Source of the DNA: Selaginella moellendorffii
Taxonomy: Eukaryota; Plantae; Lycopodiophyta
Length of the DNA: 64,000 bases
Reading direction: 5' to 3'
Assembly (NCBI RefSeq): GCF_000143415.4
Contig: NW_003314395.1
Location: 251,862-315,861 of the forward strand
In this document: positions 1 to 64,000 of the stretch, piece after piece
How the letters are laid out: the number at the start of each line of letters is the position of its first letter
Position numbering within the stretch: the first letter of the stretch is position 1
Made by a program: the position numbers and the translations under genes
The notes under the pieces: model-generated
Told to the model about the DNA's origin: nothing
Seen by the model: the letters and a program-made list of their open reading frames with translations, nothing else
Databases searched by the model: none

Positions 1-29
1 CTCAGTTACTAAAAATTGATGTTCTCCAG

Positions 30-1160
30 AAAGTATCCATCAACAAAACACATACCATCCTCCCAATAGACTGTTGACAAATTTTTGAGCAAGAAATGTT
101 TACAATGCCGACAATATACTTGCAAATAACCCTCTTTGATTGTTTGCAATATAGGAAGCTTGTCATTATTTAGAAGAGGTTCTGAATTACTTTAGGAGAC
201 TAAGTATTAGATATCAACAAACGTAAACTTTGATGTTTACCTTCAACTTAGTATATGCTCTTGAATGTCAAACAAGTTAATCTCCATAGGGTTTCCCAAC
301 ACATACCTGGAATAATAATGGTTATTGCTTTTTTTTTACATATACAATGATCTGGTGAGAAGTTAATGTTGGGGATGCATCCTCATAGATAGATAGATAT
401 GATATTTAAATGTATAAGTAGATATATAGACATACTTGAAAAATAGTTATGTAAGCTAGCTGTATCTTAAGATTATGAAGCTAATTTTTATAAAATTTTC
501 AATTAAATTAAATTTTTTAATTAAAATTAATTCTAAATTATAAAATTTAAATTTTCATAAAATTTTTATAGTTTAAAAATTATAAAATTTTAGTAACAAG
601 TGCAAAAAGAGCACTTGAATTGAAATATTAAAAGATTATTAAAACGCTAGAGGATTGATAAGTAAATTATTACTTGCACCCTTAGTGCTCCAGCTCTATA
701 TTTTTTTCTAGATATTTGGAGTGGATTAAGTAACAACAACTTTAATCATGAAGAAGACACATTTATCATTTCCTAAAAAACCATATTAAAAAAATTAAAT
801 AGAAGTAAAAACATTTACTCTTACCATATTTTATGACAACAAAGTCTTCAATTTAACCTTCTTTAGGAAGATCTATCATGTTGTCTATTATTCTGTTTGG
901 GCTAGTAGTAATAATTCGATGAGTCACATTGTGTTCCTCCCTTGTAAGATAAAAAGTTTACTTTGAAAAAATTTTATAAAATAGAAAAGGAACTTGAAAG
1001 ATCATCAAGATCCAAAATATCTTTAAACTCAAAGTAATATTGATGTGGCATCTCATGCAAAAAGTCAACATATTCTTCCATAGTATAGTGTCGTGAGATT
1101 ATGTATTTGTATGTTCCCCTTATACATATATGCTTCCAGAATTTTCTAAGCAAACTCTGC
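30..1160 (-). mobile_element. Possible highly degenerate Helitron Rep-domain remnant
   Basis: The minus strand gives, in Helitron Rep order but in shifting frames, RCHINI (~1050-1036), SYKGG (~945), RYV/ETLWRL/FDIQ (~305-262) and SIGRMV (~70-53). These resemble the CHINVE, YKG, RY..EA.WR..FDI and IGRM motifs. AT-rich with many stops. Confidence 0.35.
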
Positions 1161-1224
1161 ATTATACATAATAAGCAACATTAACTTTTATATCAATTAC
1201 TAATTACCTTGGTTTTAGTAGACT

Positions 1225-1350
1225 TTGGAGCTCTTATTGAGCTTGCGCTGGAAGAGGGGGACCATGACACTGACACCCATCTTGGTAATCTCCTCATCCA
1301 GATGTATGGTAGCTGTGGATTGCTGCAAAAGGCCATTGAAGTCTTCCAGC
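1225..1350 (+). pseudogene. Isolated PLS-class pentatricopeptide repeat (PPR) fragment
   Basis: DTDTHLGNLLIQMYGSCGLLQKAIEVFQQ is a typical single PPR motif. There is no ATG and no neighbouring repeats. Confidence 0.6.
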
Positions 1351-1580
1351 AATTCAGTGCCTACTTGTGGACCAATTGTCTTCTTAGTTCACATTGTTTT
1401 AGTACTGTTGCAGTAAAATCTCGTGAGGAACTCAATGCCTTGCATTCAACTAACTTAAATTGGATACATACTAGAAAAGTGAAGCAATAATTGACAATTC
1501 TAAACAACTGGAGCTCCTTACCCAGCAGGAAGCCAAGAAGCACTTACTCCTACAAGCAAAGGAAGTAAGGTTTTGATTCA

Positions 1581-4471
<2,891 letters not shown>

Positions 4472-6668
4472 CTGAAGTCATCAACATCATTTTTCATTTG
4501 GTCTTCGGATTGTGAGTGGGCATTTGTGGATCTCAAAGAGCTATTGATGACTCTTCTGGTTTGGCATATCCTGACTACACTCGACCTTTTATTTTGTGCG
4601 TAAATACTTCTGATATTAGTCTTGGAGGTGTGTTGATGCAAGAGAGCCTGAGTGTGCCTAGTCAGTGTCATCCTATTGCGTATATAAACCATACATTACA
4701 ACCAGCGGAGGTGAACTATTCCACGACAGAGAAGGAGTGTTTAGTAGCAGCTTGGTGTTTCAAAAAACTTCATGCCTATCTACATGGTTCTTGAACGTTA
4801 CTTGAAGGTGATCATATTGCCGTTACTTCATTATTGAAGCGAAAGAACCTGGTTGGTCATACTACTTATGGGCTTTGAAGCTTTAGATATATGATTTTGA
4901 TGTTGTTCATCACCTAGGAAGTTCTATGGCTGATGCTGATGCTCTTTCTTGAGCTCCTCTTCCTTCTCCACTCTCTTCTCATGTTTCTGACGAGCCTGTT
5001 ATTCTAGCGTCTGTGGATTTTTCTAGACGAGGATTTTATGCCATCAGTAGTTGCTGTACTCATCATCCAGTGTTTACAAGGTGCAAAGAAAGATCTACCT
5101 TTTTTTGATAAGGTTTACAAGGCTCAAAAACTTGAGCCATGGATACGAAGGATTCGAAAGGGGTTTGAGAATTCTACATCACTTGCTGATGACTTGCCAT
5201 TCTGGCATTTACATTCTCAGTATCACCTTGAAAATGGCCTTCTTTATTTTGTAGGGACAAATCCTGATGATCATTTACGGTTGGTGGTGTCTTTTGTCTT
5301 TATTCCATAGTTTCTCCATGATTACCATGATTCTCCTATTTTAGGCGAGTATATAGGACATTGTCATGTGACCAAGAAGCTGCATAGGTCTTTCTATTGG
5401 CCAGAAATGCAACATGATGTTATTTAGTATGTGTGTAGCTACGGTTGGTGCCAAGTTTGTAATACTCCCCCTCATGCTACAAAAGGACGGTTGGAGTCAA
5501 TTGTAGCTTCCTGTCAATTTGAGTTGGTGGCGTTTGATCTTATGGGACCTTTTCTATTGTCGATTGTTGGTAATGAGTATGTTATTATTGCTTCTGACTA
5601 CTTGACTCGTTGGGTGGAAGTTGATGCTCTTGCTAGTGCCTTTGCAACTACTATTGGATACTTCCTCCTTAATCGAGTGGTGTTCCAGTATTCTTGTCTA
5701 GAACGGATTTTTTCGGATAATAGTCCTGCATTTATGGTTGAAGCATTTCATGTTTTGACGTCTCGGTTGGGGACACGCCACACTTTCACGAGTACTTATC
5801 ATCCACAATCAGACAGTTTGATGGAGCGGCTTGTTTGAATATTCAAAAGGATGATCATAAAGTACATGAACTTTCAACATTCGGATTGGGATAGTTATTT
5901 GTCATCTCTTCGATATACATATTTCACAAGGGTGCAGAGTTCCATTGGTGCTTCACCATATAAACTTCTATATGGTCATAATCCAATCTTACCAATAGAG
6001 CTGAATTTACTTTTGCAATTGCCATGAACTGCCAATGCTAGGTCGTGGGATCAATATTTAACGAGCATTCTTCCACTTGTTTAAGCGGAGTCTACCAAAC
6101 ACTTAAGCCATGTATAAGTGGGACAATAATGGCGCTACAACTCCTATCATCATACACTTGTAAAGTACAAAGTGGATGATTTAGTGTTAGTCCGTTTTCC
6201 CCATTTTACAATACGTGGTTTATCTAAGGGACTCCTTGCTCAGTGAAAAAGACTGTATCGAGTGTTATGGCAAGTTGGACCACAAGTTTATAAAGTTTGG
6301 CATGACATCCACCAAACCAATCCTCTAGAGATTATGCATGTTCAACAGTTGAAATGCTTTATACAAAGGGATCAGAAACAATTAATACCACCTACAAATT
6401 TACCAATGCCTCCTCTTAACGTTCCTTCAGATCCTAACCCATCTACAAGAGAACGTTGATGGTCTTCCATTATTCCGAGAGGAGGGGATGATGTGAAGGC
6501 CAAGTGTACAGCTACGATGCCGTATACTAATATTAGCGTAGTAGGATTTTGGTAATCATTAGATTAGTTTTAATCCGGACCACTCACTCCTGTATATAAG
6601 CTAAGGTTTTTAGACTGATTGACATGCACATTTTTCTGTATTCCCTTCCCATATTCCGAGCATTCACA
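4472..6668 (+). mobile_element. Ty3/gypsy family B 3' half (RNase H, integrase, PPT, 177-bp LTR), degenerate
   Basis: LAYPDYTRPFILCVNTSDISLGGVL and FELVAFDLMGPF...DYLTRWVE. PPT GAGAGGAGGGGA at 6477-6488. LTR TGTGA...TCACA at 6492-6668. Homologous to the family-B copy from 22437 onward. Confidence 0.9.
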
Positions 6669-6977
6669 CATTATTTTTTTTCTATCTTTTGAGTGATTTG
6701 GATATGTTGTGCAATAGGATGAATATTACAGCTTCTAATTCTTGAATTACTACCTTAAGAAGAAATATTTCAAGAGTTGAAACTACTAATATTAGAGTCA
6801 TTTTATTTTATATTTTGACAAACTTACCTATAATAACATATAGTAAATATTTAAATTCTTGGATAAAAAGGCTCCTCCAAAACAGTTTTATCCATATAAA
6901 ATGCAGAGAGTTATGAAAATATAATATAAAATTAAGTTTGCCATAACCTTAATTTTTTTAAATTTATAATATTTATA

Positions 6978-7900
6978 CTAAACTACAATTGAGAATACAC
7001 AATAGCATTTGAATTCATAGTCACGGCTGACTGTCCTTTCCGCTTGTTCGCTCTGTTTTTTATTCCCTGTAACTGTATAGGGTTTCCAAGTCGCTACGAA
7101 GGGGCAGTTAGCCAACTCTTCGCTCAACAGCTTATGGATTTCTCCGCTCAAAGTCGTTTCATCTCTTGTGTAGATGTTGATTCCGGCAGCTCTCACAAGA
7201 CTCCTTCAACTCTGGCGTGAGCCATATTCTGGAACGCGAAACCGGGCACTTGAGGTTTGTCTGCGAAGCAGAAGCCATCGGCGGTAATGTTCTTGCATCT
7301 GCTTCGCGAGAGCAAATGTCTTAGATGTGATAAGGAGCTTTGTTCCCGAGATTGTGGATAGCATCCGGAACCCGGGGGAAATCAAAGAACAGGTCTCGTT
7401 CTCTCTGGTTGATTGATCATCTTCGAGAACTTTCTTTTTCCTTTCGGATCACAGGTGGACATCTTGAGGGAAGAGATCCAAGGACTTCACGTGTTTGTGG
7501 GTTCCTCTCTTCTTGTTTTCTAATCGCGTGGATCTTTTGTAGGCAAACTATACCGCTTCACGGATGGTTTTCCCTGGGTCGCTGGTAAAACCTTTGTTTG
7601 AGGATGCCTCTCTGGTGTCTCCTCCAGAGCCTGTGAAGTGGCGGCTTTGAGTTTCTCTTTCATCGTTCCATTGGAAGTCTAGATAGATTTAAATCTTTCA
7701 TTCCTTAAGCAGACTACATCGGCTTCCATCGCTGAAATCCCTGGTGGCTGGAGAAACGAACGCGATGCTGTCACGGCAACCGTGTTACAAGTAAGCTTAC
7801 TGGAAGAATGTCTACGCTCAATCATTGTTTCTTCTTCCTTTAGTCGCTTCTTGGAGGAGGTGGCTCGTTTTCTTCTGGAGGCCCGGGCAAGGGTATTCAT
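6978..7900 (-). pseudogene. Degenerate coding-like segment of unknown family
   Basis: Two protein-like ORF pieces (7679-7900 and 6978-7196) separated by stops, with higher GC than the flanks. No motif recognised. Confidence 0.25.
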
Positions 7901-8099
7901 TCTAGTGTTTTTTTATTTTCCCGGACTAGAGGTCCTCTAGCAGACGAGCGAAAGTGCGTCAGCTACGTAATGCGCTGTTCTTGCAGGGACGAGGCTAGCT
8001 GGGATTTAAAATAAGCCGGAGTTGCTCATGAAACTTTCTCGTTGAAACCGATCTCATCAGTGTAAATCCTTGGCTCGACGATCCTCACGACTTTGTCTA

Positions 8100-8998
8100 T
8101 CACCAAGACCGGTCAAGGGTGGCCAGCGGAGCTCTACGCCAGAAGCTCCAGACTAGGAACGTTTCAGAAACTTGCGTACATGGACTATCGATCGCGACGA
8201 TTTCATCGCAGAATATCGATCGCGACCCCAAGAACAAGAATTCTGGAAATCCAGCGCGTCCCAGGCCGTAGCCGGCACATCGCGGGCTTTTATGCAATTT
8301 TCCCTTGGCCGCCAAGCAAAAACCAAACTAGGATTTCAAAAGTAGATGTCCGTGCACGAATCCATATGCTCCACGAAGCCCTCGAGATCAATCTCAAAAG
8401 CAGTTCCCTGCCTCTCCAGAACAAAATCTTCCAGAGCAGGATGCTTGAACACCTCTTCAGCGGGGAAAGCCATCTTGAACCTCCTTTGCCCCATGACCGG
8501 CACCCCACAAAAAACTTGTAGCTCCCCTTTCGAGCCATCTCGTCGTACTCGAGAGAAAACGCAAACACCAGATTCACAGACTCAAGCGCGAGAGCAAGTT
8601 CTTCTCCAAGATTGCATCATCCTCGTTGGTGAACGCAACTTCTCCCACCACGATCGGCTCCACAAACCCGTCGCTGCTCTTGGCTCCTCTCGGGTACAGC
8701 GGAAGGAGGAAAGGATCAAATGAGGGAACCCAAAACATACCCTCCTCATGCCGGTCTCGGGTATGAGGGTGGCCGCCATCCACGTCCGAGCTTGGCTATG
8801 GAAATGAGTGTTGTCCCCGCACACCAACAAGCTGCCATTCTCGTATTGCACGCGATACCTCGTGATCTCTTCGTAGTTTAGCAGCGCCTTGGCTTCCTCC
8901 TCGGTCACGCCATCGCACACAAGAAACGGCCCTTGCCTCAAGCCTCTCTGGCGAGTAACATCATCCAGCACGAGCTTGGCCTTCTCGAAGCGATCCAC
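8100..8998 (-). pseudogene. Uma2-like / PD-(D/E)xK restriction-endonuclease-fold pseudogene
   Basis: RYRVQYENGSLLV..G...H, then SSDGF.EPIVVGEVAFTNE....L, then VNLVFAF, resembling the Uma2/CR-REase layout. No ATG. Possible intron (GTATGT donor near 8740) and a frameshift near 8590. Confidence 0.45.
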
Positions 8999-9366
8999 AA
9001 ACTTTACACATTAAAACCTAAACTTACGGTTGTGAAGTTTAAGAATTTCACCTTTTCTTCAAATTTGATTAAGTTTGATTTTTTAGTTTGAATTTTCTCT
9101 TTTTTGTTATTTTCTTGTTGAAATTTGTTTTCTCTTGATCTTGTGCATTTTTATTATTAAATCTTAATGGATTGTGATGATTGTAGATTTTTGATTCATT
9201 AAACTTGGAGTTTAAAACTAGGCTGACGTGTTTGACAAAGGGTGCCACGTGTTCTCCAACACGGGCCTGCCCGGCAAGTGCTTGTGGCTGAGAGCGCGTG
9301 CCACATGCCCTTTTTAACTTCTTCCAGAGCTCTACAAATTTCTCGTTTCGATCGATCAAAGTGATA

Positions 9367-9901
9367 ATGGCTGCAACGCAGAGATTTGGCTTCAACTCTT
9401 CCCCAGTGGGGGCTGTCGAGGTAAGAATGAGTGAAAAGAATTTTCCAGAACAACTCTCTTGCACAGAACTTTAGAGCCGAATCCTCGAGGCGATGGAGTA
9501 GATTAACAGCCAGGGCCTCTGGAAGTGATCCGAGCGATCAAAGTGATTCAACAAGCGATGGAAGTGAGTGAAATTCCTCTTGTTTTTCCTTCTCTGATCA
9601 CAGCACGGCGTTGGATTGATTTCTCGCAGAGGAAAGTAGCACAGGCACCGACTGGGACAAGGCTTGGTCGAGCTACAAAACGGAAACTCGAAGAAAGCCT
9701 CTGTTTAACTTCAACATGGAGCAGTACGTTTCTCGGAAACCAATTCACAGGAACTTTTCTGTCACCGAGGAAGTGGACGAGTTTCGCAAGAGCGAGAGAG
9801 CAACGCTGGATGCCTGGACGGATCCAAAGTTCACATACGCGGGCTTCAGCGTGATCGTCTGCTTGTTTGTCTACATGGTGATCAACACTCCACACGCATA
9901 G
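9367..9901 (+). CDS. Small conserved plant protein, probably plastid-targeted, with a C-terminal TM helix (3 exons: 9367-9420, 9467-9563, 9630-9901)
   Basis: GT-AG introns give an open frame MAATQRF...RLTARAS...TDWDKAWSSYK...EEVDEFRKSERATLDAWTDPKFTYAGFSVIVCLFVYMVINTPHA*. The DWDKAW...EEVD...WT.P.FT pattern matches an uncharacterised plant family. Confidence 0.8.
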
Positions 9902-9987
9902 AGAAGAAAGAAGCAAAGAAGAAAGAACTCACGACTTATTTGAAAAATTGCTAGCAGCGCGATGTACAGAAATTAAATGATGAATGG

Positions 9988-10957
9988 TCATTGGTTCTCG
10001 TTGTTTATTTTCTTGAGCTCGCTCATGTTCGTGGTCTCCACGCTGCGACACACGCAAGGAACAGCGTTAGAACACGCAAGAAGTGGCTAGTTTCGAATTG
10101 CTTTCTTACGTGCTTCCTATCAGTGAAATCCTTTGCAGCTTGGTCACTTCTCCACCGCTCTGGTTGTCTTCAATAAAGACTGTCACGCTACACTTCATCC
10201 AAATTAGCGGGTTGGACACGAAAGCTCGATGCGTACTCTACCTTCGAACGTTTTGGAATTTCACGTACTTGAGCAGCACTGGCTTTCCCTGTTTCAAGAG
10301 ATCGAGTGTCACAAAGACAACTTCGCAAGAACAAACAATAGTACCTTTAAATGCTCAGGGGTCAGAGTGATCACATCGTTTGGAGGAAAATCCCCAACAT
10401 TACTGAAAGAATGCAAAGACAAATCAATCCATGATACGAGAGAAAACGATAGCCTCGTACCTGAAACCCATGTTTTGGCGATTGGCAAAGAGCCTGACCG
10501 TCTTTGGTCCTGGCAAAACACAAAAAACTTAAGTTTCGCTACAAAAGAAAAATCTACCGCGCTATACCTTCGTCGGCAGGGGATTTGATCATCACCGAAT
10601 GGAGCTTCACGACCTGATTGAAAGGAATGTAGAGCAGCAGCTGCTCGTCGGTATCACTCTCGAGATACAATTCGTCGTCCTCTCTGTATGCCTGAATTGT
10701 TACTAGAACTTAAAATCACTGCCGGACAAAGAATGGAAAAGGAAATCCCTGTCGCGGACCTTCTTGAGCGCGTTCGCGTGCGTGTGATTTGCGCTCTCGT
10801 TTAGGCATTCTACCATGGACCAGTCCACGAATTCCACGAGATCCGCCTAAAACACCAGAGAAAATCCCCAGAAGTCCTGTCAAACGATCAAAATCTCACT
10901 TACAGGCCCGGCGATCGAAGGAACTGGCGTCGCGGCTACGCTCACTGCTGCCGCCAT
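9988..10957 (-). CDS. PITH domain-containing protein (At3g04780-like), 8 exons; missed by the ORF track
   Basis: Spliced translation: [79 protein letters not shown]...[96 protein letters not shown]. All introns are GT-AG. Confidence 0.93.
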
Positions 10958-11217
10958 GGATTCGCTCCTCTACCCAAACCCTAAATGTCGAATCTAGAGA
11001 ATCAACGCTCTACATTGTAGTAGTGATGTCAGCCGTTGATCCTAGACCCACGTGGAAATCATTCTCCTTCGTCATGAGTAGGGTTTTGCCGTCTATTCTT
11101 TTGCGATTTCAATCAAGCCGATGCGCTCCTGAAATCGCGAAGATCGGAGCTGCGGCATCGATCTGCTGAGGAGAATCGCCGTGATTCGTAGGAGTTTCCA
11201 ACCCTAGGCGCTCCAGG
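10958..11217. promoter_or_regulatory. Bidirectional promoter between the PITH and VSR genes, with telo-box motifs
   Basis: Only 260 bp between divergent ATGs. AAACCCTAA at 10976-10984, TAGGGTTT near 11079 and AACCCTAG near 11200. Confidence 0.6.
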
Positions 11218-13733
11218 ATGAGTCGCGGCCGCGGAAGAGTGCTTCCGGCCCTCGCAATTGCGGTCTTGATCTTCACGACGTCGTGCTGGGGGAAATTTCT
11301 AGTGGAGAAGAATAGCATCAGCATTACCACGCCTGACAGCATCAAAGGTACATACGATAGTGCCATAGGGAATTTTGGCGTGCCGCAGTATGGGGGTAGT
11401 ATGGTCGGAAATGTAGTCTATCCAGAGAAGGGCGCCACGGCATGCCGGAATTTCTCGGAGTTTGGCATCACTTTCAAAGGCCTCAAGAGTGGAGGCCTTC
11501 CCACAGTTTTGCTCGTGGATAGAGGAGGTAAGCAAAATCGGTTCTTTTGTTTGGCTAGTGGATGAAGTTCATTTCCTTTTCTTCTTCCAGATTGCTACTT
11601 TGCATTGAAGGTATGGCACGCTCAGCTCGCGGGAGCTGCTGCGGTTCTTGTAGCGGACGACAAAACTGAGCCACTGATCACTATGGATTCTCCGGAGGAA
11701 GATAACGTTTCCGCGGAGTACGTCCAAAACATAACTATACCGTCTGCATTGGTGGAGAAATCGTTCGGGGACAAGCTCAAGGCAGCTCTCCAAGCGAAGG
11801 ACATGGTGAACATCAATCTCGACTGGCGAGAGTCATTGCCTCATCCAGACGACCGCGTGGAGTACGAGTTTTGGACGAACAGCAATGACGAGTGTGGACC
11901 GAAGTGTGAGGCGCAGCGGGAGTTTGTCAAGAACTTTAAAGGCGCCGCACAGATTCTCGAGCAGAAGGGATACACGCAGTTTACTCCTCACTACATCACA
12001 TGGTACTGCCCCGACGCGTTTATACTCAGCAAGCAGTGCAAGTCTCAGTGCATCAACCATGGCCGCTACTGTGCTCCTGATCCGGAACAAGACTTCAATC
12101 ATGGGTACGATGGAAAGGATGTGGTGGTCGAGAATTTGAGGCAGCTTTGCGTCCACAAGGTCGCCACTGAGATGAAGCGTTCGTGGGTGTGGTGGGACTA
12201 CGTGACCGACTTTCAGATCAGGTGTCCGATGAAGGATAAGAAGTATAACAAGGATTGTGCCGAGGAAGTCTTGAAGTCGTTGCGTAAGTTTTTTGCATAC
12301 ATTTTCCTTTTCGCGGCTCACTTACATGAGTTTCATTTCAGGCTTGCCGATTGATAAAGTGCAGAAATGCATGGGAAACCCTGAGGCTGATTCAGAGAAT
12401 ACAGTGTTGAAGGAAGAACAAGATGCGCAGGTAAGAGGCTTAAGTTTACGATTCGAGGATCCCTATTGAAATTTTTTACTCAGGTGGGACATGGTAGCCG
12501 CAGTGATGTTACAATGCTTCCTACATTGATCATCAATAATAGGCAGTATAGAGGGAAGCTAGACAAAGGAGCGGTGCTGAAAGCAGTGTGTGCTGGCTTT
12601 CAAGAGACTACTGAGCCGGCTGTCTGCCTAAGTGAAGGTATGGTGTTATTGTTGATTCGATGGTTAGCCTGAAAACTAATTTAACGAGCTACACAGGAAT
12701 GGAAACGAATGAGTGTTTGACGAACAATGGGGGGTGTTGGGAAAATAAAAAAACCAATGTCACTGCATGCAAGGTAGGTTCTGCTTCCAGCTCTATGGAC
12801 CACTGAATCGTCTCTGTTGTGGTTCAGGATACCTTCCGGGGCCGAGTTTGTGAGTGCCCCGTGGTGCAAGGTGTGCAGTTTGACGGAGATGGTTATAGCC
12901 ACTGCGAAGGTGCGTAGCTCAAACCGAGGGTCTAACTTAACTGACACTGATTTCGCTCGCAGCTGTTGGCTCTTTACGGTGCAAGATCGACAATGGCGGT
13001 TGCTGGCACGACACGCGAGATGGTGTGCGTCACTCGGCCTGTCAGGTGTTAGAATACTCTCTCCGACGAGAGAGTTTCCGTTTTTCTTGTCTGACCGCTT
13101 TGGCATCGTCTCGTTTCAGGAAACGCATACAAAAGGTTGCGAGTGCCCCGCCGGTTTCAGGGGCGACGGAGTGAACCAGTGCGAGGGTGAGACAAAGGCA
13201 TCTTGTCTTGCACTTCTTTGCCAGCGCTTTGGCCAACCTTCAAAGTACTAACGTGTTTGTTATATGCTTTTCTAGATGTCGATGAATGCAAGAGCAAGCT
13301 CGCCTGTCAGTGTAAGGAATGCCACTGCAAGAACACATGGGGGAGTTATGACTGCCAGTGCGACGGAAATCTCCTCTACATCAAAGAGCACGACACTTGC
13401 ATCAGTGAGTCAAATCCCTTCCCGAATTTCTCCTCCTTTGTTTTGGCTCATCCCTGTCCTCTTCCCAGGTAAAATAAGTGTTACGAGAGTAGGATGGTCA
13501 GCAACATTCTTTATTCTGGCGGGCTTGGCCGTTGTTGGAGCTGTTGGCTACGTTATTTACAAGTATAGAATCCGGGTACGTGATCTCTCTGGCATTCATT
13601 CCGGTTGGTATTGAGCTGTGTGGCTGCTGGTTGGCAGTCTTATATGGATTCGGAGATTAGAGCGATCATGGCGCAGTACATGCCTCTGGACAGCCAGAAC
13701 GAAGTCCACCGCCATCTCGAGGAGGAAGCGTAG
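11218..13733 (+). CDS. VSR: Vacuolar sorting receptor (VSR/BP-80 family), multi-exon
   Basis: Signal peptide, FLVEKNS...[14 protein letters not shown] domain [27 protein letters not shown], three EGF repeats, TM helix and cytosolic tail [19 protein letters not shown]. Confidence 0.97.
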
Positions 13734-14748
13734 TGATTGATTGGGTGTAAGTCGATCGATCGTTCGTTCGTTTGTTGATGCGATTTCTCCGTGTGTAACT
13801 TTAGAGGCTGTCCCTTTGTTTTTTCCCAGAACACTTGCGCTGCATTGCAAACCTGGAGAGATCAGGCCCCGTCTCTTCGCTCGCTTTCTCCGTTTTGTAT
13901 TTCCACTTCGCTCTTGTAGGTAGGCATTGTACATAGTACCAGAATGAAAAAAAAAAAGAGAAAACTTTAGGAGTACGCAGAGCTGGATGGACAATCGACT
14001 GGAAAGATAAAATATAAAAACATTGTAAAGACCTTACAACTTTGTCGCTGTTAATTCTATAACGGAGTGGCTGGCTGGCTGGCTTGTACGCTTTCCCTGC
14101 CTCGAAAGAACACAGAAAACCATGAGAAGGATTACAAAAAGAGCTTTGACCGTGATTCTGTGACTCTGACTCCCTCACCGAGTAATCCAATTCGCAGTGA
14201 TCCAAATCGTTCGGATGGTCGTTTTCTTTTCTCTCATCTGTGCAGGCTTTAAGGATCCAGACAAAATTTGCTGCAGGCGGGGGGCCTCCGCGTGGTCCAT
14301 AGCTTTGTGTTTGCCACACCAACCCAAAGTAGAATATCTCCTGGGGAGAGAAAAGAAGAATTTATAGAGATCGATCGATCGATCCCCTTTTGCTTCCAAG
14401 CAATGTGTTCTTCCTTCTTTGCCTCCCTGTGCGAGCTGAGCTTGCTAGCTTTAATATAGATTTCACGATACCTTCTCCTGATTCGTCCCGAAAAACTATA
14501 GACTTTGCGCACCCATCCCCCTGCAATGATGGTGTGAGAGCTCTTAAAACCATAGCAACGAACCAAACTAGCGAGAAAGAAAAAGAATTCTTCTTCTCGA
14601 GAGAAGAAACAAGGAATGGTGGTCGCGGGACTTACTTGTCACGACGACAATGAGTTTAAATTCGAGCTCCTATCCTCCTGGAACAATCAATGGGCCGAGA
14701 AATCGTGAGAGGGGAAGCTCTAGAGAGAAATTCAATCGAGAAGGTCAC

Positions 14749-15201
14749 TCACTTTGAGATTCCAAATCGCTTCTTGAGCCACCGGATGACGCTGAATCCC
14801 TTGCTCTTGCCGGTAGCGGCCGGGCACGATTTAATCGGGGGCTTGAGCTCCACCACTGGCGTCGCCGCGCCGGTCGTGTTTGTGCTGGTCGACTTGGAGA
14901 GACTGTGATGATCCTTGAGCTCCAGCACGGGCGAGAAGATTTGCATGGCGGTGCCGGCGGTGCTGCCCACGCTGCCCACGCTGCGGCTGCGGCTGAGCTG
15001 CGCGGTGGCCTTGGCGTCGCCATGATCGATCGTCGCGGAGATCGCCGAAATCTGTCCCAGCGCCGCCGGGTGCTCCATCCCGGCCGGATCTTGATCTTGC
15101 TTCCGGAACATACCTTGATCCGTGAATGTCCAATTCTCCGCCCAGCTCATCCCCGACGATCCCTGCCGCCGGAACGAAATCCCTCTCGTCAGCGTTGCCA
15201 T
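14749..15201 (-). CDS. At1g80180/At1g15400-like (MASS family) MAPK-substrate protein, single exon
   Basis: N-terminal LTRGISFRRQGSSGMSW motif, central LSRSRS, and C-terminal PP...F..W..K.FG. Confidence 0.85.
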   Translation of the reverse strand: MATLTRGISFRRQGSSGMSWAENWTFTDQGMFRKQDQDPAGMEHPAALGQISAISATIDHGDAKATAQLSRSRSVGSVGSTAGTAMQIFSPVLELKDHHSLSKSTSTNTTGAATPVVELKPPIKSCPAATGKSKGFSVIRWLKKRFGISK

Positions 15202-15573
15202 GGCAGCGAAATCTCTCGCGGGATCCCTGGATTCTACCGTTCTGCGCGATTTTCCAGAGAGATCCTTCGATCCCGCACGGCGCCACTACCTAGAATCTAT
15301 CTATGCGATCGTGACGCTAGAGATTTTCGCAAAGCATCGCCATCGCGTGCTCGTCTCCCCCGTCTTCTTCCTGTCGCAGCAAACCAAGAAAACCAAGAAC
15401 ACATCGCCCTGTTTAAAAACCCCGTACGGCTGAGATTCGTGGAGAATATCCCCAGTTTATAAGAACGGATGGGATTTGCCGCGAATATCCCCCACAACTG
15501 AGGGAATCTCCTTCCTTTTAGTGGGCATATAATTCCACCACTCATTCTCTTTTTTACGTGTAGGGTTTCTGCG

Positions 15574-17096
15574 ATGAGGTTTGTCGTTCTCTTCTTTTTA
15601 CTTTCGGACGATTGATCGATCGATTCTCTCGCCATTGCAGTGGAACAGCGCCAGCAGCAGCATCATCGGCCGCAAATGTGGGATCGCTGGATTTAAATCC
15701 TCCCTCGATGGAGCTCCAGCGGCGGATCAAGGAGGCGACCGATACCCCGCGAGAGAATCAAAAGGATTTTCGCCTGGAGCATCTCAAACAGCTGCCCTGG
15801 CCCGACGCGGCTTACATCCGAGAGGCGAGGAGAAGAGTCCTTGCCAAAGAAGGATTTATCATCGACATGGATGGAGTGATTTATCGTGGCGATCATTTGC
15901 TTCCAGGCGTCAATGAGGTAATGTTCTCCCCTCTTTTTCTCTGGTTGTTACTTCTCCTTTTAGTAGCTAGTTTCCTTTTGAAAATCTTCTACGTGTTTTT
16001 GTGCTCGAAGTCCACCTCGACGATATGTGCTAATGCCACCCGTCAATCCTCAATGCAGTTTGTAGCGTGGCTCAACGATCATGGAAAGCGTTTCGTCTTT
16101 CTTACGAATTCCAGTGACAAGACGCCAGACGAGCTACACAGAAAGCTCTCTCGTCTCGGCGTTGTTTCTCACGGATCTAATTTCTACACTTCAGCAATGG
16201 TAAGCAAGCCTTTTAGTTTCTACGTGTCCAGCTAAAACTCACAGTTTTCTTTTCAGGCAACAGCTGCCTTTCTTACAAGCCAAAAGCCGCAAGGCAGTGC
16301 TTACGTCATCGGAGATCCGGGTCTTCATCAGGTACGTGTAAAATCTGAATTTAAGATCGGAAAAAAGCTCAAGGGTGACTTGCAGGCGCTTTACGCTTGT
16401 GGATATGTTATGAACGATGTTAACCCGGACTATGTTGTGGTCGGCGAAACACGCAACTACAGGTAAGAAACGAAGCCATTGAAGTTCTTGCTTTTATGTA
16501 AGAGTGGAATTTACAGCTATGAGAAAATAGAACACGCCGTGCATTTGGTTCTAAATGGCGCTAAACTTATAGGAACGAACTGCGATAAAACGGATCCCAG
16601 CCCTGCTTATCCAGGAGAGGTAGAATGTTTGCTTGTGTATAACTAGGAACAAACGAAAGCTAACTTAAGTAACTTTCAGGTCATACCAGCTGCTGGTTCA
16701 TTGATAACTCCCATTGAGAAGGCCTCTGGCGTGAACGCTTATTTTGTTGGAAAGGTATAAAGTCCTAGAAAACATGGATTGGATGACTGAAACCTTTTTC
16801 TTACAGCCAAATCCACTGATGATGAGGAGCGCTCTATCAGTGCTCGAAACAAAAAGAGTAGAGACTGTAATTATCGGCGATAGGATGGATACCGATATTC
16901 TAGGCGGCCTTGAGGTAAGATCGACTTTATTCAGCGAAACACAGATTCTAAACGTTTTCCGTTTTTCTAGGCTGGGATTGATTCTGTGCTCGTTCTCAGC
17001 GGGGTGACATCGTTGCAAGACACGAGGCAATGGTCTTTCCTGCCGCGGTTCGTGCTGCGTGGTATTTTTGATTTAGTAGACAGCAGCGGGAGCTAA
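15574..17096 (+). CDS. HAD-superfamily subfamily IIA hydrolase, NagD-like (multi-exon; first coding exon only ATGAG)
   Basis: [83 protein letters not shown]. About 9 short GT-AG introns. Confidence 0.92.
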
Positions 17097-17118
17097 GTTA
17101 AGTTGGCAGTTGATCCGA

Positions 17119-17903
17119 TCAACCGGATCTCAACCCGCCATTGTCATTCCTCGGCTTGCATTTTTGGAGCTCCAGCGCAACCTGTAACGTGCGAAGAACA
17201 GTATTGACAACAGCGATTCTTTTCATGGACGAAGATCCAGATATTTTCTACGTACCGTCATGTAGCCGGGATGGGTGCCAATGGCAGCGATCACCTGTCG
17301 AGCAGAACTTATTTGGAGAAAATTCCAAATAAAGAAGACTTTGACGCACCGTTTCAAACTTTTCACCTCGGACGTTCAAGCGGACGACTTGCATTCCTTT
17401 GCGAACGGTGACGCCTTGGTAGACCTCTTGATCCGCGTAGACAACCGCGCTCGTTGCAATCAGCTGGTCGCCGACTTCTACCAGGCCACTCTTCTCTGCG
17501 TTGCCTCCTGGTGAAACTTCGGCCACGAAAATGTTGCCCGCAGCGTCCTCCTCAAGGATCATGCCTGTTCGAAATGAAACATCAAAATAAGAAATGGAGG
17601 AGTGTTTGTTGCTTGTTCTTCTCCTTAGATATACAGACCCAAAGGTTTTCTTAGCTCCACTTTGACTCTGCTGCATCCGGGTGGAGGAGCATCTTCCGAG
17701 GAACTGCTGCTGCTGTTGCTGCTGATAATTTGTGGTTGATTCGTTGGAGATGTTCTAAGAATGAATTTCTTGTGCTTGGGCAGAAGAATGGTCTTTTCAC
17801 CTGCATAGAATTGGAAAGGATATGTATGCACACTACCTGGATTTCTAGCTAGGAGGATCCTTGTCGCACAGGAGCAGCAAGGCCATGGATTGACCAAGGC
17901 CAT
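17119..17903 (-). CDS. Plastid-targeted PDZ-like domain protein
   Basis: Ser-rich transit-like N-terminus, then KVELRKPLG/MILEE...IFVAEVSPGGNAEKSGLVEVGDQLIATSA...GEKFET/VIAAIGTH.../VALELQKC. GT-AG introns. Confidence 0.85.
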
Positions 17904-17993
17904 GCCTTTACCACACACCCCTGATTTAAATGAAATGGATATTCTTTAAATGGTAGAAAGCCGCGTGCCGGTCGATCCCTTAAAAACTCAACA

Positions 17994-18170
17994 CTCTGCC
18001 TCTTGCGGCCCAGGGAAGAGATGGATGCGTTCGAGCAGCAGCTCCGCTGCGCGAGCCAAAGCCAGAGATTCCACTTCCCTTCGTCCGAGGGAGCTGTGTG
18101 GGAGGCAGATCAAGTTTTGGATTGCATAATAAAAAGGCGCTGCAGGATGAGATCCAGAAGCTCGAAGCCC
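17994..18170 (+). pseudogene. Remnant of the 3' end of a paralog of the adjacent 7TM gene (second copy at ~42440-42640)
   Basis: LCLLRPREEMDAFEQQL...SQRFHFPSSEGAVWEA...DEIQKL aligns with LCLFRPKEEMDNFEQEL...SQRIHFPSCEGAIWEA...DEIRKL of 18317-19499. Confidence 0.8.
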
Positions 18171-18316
18171 ATGAGCTGCTTCGATGGATCCGTGATCTAC
18201 GAGACCAGGCAAAGTTCCAGGACCAAGAGGTGATAAAGAATTAATAATCTCGGGTTGAGAAAGTCAAGAACGAGGGCTGGAAGAACAGATAGAGATCGAG
18301 CAAGTTTTCCTCGTCC

Positions 18317-19499
18317 ATGGCGTCTGGATGTTGCAACCAAGGGTGTTACATGAAAGTGGTGCCCAGTGATCCAGACACTCCCTACGACTTCACACTCCTG
18401 GCATTTGCTTTGGCCGCGACAATTCCATTCATCGTGGCGAATGGCGCGCTCTTCGCCCATCGCGGGCGCTCCTACTTTCGAGCGCAGGGAGGTGTGTATC
18501 TCATCTTAGGGAGTTCGCTAGCGGGCTTAGTCTGGATAGCAGCCCAGTTCGTCAACAATGACCACTTCAGCAGGATCGGGCCGCTCAGGAGCTGCTTGCT
18601 GTGGACGTTCTGGCTCCAGGGGACGGCTATTTGCCTGTGGTTCGTGCTCACTATTCTCCGGCTTGCTCGGATGTACGAGCTCAGCAAGAACATCGACAAC
18701 TGGTCGTGGAAATACTACGTTTTCGTCGCCCTGTGCCTGCTTCCCAACGTCATCCTGTCCACCGTTGCTAGCTTGAGTGACTTCCATGAACACGAGAGAA
18801 GGTACAGTTCATGGCTTGCGATGTTTCATCTCTTTCTCTCTCGGACTGATTGCTCTTGATGCCAGCGTTCGGTTGTGCAAGCTAAGCAAGAACTGGAAAA
18901 CCACCGTCTTCTCCGTGTATACTCCATACTGGCTGGTGCTCATCTTCGTCATCTATCAGCTGCGCAACCAGGAGGATCCACTGCTATCTACCGAGTACAG
19001 GGACACTGTGGACTACTTGGCTGTGACTATCGTCATTATCATGCTCTCCAGCATGGCGGATGTGACGATAACTAGCGATACTATCCCTGGCAGATGCGCC
19101 CTAACGTTTTCAACATGCTGCCTCGTGTTCTTTAACTTTTGGATACGCTTCGGGTGGCCGATTTATCTGTGTCTCTTCAGGCCCAAAGAGGAGATGGACA
19201 ACTTCGAGCAGGAGCTAACTTACGGTGGTGCCCAAGCTCTGGACATGGTTTACAGCCAAAGAATACACTTCCCTTCTTGTGAAGGTGCTATTTGGGAAGC
19301 TTTCTCGAAAGCTAGTGACGATCGGGACAGATACAAGGTAGAGCTTGCTTCTATCTTTTCTTCTTCTTGCTCTCTAGCTAATGCTACACTGAAACAGGAT
19401 GAAATACGGAAGCTGCAATTGCAGAAAGCGTTGCTGGAAGGGAAGATCCTAGAGTTACAAGTGCAGAAGAGAAAAGCACTTGGATCTGGTCACTCTTAA
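18317..19499 (+). CDS. Seven-TM protein resembling the 7TM region of plant RGS1, with a short coiled-coil tail and no RGS domain (exons 18317-18801, 18866-19337, 19398-19499; about 352 aa)
   Basis: Seven hydrophobic segments. Motifs MASGC, CLLWTFWLQG, YVFVALCLLP, CKLSKNW, EYRD and WPIY parallel AtRGS1 MASGC, CYLWAVWIEG, YIFLPLVLLP, CHMGLQW, ELRD and QPLL. Introns of 64 and 60 nt. Confidence 0.75.
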
Positions 19500-19589
19500 A
19501 GTTATGCTATCTTAATTGACTTTTTTCTTTGTTTTTGATTCTTTATTTGACTTTCAGTCTAGATCTATCTTCATCATTATATATAGAGA

Positions 19590-22500
19590 TGTGAGGTCCA
19601 AATGTATGGTTATAATGTGGTATATTAATATTAATATAATGGGATTTTAGTAACTGTCAAATTGATTTCAATTTGGACCATTTCCTCTTATATATAACTT
19701 AGGGTTTTTGGGCTTCCTTTTCCATATTCCAAGCACTTACAACAAGAAATATTTAAATATCTAAAAATATCTAGGGTTTTTGGGTTAATTGATATACATA
19801 TTTTTTGTATTCCCTTTCTATATTCCAAACACTTATATTGGTGGAGGTGAGGAGCACTTTTGATTGTCCTTGAAATTTAGGATTTTGGTTTACATCTAGC
19901 TTTTGCATTGTCTAGATCTAGCTTTTCCATTTCTTTTCTTTTGTTTTTCCCTTTCAAGATTTTGGTTTAGATTTAGCTTTTTGCATTGTCTAGATTTACC
20001 ATTTCCTTCTAGCTTTTTGTCATTTCTTTTCTTTTGCTCTTTCTTTTTTCGTTGATTTTCATGGTAGATTAGCAATCTCCTCCTTTGACTTTGGAGCAGT
20101 AGTTGGTCCAATTGTTTGATGCTATGTGCTTGCAATTGAACAACTAAACTCAATTGATGGTGGCATTCACAACATGTGGTACAACTCCTTTTGCTCTTGG
20201 TGCCAATCCTCATGTTCTGCCGGAGTTCTTTCACGGGAATCCTGGGGATGATGTGTACCATTGGTTCGATCACTTCACGGTGATTGCCATATATCATTCT
20301 TGGGATGATGCTCGACGTTTGCGTGAGTTTCCCATGTGTCTCCAAGAGATGGCGTTGCAGTGGTACAATGGTTTGAGTGTAGCCACTCATGGGGATTGGA
20401 GTGTTCTCCTGGACGTCTTCAAATGCGACTTTGGACATGCCGACGATTGTGATGATGCCTTCTAACAATTGCATTATCTTCTGCAAGGGCCATTTGAGTT
20501 GGTGATGCAATTTAGAGTTTGTTTCCGAAGTCTTTTCCTTCGTGCAGAGCCCAATATGTCGGAGTGGATCAAGCTAGGAATGTTGTGGCCAACACTTCGT
20601 CAAGATTTTATCAAACTTGTGCATGCACTTGCTCTTGCCACCTTTGACAATGCTCTTTACTTGGCACAATGTTATGAAACGTCGCCTCTTCCACTTCTCG
20701 TTACACGTATTTCACCTCCACTTCCTATGAGTGATGGTCCTATTCCAATAGAGGTTGATGTTGCTGCTGCTCGAGTCCAAGGACAAGGGCAAGGATGTGG
20801 TCGTGGCTGTGACGTTCGTTGCTGGGCGTGTGATGAAGTTGGTCATACTTATTGGCGTTGTTGGCGTTTTCCGAATTGGCGACCTCCATTTCCTTGGTGG
20901 AGACCTTGGCGTCAGCAAGCAGTGGAAGGTTTGAACACCGCGGTGCATCTAGGAAATGAGGAGTCGCGCGAGTAATGGAGGAACCTTGCGCGAATAAGTT
21001 AGTGACCCCTCCATCTTTCTTTCGGGAGTATCATCAAGGGGTTCACTTAGCACCGATTCATCCAATGTTTACTTTCCAAGTTTGTTTTCATAACACAAGG
21101 TCTCCTATTATTCTCTCCGTATTGGTTGATACAGGTTCAAGTTTATCTTCTATTGTTTGACCTATTGCCACACGTTGTTGTCTACACTTGCTTCATGCGG
21201 CAGAACAAGTTTTCATTCTTTATGGCAACAGCTGTATACATGCATATGCACATGATGAGGCAGACCTAGTTGTGCGTGTGGGCAATTTTGAGCTTGAGTT
21301 GTAGTCGTTGCGGATGGTGCCAAGTCAAGTTTTTGACCTCATTCTTGGTATGGATTGGTTGCAACGCAATCATGCCAAATGTGACTTTGAGGCTTCTCCC
21401 CCTTATTTCATACTTACTTATATTTCATCCATTCCTCTCACTTCCGTACCTCTTCATCCCTTTACTTTTACCTCTGCTTCCATTACTTTTGTTCCCACAC
21501 TATTTCCTCATGTGTTTCCATCTTGTTCTGCTCTTTCCTTTTCCGATCCCTCCAATGATCTTTGTGTTGCAGCGGTTGACCAGCTCATGATCTCTTTGAA
21601 TTTGATTTATCATCTGGGGCCAAGATTGCCATACATCATCCGATTCCAACTAGGGATGCTCGTCCAATCAAGGTTCTTGTTCGTTGTCGATCACCCAAGG
21701 AGATCAAAATTTTACGTGCAAACGTCAAAGAGATGTTGGCGATGGGTGTTATTCGGAAGTCGTGGAGTCCTTGGGCATGTGAACCTCATCTTGTGACGAA
21801 GCCTGATGGGAGTATTCATTTCTGCATCGACTATCATCCGTTAAACGAAGTGACGATCATGAATGTGTACCTTCTTCCTCACACTACTGATCTCTTGGAT
21901 TGTCTGAGGCGAAGTCGTTGGTTCACCAAGCTAGATCTTGCTTCTGGGTACTGGCAAGTACCGATGGTCAAAGAAGATATTCCTAAGACTACTTTTCGTA
22001 CACCATTTGGTTTGTACGAGTTCTTGGTGATGCCGTTTTGTTTGAACAATGCTCCAACAACTTTTCAGCGGATAATGGACAAGGTTCTTTGCGATATGCC
22101 AGAGGTGACTATTGACTTCATTGATGATGTTTTGATCCACTCGGAGGGGATGTGGGAGGAGCGCATTTGTGATGTTTGTAAAGTGTTAGATCGGCTACGC
22201 AACGTTGGTTTAAAGCTGAAGCGGTCGAAGTGGGTGTTTGGGTCCAAGGACACAACTTATCTTAGGTATTGTATTTCTCGTGAGGGTTTGCAAGTTGATC
22301 TTGAAAAACTTATGGCTGTTCTAAAGTTCCTTACTCCAAAGTGTGTGAATGATGTGCAACGCTTCTTGGGCAAGGTGTAGATCTCTGTCGTTATGTGGAT
22401 CATCTTTCTGATCGCATTGCACTGTTGCAAGCATTGCTGAAGTCATCAATGTCATCTTTCATCTGGTCTCTAGATTGTGAGCGGGTGTTCAGGGATCTCA

Positions 22501-23765
22501 AAGAGCTATTGACGACTCCTCCGGTTTTGGCATATCCTGACTATACTCAACCTTTTATTTTATGCGTGGATGCTTCTGACATTGGTCTTGGAGGTGTGTT
22601 AATGCAAGAGAGTTTGAGTGTGCTTGGTTAGTGCCATCCCATTGCATATATAAGCCGTACATATAACTAGCGGAGATGAACTGCTCCACGACAGAGAAAA
22701 AGTGTTTAGCAATAGTTTGGGCTTTCGAGAAACTTCATGCATATCTATATGGTTTCCGGACATTACTTGAAGGTGACCATGCTGCTATTACTTCATTATT
22801 GAAGTGAAAGAACCTAGTGGGTCGTATTGCTCGATGGGCTTTGAAGCTTCAAATATATGATTTTGATGTTGTTCATCACTTTGGGAGTTTTATGGTTGAT
22901 GTTGATGCCCTTTCTCAAGTTTCTCTTCCTTCTCCACTCTCTTCTCATGTTTCTAATGAGCTTGTTGTTTTAGCATCTGTGGATTTTTCTAGACGAGGAT
23001 TTTGTGCCAACGGCAGTTACTATACTTGACATTCAGTGTCCACAAGGCGCAGAGCAAGGTCTACCTTCTCTTGATGAGGTTCGCGAGGCTCAAAAGATTG
23101 AGCTATGTATTTGAAGGCTTCGAGATGGTTTTGAGAATTTTGCATCACTTGCTGATAACTTGCCTTTCTGGCATTTACATTCTCAATATCGCCTTAAAGA
23201 TGGCCTTCTTTATTTTGTGGGGACGAATTCTAATGATCATTTACGACTGATGGTGCCTTATGTCTTTATTCTACAGTTTCTCCATGCTTACCATGATTCT
23301 CCTATTCTAGGTGAGCATATGGGATATCGTCATATAACCGAGAAGCTGTGCAGGTCTTTCTATTAGCTAGAGATTTGCCGTGATATTATCCGGTATGTGC
23401 GTAGCTCCGTTTGGTGCTAAGCTCATAATACTCCCCCTCGTGCTGCGGAAAGACGGTTGGAGTTGATTGCAGTTTCCCGTCTGTTTGAGTTGGTGGCATT
23501 TGATCTTATGGGACCTTTTCCACAGTCGACTACTGATAATGAGTATATTATTATTGCTTCTGACTACTTGACTCGTTGGGTGGAAGTTGGTGCTCTTGCT
23601 AATGCCTTTGCAATTGCTGTTGGATACTTCCTCCTCAATTGAGTGGTGTTCCAACATTTATGTCCAGAGCGGATTCTTTTGAATAATGGTCTTGCATTTA
23701 TGGCTGAGGCATTTCTTGTTTTGACGTCTTGGTTAGGGATACGCCACATTTTTACGAGTGCTTAC
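19590..23765 (+). mobile_element. Ty3/gypsy family B, degenerate (5' LTR 19590-19837, tRNA-Ala-like PBS, gag-PR-RT-RH-partial INT)
   Basis: LTR starts TGTGAGG. PBS TGGTGGAGGTG near 19839. Zn knuckle CWACDEVGHTYWRC, protease VLVDTG, RT WFTKLDLASGYWQV...FIDDVLI, RNase H LCVDASDIGLGG. Integrase truncated by fusion to family C. Confidence 0.92.
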
Positions 23766-25087
23766 GCTACTAACCAACTTGACCTTTTTATCCGTGGGTT
23801 TGTCTCTTTTTGCTTAACTCCCCCCATGTACTCACTCGCTGATTGCTGGATTTGCCTTTCCGAAACCTTGAGGACTCATTCTTAGAGAAACTCTTTTTGA
23901 ATTTCCCTTTGCTATATGTTCCCTTTGGTTTAGCCCTTTTGCTAAACGTGGACCTTGACCCCGTCGTGTTCCCCTTTCACAGGTTATTGTTGAAATGCAC
24001 CTTGATGGTGTAAGCTCCTGAGTTTGGACTTCCCGGGAGGTCACCCAGCCCAGTACTATTCAAACCTAGGGACGCTTAACCCCAAGTATCCCAAGACCCT
24101 TAACCGATTGGAAAAGGGGGTGCACTCTTGTTCATGGGCCCTTTCCCTCTATATTTGAACCCCTATGGATCGTCTCTCGAGTCGTTCCCTTTGGTTGCTT
24201 ACAGATGGCCACATCTAATGCTTCCTTGTAGTTGGTCGGGTTCCAACGTATCACCTCACCGCAAGCCCAGGTTTGCAAGCCTGATATGAAGGCATGGAAC
24301 ATAACAAATATCCTCTTTGCCATAAACCCATTCACATACTCATGAATGGTTCCGGCCTGCTTCAGCCTACTCAGCTCATCTCTTAGATACAGAGTAGCAT
24401 TCAGAGGAATGTAAGTCGCGCGGATCCTCGCCTTCATCATTTCCCAAGTGGCCACCAGTCTTTCGTTGACATCTGTTGTTTTCCACCAAGACTTGGCATT
24501 ATCTGCCAAGTATGGTTTTGCATATGGGACCTTCTTCGAGCTTGGTAACCGCAACGCTCGGAAGTAGTCCTCCATATCGTAAAACCAATCCTCTACCACC
24601 TTATAGTCATTCACTCCTTTGAAGACTGGTGGGGGCTTTGGTTTATACTTGGGAATTGCTTGAGGGACTGATTCCACTTCGGTCTATTCGACCTTGTTTG
24701 GTTTTGCCTCAAATCCTACCGAAGGGTCCGCACCTTTTGCGCTGCCAATATTTGCAGTCTTTCGCTTTTTCTTCCGCTTCTCGTCACACTTTAGCTTGCG
24801 TATGAGAGTCTCCAACAAGGCATTGGTCTGTGCCAATTGTCCTTCTAGAACGTCCAATCGAGCCTTGAACAACCAAACCTCGCCACCGGACTCCTGTTTG
24901 GAAGTTTCCTCACTAGAGTCCTCCTCAGGCAAGGATTCCTCATCCATAGCCTTTTGTTCCACCGGAGGCTCCAGCTCTGGCGAAGGTTTTGTCTTTGCCT
25001 TGGTTCGTTTATGCCCTGCCTTTGCCATCTCCCAACAATCTGCCTCTATCCTTTGCTAGAACTGAGGAAAACACTCCGATACCAAAT
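23766..25087 (-). mobile_element. Truncated second family-C unit (PBS + gag) sharing the LTR at 25088-26201
   Basis: PBS TGGTATCGGAG directly follows the LTR. Gag KPKPPPVFKG...VEDWFYDMEDYF...LKQAGTIHEY is homologous to 38222-39349. Confidence 0.88.
24009..24203 (-). mobile_element. Solo LTR with a 5S rRNA-derived internal promoter (Cassandra-like), TSD GATGG
   Basis: Termini TGTAAGC...GCTTACA. Minus strand 24081-24026 reads GGTTAAGCGTCCCTAGGTTTGAATAGTACTGGGCTGGGTGACCTCCCGGGAAGTCC, matching the 5S A-box to C-box region. Empty sites at ~38460 and ~48483. Confidence 0.9.
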
Positions 25088-25856
25088 TATAAGTCACAAT
25101 TTTTTCCTTTCCAATTTGCCAACTTACCTCGTCTTTCTGACCAACACTACCTTGGTTTTTGCTAAGTTCCCTCGCCAAAGTTCCCGCCTACTATACCTAA
25201 TCCTACTTGGTTTCAGCTACTCACTGCACGAGCAACGGAGTGTTAGCCATCCATCCACAGATTCCCAAATCTCTCCCAATCCCCCTCCCTGGGTTAGATT
25301 GGACTTAAGGTTCAGCTACACTCCCCGCAGGCACAAGTAGCCAAGCACACCAAGCCTCCAGGTTCCTAACATCCCTTGGTACAACAAGACTTGATCATGG
25401 GACCCTTTAAATCCCAAGCCTTGGGTGCAACACTTGCATCGGGACACTGGGGCGAAACACCGTGGCCTAACGACCTGGTATGGGTACCTCTACCCCGCCA
25501 CTTTTATCCCGAAGGGAAGGCCCAAGCCCCTAGGAAGGGCGAGGACTAATGAGCCACAAGGTATTCAAGTGGGGCACCACTCCACATGAGCCGGGAGCAC
25601 TGCAGTCGGTTTCCCTTTCGGGAGTGGGAGCTGCTCTTGAGCACTTCCTTGGGTGGCCCCTCCGGCACCACCTGAGTTCATACTCACTCCCACCTAAGGC
25701 CCTTTGGCCCCAGTTTCAACCTCAAGTCAATTTGGAAGCACCATTGGAGAGTTCCTGGTTCCTGGACTTCACTATCCCCACTATACTTTTAGAACCCTCT
25801 GCAGCCCCCCCCCGGGAGAGGCACGCTTTGGGCTTTGACCCCTTGACCTGTATTAG

Positions 25857-26115
25857 TACTTGGACTCGGTCTCGGACTTGATCTCAAACCCGACTTCGAA
25901 CTCAGTCTCAGACTCAATCTCGGACTCGATCTCGAACTCGACCTCAGACCCAATCTCGGACTTGACTTTGAACTCTATCTCGAACCAGATCTCGGATCTC
26001 GGACTTTGTCTTGAACTCGGTCTCGAACTCGGTCTCCGAGTCGGTCTCGAACTCGATCCTGGACTCTATCTCGAACTCGGTTTAAGAGTCAGTCTTGGAC
26101 TTGATCTCAGACTTG
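25857..26115. repeat. Degenerate 6/12-bp tandem array (TCTCGGACTCGA-like) inside family-C LTRs
   Basis: Repeated CTCGGA/CTCGAA/CTCGAT units. A similar array sits at ~50241-50500 and a much shorter one at ~40108-40195. Confidence 0.85.
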
Positions 26116-26749
26116 GTCCCATCCAATGAACTCTTTGTCATTTTGGTCATGCTTTCGGGGATCCTTTAGTCTACGACACCTCGGGGAGTTGGTTCCTTAC
26201 AACTCCACCACCCATAGAAGAAGTTTGATGCCCACATCGAACATCTCTTTTTATCCTATGACTTATTGACCATGGTTCCTTACAACTCCACCACCCATAG
26301 AAGAAGTTTGATGCCCACATCGAACATCTCTTTTTATCCTATGACTTATTGACCATGTCTCCGGGGGCATCCCCCTACTTAGCGGTGTGCCTAAGTGTCG
26401 CGAATGTGACTTTGGGTATCGAAAGTTACCTGTCGGCTAGTCCTTTCAGATATTCTTTCCTTACTGCCATGATGGCAGGAGGTCGGTATTGCTGGACCCG
26501 TTATCAGTTTCCCACTTGAGCTAGTTGAGAAACTGGTCGGTATTGCTGGACCCGTTATCAGTTTCCCACTTGAGCTAGTTGAGAAACTGGTCAATGACCG
26601 TGTACTTATATCGGATAAACATAAGGTAGGAACCCTATGTGTTTCTTGCTGAGCATACTCAACCGTGTACTTATATCGGATAAACATAAGGTAGGAACCC
26701 TATGTGTTTTTTGCTGAGCATACTCAGCCTAGTTTGAGAAACTCCTATC

Positions 26750-26943
26750 TGTAAACTCCTGAATTTGGACTTCTCGGGAGGTCACCCAACCCAGTACTAT
26801 TCAAACCCAAGGACGCTTAACCCCAAATATCCCAAGACCCTTAACCAATTGGAAAAGGGGGTGCACTCTTGTTCATAGGCCCTTTCCCCCTATATTTGAA
26901 CCCCATGGATCGTCTCTCGAGTCATTCCCTTTGGTTGCTTACA
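26750..26943 (-). mobile_element. Solo LTR with a 5S-derived promoter (Cassandra-like), TSD CTATC/CTGTC
   Basis: Same 194-bp unit as 24009-24203. Absent from the homologous LTR sites at ~32645 and ~50929. Confidence 0.9.
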
Positions 26944-29900
26944 CTGTCATTAGCTTACACTTGCTAGTATCAAAAACCCCCGCGATATTGAGATTGGTCC
27001 CTCAATATCGCTAAATGATAGCTTACTATGTCGACCAAACACCCTCGCTATCATGCCCTTAGTGTTGGTCTCATTTCGGTCCCAAATGCTATTTATGGAA
27101 AGTGTTCAGATTTGCTCATTTGGCATATCTATAGAATGTAGAGATTGTTCTAAACACAATGGTGTTCGTCCCGTGTCCAAATTCGCAATCTAGGCACATT
27201 CCATATTTAGTAAGTTTCAAGCTTGTTCCAGAGACTAACTCCTGATACTAAGGGAGGCTTGGGGTGAAAGCCCAAAGCATGTGTTCCTCAAGGGGGGAGC
27301 CTATGAGGGGTTCCAAATGTATAGGAGGGATAGTGGGTAGGTCGGGCATGGCCGACCAACCTAATGCATAGTCTAGCTCCTGCTTGCGTGTCTGTCCTTG
27401 TTCTGCGTCCGACTTAAGTCTAAGTCCAAATTCCATTCCATGCTAGCTAGTGGAGTACCCATGTCCTCATGTTAGGCCACCGGTATGCCGAAATAACGCC
27501 AGATTCCGTTTGGCTCCGTTTTGCGTGTTAGTCCTGGCATTGGGATGCTGGTTACTCTAAGACTGTTCCAAGTCGCTCCGGGCTTTTGTCCCTTCGCTCC
27601 TTGGGCTTTATGCTTGGGAGTTGCTCCGTGGTTCGGTTCCATCACTCCTTGGTTACATGCTTGGGAGTTTGGCACCATTCCTTCGTTTAGTGGCCCAAGG
27701 CCTTGAACCTCAGGTTCCACACCACCGTCCTTTGGATATGTGGCATATGACATGTGGCATGTGTCACGTGGCATAAAGAGGGTTTAGGTTCCGCTTCGTA
27801 GTGTTATCCTATGGTAAATCACCATAAGATAAAGGGTCAAAACCACGTGCGCTACATTTGATATCAGAGGATGAGTCTCAGCGAGTACTATTCAATGAGA
27901 TTGGGCAACTAGTCTCGTTGCATACGCAGAGATGAAAACGATGATCCGAGTGGGTACACATTTGGGTGCAAAGGCTTCGCAATTGTTCCTTGGGTATAGA
28001 TTTTATTACCTATTTGTACCGCATTATGTGAGCTTGCTCTTGGGCTCATAAGAAGGATTGAGTTGTATCGTTTGCACGAGTTTGAGCTTGGGCTCGTGAG
28101 TGAAGCACATTAGCAACTTGAGGATACACTTTTAGTTGGCAGGATTAATGTTAGCCTATCGGTGGTTCCATGAGTTGTTCCAATGGTTCCATGAGTTGTT
28201 TTGTGTACCATGGGTGAAAGTAAACCTTCCTTAAGTTTGCTATGAATGGTAAATATGTTGGTCCATAGCTGTTTAGCATGGCACTAGTGGATCCTTCTTA
28301 GGCATGATTACAAGTGGATCAATCAAGACTGTAGGGGTTAGTCTATTGATTCAAATAATCATTGTTGTGCTCTCTCATAAACTTTTCTTGGATTGGACTG
28401 AAGGCAGTGTGAAGTAAGCTTGAGGTTTAGTCAAAGATGAGACTGAAAAGAGAGTTGTCGGGGACGAAGGATCAAACATGTAAATCATTTTCTCTTCTTG
28501 AAGAGATGATTTGCAACAAGGTGTGACTCATTGCTCGTGTTCACATTATGCAATCAAGAGTCCCTACCTTGATGCATGTTGGAGATGATGGTCTTACAAG
28601 TGGTGAGTTATGGGATGGATAACGGTGGAGCGCTATACCATTTTGTCTAGGCTTGATATTGGAAGACTTGGGTTGCAATGCTTAATTCTTTTTTGGGGAA
28701 CTTTGTTATTGCTCCTTGAGTAGTTTGGTGTTGGATTAGTTTTGAATTTGGTCAAAAAGAGAGTGGCATGAGCTTGTCCGTGTTGTGAACAAAAGTTGGT
28801 GGTGTTAGGTGTTGTAAGTCTCTATCAGTAGAGTGTGGCATTTATGTTGTATTTTGTCGAATTAAGTTGGCACTTGATGCTCACATAAACCTTTGAAGTA
28901 ATGACATTGGCATTGCTCATTGTGTTACTCAATTGATGATCAAATCATTGTGATACTTATGTCATATCCATGTGATAATGAGCAATGTGTTTACGAAGTT
29001 GCTTGGTCAAACGATGATCAACCCCAAAGTGGTTGATAGTGAAACTAAGTCTACTTACATGTAGTAGCATTGTAATAGCTTTGACTGGATTCTCAATGGT
29101 GGTCCATTATGTTAAGCTTAAGTTGGTTTCTTGGTTCCTTAAGTTTGCCCATTAAGGTGATGGAAAAAGATTGTAGCATTCATTTGCTATAGCTTGTCGG
29201 TAGATCCGTTAACACTTGGAGTAAATTGTTGGATGGAGAAGATGTGTAGTTGAGACATTGACATCACTAGCATTTGTGTTAGTGGAAGTGGCATTGTTAA
29301 TTCGAGTGATGAGGAATTTTCCTTAAAGCTTGATTTTCCATGTCATTTTTCTTGTTAGTGTTTGGCTTTACATTGGATTTTGAAGATGGTTGAAGAAGAG
29401 TGTTAGTGCAATGAGAATATCCGAAGATATGGTCTTCGTGATTAAGCCTTGGATGTTCACTTTGCATTTTGCAAATGTCGATGTTGGATGTCGGAAGTAT
29501 GGGCAAAAATAAATGTTTGAAGCTTAAGCATACTATGGGTCATAAGAATTTGTGTTGAGGTGAACCTATGTGAAGTTGTTAGGAGGAAGTTGGTTGAGTC
29601 TTGAAAATTTATATTCCTGGACTGAGAGTCATTCTTTCTCTAGGATGGAAAATTTTCCACAAATTTTCTTAGACTTTTCTAATGGCTGATCTGTTGGTCA
29701 TTTTGCTCGAAAACCATTTCGTTTTCATAAGCCACTACAAACTAGTGAAAGGGTTGGAGTTGACTTCGATTGGCTTAGATTTTAGTAGGTAATTTGTATG
29801 ATGCGGCCCGAAAGGGATGTTGACTTTTGGGGCTAAAGCAATTGAGTTGGATAGAGTCTGGAGTTGGTGTAGAAAAGTGACTGTTGTGTTTTTCTAGAAA

Positions 29901-32900
29901 GGTGACCCTTGTGCCTTTCTTTTATAGTGTTATGCTTGGTGGCAGGTTGCACCTTGCATTTCACTAGACTCTATGAGAGTAGTGAGCTCTCACTGATCTT
30001 GACTTGGTCTTGATGGCTTTGCACCTTAGCTGAGGATGGTGATGTCCAACTTAGTTGTTTGCAATTAAGATGTTGGTACCCATACTATAGCTTTGTTTAT
30101 GAGGAGGTTGTATACCGATATGAGTCCATCTTATAGTTTTCACTTTAGTTTCAACTAAGTGTTAATCATGTATAGTTAGATTTCATTGAGTCTTGGATGT
30201 GGTGATTCACTCTTTGAGGAAATGTTATCTGTAACTGAGTTTTGCTGAAGGATTAGTCTCGGGTTAGCTTGGTTGCAAGAGAGTTTTGAGTGGTGATTCA
30301 CTCTTGCTTTCTTCTAAATTTGTTATAGTGTTGATGGCATTGAAGTGATGCCTTGTCATTGATATTATTGATGTTAAGATTCAAGTGAGATGAGATGTCT
30401 ATCCTTAGGATTGATATTGAGTTTTATTACCCTCAATAGACATAGCGTTGATGATTTGGTTATAGCTTTGTGTTATTAGCATTCGTGCATTTATTAGTTA
30501 GCAACTATGTTGATGTTCAAATGAACTGAGTGGCAAATTGAGTTAGTTGTGTTCTAGACAAGATTGTTTAGTAGAGGTTGAGCTTTGGATTTTCCTTGAA
30601 AAAGTGATTTAGTCGTGGATTATGCTAACTCTACAAATGGAAGAGTTAGTGATCGATATTGGAAAGTTTGAATCTTTATTGGGTTTGAGTTGGAATATAT
30701 CAATCATTGATGATTCTTCTGTGCTTGTTATGAAGTGAGTTATGTTTTGCTATAAATGGATTTATAGAGGATCATTTGGTGATCACTTGTCGAGCATAGC
30801 TTTGTTGTGCTTGGCTTTTAGATTGATGCAGATATGCTCTTCATTAGTTTTGCATTATGAAGTTTAGCTTATGGATGTGTTGAGGAGGATATTGTGGGTT
30901 GTATCATGATTTCTTCTTTAGCATTGACGTTAGTTCATGCGAGACTCGTGATCATTATTTGGCAAGACTTGGCTATAAGCTTCTTCGAGCTTTTGGTTCC
31001 TTGAGCTTTCATGCTTGTGGATCATTGGTTAGAAGTTGTTGGGGAAGGCATTTTAATTCATTAGCTTCATTATTGAAGTTAGCATTTGCATCTGGCAATC
31101 ATTGGTAATGATTGACTGTCATCTAAGATAGTTGATTATCCTTGTCAAAGGTGTTGCTTAGTTATTGTTGATATAGAATGATTTGCCATTCTACAGGATG
31201 GTGGATTTCTTCTTTGACAATGATTATGCATCTCTTTATTGATGGGATGATTGATGATCTTTCATGATGGTTAGTTGTTTTCTTTGATAGTTTATGGTTT
31301 TTCGCAATACCACATGTTATTTGTGGTTTGCTCTAGATTGTCTCTTAGGTTTGAGACATCAGTAGGATGTTGCTGACACTTGCTTAGGCAACTTGAGTTC
31401 CATGTTGTTGTTGGCTAGGATCTATTCGGATTGGCTCATGTGATAGTTGGCATGAACAAGTATTTGTTAGCCATGCAACATTCATTCTACTCTGTTGATT
31501 ATTGCTTAAGTTCGCTTTGATAGATTCAGATGTTATTTCCTTTGGATAATACATTCGTGAGCATTTTTTCTTGCTAGTTAATAATACTTTGTGTTCTTTG
31601 AGTTTTCTTCTGCAGGTTGTTTGGCATACTATCTACAATATTTAGTAATTAAGTTTTATCATTGATTTCCTTGATGATACATTGGCTATTAAATTTTGTT
31701 GGATGGTGATTTCTATATTTACCAATTATGATGATCTTGGTGGTTCCTATACTATAATACTAATTTATCGGATGATAACTTACTTGGAATACTCTTGTGT
31801 TCTAATATAAGATTTATTCACTGATAATTAAGATTCTAAGATATCATTGTTTATGACTTTGATATTATCCATCTATTAATCTTTGAATTTTGGGCCAGTA
31901 TAGGCAGACTGGCTTCAGCACTTCGTGTGCATGTTGAAATCTTTAGTCATGGGGTAGCTATTGTCGACTGGTCACATAACCCGCCTCTCTGTTGATGTTC
32001 CTTCTTCCATTAAAAGGGCGTGACCGTGTAAACAATTCTAACTGCCTGTTTACAGTAGTCTATCTAAACCTTACTGACGGGTTTGGTTTCTTTGCTCATG
32101 ACAGTTGGGGCCTTTGGCTTCTCTCTCTATATCCCTGCGGACAGGGGCGTATCACACTTTTATAAGCTGGGTGACAACCAAAGCAGCAAGGGTGGCTAAC
32201 TCAGTTGGTCATTTCTTTGTTGGCGACGGCCGGAAGGTGTCTGAGTTGGTAGCACATCCACGTTAGACAAAGAGGTTACCCCTAACTCATTTAAGTTGGT
32301 GCATTTCTCACATAGTGTGATCACTGTGAACTTTTTCTGGAGTTGTTTCCTTGGCAGTGGTCTAGACTCGAGTATGCATCGACGAAGACGTCGATCTTCC
32401 CTAGGGGGGGAGAGTGTCGCGAATGTGACTTCAGGTATCGAAAGTTATCTGTCGGCTAGTCCTTTCAGATATTCTTTCCTTACTGCCACGATGGCAGGAG
32501 GTCAGTATTGCTGGACCCGTTATCAGTTTCCCACTTGAGCTAGTTGAGAAACTGGTCAATGACCATGTACTTATATCGGATAAACATAAGGTAGGAACCC
32601 TATGTGTTTCTTGCTGAGCATACTCGGCCTGGTTTGAGAAACTCCTATTATTGGCTTGCACTTGCTAGTAGCAAGAACCCCTGCGATATTGAGATTGGTC
32701 CCTCAATATCACTAAATGATAGCTTACTGTATTTACCAAACACCCTCGCTATCATACCCTTAGTGTTGGTCTCATTTCGGTCCCAAATGCTATTTATGGA
32801 AAGTGTCCAGATTTGCTCATTTGGCATATCTACAAAATGTAGAGATTGTCCTAAACACAATGGTGTTCGTCCCGTATCCAAATTCGCAATCTAGGCACAT

Positions 32901-32992
32901 TCCATATTTAGTAAGTTTCAAACCTGTTCCAGAGACTAACTCCTGATACTAAGGGAGGCTTGGGGTGAAAGCCAAAAGCGTGTGTTCCTCAA

Positions 32993-33014
32993 GGGGGGGG
33001 GGGGGGGGGGGGGG
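32993..33014 (+). repeat. G22 homopolymer in the 3' LTR of D
   Basis: 22 consecutive G; other LTR copies have only about 6-7 G here. Confidence 0.9.
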
Positions 33015-36000
33015 TTCCTGTAGGGGGTTCCAAATATATAGTAGGGATAGTGGGTAGGTCAGGCATGGCCGACCAACCTGAGGCATAGTTTAGTTCCCAC
33101 TTGCGTGCTTGTCTTTGTTCTGCGTCCGGCTTGAGTCTAAGTCCAAGTTCCATTCCATGCTAGCTGGTGGAGTACCCATGTCCTCATGTTAGGCCACCGG
33201 TATGCCGAAATAGCGCCAGACTCCGTTTGGCTCCGTTTTGCATGCTGGTCCTAGCATTGGGATGTTGGTTACTCGAAGACTGTTCCAAGTCGCTCCGGGC
33301 TCTTGTCCCTTCGCTCCTTGGGCTTTATGCTCGGGAGTTGCTCTGTGGTTCGGTTCCATCACTCCTTAGCTCCATGCTTGGGAGTTTGGCACCATTCCTT
33401 CGTTCAGTGGCCCAAGGCCCTGAACCTCAGGTTCCACACCACTATCCTTTGGACACGTGGCATATGACATGTGGCATGTGTCACGTGGCATAAAGAGGGT
33501 TTAGGTTCCGCTTTGTAGTGTTATCCTATGGTAAATCACCATAGGATAAAGGGTCAAAACCACGTGCGCTACACTAAGTTAGCCTCCCCGGCCAAGAGCC
33601 CATGACAACGAAATATAGGTGTCTCTAAACCCCTCACCCCACCACGCCCTAGTATGGGGTTAGGACTTTAACCCAGCCTTGCTTTAGTAGGGGGTTGGGA
33701 CTCGAACCCAACCTCTGTAGAATATATCTACGGATTCAACATCCCCATAGGGAGTTGGGCATAGTTCTCTACACCTAGTCGACCTAACTAACCCATGCTA
33801 ATTATCTTACTTTCGGCGCGCCTTCGGGTCCCAACATATACCATTGTTCAACTTCACAAATTGATACTTTAATTGAACTTTGCATAAGTACATAGAATTC
33901 TGCCTTGCAGAAATTCCTTCACCAGATCTCGCGCGTTTGCTAGGTTCTCCTCCGATTCCTATGTTGCTTTGCAATGTGGAAATCCTTTCCACTTCACATG
34001 GAACTCTCACACCTCACGTCCTTGTCACTTACTCTTACGCGTATTGAGGATGGCCTCGACTTCATATTCTTCTTCCCCTTGGATAACCTTACGTAAGGTC
34101 TTACTTGGTCCTTGCGAAGCGGATCCACAAAGTACGGCTTGAGTAAGTTCACATGGAACACTGAGTGCATCTTCCCCATCTCTCGAGGAAGTCGGAGACA
34201 GTAAGCCACTTTACCGATTCGTGCCTAAATCTCAAAAGACCCCATGAAACTACTTAAGGAACTCAAGATCAATTCATTTATAGGAATACATGCATTTTTA
34301 CCTTTGGGTCAACTTTCGGCTGATCCCACTTGGTAACCTGAGGTTCTTGGTGTTCAACCACACTTTCTCCCCAGCTTGGAACTCTACATCCCAACGCTTC
34401 TAGTTCGTGTACTTGGTTTGCCTTTGTTGAGCCCGTTCCAAGGAATCCCTCACTAGATTCCAAATGTTGAGTCTTTCCGCCGTGAATGCCTCCACTACGG
34501 GTAACTCTCCATGATACTCGGCCACACCAAGTTTCACAAGACCTTCAATAGCTCACCCATTGATGACCTCCTATGGACTCACCCCGATACTCGAATGTGG
34601 TGAGTTGTTATAACACATTTCCGCAAGTCCCAAATGACTTACCCAATCGGTCTGGTCTCCCGAGACATAGCATCACAAATAATCCTCTAGCTGCCTATTC
34701 ACCCTTTCCGTTTGTCCGTATGTCAAGAAGTGTTAGTGCCATCAAACTTGACTTAATACCCAATACTTGTCTGTGGGTGATAGGCTCTACTGAATTTCAA
34801 CTTGGTGCGATATTGTTCTAGGAGAGTTCTCCAGAACCTACTGATGAAGATCTTATCTCGATCTGAGATAATCTCTTCTGGCCTTCCCCGCACTTGAACC
34901 ACTTGTTCAAAGAACAGCTTCGCCACACCTTCCGCATCCACTTCTGTTGTGGTGGGTATGAAATGAGCCATCTTTGAAAATGGGTCCACCACCACGAATA
35001 TCGCATCAAACCCCTCACTTGGGGGGAGTCCCGTAATGAAATCCATCATAACACATTTCTACAGACAATTTGGAATTGGGATGCTTTGTAACAAGCCCCC
35101 ACTAGCCTTAGTCACGGCTTTGACCTGTTAACATGTTGGACATGTCTTTACATAGTCTTGGATGTCCTTAGCCATATCTGGCCAGTGGTACTTCCTTTTG
35201 AGTAAGCCCATTGTCTTGGGCACTCCGCCGTGTCCCACAAGAGATCCGTCATGACACTCTTCTAAGGCTACCTTCCTTAGTTCCCCTTCTGGAATATACA
35301 CCCTTGTTTGCTTGTAATAGATGATTCCGTTGCATTCCTCATAGCCCGTTTTCTCTTCCATTGGCAGCTCACCTCTTTAGTGGGCTTCCCGTGCCTCTAG
35401 ATTCCGTAGCAACACTTCTTGTGCTAGACCATTATTCTCATATGCTATCCACACATCACCCCAAAAGGTTGTTGTTGCACTGGATGTTGCTAATTTCAAG
35501 CTCGCTTTTCAACTTAGCGCATCCACCACGATGTTGCTCTTCCCAGGCTTGTACAGAATCTCGCAATCAAACTCAGCCAATGCATTGGCCCACTGACTCT
35601 GTTTCCCTCTCAAAGTCGGGCTGTGACAAGAAGCGTTTCGTTGCCACATTGTCCGTGTAAACCTTGAAGTGTCTCTTAAGGTAATGTTGCCACTCCTTGA
35701 GCGCCTTGACCACCGCAAACAATTCCTTCTCGTTGGCAGGCCACTTCCGTTGAGCCTTGTCCAACTTCTTCGAGAAGAATGCTACTAGATGGTTGTCTTG
35801 CTTCAAAACTACACCCAACGCAAAATCTAAAGCATCTATTTCTATCTTAAAGTCCTTACCAAAATCTGGTAACGCCAACACGGGAGCCTTCCTCAACGTC
35901 CCTTTGAGGTGGACAAATTCCACCTCACATTCTGCTATTTATACCATCTTCCCTTTTCCTATTTGGTCCAGGCTACTCTTGAATAGTGTTTGATAAACTT

Positions 36001-37254
36001 CCAATAGTAGTTGCATAGCCCCAAGAATGCCCTTAACTCGTGTACATTCAATGGTCGCTCCCAATCCAATATCATTTGGACCTTCTCAGGGTCCACCTTG
36101 AGCCCGTCCTTGCCCACCACATGCCCGAGAAACTTTACCTTTTGTTGAGCAAAGTCACATTTGCTCTCTTTAGCATATAACTGGTGTTCCCTTAGTTTCT
36201 CAAACACCTTCGTCAAGTGTTCGGCATGCTCCTCTAACGTTTCGCTATAAATCAGGATGTCGTCAATATAGATGACCACAAAGTGATCCAGATAGGGTAC
36301 AAAGATGTGGTTCATCAACACCGAAAACGTTGCCGGCGCATTGCATAACCCGAAGGGCATCACCAAAAACTCAAAGCTTCCATACCTTGTTCGACAAGTT
36401 GTCTTCTCAACATCTTCCTCTGCTACCATGATCTGGTAGTATCCTGACCTTAGGTTAATCCTCGAGAAATATTTTGCCTTTCCCAACCTACCAAACAGGT
36501 CCTCAATCCTTGGCAAAGGGTACTTGTTCTTCTTTGTATACTTGTTGAGAAACCGATAGTCTATGCACATATGCATAGATCCATCTTTCTTTTTCACAAA
36601 TAACACCAGCGCCCTATACGGCGACTTGCCCAACCTAACATACCCTTTGTTCACCAACTCTAGTTGGCGTTTGAGCTCCTTGAGTTCTTTTTCGTTCAAA
36701 CGATAGGGGGGACGAACCATCACTTCAACAACCTCGACTAGCTCAATCTTATGTTCTATCGATCGTGCAGGGGGTAACCCCTCCAGTAGCTCCTTTAGCA
36801 TGGTATCTTGGAATTGATCCAACACCCGCTGGATCACTAAAGGTACTTTTTTCGTTCCCGTCTTTTTGTCACTTTTCACCGAGAATAAGCACAAAAATGC
36901 TGCCTTGGTTCCTTTAGTGAGTTGTCCTCTCGTGGACACCAGGTTTAGGCAGGAATCTTTAGCCTTGCATTGCCTAACTTTAAATCTTGGGCCTTCACCT
37001 TGGATCTTCCTCCTTAGGCATTTGTTAGTACCACAAGGTTCCTAGCTTGTCCATGCAGGGCTACCATGAACCGATTGAACTAATCCATTCTGAAGATCAC
37101 GTCAAATCCCACTATGTCCAACATGGTGAAATCCATGTCTACTTTTCATGTCCCTACTTCAACTCTCGCTTGTCGAAGTACTTCATCGATGCTTTGGCTA
37201 CCTTGAATAAACTCTATAGTCCTTGGTTCACCCAACCGCTACACCGTTAGTCTG

Positions 37255-37928
37255 TGTAGCACATGTGATTATGGGATGAGATTTGGATATACTATCACCG
37301 TGGATCCTTGGAACCTTGGGGGATAAATGGGGATAAAATAGCCACTAAGGGCTCTCTCATCAAGCAATTGCCCCTTTTTCATTTGGCTTAAGGGGAGAGA
37401 GATAGGGTGCGCTACATGTGGTATAAGAGCAAATGGCAAGAGTTCGATTCCCATTAATTAATGGCTACTTAAAAAATATAATATACCCTTGAGCAAGGTA
37501 TATTTCTATCCCTAAATTTGAAATCGTACGTATTGGGCATCCATGCGTACATCCTTCTTCTTGTGTGGAGTATCCATGGATGAAAATATCCATCATGGGA
37601 CTGTGGTACGGGTGGATGATTAGTTACTTCACATGGAATAGCTAATCTACACAATGGAAGGATTGATAGATTCGGTGCGGAAATGGAGGTGCTGGTTCCT
37701 TTAGCTCAATAGGGGTTGTTAGTCAATAGTCAATGAAGATATTGACATCTCTAAAGGGGGGGTGAGTATAGTGCATGTGATCATGGGATGAAATTTGAAT
37801 ATACTGTCACCGTGGATACTTGGAACCTTGGGGGATAAATGGGGATAAAATAGCCACTAAGGGCTCTCTCATCAAGCAATTGCCCTTTTTTTAGTTGGAT
37901 TAAGGGGAGAGAGATAGGGTGTGCTACA
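37255..37928 (+). mobile_element. TRIM (674 bp): 162-bp LTRs at 37255-37416 and 37767-37928, TSD GTCTG/GTCCG
   Basis: LTR TGTAGCAC...GTGCGCTACA, PBS TGGTATAAGAGC at 37419-37430, PPT AAAGGGGGGGTGAG. Inserted in the protease region of C. Confidence 0.92.
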
Positions 37929-40278
37929 GTCCGGTTTGCCAGACTATGTCTGTAGCCACAAAATTATCCAAAGCACCCGTGTCAATAAGGATCTTAACAA
38001 AATTACCTCCGAGCTTCTCTCGAAAGGCTAGTAAATGTCGCGAACAACTCTCTACCAATATTGCTCGTGTAATGAGTAACTTTGAGCTAGGAACTAGATC
38101 ACATACCTCAGTTTAGATTTCACCCGACTTAATGGCCATATTGGCTCTGACCTTCTTCAAGTAGGGGCATTCCCTCGAAAAGTATCCCGCTTCACCGTAG
38201 TTGTAACATACGTTGTTCCCACACTGCTAACCGACTTAACTTTCTTATCCGTGGGTTTGTCTCTTTTTGCTTGACTCCCCCACATACTCGCTCGCTAGCT
38301 GTCGGATTTGCCTTTCCGGAACCTTAAGGACTCATTATTAGAGAAATTCTTCTTGAATTTCCCTTTGCTATATGTTCCCCTTGGTTTGGCCCCTTTGCTA
38401 AACATGGACCCCGACCCCATCGTGTTCCCCTTTCGCAGGTTATTGTTGAAATGCACCTTGATGGCCACATCCAATGCTTCCTTGTAGTTGGTCAGGTTCT
38501 AACGCCTCACCTCACCGCAAGCCCAGGTTTGCAAGCCTGATATGAAGGCATGGAACACATCCATATCACCCATGTCCGTAACAAGTATCCTTTTTGCTAT
38601 AAATCCATTCACATACTCATGAATGGTTTCGGCCTGCTTCAGCCTACTCAGCTCATCTCTTAGATACAGAGTAACATTCAGAGGAACGTAAGTCGCGCAG
38701 ATCCTCACCTTCATCATTTCCCAAGTGGCCACCAGTCCTTCGTTAGCCTCTGTCGTTCTCCACCAAGACTTGGCATTATCTGCCAAGTATAGTTTTGCAC
38801 ATGGGACTTTCTTCGAGCTTGGTAACCACAACGCTCGGAAGTAGTCCTCCATATCGTAAAACCAATCCTCCACCACCTTATAGTCGTTCACTCCCTTAAA
38901 GACTGGTGGGGGCTTTGGTTTGTACTTGGGAACTGCCTAAGGAATTGATTCCATTTCGGTCTGTTCAACCTTGTTTGGTTTTGCCTCAATCCCTACCGAA
39001 GGGTCCGCACCTTCTATCCTGCCAACATCTGCAATCTTTTGCTTTTTCTTCTGCTTCTCGTCATGTTTTAGCTTGCGTACGAGAGTCTCCAACAAGGCAT
39101 TGGTCTATGTCAATTGTCCTTCTAGAACATCCAATTGAGCCTTGGAAGACCGAACTTCGCCACCAGACTCCTGTTTGGAAGTTTCCTCACTAGAGTCCTC
39201 CTCATCCATAGCCTCTTGTTCCATCAGAGGCTCCAGCTCTGCCGGAGGTTCTGTCTCCGCCTTTATTCATTTACATCCTGCCTTTGCCATCTCCCAGCAA
39301 TCTGCCTCTATCCTTCTCTAGAATTGAGGAAAACGCTCCGATACCAAATTGTAAGCCACAATTTTTTCCTTTCCAATTTATCAGCTTACCTTGTCTTTCC
39401 AACCAACACTGTCTTGGCTTTTGCTAAGTTCTCTCACCAAAGTTCCCACCTATTGTACCTGATCCTACTTGGTTTCAACTACTCACTGCACGAGCAACGG
39501 AGTGTTAGCCATCCATCCACAGATTCCCAAATCTCTCCCAATCCCCTTCCCCGAGTTAGACTGGACTTAAGGTTCAGCTACACTCCCCACAAGCACAAGT
39601 AGCCAAGCACACCAAGCCTCCAGGTTCTTAACATCCCTTGATACAACAAGACTTGATCATAGGACCCTCTAAATCCCAAGCCTTGGGTGCAACACTTGCT
39701 TCGGGACACTGGGGCGAAACACCATAGCCTAACAACCCGGTATGGGTACCTCTACCCCCCCACTTCTATCCCGAAAGGAAGGCCCAAGCCCCTAGGAAGG
39801 GTGAGGGCTAATGAGCCACAAGGTATTCAAGTGGGGCACCACTCCACATGAGCTAGGAGCACTGTAGCCAGTTTCTCTTTCGGGAGTGGGAGCTGCTCTT
39901 GAGCACTTCCTTGGGTGGCCCCTCTGGCACCACCTGAGTCCATGCTCGCTCCCACCCAAGGCCTTTCGGCCCCAGTCTCAACCTCAAGTCAGTTTGGAAG
40001 CACCACTAGAGACTTCGTGACTGATTCCTAGACCTCACTATCCCCACTATACTTTTGGAACCCCTGGGAGACGCACGCTTTGGGCTTTCACCCCTTGACC
40101 TGTATTAGTACTCGGACTCGGTCTCGGATTTGATCTCGGACTCTATCTCAAACTTGGTCTTAAAGTCAGTCTTGAACTCGATCTCAGACCCGGTCCCATC
40201 TGATGAACTTTTTGTCATTTTGGTCATTCTTTCGAGGAACCTTTAGCCTATGACACCTCAAGGAGTTAGTTCCTTACA

Positions 40279-40427
40279 GCCGTATACTAATATTAGCATA
40301 GTGGGATTTTGGTAGCCGTCAGATTGATTTCAATCCGGACCACTTGCTCCTGTATATAAACTAAGGTTTTTGGGTTAATTGATATGCACATTTTTTATAT
40401 TCCCTTTCCATATTCTAAACACTCACA
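40279..40427 (+). repeat. Partial family-B LTR into which family C inserted
   Basis: Matches 6519-6668 (GCCGTATACTAATATTAGC...ACTCACA). The first ~27 bp are missing at the C LTR boundary. Confidence 0.85.
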
Positions 40428-40496
40428 AAAGCAAATTAATTACATTTAATTAGAAAACTTTAAATAATTGCTTACACTATCAAGATTGAAAGAATA

Positions 40497-40644
40497 CTTA
40501 TTACCATGAAGTTGTTAATTTTTTTCTGTACAATAAACATCAAACTCATGAGTGTTACAAAGAGCCATCCTTATTACCATGAAGTCATTAATTTTTCTCT
40601 GTACAATACACATCAAACTCGTGATTGTTACAAAGAGCCATCCC
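40497..40644. repeat. Tandem duplication of about 73 bp
   Basis: CTTATTACCATGAAGT...GTTACAAAGAGCCATCC occurs twice with a few substitutions. Confidence 0.85.
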
Positions 40645-40747
40645 AAAATCACGCTTGCGGATCAGGAGAAACGAAAAATGAAGAAAAAAAAGAAACTAGA
40701 AATCCCTTTTGGTGTGGTGTCAGTGTTGGTCTGTTGTCTGTCGTGGA

Positions 40748-41043
40748 TCAATCCTCCATGTTCCCCTGCAATATGGACAGCTCCCCTTCCTTCATAAGTA
40801 TGCCCTCCTCCAGGAGATGAACTCTCTGCTTGAGCACTTCCACCTCGGCACTCATTCGCAGGGCCTCTCATCCCAGTTGCTCCGCCTCGCTTTTGATCGA
40901 GTTCCTCTCCTTTCTCGTTCTCACCAGCTCCTCCTTGACTTTGCTCCAGTCCTGGACCCGATCGTTCAGTCCGCGTTGGAGCCAAGTTATCTTCTCTTCC
41001 TTCTCAGCAAACATCACCCAAGTTCTACCGTCAGAAAAGCAAA

Positions 41044-41089
<46 letters not shown>

Positions 41090-42015
41090 TACCTTGTGCT
41101 CGAGGCTAATCACTCGCTGGGCGGCCTCGTCCACGAGCGCTTGCAGCTTCACAGCGTCCTTCTTCAGCACGAAACGATCCTCCACGGCCCTTTTCGTTTC
41201 AACGTCTTGGTCCTCGAGCTCCACTTCTCACGTGCACAGCTTCTCCCTCAACAGCACGCAATGCATGTCTTGCACCTTGAGCTCCTCTTTCAGATCGTTA
41301 GCTTGCTCTTTCATCTGGACAAAGCACAATCACAGTTTGATTAGAACAAAGTAACCACGACAAAGCTTTTACCTGTTCCAGCTCGGTCTCGCTTTTCTGG
41401 CGAAGCTCCGATTCTTGTTTGAACCTCGTTTGAAGGTCCACAATCTCCTTCTCCTTTGCATTGTACAGCCTGAACAGCTCTTCATTTCTACCCGTCAGTC
41501 GTTGGATCCGTGTCTCGAGCGTCTTTCTGGCCTCGGACATGTTTTGCTCCAGCCCCTGAATCGTCACACGCACTCCGTACGCGCTGCAAAAAGCTCTGAT
41601 TCACGCTCCAGCAACTTGTCCTTCATCAATTCCAGTCGCTCGCTCATTTGGTTGAGCTGCTCGGCAGACACCTGCACATTGTCGGACTGATAAGGTAAGA
41701 TGCCATGAGCAAAAAAGATAAAGCGCCCTCACCTCTAAACACTTTTGAACGTCGCACTCCGTGTCTTCATTCCCGTCTTCGCTTACCCTTTTCCTGAAGG
41801 CCGCCTGCTTGGCTAAGATTCCCTGTAGGAGCCTGTTCGTCTTCACTACAGCTTGTAACCGTGTTTCTAGCCATTTGAAATCTTTGTCTTTATCCTGTAG
41901 CTGCAGCTTCCGCTTCGCGATCTCGTCCTGTAAGCTTTTGACCTCCTCGTCGACATTTTTCTTACGCGATTCCATCTCGCGGATAGAGTCGGTTTTTGTC
42001 TTCTCCTCCCTCAAT
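40748..42015 (-). pseudogene. 3' part of a multi-exon coiled-coil protein gene, disrupted
   Basis: Heptad-rich exons with GT-AG introns, one containing (CT)18 at 41049-41084. Frameshift near 41574 and in-frame TGA at 40868-40870. The 5' end is replaced by the duplicated segment. Confidence 0.7.
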
Positions 42016-42375
42016 CCACTCTTCTCTGCGTTGCCTCCTGGTGAAACTTCGGCCACGAAAATGTTGCCTGCAGAGTCCTCCTCAAGGATCATGCCTGTTC
42101 GAAATGAAACATCAAAATAAGAAATGGAGTGTTTGTTACAGACCCAAAGGTTTTCTTAGCTCCACTTTGACTCTGCTGCATCCGGGTGGAGGGGCATCTT
42201 CCGAGGAACTGCTGCTGCTGATGATTTGTGGTTGATTCGTTGGAGATGTTCTAAGAATGAATTTCTTGTGCTTGGGCAGAAGAATGGTCTTTTCACCTGC
42301 ACAGAATTGGAAAGGATATGTATGCACACTACTTGTAGCACAGGAGCAGCAAGGCCATGGATTGACCAAGGCCAT
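42016..42375 (-). pseudogene. Duplicated 5' half of the PDZ gene, fused in frame to the coiled-coil gene
   Basis: Near-identical to 17486-17903, with in-frame deletions and a shortened 49-nt intron. ORF 41601-42092 crosses the junction. Confidence 0.8.
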
Positions 42376-42786
42376 GCCTTTTACCACACACCACTGATTT
42401 AAATGAAATGGATATTCTTTAAATGGTAGAAAGCCGCGTGGCCCGTCTATCAACAGTGTGCCTCTTGCGGCCCAGGGAAGAGATGGATGCGTTCGAGCAG
42501 CAGCTGACCAGCGCCGCTGCGCGAGCCAAAGCCAGAGATTCCGCTTCCCTTCGTCCGAGGGAGCTGTGTGGGAGGCAGATCAAGTTTTGGATTGCATAAT
42601 AAAAAGGCGCTGCAGGATGAGATCCAGAAGCTCGAAGCCCATGAGCTGCTTCGATGGATCCGTGATCTACGAGACCAGGCAAAGTTCCAGGACCAAGAGG
42701 TGATAAAGAATTAATAATCTCGGGTTGAGAAAGTCAAGAACGAGGGCTGGAAGAACAGATAGAGATCGAGCGAGTTTCCCTCGTCC

Positions 42787-43974
42787 ATGACGTCTGGATG
42801 TTGCAACCAAGGGTGTTACATGAAAGTGGTGCCCAGTGATCCAGACACTCCCTACGACTTCACACTCCTGGCATTTGCTTTGGCCGCGACAATTCCATTC
42901 ATCGTGGCGAATGGCGCGCTCTTCGCCCATCGCGGGCGCTCCTACTTTCGAGCGCAGGGAGGTGTGTATCTCATCTTAGGGAGTTCGCTAGCGGGCTTAG
43001 TCTGGATAGCAGCCCAGCCCAGTTCGTCAACAATGACCACTTCAGCAGGATCGGGCCGCTCAGGAGCTGCTTGCTGTGGACGTTCTGGCTCCAGGGGACG
43101 GCTATTTGCCTGTGGTTCGTGCTCACTATTCTCCGGCTTGCTCGGATGTACGAGCTCAGCAAGAACATCGACAACTGGTCGTGGAAATACTACGTTTTCG
43201 TCGCCCTGTGCCTGCTTCCCAACGTCATCCTGTCCACCGTTGCTAGCTTGAGTGACTTCCATGAACACGAGAGAAGGTACAGTTCATGGCTTGCGATGTT
43301 TCATCTCTTTCTCTCTCGGACTGATTGCTCTTGATGCCAGCGTTCGGTTGTGCAAGCTAAGCAAGAACTGGAAAACCACCGTCTTCTCCGTGTATACTCC
43401 ATACTGGCTGGTGCTCATCTTCGTCATCTATCAGCTGCGCAACCAGGAGGATCCACTGCTATCTACCGAGTACAGGGACACTGTGGACTACTTGGCTGTG
43501 ACTATCGTCATTATCATGCTCGCCAGCATGGCGGATGTGACGTTAACTAGCGATACTATCCCAGGCAGATGCGCCCTAACGTTTTCAACATGCTGCCTCG
43601 TGTTCTTCAACTTTTGGATACGCTTCGGGTGGCCGATTTATCTGTGTCTCTTCAGGCCCAAAGAGGAGATGGACAACTTCGAGCAGGAGCTAACTTACGG
43701 TGGTGCCCAAGCTCTGGACATGGTTTACAGCCAAAGGATACACTTCCCTTCCTGTGAAGGTGCTATTTGGGAAGCTTTCTCCAAAGCTAGTGACGATTGG
43801 GACAGATACAAGGTAGAGCTTGCTTCTATCTTTTCTTCTTCTTGCTCTCTAGCTAATGCTACACTGAAACAGGATGAAATACGGAAGCTGCAATTGCAGA
43901 AAGCGTTGCTGGAAGGGAAGATCCTAGAGTTACAAGTGCAGAAGAGAAAAGCACTTGGATCTGGTCACTGTTAA
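42787..43974 (+). pseudogene. Frameshifted copy of the RGS1-like 7TM gene
   Basis: About 99% identical to 18317-19499, but a 5-bp duplication AGCCC at 43016-43020 shifts the frame in exon 1. Confidence 0.88.
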
Positions 43975-44064
43975 AGTTATGCTATCTTAATTGACTCTTT
44001 TCTTTGTTTTTGATTCTTTATTTAACTTTCAGTCTAGATCTATCTTCATCATTATATATAGAGA

Positions 44065-47000
44065 TGTGAGGTCCAAGTGTATGGTTATAATGCAGTATAT
44101 TAATATTAATATAGTGGGATTTTAATAACTGTCAAATTGATTTTAATTTGGACCTCTTATATATAACTTAGGGTTTTTGGGCTTTTTTTTCCATATTCCA
44201 AGCACTTACAAAAAGAAATATTTAAATATTTAGAAATATCTAAGGTTTTTGGGTTAATTGATATGCACATTTTCTATATTCCCTTTCTATATTCCAAGCA
44301 CTCATATTTGTGGAGGTGAGGGGCACTTTTGATTGTCCTTGAAAAGTGCTTGAATTTGGGATTTTGGTTTACATCTAGCTTTTGCATCATCTAGATTTAG
44401 CTTTTCCATTTCTTTTCTTTTGTTCTTCCCTTTCAAGATTTTGGTTTAGATTTAGCTTTTTGCATTGTCTAGATTTACCATTTCCTTCTAGCTTTTTGTC
44501 ATTTCTCTTCTTTTGCTCTTTCTTTTTTCATTGATTTTCATGGTAGATTAGCAATCTCCTCCTTTGACTTTGGAGTAGCAATTGGTCCAATTGTTTGATG
44601 CTATGTGCTTGCAATTGAACAACCAAACTTAATTGATGGCACCATTCACAGCATGTGGTACAACTCCTTTTGCTTTTGGTGTCAATCCTCGTGTTCTGCC
44701 GGAGTTCTATCGTGGGACTCCTGGGGATGATGTGTACCATTGGTTCGATCACTTCACGATGATTGCCACATATCATTCTTGGGATGATGCTCGACGTTTG
44801 TGTGAGTTTCTCACGTGTCTCCAAGGGACGGCGTTGCAGTGGTACAATGGTTTGAGCGCAGCCACTCATGGGGATTGGAGTGTTCTCCTGGACGTCTTCA
44901 AATGCGACTTTGGACATGCTGATAATTGTGATGATACTTTCCAACAATTGCATCATCTTTTCCAAGGGCCATCTGAGTTGGTGATGCAATTTAGAGTTTG
45001 TTTCTGAAGTCTTTTGCTTCGTGCAAAGCCTAATATGTCAGAGCGGATCAAGCTAGGAATGTTGTGGCCAGCACTTCGTCAAGATCTTGTCAGACTTGTG
45101 TGCATGCACTTGCTCCTGCCACCCTTGATGATGCTCTTCGTTTAGCACAATGTTATGAGATGTTGCTTCTTCCACTTCTCGTTGCATGTCTTTCACCTCC
45201 ACTTCCTATGAGTAATGGTCTTATTCCAATGGAAGTTGATGTTGCTGCTGCTCGAGTCCAAGGATAAGGGCGAGGATGTGGTTGTGGCTGTGACGTTCGT
45301 TGCTGGGCGTGTGATGAAGTTAGTCATACTTATTGGCGTTGTCGGCATTTTCCGAATTGGCGACCTCCATTTCTTTGGTGGAGATCTTGGCGTCAGCAAG
45401 CAGTGGAAGGTTTGGACACCGCAGTGCATCCAAGAAACGAGGAGTCACGTGAGTAATGGAGGGACCTTGCGCGAATAAGTTAGTGACCCCTCCATCTTTC
45501 TTTCGGGAGTATCATCAAGGGGTTCACTTAGCACCGATTCATCTAGTATTTACTTTCCGAGCTTATTTTCATAACACAAGGTCTTCTATTATTCTCTCCG
45601 TATTGGTTGATACAGGTTTGAGTTTATCTTCTATTGCTCAACCTGTTGCCACACGTTGTTGTCTACACTTGCTTCATACGGTAGAACAAGTTTTCATTCT
45701 TTATGGCAACGGCTGTACACATGCATGTGCACAGGATGAGGCGGACCTAGTTGTGTGTGTGGGCAATTTCGAGCTTGAGTTGCAGTCGTTGCGGATGGTG
45801 CTAAGTCAAGCTTTTGACCTCATTTTTGGTATGGATTGGTTGCAACGCAATTATGCCAAATGTGACTTTGAGGCTTCTCCCCCTTATCTCATATTTACTT
45901 ATGTTTCATTCATTCCTCTCACTTCTGTACCTCTTCGTCCCTTTACTTTTACCTCTGCTTCCATTACTTTTGTTCCCACACTATTTCCTTATGTGTTTCC
46001 ATCTTGTTCTGCTCTTTCCTTTTCCGATCCCTCCAATGATTTTTGTGTTACAGCGGTTGACCAGCTCATGATCTCTTTGAATTTGACTTATCATCTGGGG
46101 CCAAGATTGCCATACATCATCCGATTCCAACCAGGGATGCTCGTCTAATCAAGGTTCCTATTCATTGTCGATCACCCAAGGAGATCAAAATTTTACGTAC
46201 AAACGTCAAAGAGATGTTGGCAATGGGTGTTATTCGGAAGTCGTGGAGTCCTTGGGCATGTGAACCTCATCTTGTGACAAAGCCTGATGGGAGTATTCAT
46301 TTTTGCATCGACCATCATCTGTTAAACGAAGTGATGATCCCGAATGTGTACCCTCTTCCTCACACTGTTGATCTCTTGGATTGTCTGGGGCGAAGTCATT
46401 GGTTCACCAAGCTAAATCTTGCTTCTGGGTACTGGCAAGTGCCGATGGTCAAAGAAGATATTCCTAAGACTACTTTTTGTACACCATTTGGTTTATACAA
46501 GTTCTTGGTGATGCTGTTTTGTTTGAACAATGCTCTAGCAACTTTTCAACCGATGATGGACGAGGTTCTTTGCAATATGCCAGAGGTGACTATTGACTTC
46601 ATTGATGATGTTTTGATCCACTCGGAGGGGATGTGGGAGGAGCACATTTGTGATGTTTGTAAAGTGTTAGATCGGCTACGTGACGTTGGTTTAAAGCTGA
46701 AGCAGTCGAAGTGGGTGTTTGGGTCCAAGGACACAACTTATCTTAGGTATTGTATTTCTCGTGAGGGTTTGCAAGTTGATTTTGAAAAACTTATGGCTGT
46801 TTCTAAAGTTCCTTACTCCAAAGTGTGTGAATGATGTGCAACGCTTCTTGGGCAAGGTGCAGATCGCTGTCGTTATGTGGATCATCTTTTTGATCGCATT
46901 GCACCGTTGCGAGCATTGCTGAAGTCATCAATGTCATCTTTCATCTGGTCTCTAGATTGTGAGCGGGTGTTCAGGGATCTCAAAGAGCTATTGATGACTC

Positions 47001-48244
47001 CTCCGGTTTTGGCATATCCTGACTATACTCAACCTTTTATTTTATGCGTGGATGCTTCTGACATTGGTCTTGGAGGTGTGTTAATGCAAGAGAGCTTGAG
47101 TGTGCTTGGTTAGTGCCATCCCATTGCATATATAAGCCGTACATACAATTAGCGGAGATGAACTACTCCATGACAGAGAAGAAGTGTTTAGCAACAGTCT
47201 GAGCTTTCAAGAAACTTCATGCATATCTATATGGTTTTCAGACATTACTTGAAGGTGACCATGCTGCTATTACTTCATTATTGAAGTGAAAGAACCTAGT
47301 GGGTCGTATTGCTCGATGGGCTTTGAAGCTTCAAATATATGATTTTGATGTTGTTCATCGCTTTGGGAGTTTTATGGCTGATGTTAATGCCCTTTCTCGA
47401 GCTTCTCTTCCTTCTCCACTCTCTTCTCATGTTTCTAATGAGCCTGTTATTCCAGCATTTGTGGATTTTCTAGACGAGGATTTTGTGCTAACGGCAGTTG
47501 GTATACTTGACATTCAGTGTCCACAAGGCGCAAAACAAGGTCTACCTTCTCTTGATGAAGTTCGCGAGGCTCAAAAGATTGAGCTATGGATTTGAAGGCT
47601 TTGAGATGGTTTTGAGAATTTTGCATCACTTGCTGATACTTACCTTTCCGGCATTTACATTCTCAATATCGCCTTAAAGATGGCCTTCTTTATTTTGCAG
47701 GGATAAATTCTGATGATCATTTACAACTGGTGGTGCCTTCTGTCTTTATTCTACAGTTTTTCCATGCCTACCATGATTCTCTTATTCTAGGTGAGCATAT
47801 GGGACATCGTCGTGTAACCGAGAAGCTGCGCAAGTCTTTCTATTAGCCAAAGATGTGCCGTGATATTATCCGGTATGTGCATAGCTCCGTTTGGTGCCAA
47901 GCTCATAATACTCCCCCTCGTGCTGCGGAAGGACGGTTGGAGTTGATTGCAGTTTCCCGTCTGTTTGAGTTGGTGGCATTTGATCTTATGGGACCTTTTC
48001 CACAGTCGACTACTGGTAATGAGTATATTATTATTGCTTTTGACTACTTGACTCGTTGGGTGGAAGTTAGTGCTCTTGCTAGCGCCTTTGCAATTGCTAT
48101 TGAATACTTCTTCCTCAATCGAGTGGTGTTCCAACATTTATGTCCAAAGCGGATTCTTTTGAATAATGGTCTTGCATTTATGGCTGAGGCATTTCTTGTT
48201 TTGACGTCTCGGTTGGGGATACGCCACACTTTTATGAGTGCTTA
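44065..48244 (+). mobile_element. Family B gypsy, duplicate copy
   Basis: Colinear with 19590-23765 and shares its truncation junction. Confidence 0.92.
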
Positions 48245-50698
48245 CGCTACTAACCGATTTGACCTTTTTATCCGTGGGTTTATCTCTTTTTTCTTGACTC
48301 CCCCATGTACTCACTCGCTGGCCGCTGGATTTGCCTTTCCAGAACCCCGAGGACTCATTCTTAAAGAAACTCTTTTTGAATTTCCCTTTGCTATATGTTC
48401 CCCTTGGTTTGGCCCCTTTGCTAAATGTGGACCCTGACCCCGTCGTGTTCCCCTTTCGCAGGTTATTGTTGAAATGCACCTTGATGGCCGCATCCAACGC
48501 TTCCTTGTAGTTGGTCGGGTTCCAACGCATCACCTCACCGCAAGCCCAGGTTTGCAAGCCTGATATGAAGGCATAGAACACATCCATATCACCCATGTCT
48601 GTAACAAATATCCTCTTTACCATAAACCCATTCACATACTCATGAATGGTTCCGGCCTTCTTCAGCGTACTTAGCTCATCTTTTAAATGCAGAGTAGCAT
48701 TCAGAGGAACGTAAGTCGCACGGATCCTCGCCTTCATCATTTCCCAAGTGGCCACCAGTCCTTCGTTGATCTCTGTCGTTCTCCACCAAAACGTGGCATT
48801 ATCTACCAAGTATGGTTTTGCATAGATTGTCTTCTAGGCGATGCAAGCACTGGCCTTCAATGAAGCTCTTGTCCCATTGCTGGTAAAGGAAAAGAAAACC
48901 ATCATATGGGACCTTTTCTGAGCTTGGTAACCGCAACGTTCGGAAGTAATCCTCCATATTGTAAAACCAATCCTCCACCACCTTAACTCCCTTGAAGACC
49001 GGTGGAGGCTTTGGTTTGTACTTGGAAATTATTTGAGGGACTGATTCCACTTCGGTCTATTCAACCTTGTTTGGTTCTACCTCAATTCCTACCGAAGGGT
49101 CCGCACCTTTTATGCTGCCAACATCCGCAGTCTTTCGCTTTTTCTTCCGCTTCTCATCACGCTTTAGCTTGCGTACGAGAGTCTCCAACAGGGCATTAGT
49201 CTATGCCAATTGTCCTTCTAGAACGTCCAATCGAGCCTTGAACAACCAAACCTCGCCACCGAACTCTTGTTTGGAAGTTTCCTCACTAGAGTCCTCCTCA
49301 AGCAAGGATTCCTCATCCATAGCCTTTTGTTCCACCGGAAGCTCCAGCTATGGCGAAGGTTTTATCTTTGCCTTGGTTCGTTTATGCCTTGCCTTTGCCA
49401 TCTCCCAGCAATCTGCCTCTATCCTTTGCTAGAACTGAGGAAAACACTTCGATACCAAATTGTAAGCCACAATTTTTTCCTTTCCAATTTGCCAACTTAC
49501 CTCGTCTTTCCGACCAACACTGCCTTGGCTTTTGCTAAGTTCCCTCACCAAATTTCCCACCTACTATACCTAGTCTTACTTGGTTTCAGCTACTCACTGC
49601 ACAAGCAATGGAGTGTTAGCCATCCATCCACGGATTCCCAAATCTCTCCCAATCCCCCTCCCCGGGTTAGACTGGACTTAAGGTTCAGCTACACTCCCCG
49701 CAGACACAAGTAGCCAATCACACCAAGCCTCCAGGTTCCTAACATCCTTTGGTACAACAAGACTTGATCATAGGACCTTCTAAATCCCAAGCCTTGAATG
49801 CAACACTTGCTTCGGGACATTGGGGCGAAACACCGTGGCCTAACGGCCTGATATAGGTACCTCTACCCCGCCACTTCTATCCCGAAGGAAAGGCCCAAGC
49901 CCCTAGGAAGGGTGAGGACCAATGAGCCACAAGGTATTCAAGTGGGGCACCACTCCACATGAGCCAGAAGCACTGCAGTCGGTTTCCCTTTCGGGAGTGG
50001 GAGCTGCTCTTGAGCACTTCCTTGGGTGGCCCCTCTAGCACCACCTGAGTCCATGCTCACTCCCACCCAAGGCCCTTCGGCCCCAATCTCAACCTCAAGT
50101 CAGTTTGGAAGCACCACTGGAGAGTTCCTTCAAGACTGGTTTCTGGACTTCACTATCCCCACTATACTTTTGGAACCCTCTACAGCCCCCCCCCCCTGGG
50201 AGAGGCACGCTTTGGGCTTTGACCCCTTGACCTGTATTAGTACTCAGACTCAGTCTCGGACTCGATCTCGAACCTGACTTCGAACTCAGTCTCAGACTCA
50301 ATCTCGGACTCGATCTCGGACTCGATCTCGGACTCGACCTCGGACCCGATCTTGGACTCGACTTCGGACCCGATCTTGGACCCAATCTCGGATCTCGGAC
50401 TTTGTCTCGAACTCGCAGTCTCCGAGTCGGCCTCGAACTCGATCCTGGACTCTATCTCGAACTCAGTCTAAGAGTCCGTCTTGGACTTGATCTCAAACCT
50501 GGTCCCATCCAATGAACTCTTTGTCATTTTGGTCATGCTTTCGGGGATCCTTTAGTCTATGACACCTCGGGGAGTTGGTTCCTTACAACTCCACCACCCA
50601 TAAAAGAAGTTTGATGCCCACATCGAACATCTCTTTTTATCCTATGACTTATTGACCATGTCTCCGGGGGCATCCCCCTACTTAGTGGTGTGCCTAAG

Positions 50699-53600
50699 TG
50701 TCGCGAATGTGACTTCGGGTATCGAAAGTTACCTGTCGGCTAGTCCTTTTGGATATTCTTTCCTTACTGCCACGATGGCAAGAGGTTGGTATTGCTGGAC
50801 CCGTTATCAGTTTCCCACTTAAGCTAGTTGAGAAACTGGTTAATGACCATGTACTTAGATCGGATAAACATAAGGTAGGAACCCTATGTGTTTCTTGCTG
50901 AGCATACTCGGCTTAGTTTGAGAAACTCCTGTCATTGGCTTGCACTTGCTAGTATCAAAAACCCCCGTGATATTGAGATTTGTCTCTCAATATCACTAGA
51001 TGATAGCTTACTGTGTTTGCCAAACACCCTCGCTATCATGCCCTTAGTGTTGGTCTCATTTCGGTCCCAAATGCTATTTATGGAAAGTGTCCAGATTTGC
51101 TCATTTGGCATATCTATAAAATGTAGAGATTGTCCTAAACACAATGGTGTTCGTCCCATGTCCAAATTCGCAATCTAGGCACATTCCATATTTAGTAAGT
51201 TTCGAGTTTGTTCCAGAGACTAACTCCTGATAATAAAGGAGGCTTGGGGTGAAAGCTCAAAGCGTGTGTTCCTCAAGGGGGGGAGCCTATGGGGGGTTCC
51301 AAATGTATAGTAGGGATAGTGGGTAGGTCAGGCATAGCCAACCAACTTAAGGCATATTCTAGCTCCCGCTTGCGTGCCTGTCCTTGTTCTGTGTCCGGCT
51401 TGGGTCTAAGCCCAAGTTCCATTCCATGCTAATTGGTGGAGTACCCATGTCCTCACGTTAGGCCACTGGTATGCCGAAATAGCGCCAAACTCCGTTTGGC
51501 TCCATTTTGCATGCTGGTCTTGGCATTGGGATGCTGGTTACTCTAAGACTGTTCCAAGTCGCTCCGGGCTCTTGTCCCTTCGCTCCTTGGGCTTTATGCT
51601 CGGGAGTTGTTTTATGGTTCGGTTCTATCACTCCTTGGCTCCATACTTAGAAGTTTGGCACTGTTCCTTCGTTCAGTGGCCCAAGGCCCTGAACCTCGGG
51701 TTCCACACCACTGTCCTTTGGACACGTGGCATATGACACATAGCATGTGTCACATGGCATAAAGAGGGTTTAGGTTCCGCTTCGTAGTGTTATCCTATGA
51801 TAAATCACCATAGGATAAAGGGTCAAAACCACATGCGCTACATTTGGTTTCAGAGGATGAGTCTCAGTGAGTACTATTCAATGAGATTGGGCAACTAGTC
51901 TCGTTGCATACGCAGAGATGAAAATGATGATCCGAGTGGGTGCATGTTTGGGTGCAAAGGCTTTGCAATTGTTCCTTGGGTATGGATTTTATTACCTATT
52001 TGTACTACATTATGTGAGCTTGCTCTTGGGCTCATAAGAAGGATTGAGTTGTATCATTTGCACGAGTTTGAGCTTAGGCTCGTGAGTGAGGCACATTAGC
52101 AACTCGAGGATACACTTTTAGTTGGCAGGATTAATGTTAGCCTATCGGTGGTTCCATGAGTTGTTCCAGTGGTTCCATGAGTTGTTTTGTGTACCATGGG
52201 TGAAAGTAAACCTTCCCTAAGTTTGCTATGAGTGGTAAATATCCTGGTCCATAGCTGTTTAGCATGACACTAGTGGATCCTTCTTAGGCATGATTACAAG
52301 TGGATCAATCAAGACTGTAGGGGTTAGTCTATTGATTCAAGTAATCATTGCCGTGCTCTCTCATAAACTTTTCTTGGATTGGGCTGAAGGCAGTGTGAAA
52401 GCAAGCTTGAGGTTTAGTCAAAGATGAGACTGAAAAGAGAGTTGTCAGGGACGAAGGATCAAACATGTAAATCATCTTCTCTTCTTAAATAGATGATTTG
52501 CAACGAGGTGTAACTCATTGCTCGTGTTCACATTATGCAATTAAGAGTCCCTACCTTGATGCATGTTGGAGATAATGGTCTTACAAGTGGTGAGTTATGG
52601 GATGGATAACGGTGGAGCGCTATACCATTTGGTCTAGGCTTGCTATTGGAAGACTTGGGTTGCAATACTCAATTCTTTTTTGGGGAACTTTGCTATTGCT
52701 TCTTGAGTAGCTTGGTGTTAGATTAGTTTTGAGTTTGGTCAAAAAGAGAGTGTCATAAGCTTGTCTGTGTTGTGAACAAAAGTTGGTGTGTTGGGTGTTG
52801 TAAGTCTCTATCGGTAAAGTGTGGCATTTATGTTGCATTGGCAGACACAGTAAGCTATCATCTAGCGATATTGAGGGACCAATCTCAATATCGCAGGGGT
52901 TCTTGATACCATCATATCAAGAACTCATAAGCCAATGACAAGAGTTTCTCAAACCAGGCCGAGTATGCTCAGCAAGAAACACATAGGGTTCCTACCTTAT
53001 GTTTATCCGATCTAAGTACACGGTCATTGACTAGTTTCTCAACTAGCTCAAGTGGGAAACTGATAACGAGTCCAGCAATACCGACCTCCTGCCATCGTGG
53101 CAGTAAGGAAAGAATATTCGAAAGGACTAGCCAGCTGGTAACTTTCGATACCTGAAGTCACATTCGCGACACTCTCCCCCCCTAGGGAAGATTGATGTCC
53201 TCGTCGATGCATACTCGAGTCTAGACCACTGCCAAGGAAACAACTCTAAAAAAAGTTCACGGTGAACACACTATGTGAGAAATGCACCAACTTAAATGAG
53301 TTAGGGGTAACTTCTTTGTCTAACACGGATGCACTACCAGCTCAGACACCTTCCGGCCGTCGCTGACAAGGAAATGACCAACTAAGTTAGCCACCCTTGT
53401 GTAAGCTCCTGAGTTTGGACTTCCCGGGAGGTCACCCAGCCCAGTACTATTCAAACCCAAGGACACTTAACCCCAACTATCCCAAGACCCTTAACCGATT
53501 GGAAAAGGGGGTGCACTCTTGTTCATGGGCCCTTTCCCTCTATATTTGAACCCCATGGATCGTCTCTCAAGTCGTTCCCTTTGGTTGCTTACACCTTGCT

Positions 53601-56600
53601 GCTCTAGTTGTCACCCAACTTACAAAAGTGTGATACACCCTTGCCCGCAGGGACATAGAGAGAGAAGCCAAAGGCCTCAACCCTCATGAGCAAAGAAACC
53701 AAACCCATCGATAAGGTTTAGATAGACTACTATAAATAGGTAGTTAGAGTTGTTTACACGGTCACGCCCTTTTAACAGAAGAAGGAACATCGACAAAGAG
53801 GCGGGTTATGTAACCAGTAGACAGTAGCTACCCCATGACTAGAGATTTCAATATGCACACGAAGTGCCGAAGGCAGTCTGCCTATACTGGCCCAAAATTC
53901 AAAGATCAATAGATGGACAATATCAAAGTCATAAACAATGATATCTTAGAGTTTTAATTATCAGTGAATAAATCTTATATTAGAACACAAGAGTATTCCA
54001 AGTAAGTTATCATCCGATAAATTAGTATTATAGTATAGGAACCACCAAGATCATTATAATTGATAAATATAGGAATCACCATCCAACAAAATTTAATAGC
54101 CAATGTATCATCAAGGAACTCAACGATAAAACTTAACTACTAAAGATTGTAGATAGTATGCCAAACAACCTACAGAAGAGAATTCAAAGAACACAAAGTA
54201 TTATTGACTGGCAAGCAAAAATGCTCGCGAATGTATTATCCAAAGGAAATAACATCCAAATCTATCAAAGCGAACTCGAGCAATAATCAACAAAGTAGAA
54301 TGAATGTTGCATGGCTAACAAACACTCGTTTATGCCAACTATCACACGAGCCAATCCGAATAGATCCCAGCCAACAACACCATAAAACTCAAGTTGCCTA
54401 AACAAGTGTCAGCAACATTCTACTGATGTCTCAAACCTAAGAGACAATCCAGAGCAAACCACAAACAACATGTGGTATTGCGAAAAACCAAAAGCTATCA
54501 AAGAAAACAACTAACCATTATGAAAGATCATCAATCATCCCATCAATAAAGAGATGCATAATCATTGTCAAAGAAGGAATCCACCATCCCGCAGAATGGC
54601 AAATCATTCTATATCAACAATAACCAAGCAACACCTTTGACAAGGATAATCAACTATCTTAGATGACAGTCAATCATTACCAATGATTGCCAGATGCAAA
54701 TACTAACTTCAATAGTGAAGCTAATGAGATAAAATGCCTTCCCCAACAACTTCTAACCAATGATCCACAAGCATGAAAGCTCAAGGAACCAAAAGCTCGA
54801 AGAAGCCGATAGACAAGTCTTGCTGAACAATGATCACGAATCTCGCATGAACTAACATCAATGCTAAAGAAGAAATTATGGTACAACCCACAATATCTTC
54901 CTCAACACATCCATAAGCTAAACTTTATAATGCAAAGCTAATGAAGAGCATATCTACATCAATCCAAAAGCCAAGCACAACAAAGCTATGCTCGACAAGT
55001 GATCACCAAATGATCCTCCATGAATCCATCTATAGCAAGACATAACTCACTTCATAACAAGCACAGAAGAATCATCAATGATCGATATATTCCAACTCAA
55101 ACCCAATAAAGATTCAAACTTTTTAATATCGATCACTAACTCTTCCATTTGTAGAGTTAGCATAGTCCATGACTAAATCACTTTTTCAAGGAAAAGCCAA
55201 AGCTCAACCTCTACTAAACAATCTTGTCTAGAACACAACTAACTCAACTTGCCACTCAGTTCATTTGAACATCAACATAGTTGCTAACTAGCAAATGCAT
55301 AAATGCTAATAACACAAAGCTATAACCAAATCATCAATACTATCTCTATTGAGGGTAATAAAACTCAATATCAATCCTAAGGATAGACATTTCATCTCAC
55401 TTGAATCTCAACATCAATAATATCAATGACAAGGCATCACTTTAATGCCATCAACACTATAACAAATCTAGAAGAAAGCAAGAGTGAATCACCATTCAAA
55501 ACTCTCTTGCAACCAAGCTAACCAAAGTTGAAGATACTTAACTCAGTATCCGAGACTAATCCTTCAGCAAAACTCAGTTACAGATAACATTTCCTCAAGG
55601 AGTGAATCACCACATCCAAGACTCAATGAAATCCAACACTGCAAACTAAACGTAGCCAAATGATATTAACAAAGGAATTGACATGTCAACATGGAAACCC
55701 ATGCAAGCCATGACACGATCCTCCATAACACCATCCGGTAAAGCAAACCCATCACTAATAAATCTTCATTTAGTGAAGCAAGTGTCAACAGTCCTCGACT
55801 AAGTTTACAGGTAATCACTAGTTGCAAAGCAACTAACAATCACTCTTCAACTTGCCTTCACAAGACCTAACACTATACTCATGTCATTGAGTTATATACT
55901 TGTCCAGCATGAACATAATACCTCAGATACGAGATAAAGGTTCATGGAAAAGCATGAACTAAATGACCACTCAAATCCAACTCAACCGCAATAAGCTCAC
56001 CAATGCATTTAGCCAACAGCTCTGAGTATACCTTTTGAAGAGGCTAGCTATGCATGATCAACACTCAATTGAAACTAAAGTGAAAACTATGAGATGGACT
56101 CATATTGGTATACAACCTCCTCATAAACAAAGTTTTAGTATGGGTACCAACATCTCAACTGCAAACAACTAAGTTGGACATCACCATCCTCAGCTAAGGT
56201 GCAAAGCTACCAAGACCAAGTCAAGATCAGTGAGAGCTCACTACTCTCATAGAGTCTAGTGAAATGCAAAGTGCAACCTGCCACCAAGTATAACACTATA
56301 AAAGAAAGGCACAAGGGTCACCTTTCTAGAAAAACGCAACGGTCACTTTTTTACACCAACTCCAGACTCTATCCAACTCAATTGCTTTAGCCCCAAAAGT
56401 TAGCATCCCTTTCGGGCTGCATCATACAAACTATCTACTAAGATCTAAGCCAACCGAAGTCAACTCCAACCCTTTCACTAGTTTGTATTGGCTTACGAAA
56501 ATGAAATGGTTTTCGAGCAAAGTGACTAATAAATCAGCCATTGGAAAAGTCTAAGAAAATTTGTAGAAAATTTTCCATCCTAGAGAAAGAATGACTCTCA

Positions 56601-57769
56601 GTCCAGGAATACAAATTTTCAAGACTCAACCAACTTCCTCCTACTAACAACTTCACATAAGTTCACTTCAACACAAATTCTCATGACCCATAGTACGCTT
56701 AAGCCTCGAACATCTCTTTTTGCCCATACTTTCGACATCCAACACTGACATTTGCAAAATGCAAAGTGAACATCCAAGACTTAATCACGAAGACTATATC
56801 TTCGGATATTCTTATTGCACTAACACTCTTCTTCAACCATCTTCAAGATCCAATGTGAAGCCAAACACTAACAAGAAAAATGACATGGAAAATCAAGCTC
56901 TAAGGAAAATTCTTCATCACTCGAATTAACAATGCCACTTCCACTAACACAAATGTTAGCAATGTCAATGTCTCAACTACACATCTTCTCCATCCAACAA
57001 TCTACTCCAAGTATTAATGGATCTACCGATAAGCTATAGCAAATGAATGCTATAATCCTTTTAAATAAAAAATGGGCAAACTTAAGGAACCAAGAAACCA
57101 ACTTAAGCTTAACATAATGGACCACCATTGAGAATCCAGTTAAAGCTACTACAATGCTACTATATGCAAGTAGACTTAGCTTCACTATCAACCACTTTGG
57201 GGTTGATCATCATTTGACCAAGCAACTTCGTAAACACATTGCTCATTATCACATGGATATGACATAAGTATCACAATGATTTGATCATCAATTGAGTAAC
57301 ACAATGAGCAATGACATTGCTTATTGCTCACTGCATCTGGCTTGGGTCTAAGCCCAAGTTCCATTCCATGCTAGCTGGTGGAGTACCCATGTCCTCACAT
57401 TAGGCCACTGGTATGCCGAAATAGCACCAAACTCCATTTGGCTTCGTTTTATGTGTTGGTCCTGGCATTGGGATGCTAGTTACTCTAAGACTGTTCCAAG
57501 CACTCTGGGCTCTTGTCCCTTCGCTCCTTAGGCTTTATGCTTAGGAGTTGCTCTATAGTTCGGTTCTATCACTCCTTGGCTCCATGCTTGGGAGTTTGGC
57601 ACTGTTCCTTCATTCAATGGCCCAAGGCCCTGAACCTCGGGTTCCACACCACTATCTTTTGGACACGTGGCATGTGTCATGTGGCATAAAGAGGGTTTAG
57701 GTTCCACTTTGTAGTGTTATCCTACGGTAAATCACCATAGGATAAAGGGTCAAAACCACGTGCGCTACA
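50699..57769 (+). mobile_element. Family D duplicate with internal inversion 52838-57313, TSD CTAAG
   Basis: 5' LTR at 50699-51842. 52838-57313 is the reverse complement of ~28911-32739. The 3' LTR remainder resumes at ~57331. Confidence 0.9.
53400..53593 (-). mobile_element. Solo LTR with a 5S-derived promoter (Cassandra-like), TSD CCTTG
   Basis: Third copy of the 194-bp unit with a perfect 5-bp TSD. Empty site at ~32186. Confidence 0.9.
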
Positions 57770-60724
57770 CTAAGTTAACCTCCCCGGCCAAGAGCCCATG
57801 ACAATGGAATATAGGTGTCTCTATACCCCTCACCCCACCACGCCCTAGTATGGGTTGGGACTTGAACCCAGCCTTGCTTTAGTGGGGGGTTGGGACTCGA
57901 ACCCAACCTCTATAGAATATGTCTACGAATTTGACATCCTCATGGGGAGTCGGGCATAGTTCTCTACACCTGGTTGACCTAGCTAACCCATGCTAATTAG
58001 CTTACCTTCGGCACGCCTTCGGGTCCCAACATATACCATTGCTCAACTTCACAAATTGATACTTTAATTGAACTTTGCATAAGTACATAGAATTCTGCCT
58101 TGCAGAAATTCCTCCACCAGATCTCGCGCGTTTGCTAGGTTCTCCTCCAGTTCCTATGTTGCTTTGCAGTGTGGAAATCCTTTCCACTTCACATGGAACT
58201 CTCTCACCTCACGTCCTTGTCACTTGCTCTTACGTGCATTGAGGATGGCCTCGACTTTGTATTCTTCTTCCCCTTGAATAACCTCAGGTAAAGGTCTTAT
58301 TTGGTCCTTGCGAAGCGGATCCACAAAGTACAGCTTGAGTAAGTTCACATGGAACACTAGGTGCATCTTCCCCATCTTTCGAGGAAGTCAAAGATAGTAA
58401 GCCACTTTACCGATTCGTGCCTAAATCTTGTAAGGCCCCGTGAACCTACTTAAGGAACTCAAAATCAATTCATTTACAGGAATACATGCATTTTTACCTT
58501 TGGGTCAACTTTCAGCTGATCCCACTTGGTAACTTGAGGTTCTTGGTGTTCAACCACACCTTCTCCCCAACTTGGAACTCTACATCCCAACGCTTCTGGT
58601 TCGCGTACTTGGTTTGCCTTTGTTGAGCCCATTCCAAGGAATCCCTCACTAGATTCCAAATGTTGAGTCTTTCCGCCGTGAATGCCTCCACTACAGGTAA
58701 CTCTCCATGATACTCGGCCACACCAAGTTTCACAGGACCTTCAATAGCTCGCCCATTGACGACCTCCCATGGACTCACTGTGGACTCACTGTGGACTCAC
58801 TGTTACTCGAATGTGGTGAGTTGTTATAACACATTTCTGCAAGTTCCAAATGATTTACCCAATCGGTCTGGTCTCCCGAGACATAGCATCACAAATAATC
58901 CTCTAGCTGCCTATTCACCCTTTCCGTTTGTCCGTCTGTCAGGAAGTGTTAGTGCCATCAAACTTGACTTAATACCCAATACCTGTCTATGGGTGATAGG
59001 CTTTGTTGAATTTCAATTTGGTGCGATACTGTTCTAGGAGATTTCTCCAGAACCTACTGGTATCTCAATCTGAGATAATCTCTTCTGGCCTTCCCCGCAC
59101 TCGAACCACTTGTTCAAAGAACAGCTTCGCCACACCTTCCGCATCCACTTCTGTTGTGGTGGGTATGAAATGAGCCATCTTCGAAAATGGGTCCACCACC
59201 ACGAATATCGCATCAAACCCCTCACTTGGGGGGAGTCCCGTGATGAAGTCCATCATAACACATTTCCACGGACAATCTGGAATTGGGATGCTTTGTAACA
59301 AGCCCCCACTAGCCTTAGTCACGGCTTTGACCTGCTGACATGTTGGACATGTCTTTACATAGTCTTGGATGTCCTTAGCCATATCTGGCCAGTGGTACTT
59401 CCTTTTGAGTAAGCCCATTGTTTTGGGCACTCTGCCGTGTCCCACAAGAGATCCGTCATGACACTCTTCTAAGGCTACCTTCTTTAGTTCCCCTTCTGGA
59501 ACATACACCCTTGTTTGCTTGTAATAGATGAGTCTATTGCATTCCGCATAGCCCGTTTTCTCTTCCGTTGGCAACTCACTTCTTTGGTGGGCTTCTCGTG
59601 CCTCTAAATTCCATAGCAACACTTCTTGTGCTAGACCATCGTTCTCATATGCTATCCACACATCATCCCAAAAGGTTGTTGTTGCGCTGGATGTCGCTAA
59701 TTTTAAGCTCGCTTTTCAACTTAGCGCATCCACCACGATGTTGCTCTTTCTAGGCTTGTACAGAATCTCGCAATCAAACTCAGCTAATGCATTGGCCCAC
59801 CAACTCTGTTTCCCTCTCAGGTCGGGCTGTGACAAGAAGTGTTTCATTACCACATTGTCCGTGTAAACCTTGAAGTGTCTCCCAAGGTAGTGTCGCCACT
59901 CCTTGAGCGCCTTGACCACCGCAAACAATTCCTTCTCGTGGGCAGGCCACTTCCGTTGAGCCTTGTCCAACTTCTTTGAGAAGAATGCTACTAGATGGTT
60001 GTTTTGCTTCAAAACTACACCCAACGCAAAGTTTGAAACATCTGTTTCTACCTCAAAGTCCTTACCAAAATTTGGTAACGCTAACACGAGAGCCTTCCTC
60101 AACTTCCCTTTGAAGTGGACGAATGCCGCCTCGCATTCCACTATCCATACCATCTTCCCTTTTCCCATTTGGTCCGTTAAGAGCAGGGCTACTCTTGAAT
60201 AGTGTTTGATAAACTTTCGATAGTAGTTGCATAGCCCTAAGAATGCCCTTAACTCGTGTATATTCAATGGTCGCTCCCAATCAAGCTCTATTTCGTTAAA
60301 GTGGGAATTGTCATTATCCCACTTGTAAAATAAGGTTTCCAAACCTTTATATAGTATATAAATATAACAAAATTCAACTGCATTGAGGCACATGCCATTT
60401 TATTTTAAACAAGAAAATGTCTACTCAATCACTTCTCCTCCCCCTGCCACTGCTTCACCTCTCTCTTCTCCTTGTCATCGTTGTCCAATTTCTTTCCATC
60501 CTTTTAATATTGGCTCAGTTGCTCCGAGTCTAGGTAGAGCCCAAGTCCCCATTCAATCTTTACTTTCCCCTTATTAATAAAACAACTTCGTAGACTTCCA
60601 ATAACATGCTGTAGCACTTCTAGTATAATGCAAATCCTTTCAAAGAATTGTCTTTTAATATTAATACAATGGCATGGAACCCCATGCCATAATAAGTTAC
60701 ATTTTTAAATAAATACATGCCATC

Positions 60725-63700
60725 TCAGACTGTTATTTTTTGCCTCCAACGCCTATACAATAATCTTGGAATTTCATCACTCTCCACACTATCAGGATTT
60801 AAACCCAATAGTAATGCCATCTCTTCTCTAATACGTCCACGCTCATGTTCAGTGGTCGAAGAACCCATCCGGTTGAGCAGATTATAGAGATGCAGATAGT
60901 GCTTGGCTAGACAATATACATGCCATAAATGATGACTGGTGTCTGTCTGATCAAATGGCTTCTGATATACCGTTCCATCTGCCATTTGGTTGATTTCTGC
61001 AGCCACCTCCTGGACTGGCTGGTTCTCTATCACCATCGCTCCAAGCTGTTTTGCAAGGTCCCCCAGAACATACGGTTTCTTCTCCCTAGTTTCCATACTG
61101 CAAGAGATGGGGTGCACTGCATATGTGTGCGTGTTCGCTGCAGTTTTAATCGGCGAGTCATCGATGATGAGAATTTCACTTGACCTAGCAGTCCGGTTCA
61201 TCACTACAGCCTCTGGCTTGACGAAGATGGGCTTGCACCCCTCACATGAATCATAGTCAAGCAATCCTCCTGCATTAGGAGAAAGTCAAATGGTAATATT
61301 ACTCACGTCTGATCGTGCATCATCTATAGCAATGTTAATGCATTGTGGCGCATCATGGATGTCCAAACTCCCAATTGCAAATTGAACCCGGCCCTCTGTT
61401 TTAAGTGTCGCATAGTCATTATTAAATCCCGCAGTTTCTCCCGTGTGATTAATGTGAATCTGTCTCTTTTGACCAACTTGCGACCGTAGGCTTTGGAGGG
61501 TGCAGTGACATTCGAGGACGAGCCACGCTCATGGGAGAAAAGGACACCGTTCAGATCAAAAACGATACAGTACTTTCGCCGTGACTCTGAAATGAAATGA
61601 GTCAGCATAAAAAATGGTACAAGTCAATTTTACCATCTACAATATTAGCGAATGGTGCTCCCAATGGTCGTTCAGAGGGTTTTGGTCGAGGAAACGTGAA
61701 GGGCGGAAATACTCTCCTCTACAATGTGGGGTCAATCGCATCCGATGGCGTGTGGGCACATGCCATTTCAGCTGTAGACTCTGGTACAACTGGCTCAACA
61801 GTGGCATGGGGTGGTTCCGATGGCGTGCGATCACACGCCATTTCAGCTGGTGCCTCCGTTGGCAAAGTGGACATGACCGAACAGGCAGCAGGGGCGGTGT
61901 AGGGAGGTTCCAACGGCGCGTAGTCAGACGATTGGGCACACGTTGAGTCCGTTGGAAATGAGGATACGACCGGCTCGGCGGCTGGGGCGGCCTCATGCGG
62001 GTCCAATGGCGCCTGGTCACCGTCAGTTGGATATGTGGACAAGATTGACTCAGTGGTATGGGCAGCATCAAGTGGAGCGTGGTCAGCTTGCTTGGCGTTG
62101 ATATGGATAGTAGCCTCCACCAGCTCTGATGACTCTTGCAGGCAAGTAGAGTCCACTAGCGGATCCATATGCATGTCCAAATATCTCCCTTCGATTGAGA
62201 TGGTATCCTCCCTACTGGCTACTAAAAACAAACTTATTAGCACATTGAATCAACTATACTGTATTTACCATCAACTGCTATTGAGGAACTAGGACCGATA
62301 TCACTTGGGCGCACTGCTGATTCTGAAGGATTGGACATACGTTTCAACCCTTGCTTGGCACTATCCTTCCTTGACACTAAAGGCTAGAGTTTGTATCTTA
62401 ATTCAATTGAATAATCTCTACTTACCATTTGCTTTGCAACCTACATGGACAATGTTAAAAATGGTAAAAGGTTAGGAATGGATGTACTATTATTTACTTG
62501 ATGGTTTGTCTTGTATGACCTTCCTCCGCTGCTCTTTGGCCACCTCAGGCTGGCCATCATCGTCATCATCGTCGTCGTCGTTATTGTGATCGTCACCATT
62601 GTGAGGACCATCCAAGTCCTCTTCGTCCTCCTCTTCTTCGTCCTCCTCTTCTTTGTCCTCCTCTTCGTCCTTTTGCTCTTCCTGTTCATTATCTTTCTCT
62701 GGCTCCTCATCCCCCTCCTGCATTTCTTCCATAGGCTGCTCAGGCTGGATGGCTTGTTCTTCCAGGACCATCTTGGGAAAATCATCTGGCCGAGTCTCTA
62801 TCTCAAAATACAAGACATCCATAGCCTGTTTTAGTGCGTGACCTAGGACTGTATCCTCACCCGATTGTCTTAACATGGTTTCTGCACGTTCTTACACCCT
62901 TCGAAGACGACGAGATGAGAAAAACGTGGCCCTGACTTGAAAAGCATCCCTCATCCATTGTACCTCTCCATTGAGATTGGGGAAGGGGAGTCCGCCATAG
63001 GAATCTGAGTCAGGAGGTGGTGACCGCGAGGCATTACCTATCATCTTTTCATTGCCCTTCTTCCTTTTCGAATCAAACGCCTCTGATCCCGACGACTGTC
63101 CAACGTGCTTTCGCTTTTTATGACCACTGTCAGTTTGAGCTTGGTTGGTGCTTGCCTGTTTTGCCTTTGAAGAAGTGTCTCCTGCAAGGAATGGCATGAG
63201 ACCACACACCATTGCAAATATAATTTGTACCTCCTTTTTTCCTATTGCTTGTATGTTTATCCTTCTTCGACGTGCCACCAGTGCGCTTTTCAGTCCTCGT
63301 GTCTGAATATTCACAACGATCTATAATCAAAATGGCGTGAGGCCTCACGTGACCTTACCTTGTGCAGGTTGTGAGCTCGGCCCAACATGGGTATCTTCAA
63401 CAGTAGCTGTTAACGCCGTTTCAGCATCTGGGGGTGGCCACGCTCCTGCATACAGAGCTTGTGAGATAACATTTAAACTTAAAGTGCGTACTCACCAGGT
63501 TCGCAGAGAAGATACTGTTTTTCTTTGGCAACTGTAATTATATGCTTCATTGAAGTCACCTCTTCAATAGAGTTTGTCACCGCAACACACGGGACACCCT
63601 TGAGTAGTGCGGCTCGAAAGAATAGTCTGCCGTAGTTGTACTCGACAACGCATTTGCCCTTGGAGTCGGAAGCAGATGCTATTGCGTTGAAGACCCAGCT

Positions 63701-64000
63701 GAGCATTTCCCATGCTGCACCTGGAGCTTTCTCTGGATTCGAAAGCTCCATAGCCGTCTTCAGTTCCTCAAGCACGGGTAAATTGACCTCCCTCAGATCA
63801 ATTCGATCGGCCTTGTCGAACGGAGCTGGGAAGTCACTCCAGTCCCACTCTGCTGCAGGACCAATAACAAGGGCGAGCGTGAAGATGTAGACATTCGTCG
63901 GTATCTTCTTCTTAGCCATTATCCCATGGATCTCCTGCATCTCCTTGCCTTTCAACCAACCCTTCACCTCGTTTAAGGCTTTCCAGAACTTGTGATAGGA
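60725..64000 (-). pseudogene. Degenerate multi-exon gene (continues beyond the window): possible methyltransferase-fold module, acidic/Pro-rich linker, C-terminal FCP1/NIF-like HAD domain
   Basis: CIVFDLNGVL...LGVWTSMMRHNA...ILIIDDSPIK...N..YAVHP are FCP1-homology motifs. Poly-D/E tract at 62550-62720. In-frame TAGs at 61719 and 61324. GT-AG introns visible. Confidence 0.6.

Follow-up and report, generated by a model that had tools for sequence, protein, structure and literature searches.

The gene at positions 18317..19499 (+ strand) of the window, by which we mean the whole analysed stretch of 64,000 nucleotides of Selaginella moellendorffii DNA (contig NW_003314395.1, positions 251,862 to 315,861), encodes a 352-aa protein that is very probably a class C-type (glutamate/GABA-B-like) seven-transmembrane (7TM) receptor-like protein, carrying neither an extracellular ligand-binding domain nor an RGS box. 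The explanation that we favour as a whole, with a probability of roughly 0.6, is that it is a class C-type 7TM protein of a streptophyte family and possibly a G-protein sensor or scaffold without GTPase-activating (GAP) activity; the G-protein mechanism, taken on its own, is tentative and somewhat unlikely.

Gene structure and transcription

The gene, hereafter copy 1, comprises three exons, and a second copy lies downstream of it in the window.

18317..18801, + strand: exon 1, 161 codons plus 2 nt, with the ATG at 18317; encodes a Cys-rich 21-aa N-terminus and TM1-TM4
18802..18865, + strand: intron 1, 64 nt, GT..AG, phase 2, within extracellular loop 2, four residues before Cys166
18866..19337, + strand: exon 2, encoding the loop-2 Cys, TM5-TM7, helix 8, FPSCEGAIWEA and the start of the C-terminal helix
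19338..19397, + strand: intron 2, 60 nt, GT..AG, phase 0
19398..19499, + strand: exon 3, 33 codons plus TAA (19497-19499); encodes the heptad-repeat end of the C-terminal helix
42787..43974, + strand: tandem copy 2, about 24.5 kb downstream, its coding sequence 98-100% identical to that of copy 1

The coding length is 485 + 472 + 102 = 1059 nt, that is, 352 codons plus the stop. The mechanical open reading frame 18777-19499 reads through intron 2 because this intron is open in frame. The natural ORF 18777-19496 was used as a word-seeded search seed, with scoring restricted to the exon 2 residues. Two annotated S. moellendorffii proteins were matched, P0001 (351 aa, SELMODRAFT_449405) and P0002 (352 aa, LOC9654119), and both cross identical junctions (...HEHERS/VRLCK... 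and ...RYK/DEIRKL...). Identity to P0001 was 97% for window exon 1 (residues 1-161) and 94% for exon 2. P0001 and P0002 served as full-length proxies in what follows, and the window exons were searched singly rather than as the spliced 352-aa product. An exact-sequence look-up found no locus for P0002 or P0060.

Transcript contigs from four public runs, each of a different study, were placed on positions 17900-19800. Both splice joints, with 64 and 60 nt skipped and GT..AG borders, were present in contigs of all four runs, and several contigs matched the window with 0 differences, including at copy-1-specific bases; one of these contigs joined 18682-18799 to 18864-19055 and carried the copy-1-specific base at 19047. 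The 5-nt insertion that distinguishes copy 2 occurred in none of the contigs of the four runs. Contigs extending past the stop showed 7 differences in exon 3 and then continued into sequence foreign to the window, and they therefore come from a paralogue; the paralogue-type 3' UTR was looked for in the window and not found. Contig depth beyond 19499 was zero. Copy 1 is thus a real, intact, transcribed and correctly spliced gene, and the intact three-exon, 352-aa reading frame proposed in the initial annotation is borne out by the introns seen in contigs of four studies and by the identical junctions of P0001 and P0002.

The same annotation had named transcripts splicing on to a downstream RGS domain as one of the observations that would speak against its view. 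Among the contigs of the four runs, none spliced from copy 1 to further exons, and tblastn with three protist RGS boxes against all 64 kb of the window returned noise only.

Seven-helix topology

Kyte-Doolittle hydropathy, computed on the window's own exon translations, placed four hydrophobic segments in the product of exon 1 and three in that of exon 2. An AlphaFold2 (AF2) model of the proxy P0001, built from a 34-sequence family alignment (pLDDT 87, pTM 0.77), likewise predicted seven TM helices, followed by helix 8 at residues 269-281, a short helix, and a helix at residues 301-350, so that the seven hydrophobic helices of the initial annotation were recovered by both approaches.

18380..18457, + strand: TM1, residues 22-47; AF2 helix in P0001, hydropathy peak at 27-45 in the window translation
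18494..18556, + strand: TM2, residues 60-80; family motif SS.xGLxW; AF2 and hydropathy
18593..18685, + strand: TM3, residues 93-123; opens with the invariant Cys93 and has the motif C-x-LW-x-FWLQ; AF2 and hydropathy
18710..18775, + strand: TM4, residues 132-153; AF2 and hydropathy
18888..18962, + strand: TM5, residues 170-194; preceded by the invariant loop-2 Cys166; AF2 and hydropathy
18978..19064, + strand: TM6, residues 200-228; preceded by ...STEYRD...; AF2 and hydropathy
19083..19178, + strand: TM7, residues 235-266; invariant G-R at its start and ...GWPIYLCLF at its end; AF2 and hydropathy

Only 21 residues lie ahead of TM1, leaving no Venus-flytrap or cysteine-rich ligand-binding domain. 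We infer an N-out/C-in membrane topology for the 352-aa protein.

Placement among class C receptors

The best Foldseek match of the P0001 model was the human GABA-B receptor, and on a second look at the Foldseek matches the top 50 were all class C receptors (Z 22.0-19.2). An unbiased fold search (VIA) against 48,161 representative chains placed all class C representatives on top (Z 21.1-17.1, 234-264 residues aligned), in a block made up of GABA-B, GPR156, mGlu2/1/5/4, GPR158, CaSR, TAS1R and GPRC5D, whose sole non-class-C entry was 8oyx_B, a de novo designed GPCR-like fold (Z 18.3); receptors of classes A and B ranked lower (Z <=15.8).

At the sequence level, Pfam reported no family above threshold for the window exons, P0001 or P0002, and sub-threshold matches on these queries (NADHdh, DUF2231, F-box and others) were rejected as noise; phmmer of P0001 against PDB sequences gave nothing. 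Membership of the 7tm_3 family is transitive, because the window exons and P0001 alone reach no Pfam family. It passes through the plant family described below, of which the clade B member P0015 scored 53.6 bits on Pfam 7tm_3 (PF00003; cut-off 33.5). The window exons matched a profile of clade B and 7TM-RGS proteins in hhalign (exon 1: 99.4%, E 3.5e-21; exon 2: 97.9%, E 6.3e-13), 7tm_3 was found in 14 of the 46 clusters related to P0001 and RGS in three of them, and the family profile A4 gave matches to mGlu4 (E 8.6e-7) and to GABA-B1 of Drosophila (4.4e-6) that span the full TM domain. An ESM Atlas feature search led to GPR156 and family 3 clusters with a score of 0.90, which we counted as a lead only; with the 7tm_3 clusters set aside, scores were <=0.79 and gave no lead. 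A structure search in the same Atlas returned meaningless matches (TM <0.32) and was discarded.

In the alignment of the family profile, the elements in register with mGlu4 are the TM3 Cys, the extracellular loop 2 Cys, R-x-Y-R-x-F in intracellular loop 2, FNE-x-K/R ahead of TM6 and P-x-Y-x-x-LF where TM7 ends. Cys93 of TM3 is invariant in the family and Cys166 of loop 2 invariant or nearly so, and both align with cysteines of mGlu4. Before TM6 the window protein has STEYRD, which aligns with clade B FNE(F/Y)R and mGlu FNEAK and is a weaker version of them; at the end of TM7 its WPIYLCLF aligns with class C PKxYIILF and is likewise weaker. Clade B has FNE(F/Y)R and Y-x-x-(I/V)F in register with mGlu4.

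Among known receptors, GPR156 and the GABA-B subunits share the predicted TM fold (Z 20-22, rmsd 3.4-4.9 A over 243-264 residues) at only 9-15% sequence identity, and the spikemoss protein differs from them in being a plant protein with an 86-aa tail. The sequence match of the spikemoss family to GABA-B1 and mGlu4 is at the profile level. GPR156 has a very short N-terminus, as does the spikemoss protein; GPR156 and GPRC5 also do without a Venus-flytrap domain, which is typical of class C and not required. GABA-B1 and GABA-B2 have a coiled coil after TM7, where the spikemoss protein has a predicted coiled-coil helix, and GABA-B subunits pair through this cytoplasmic coiled coil.

The C-terminal tail

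The tail after TM7 is 86 aa long, somewhat more than the approximately 75 aa first estimated, and matches no RGS domain: Pfam RGS (PF00615) had no match in the window exons, P0001 or P0002. The absence of an RGS box, claimed from the reading frame alone in the initial annotation, therefore stands on the Pfam and tblastn results and on a tail of no more than 86 aa. GAP activity is impossible from this polypeptide because it has no RGS box.

19185..19223, + strand: helix 8, residues 269-281, EEMDNFEQEL...; the most widely conserved element of the tail
19269..19301, + strand: FPSCEGAIWEA, residues 297-307; caps the N-terminus of the long C-terminal helix and makes up its first turns
19281..19490, + strand: C-terminal helix, residues 301-350, split by intron 2; putative coiled coil
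17994..18241, + strand: upstream relic, a decayed partial paralogue C-tail (LCLLRPREEMDAFEQQL...FPSSEGAVWEA...DEIQKLEA...), closest to P0003

In place of an RGS domain, all family members have helix 8 and a long heptad helix. The helix 8 consensus is xEMDxFExEL in clade A and EEYxxxF in clade B. FPSxEGAxWEA, which had been described as a conserved motif, is so within narrower bounds: its exact form is lycophyte-specific and occurs in the Selaginella paralogues and the upstream relic only, the Diphasiastrum version reads IPSSEGAMLEA, and other members keep only the F/I-P-x-S helix cap.

In the AF2 model of P0001 the C-terminal helix reached block pLDDT values of 92-97 over residues 311-340. A heptad scan placed Leu325, Leu332 and Leu339 at d positions, and the first two of these leucines do not vary among 11 family members. 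About three heptads are clean, which makes for a short run, and one a position is occupied by Lys. This amphipathic helix of about 50 residues with its leucine heptad could plausibly form a coiled coil in the modelled structure, so the coiled coil of the initial annotation holds as a predicted long heptad helix with a short clean run.

A streptophyte family with two clades

P0001 was compared exhaustively by phmmer with 1.84 billion representatives, and 46 clusters reached E <=1e-3. The family members came from the lycophytes Selaginella and Diphasiastrum, the ferns Psilotum, Adiantum and Ceratopteris, the liverworts Riccia and Marchantia, the gymnosperms Cryptomeria and Picea, and the charophyte Klebsormidium. 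None of the name-bearing hits was an angiosperm or moss protein, many hits being transcriptome or metagenome proteins without names.

A maximum likelihood tree of 42 proteins (quick search, SH-aLRT support only, unrooted) resolved two clades. Clade A (support 96) holds the proxies of the window gene together with Diphasiastrum, Psilotum and Riccia, and the branching within clade B (support 97) agrees with that of the species, beginning with Klebsormidium and passing by way of liverworts, lycophytes and ferns to gymnosperms. Clades A and B are joined as sisters with a support of 92 in this unrooted tree, which places their split before the divergence of liverworts from vascular plants. A phase-2 intron of the Selaginella gene in clade B lies only four alignment positions from window intron 1, and the nearby phase-2 introns of the clade A and clade B Selaginella genes suggest a shared ancestral intron; next to the clade B gene of Selaginella there is no RGS neighbour. 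Beyond the protist 7TM-RGS relatives considered below, the tree contains fungal (Kickxellomycotina) family 3-like proteins.

By its sequences this is a streptophyte family, with the window gene in clade A, and it is described nowhere in the literature that we searched: queries for the family, its locus tags and class C receptors in land plants gave nothing specific, and its members are only auto-annotated ('GPCR family 3 profile domain-containing', 'hypothetical'). The absence of named angiosperm and moss members would explain why there is only automatic annotation and no literature. Plants are usually said to lack the canonical GPCR classes, RGS1 being their single receptor-like G-protein regulator; the present results show a conserved class C-type 7TM family that has been retained in spikemosses, clubmosses, ferns, liverworts, gymnosperms and a charophyte.

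Relationship to 7TM-RGS proteins and possible role

The nearest non-plant relatives in the tree were three proteins that pair the same TM domain with an RGS box, namely Ancoracysta P0019 and Muranothrix P0023, which both carry Pfam RGS (phmmer E 4.2e-12 and 2.9e-9 vs P0001, respectively), and the 7TM-RGS-LRR protein P0031. The TM domains of these protist proteins are homologous to that of the family (22-33% identity, E 4e-12 to 3e-9; 53-62 bits in the P0001 phmmer search), and the product of window exon 1 shares 33% identity with TM1-TM4 of P0023 (E 8e-13). The motifs NR-x-Y-x-P-x-K, SS-x-GG-x-x-W, HF-x-R, C-x-LW-x-FW and G-R are common to both. On this sequence evidence the TM domain is of the kind fused elsewhere to RGS; the spikemoss protein differs in having no RGS box and in a tail of helix 8 and heptad helix. 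That protists have this TM domain fused to RGS speaks for a connection with G-alpha signalling.

The mechanism that we propose is built on analogy. The protein would dimerise through its TM domain and its C-terminal coiled coil, as GABA-B, GPR156 and GPR158 do, and would take part in heterotrimeric G-protein signalling as a GAP-less sensor or scaffold, possibly with a G-alpha, XLG or RGS protein docked in trans, much as animal GPR158 docks RGS7. GPR158 (7ewp_A, Z 19.1) combines a class C TM domain with a cytoplasmic helix, as the spikemoss protein does, and is to be read as an analogy only. GPR158 and GPR179 dock RGS7-G-beta5 in trans, and GPR158 uses its cytoplasmic helix for RGS7, which shows that a 7TM-plus-RGS partnership can work in trans as well as in cis. 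GPR158 differs from the spikemoss protein by its large extracellular domain and its long C-terminus, and we know of no RGS7 or DEP-type RGS protein in plants. Plant G-alpha is self-activating and requires no receptor exchange factor (PMC3386157), and for this reason docking or sequestering is more plausible than exchange-factor activity, and the protein is unlikely to be a GPCR in the classical sense. The initial annotation also raised a coupling to XLG and a heterodimerisation with RGS1, both of which are speculation.

The independence of plant G proteins from receptor exchange factors also speaks for a different explanation, in which the protein has a class C fold and no relation to G proteins, acting as a sensor or scaffold of another pathway or as a trafficking or transport 7TM protein with a coiled-coil adaptor. 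Many plant 7TM families act without G proteins, and the family went undetected in angiosperms, where G proteins and RGS1 persist. Nevertheless, we consider this explanation unlikely, since at least three protist proteins have a TM domain of this type joined to an RGS box, a classic sign of a functional link to G-alpha, and every structural relative that has been solved is a receptor coupled to G proteins or RGS.

The label 'RGS1-like' given by the initial annotation proved imprecise: the homology to protist 7TM-RGS proteins supports its TM part, and the gene is a member of an old family of class C type that stands apart. AtRGS1, which we take to start with MASGC and to have a TM3 motif, C-x-LW-x-x-W, similar to that of the family and thus a hint of paralogy, is likened here by architecture only, the comparison having been made with sequences other than land-plant RGS1. 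No land-plant RGS1 appeared in the 46 phmmer clusters (E <=1e-3) or in the word-seeded profile searches A3 and A5, although protist 7TM-RGS proteins score 53-62 bits in the former and were included in profile A5; RGS1 is therefore farther from clade A than the protist fusions are. These searches weigh against the reading that the family is a paralogue of land-plant RGS1 which lost the RGS box, gained a coiled coil and modulates RGS1 or XLG. So does the depth of the family, which was already present in Klebsormidium and had two clades before liverworts and vascular plants diverged; a family reaching back to Klebsormidium is not a recent RGS1 derivative. In favour of such a paralogy are the position of the protist 7TM-RGS proteins as nearest outgroups of the plant family, the NCBI name 'regulator of G-protein signaling 1 isoform X1-X5' on the Cryptomeria clade B gene, which nonetheless has no RGS domain, and a 2024 paper in which the AlphaFold model of the AtRGS1 TM domain was most like class C mGlu1 (PMC11580166). 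The unrooted tree fits both loss of the RGS box and an ancestor that never had one. We regard the RGS1-paralogue reading as quite unlikely.

Starting again from our preferred reading of a class C-type protein of a streptophyte family, a broader proposal would be that non-flowering streptophytes have a second, GAP-less branch of the 7TM-RGS/class C lineage whose coiled-coil tail recruits G-alpha, XLG or RGS proteins in trans. This is clearly improbable as a whole; if true, it would provide a membrane G-protein regulator for plants such as Marchantia that reportedly have no 7TM-RGS, and a loss in angiosperms would explain why the branch has gone unseen in Arabidopsis or rice. Urano et al. reported one 7TM-RGS protein in Selaginella and none in Marchantia (PMC3386157, PMC3718340). 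Marchantia polymorpha, with its clade B member Mp1g05640 (P0018) and reportedly without 7TM-RGS, would accordingly offer a tractable system for the role of the receptor.

Tandem copies and surroundings

Copies 1 and 2 belong to a tandem duplication whose units recur at about 24.5 kb (17486-24008 vs 42016-48487, 94% identical), their flanks being about 89-92% identical. Copy 2 is frameshifted in exon 1 by its 5-nt insertion, which lies within 43009-43016. A retrotransposon (protease and reverse transcriptase) is located downstream of copy 1 at about 21.3-22.4 kb, and dN/dS between copy 1 and the P0001 gene was 0.57, a value based on 27 differences only and thus too few to decide. Although the frameshift, the relic of a further copy upstream, the retrotransposon and this dN/dS value would suit a functionless, decaying member of a lineage-specific tandem array, such a fate is very improbable for copy 1, whose frame is intact, whose transcripts are properly spliced and include exact-match contigs, which retains every family-invariant residue, and whose family has been conserved since before the split of liverworts and vascular plants.

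A third copy is located on an unplaced S. moellendorffii scaffold (L001), which holds P0001 and is about 92% and 91% identical to the two window copies over long alignments. The P0003-like tail relic precedes both copies in the window and is also present on the P0001 scaffold.

Segmental duplication of the gene and its surroundings

The gene lies in a tandem segmental duplication, the duplicated unit of which comprises the gene itself, the relic upstream of it and the retrotransposon that adjoins it downstream. Further duplicated blocks are found in the window, reaching approximately 60 kb, and these additional pairs show that its repeat organisation beyond the main tandem pair is complex. The features of the region are as follows.

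Features of the duplicated region and its neighbours
15612-16235, +, HAD-like hydrolase exon (Hydrolase_6; E 9e-15), neighbouring gene
17248-17676, -, PDZ domain exon (E 1.2e-5), neighbouring gene
17486-24008 paired with 42016-48487, tandem segmental duplication (94% identity, period ~24.5 kb)
17994-18241, +, decayed, partial paralogue C-terminal tail (relic) upstream of copy 1
~20400-24000, +, retrotransposon coding sequence
20469-20975, +, CCHC-type zinc-knuckle-like ORF of the retrotransposon
21308-21796, +, aspartyl protease of the retrotransposon
21733-22380, +, reverse transcriptase of the retrotransposon
26.9-28.9 kb versus 50.9-52.8 kb, block pair
28.9-32.7 kb versus 57.3-52.8 kb, inverted block pairs
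42456-42711, +, decayed, partial paralogue C-terminal tail (relic) upstream of copy 2
42787-43974, +, copy 2 of the gene, frameshifted in exon 1

The frameshift in copy 2 is caused by a 5-nt insertion, a duplication of CAGCC within 43009-43016. Insertion aside, the coding parts of the two copies are 98-100% identical, whereas their flanks are only ~89-92% identical, a contrast that suggests gene conversion or recent inactivation.

The same decayed tail piece also occurs on L001, an unplaced S. moellendorffii scaffold, and the nearest match of the relic is the annotated paralogue P0003 (SELMODRAFT_408812; 73% over 45 aa).

Transcript ends

On the 5' side of the gene, transcript contigs start at 18028 in one run. 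Should the 5' UTR extend as far as 18022, the ATG at that position would begin an upstream ORF of 70 codons. At the 3' end, all transcript contigs reaching the stop codon (19499/19500) run on into GTTAATCTATGCAAG..., a continuation that is absent from the window and derives from a paralogue with higher expression. The window's own AT-rich 3' flank past 19499 is covered by no transcript contig.

Related loci outside the window

The Selaginella paralogue of clade B, P0020 (LOC9657419), is a stand-alone gene of four exons at 8001-9306 of L002. No RGS gene adjoins it there; its neighbours are a PPR gene on one side and an unannotated minus-strand gene on the other. Among the non-plant 7TM-RGS proteins nearest the plant family, P0031 (747 aa, eukaryotic, from a Logan assembly) combines a class C-type TM domain and an RGS box with C-terminal leucine-rich repeats.

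Follow-up and report, generated by a model that had tools for sequence, protein, structure and literature searches.

In the literature that we searched, Cassandra-type elements are described from ferns and angiosperms only, are dated to the fern-angiosperm ancestor and have no known autonomous partner (PMC10886601, PMC10946416). Fern Cassandra elements have their PBS 8 nt away from the 5S part (PMC7215508). Known Cassandras share only a core of ~70 bp (PMC10853983), and where we liken sequences to Cassandra in this paper we do so by published description. The same literature contains no report of Cassandra from lycophytes. Gao et al. (2016, PMC4717578) found no 5S sequence to report in the non-Cassandra TRIM families, the eight families of Selaginella moellendorffii included, and our sequences are set beside these by description only. 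A 2024 review knows of no plant SINEs that derive from 5S (PMC10946416).

Here we analysed a 64-kb stretch of DNA (the window) from scaffold GL377699.1 of the lycophyte S. moellendorffii, in which three short units (U1, U2 and U3) contain 5S-like sequence. Our preferred reading, to which we assign a probability of about 0.75, is that they are solo LTRs of a Cassandra-type non-autonomous LTR retrotransposon, that is, one with a Pol III promoter, with the co-resident Ty3/gypsy family Z as the best candidate for its supplier in trans.

Three units in a duplicated retroelement nest

U1 occupies positions 24009-24203 (195 bp), U2 positions 26750-26943 and U3 positions 53400-53593 (194 bp each), all on the minus strand of the window, which is the sense strand. 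Their pairwise identity is 93.8-96.9%, and they start with TGTAAGC or TGTAAAC and finish with GCTTACA. U1 is hosted by a truncated second Z copy (23764-25087) and is flanked by GATGG at 24004-24008 and 24204-24208. Its empty sites can be read directly in the paralogous copies, as GATGG at 48483-48487 and 38460-38464. U2 sits within the 5' LTR of a large element, W, between CTATC at 26745-26749 and CTGTC at 26944-26948, a TSD with one mismatch, and its empty sites, again read directly, are CTGTC at 50929-50933 and CTATT at 32645-32649. U3 lies in the inverted interior of the W counterpart in copy 2 of the duplication. It is bordered by CCTTG at 53395-53399 and 53594-53598, and its empty site is read directly as the reverse complement of CCTTG at 32187-32191.

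The flanks of all three units are host sequence that continues unbroken through the paralogous sites. Each empty site equals the occupied site minus the unit and one copy of the TSD which, with the TG...CA ends and the 5-bp TSD, is the pattern of a solo LTR. Because the paralogous copies hold empty sites, the insertions are younger than the local duplication. The preliminary description had reported three LTR-only units with TG...CA ends, each with its own 5-bp TSD, absent from the paralogous site and inserted after the duplication, and on all of these points our observations agree with it. The reading of the units as insertions of the integrase type that bear a promoter module derived from 5S is likewise supported. 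Transitions account for nearly all the differences among the units, whose K2P distances are 0.026-0.060, compared with a divergence of 0.057-0.081 between the duplicated blocks.

No fourth copy of the unit is present elsewhere in the 64-kb window, and none was found in a further 43 kb of S. moellendorffii DNA, which included the other haplotype and one unrelated locus. Neither the 64 kb nor the 43 kb shows a copy of the unit family with two LTRs, or a PBS, PPT or interior belonging to it. Searching public collections with a unit-specific 20-mer gave four metagenome matches and one bacterial match, all of them chance 20-mers, and exact look-ups of the window ORFs returned no record. The possibility that U1 and U2 form the LTR pair of one 2.9-kb element was rejected, since the two have separate TSDs and copy 2 shows the intervening stretch as uninterrupted host sequence. 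Two further candidates were also set aside: a 406-bp difference at 55638-56043, considered as a TG...CA insertion, is a plain indel, and an ORF at 18317-19499, considered as the gag of a retroelement, proved to be a conserved plant gene.

We suggest that a short non-autonomous LTR retrotransposon inserted three times into an older nest of retroelements after the nest had been duplicated. Insertion by a retrotransposon integrase would have given the TG...CA ends and the 5-bp duplications, recombination between LTRs would later have removed the interior and one LTR from each copy, and the remaining units may now be decaying through C-to-T transitions. In pear Cassandra the ratio of solo to intact elements is 0.88:1 (PMC4079214), at which three solos out of three have a probability of ~0.06, and we count this against the solo-LTR reading. 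Solos and fragments dominate many TRIM families (PMC4717578 Table 1; PMC10886601), and because TRIM populations are often composed mostly of them, the finding of three solos is in itself uninformative. There is also no need for the "very efficient solo-LTR formation" invoked earlier, as TRIM censuses span from 0.88:1 solo to intact down to zero full-length copies.

A shortened 5S module and a putative Pol III promoter

The 5S-rRNA-like module lies on the minus strand in every unit, at 24012-24099 in U1 (88 nt), 26753-26840 in U2 and 53403-53490 in U3, and stops 3 nt short of the 3' end of the LTR. Its scores against the Rfam model RF00001 are 38.1, 33.9 and 31.8 bits respectively, at or under the gathering score of 38, and the three copies represent a single evolutionary event. 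The antisense 5S match reported previously is therefore present in all three units, but at 88 nt it is longer than the 56 bp claimed. Relative to RF00001 the module has an internal deletion of 32-36 positions. It has kept box A, intermediate element and box C, while part of what precedes box A in 5S has been deleted or replaced. Box A and box C are found at 24070-24081 and 24039-24051 in U1, 18 nt apart, and our motif check places them at 26811-26822 and 26780-26792 in U2 and at 53461-53472 and 53430-53442 in U3. Each box is one mismatch from the published Cassandra motif and the spacing is exactly the 18 nt described (PMC7215508). Within the window, the composite of box A, 18 nt and box C occurs nowhere outside U1-U3. 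We observed no folding signal in the 88-nt module (z ~0 on both strands), and this, the 5S scores at or below the gathering score, the fact that the three copies amount to one evolutionary event, the lack of a two-LTR copy in the 64 kb and 43 kb and the finding of Gao et al. on the TRIM families of this species are observations that speak against a Cassandra reading.

Upstream of the module, a TATA-like AATATAG is found at 24149-24155 in U1 (unit columns 49-55), 26890-26896 in U2 and 53540-53546 in U3, each on the minus strand. How far this motif is from the transcription start hinges on how the start is inferred, because the two available anchors disagree: counted from a +1 placed at the canonical distance from box A, the motif is 19-25 nt upstream, and counted from the 5' end of the Rfam-aligned module it is 50-56 nt upstream. 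The distance of about 20-25 nt given in the preliminary description holds for the first anchor and fails for the second. On the sense strand each unit has a single T4 run, at 24112-24115 in U1 (columns 89-92), 26853-26856 in U2 and 53503-53506 in U3, also on the minus strand. This T4 precedes the Rfam-aligned module, and no T run follows the module in any unit. It may act as a weak Pol III terminator and mark where R ends.

The LTR has the plan of a fern-type Cassandra, with an upstream half of ~104 nt carrying the TATA-like box and T4, and a 3' half formed by the 88-nt truncated 5S-derived module with its box A, intermediate element and box C. Pol III would be recruited by the 5S internal control region of a two-LTR copy and would initiate near unit column 74, at a point ~50 nt ahead of box A, and the transcript would end at the T4 (columns 89-92) of the 3' LTR. 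The R region predicted in this way is ~19 nt, close to the 18 nt of Cassandra (Kojima 2024, PMC10886601). Reverse transcription and integration would be provided in trans, with family Z as the best candidate supplier. The T4 is situated 16-19 nt past the inferred start, so that the proposed mechanism needs read-through in the 5' LTR, which is a point against it.

Family Z and the shared termini

Family Z corresponds to the "family C" of the preliminary description. Its 5' LTR (39350-40278, minus strand) reads TGTAAGGAACTAA...GGCTTACA on the sense strand and is followed by an initiator-Met-type PBS at 39335-39346. The interior (33574-39349, minus strand), consisting of the PBS and of gag-pol taken as one broken gene region, has Pfam matches to gag, RT, RNase H, the integrase core and a Tf2-type SH3 domain, and its pol has suffered at least two frame changes and at least one in-frame stop. 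The 3' LTR (25088-26201, minus strand) is preceded by a purine-rich tract, has TGTAAGGAACCAA as its sense 5' end and adjoins on its other side the PBS and gag of the truncated second Z copy (23764-25087). A Z LTR with the same termini is found at 49461-50587 on the minus strand in copy 2 of the duplication.

The first 13 nt of the unit agree with the 5' end of the Z LTR at 12 positions (copies A and B) or at 11, and the last 7 nt are identical at all seven. When the 13-mer is allowed up to two mismatches it has seven matches in the window, all of them on unit termini, on Z LTR termini or on a local duplicate of one, compared with a chance expectation of 2.09 anywhere in the window. The match of the termini to this family, as proposed earlier, turns out to be stronger than claimed. 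Beyond the termini, no likeness between the unit and the Z LTR rises above that of shuffled controls. The label "chromovirus" given to the partner, on the other hand, is not borne out in these copies: no Chromo domain was matched in Pfam at E-values up to 0.1-1 in any frame piece downstream of the integrase SH3 domain of either Z copy, both of which are degraded. The proposal of an autonomous partner gains support from the shared termini.

The large element W (26396-33573, plus strand), whose TSD is CTAAG, is a LARD-like, non-coding LTR element with LTRs at 26396-27856 and 32415-33573 that read TGTCG...CTACA. W and a complete 674-bp TRIM of another family are nested in or adjoin the Z interior, and these two share 10 of 10 terminal nucleotides, so the sharing of termini between small and large LTR elements does occur in this genome. 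Z is the best candidate autonomous supplier for the unit family, and the match between the unit ends and a co-resident Ty3/gypsy family provides a concrete candidate for a partner. Against Z as partner we note that its copies are broken, that no chromodomain was found and that its likeness to the unit is confined to the termini.

Alternative explanations and relation to known systems

Because only LTRs of the unit family are seen, U1-U3 might be solo LTRs of a larger element, be it a LARD or an autonomous element whose LTRs are unusually short, in which the 5S fragment is a passenger and Pol II starts from the TATA-like box. The box indeed lies 48-49 nt from the 5' end of the LTR, the position of the Pol II TATA box in Cassandra-like TRIMs that lack 5S (Maiwald et al., PMC10853983), and a truncated module without a notable fold would suit a passenger. 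Against this, box A, intermediate element and box C persist at the 18-nt spacing although part of the preceding 5S sequence is deleted or replaced, a pattern also described for promoter-only modules such as Ajax (PMC10886601). An LTR of 195 bp is moreover typical of TRIMs, 68% of whose LTRs are shorter than 250 bp (PMC4717578), and the window is without any coding element that bears such LTRs. We consider this explanation unlikely, though more probable than the two that follow.

It could also be asked whether the 195-bp unit is itself mobile, as a hybrid of SINE and LTR that uses its 5S Pol III promoter and a Ty3/gypsy integrase and never possessed a second LTR or an interior. Such a SINE-like unit integrated as a single LTR, which would arise from a Pol III transcript copied into DNA, had been offered in the preliminary description, and would account for three single copies with their own TSDs, for the termini shared with Z and for the 5S internal promoter. 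It is contradicted by the 73-104 nt, TATA-like box included, that lie ahead of any plausible Pol III start in every copy. Since the internal promoter starts inside the unit, a one-unit transcript cannot carry this upstream stretch, and its regeneration therefore needs a two-LTR template and strand transfers. Neither a PBS nor a PPT is found within or beside the units. They do not begin at a Pol III start as SINEs do, they have no A-rich or LINE-like tail, their TSD length is fixed at 5 bp instead of variable, and three solos out of three fit the range of ordinary TRIM families. We regard this possibility as very improbable, and a lycophyte Cassandra with a partner as much more likely than a self-contained single-LTR entity. 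Even slighter is the chance that the unit is a miniature TIR DNA transposon with a fortuitous 5S fragment and a transposase that makes 5-bp duplications, for although its perfect 7-bp terminal inverted repeat (TGTAAGC...GCTTACA), small size and fixed 5-bp TSD would allow it, for a MITE its TIR of 7 bp is short, TG...CA ends with a 5-bp TSD are the signature of LTR-retrotransposon integrase, the unit's first 13 nt agree with the 5' end of an LTR family and do so in the orientation of the 5S sense strand, and no plant DNA-transposon superfamily is known to combine 5-bp TSDs with TGT...ACA ends.

If a 5S-promoter LTR family is real in Selaginella, its lineage would reach back to the base of the vascular plants, or else a 5S promoter would have been captured independently once more. 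That the units represent the first Cassandra-type lineage in a lycophyte, with an identifiable Ty3/gypsy partner, is a tentative proposal that we would back at rather less than even odds. There is also a practical consequence for annotation: as one copy attains the Rfam gathering score, units of this kind are liable to be taken for 5S genes or pseudogenes.

Several described systems resemble the units in part. Like SINE3 and other 5S-derived SINEs they are short non-coding repeats with a 5S-type internal Pol III promoter, but SINEs begin at the transcription start and have a LINE-related or simple-repeat tail and variable TSDs, whereas in the units an upstream half would stay untranscribed, the ends are TG...CA and the TSDs are fixed at 5 bp. 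SmoRetroS1-8 are small LTR elements of the same genome (Gao et al. 2016, PMC4717578), and among them SmoRetroS4 has LTRs resembling those of a Ty3/gypsy element, SmoLTRA4, that was proposed as its autonomous partner (PMC4717578). The 104-bp LTRs of SmoRetroS4 are, however, 98% identical to those of its partner, while the unit matches Z over the terminal 13 and 7 nt only. The Ajax TRIMs of nemerteans, to which the TRIMp3 concept applies (Kojima 2024, PMC10886601), have LTRs with a partial 5S sequence reduced essentially to promoter motifs and, like the units, a 5S part unlikely to encode a working 5S rRNA and TSDs of 5 bp. Ajax solo LTRs far outnumber interiors, and the units too are seen as solos. 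In contrast to the units with their lycophyte host, Ajax is found in animals, its PBS is of the Leu-tRNA type and its origin is ascribed to the insertion of a SINE3 (PMC10886601).

The units differ from the Cassandra elements of ferns and angiosperms in their lycophyte host, in a 5S part shortened to 88 nt with the only T run upstream of the Rfam-aligned module, and in being known from solo LTRs alone, whereas Cassandra has an initiator-Met tRNA PBS, a PPT and a short non-coding interior within ~560-970 bp, and a Pol III terminator in its LTR. They share with Cassandra the TG...CA ends, the 5-bp TSDs and the common occurrence of solo LTRs. The likeness to Cassandra suggested at the outset is borne out by an LTR with a 5S-derived control region whose box A and box C are 18 nt apart (PMC7215508), by an LTR length of 194-195 bp, comparable to the ~200 bp of Polypodiales Cassandra (PMC10853983), and by a 5S part that adjoins the 3' end of the LTR as it does in ferns.

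Three insertions in a duplicated retroelement nest

The three 194-195-bp units reported in the preliminary description are real: U1 at 24009-24203, U2 at 26750-26943 and U3 at 53400-53593 held up when coordinates, termini and 5-bp duplications were checked. Their target site duplications are GATGG/GATGG, CTATC/CTGTC (one mismatch) and CCTTG/CCTTG, respectively. U1 and U3 begin with TGTAAGC and U2 with TGTAAAC, and GCTTACA ends all three. Pairwise identity is 93.8-96.9%, with 181 of 195 alignment columns invariant. No fourth copy was found in the window (BLAST, E up to 1e-3) and none in another 43 kb of S. moellendorffii sequence from protein-keyed loci, and two scans of public sequence collections gave chance matches only.

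From about 19.9 kb on, the window consists of nested LTR elements. A block of about 22 kb, consisting of a gene plus the retroelement nest, is duplicated, with 17486 to about 40300 (copy 1) matching 42016-64000 (copy 2) at 93-94% identity and 52838-57319 inverted in copy 2. In the self-comparison of the window, alignments abut each unit and, at the paralogous place, overlap by exactly 5 bp. Reading the sequence confirmed uninterrupted empty sites: GATGG at 48483-48487 and 38460-38464 for U1, CTGTC at 50929-50933 and CTATT at 32645-32649 for U2, and CCTTG (reverse complement) at 32187-32191 for U3. The claimed absence of each unit from its paralogous site is thereby confirmed. U1 and U2 are ruled out as the LTR pair of a single element, since they carry separate duplications and the other copy shows the DNA between them to be unbroken host sequence.

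The units differ from each other almost only by transitions (K2P 0.026-0.060), and the duplicated blocks differ by 0.057-0.081. These values, together with the empty sites, place the insertions after the block duplication, as had been proposed. The transition bias fits silent decay of the units, and conservation is not higher in their 5S half, where 8 of the 14 variable columns lie. U1 lies in a truncated second copy of the Ty3/gypsy family Z, U2 in the 5' LTR of the LARD-like element W, and U3 in the interior of W in copy 2. It is thus correct that all three landed inside other retroelements, but this says little about target choice because this part of the window is mostly retroelement.

Just left of U2, small local tandem duplications (26273-26749, repeated 58-85-bp pieces) explain why the first self-alignment stopped short of its left edge. 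A 406-bp single-copy stretch of copy 2 (55638-56043), missing at 30175-30179 in copy 1, was considered as an inserted element; it lacks both TG...CA ends and a clear duplication and is a plain indel.

The sequence GL377699.1:257435-278957 (GCA_000143415.2), which carries the second allele of a HAD-hydrolase protein, is 100% identical to window 5574-27096; the best match of the HAD-hydrolase ORF is by far S. moellendorffii itself. This places the window on S. moellendorffii scaffold GL377699.1, at roughly 251862-315861. Over the genic part (8057-19589) the other haplotype, GL377574.1, shares 96.1% identity with the window; its alignment resumes at 40428, and its 21.5 kb (GL377574.1:2763866-2785407) contain no counterpart of 19590-40427. 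Compared over window 8057-44176, it carries instead a tandemly repeated gene unit of about 3.7 kb and no retroelement nest. The window also contains a vacuolar-sorting-receptor gene (11242-13730) with introns of about 45-95 bp. The ORFs at 18317-19499 and 42787-43974 (+) were rejected as retroelement gag: they are part of a plant gene (S. moellendorffii LOC9654119-like, 352 aa) that is conserved in Diphasiastrum, Adiantum, Psilotum and Riccia and has no Pfam match.

The 5S-derived module and its promoter signals

Each unit has an 88-nt minus-strand match to 5S_rRNA, at 24012-24099 in U1 (38.1 bits; Rfam gathering score 38.0), 26753-26840 in U2 (33.9 bits) and 53403-53490 in U3 (31.8 bits), and no other Rfam family matched in the searches made. 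Relative to the Rfam model, the match covers positions 1-120, with 32-36 positions absent from the first half. With a score at or below the Rfam threshold, this truncated module may have been missed before. The box A and box C motifs that PMC7215508 gives for Cassandra searches are found in all three units with one mismatch each, at exactly the 18-nt spacing given there, and the same composite is absent elsewhere in the window. The folding energy of the 88-nt module is ordinary on both strands (z about 0), and the module looks like a promoter module rather than a working rRNA, as in the Ajax family (PMC10886601).

In the 5S sense, a unit consists of 104 nt of non-5S sequence, the module and a final ACA. 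The non-5S part includes AATATAG at columns 49-55 and, at columns 89-92, the sole T4 run of this strand. In a type-1 promoter, Pol III starts about 50 nt upstream of box A. At this canonical distance, transcription would start near column 74, which would put the TATA-like box at -25 to -19, matching the distance described before, and T4 at +16 to +19. Transcription of a two-LTR copy would then begin at column 74 in the 5' LTR and stop at the T4 in the 3' LTR, giving an RNA with terminal repeats of about 19 nt; in Kojima's summary, Cassandra has 18-bp terminal duplications (PMC10886601). The weak point of this model is that the T4 in the 5' LTR needs read-through. With a start at column 105, the 5' end of the Rfam-aligned module, the T4 of the 3' LTR would halt the transcript ahead of any repeat and leave no replicable RNA.

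Family Z and shared termini

The element of family Z (family C of the preliminary description) in copy 1 lies on the minus strand, with a 5' LTR at 39350-40278, followed by an initiator-Met type PBS (39335-39346; window sequence compared with the motif printed in PMC7215508), and a purine-rich tract ahead of its 3' LTR at 25088-26201. Pfam matches are to gag, RT, RNase H, integrase core and a Tf2-type SH3 domain. Its pol is broken, showing two or more frame changes and one or more in-frame stops, and element W interrupts the Z element 111 bp from the Z 3' LTR. Chromovirus is at most a putative label, as the integrase tails in the window yielded no chromodomain. A polypurine tract borders the LTR at 25088-26201 (49461-50587 in copy 2) on one side and a PBS with gag borders it on the other, so this LTR is shared by two Z interiors, the arrangement of tandem LTR-interior arrays. 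Upstream of the genes are additional Ty3/gypsy fragments (2483-3844 and 4472-5798, +), with integrase zinc-binding, integrase core and SH3 domains and no chromodomain; their RNase H/integrase stretch is 83% identical to 22437-23764.

The match between unit and family Z termini seen earlier is borne out at both ends. Read in the shared orientation of 5S sense and Z sense, the unit starts with TGTAAGCAACCAA, the Z LTRs of copies A and B with TGTAAGGAACCAA and the 5' LTR of Z with TGTAAGGAACTAA, and GCTTACA closes units and Z LTRs alike. The window contains seven matches to the first 13 nt of the unit (at most two mismatches), each of them a unit end, a Z LTR end or a local duplicate of such an end, against a chance expectation of 2.09 anywhere in 128 kb (both strands), and no shuffle reached seven. 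Outside the termini the two LTRs show no likeness. Such a pattern would be expected of a small element dependent on the integrase of Z, and it independently supports the orientation assigned to the unit LTR.

Element W (26396-33573, +) has 1.16-kb LTRs (TGTCG...CTACA), the duplication CTAAG, a PBS-like sequence after its 5' LTR and no ORF of at least 90 aa in its 4.5-kb interior. Its copy 2 counterpart lies within 50699-57769, partly inverted (52838-57319). A complete 674-bp TRIM of another family than the units (37255-37928, +) is nested within the Z interior. Its LTRs of 162 and 166 bp are about 92% alike, PBS-like TGGTATAAGAGC follows 2 nt past the 5' LTR, a purine run precedes the 3' LTR, and GTCTG and GTCCG flank it. 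Its LTR and the W LTR share their final 10 nt, GTGCGCTACA. Such terminus sharing therefore recurs in the S. moellendorffii genome.

Relation to Cassandra

The combination of TG...CA ends and exact 5-bp duplications is the hallmark of insertion by an LTR-retrotransposon integrase. It is very improbable that the unit itself is mobile as a single-LTR, SINE-like entity, as was also suggested before. An internal promoter is unable to transcribe the sequence upstream of its own start, but every copy keeps the full upstream half, including the TATA-like box, and both integrase ends. It is this very half that a two-LTR template with its strand transfers regenerates. The units furthermore have no tail, no variable-length duplication and no PBS or PPT.

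The preliminary description also invoked very efficient solo-LTR formation. Published figures range from a solo to intact ratio of 0.88:1 for pear Cassandra (PMC4079214), under which three of three solos have a chance of about 0.06, to 1,114 LTRs against 151 interiors for Ajax-1_LiLo and zero full-length copies left in some Helenus families (PMC10886601); S. moellendorffii TRIMs have 1,177 complete elements among 10,158 copies (PMC4717578 Table 1). Because these figures vary so widely, three solos are no sign of anything unusual.

Cassandra is the one plant lineage described with such LTR content, and Gao et al. find 5S sequence in no other TRIM family (PMC4717578). In the literature searched, Cassandra is known in ferns, monocots and eudicots but not in gymnosperms, and lycophytes go unmentioned (PMC10946416, PMC10853983). 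None of the eight S. moellendorffii TRIM subfamilies of Gao et al. (PMC4717578) is labelled Cassandra, and the unit family may already be present in existing repeat libraries. We read the units as solo LTRs of a Cassandra-type element ("TRIMp3" in Kojima's term), because their integrase-type ends are joined by a fit to fern Cassandra. Fern Cassandra LTRs are about 200 bp long (PMC10853983) and carry the 5S part at the LTR 3' end, at a distance of 8 nt from the PBS (PMC7215508); the units are alike both in LTR length and in this placement.
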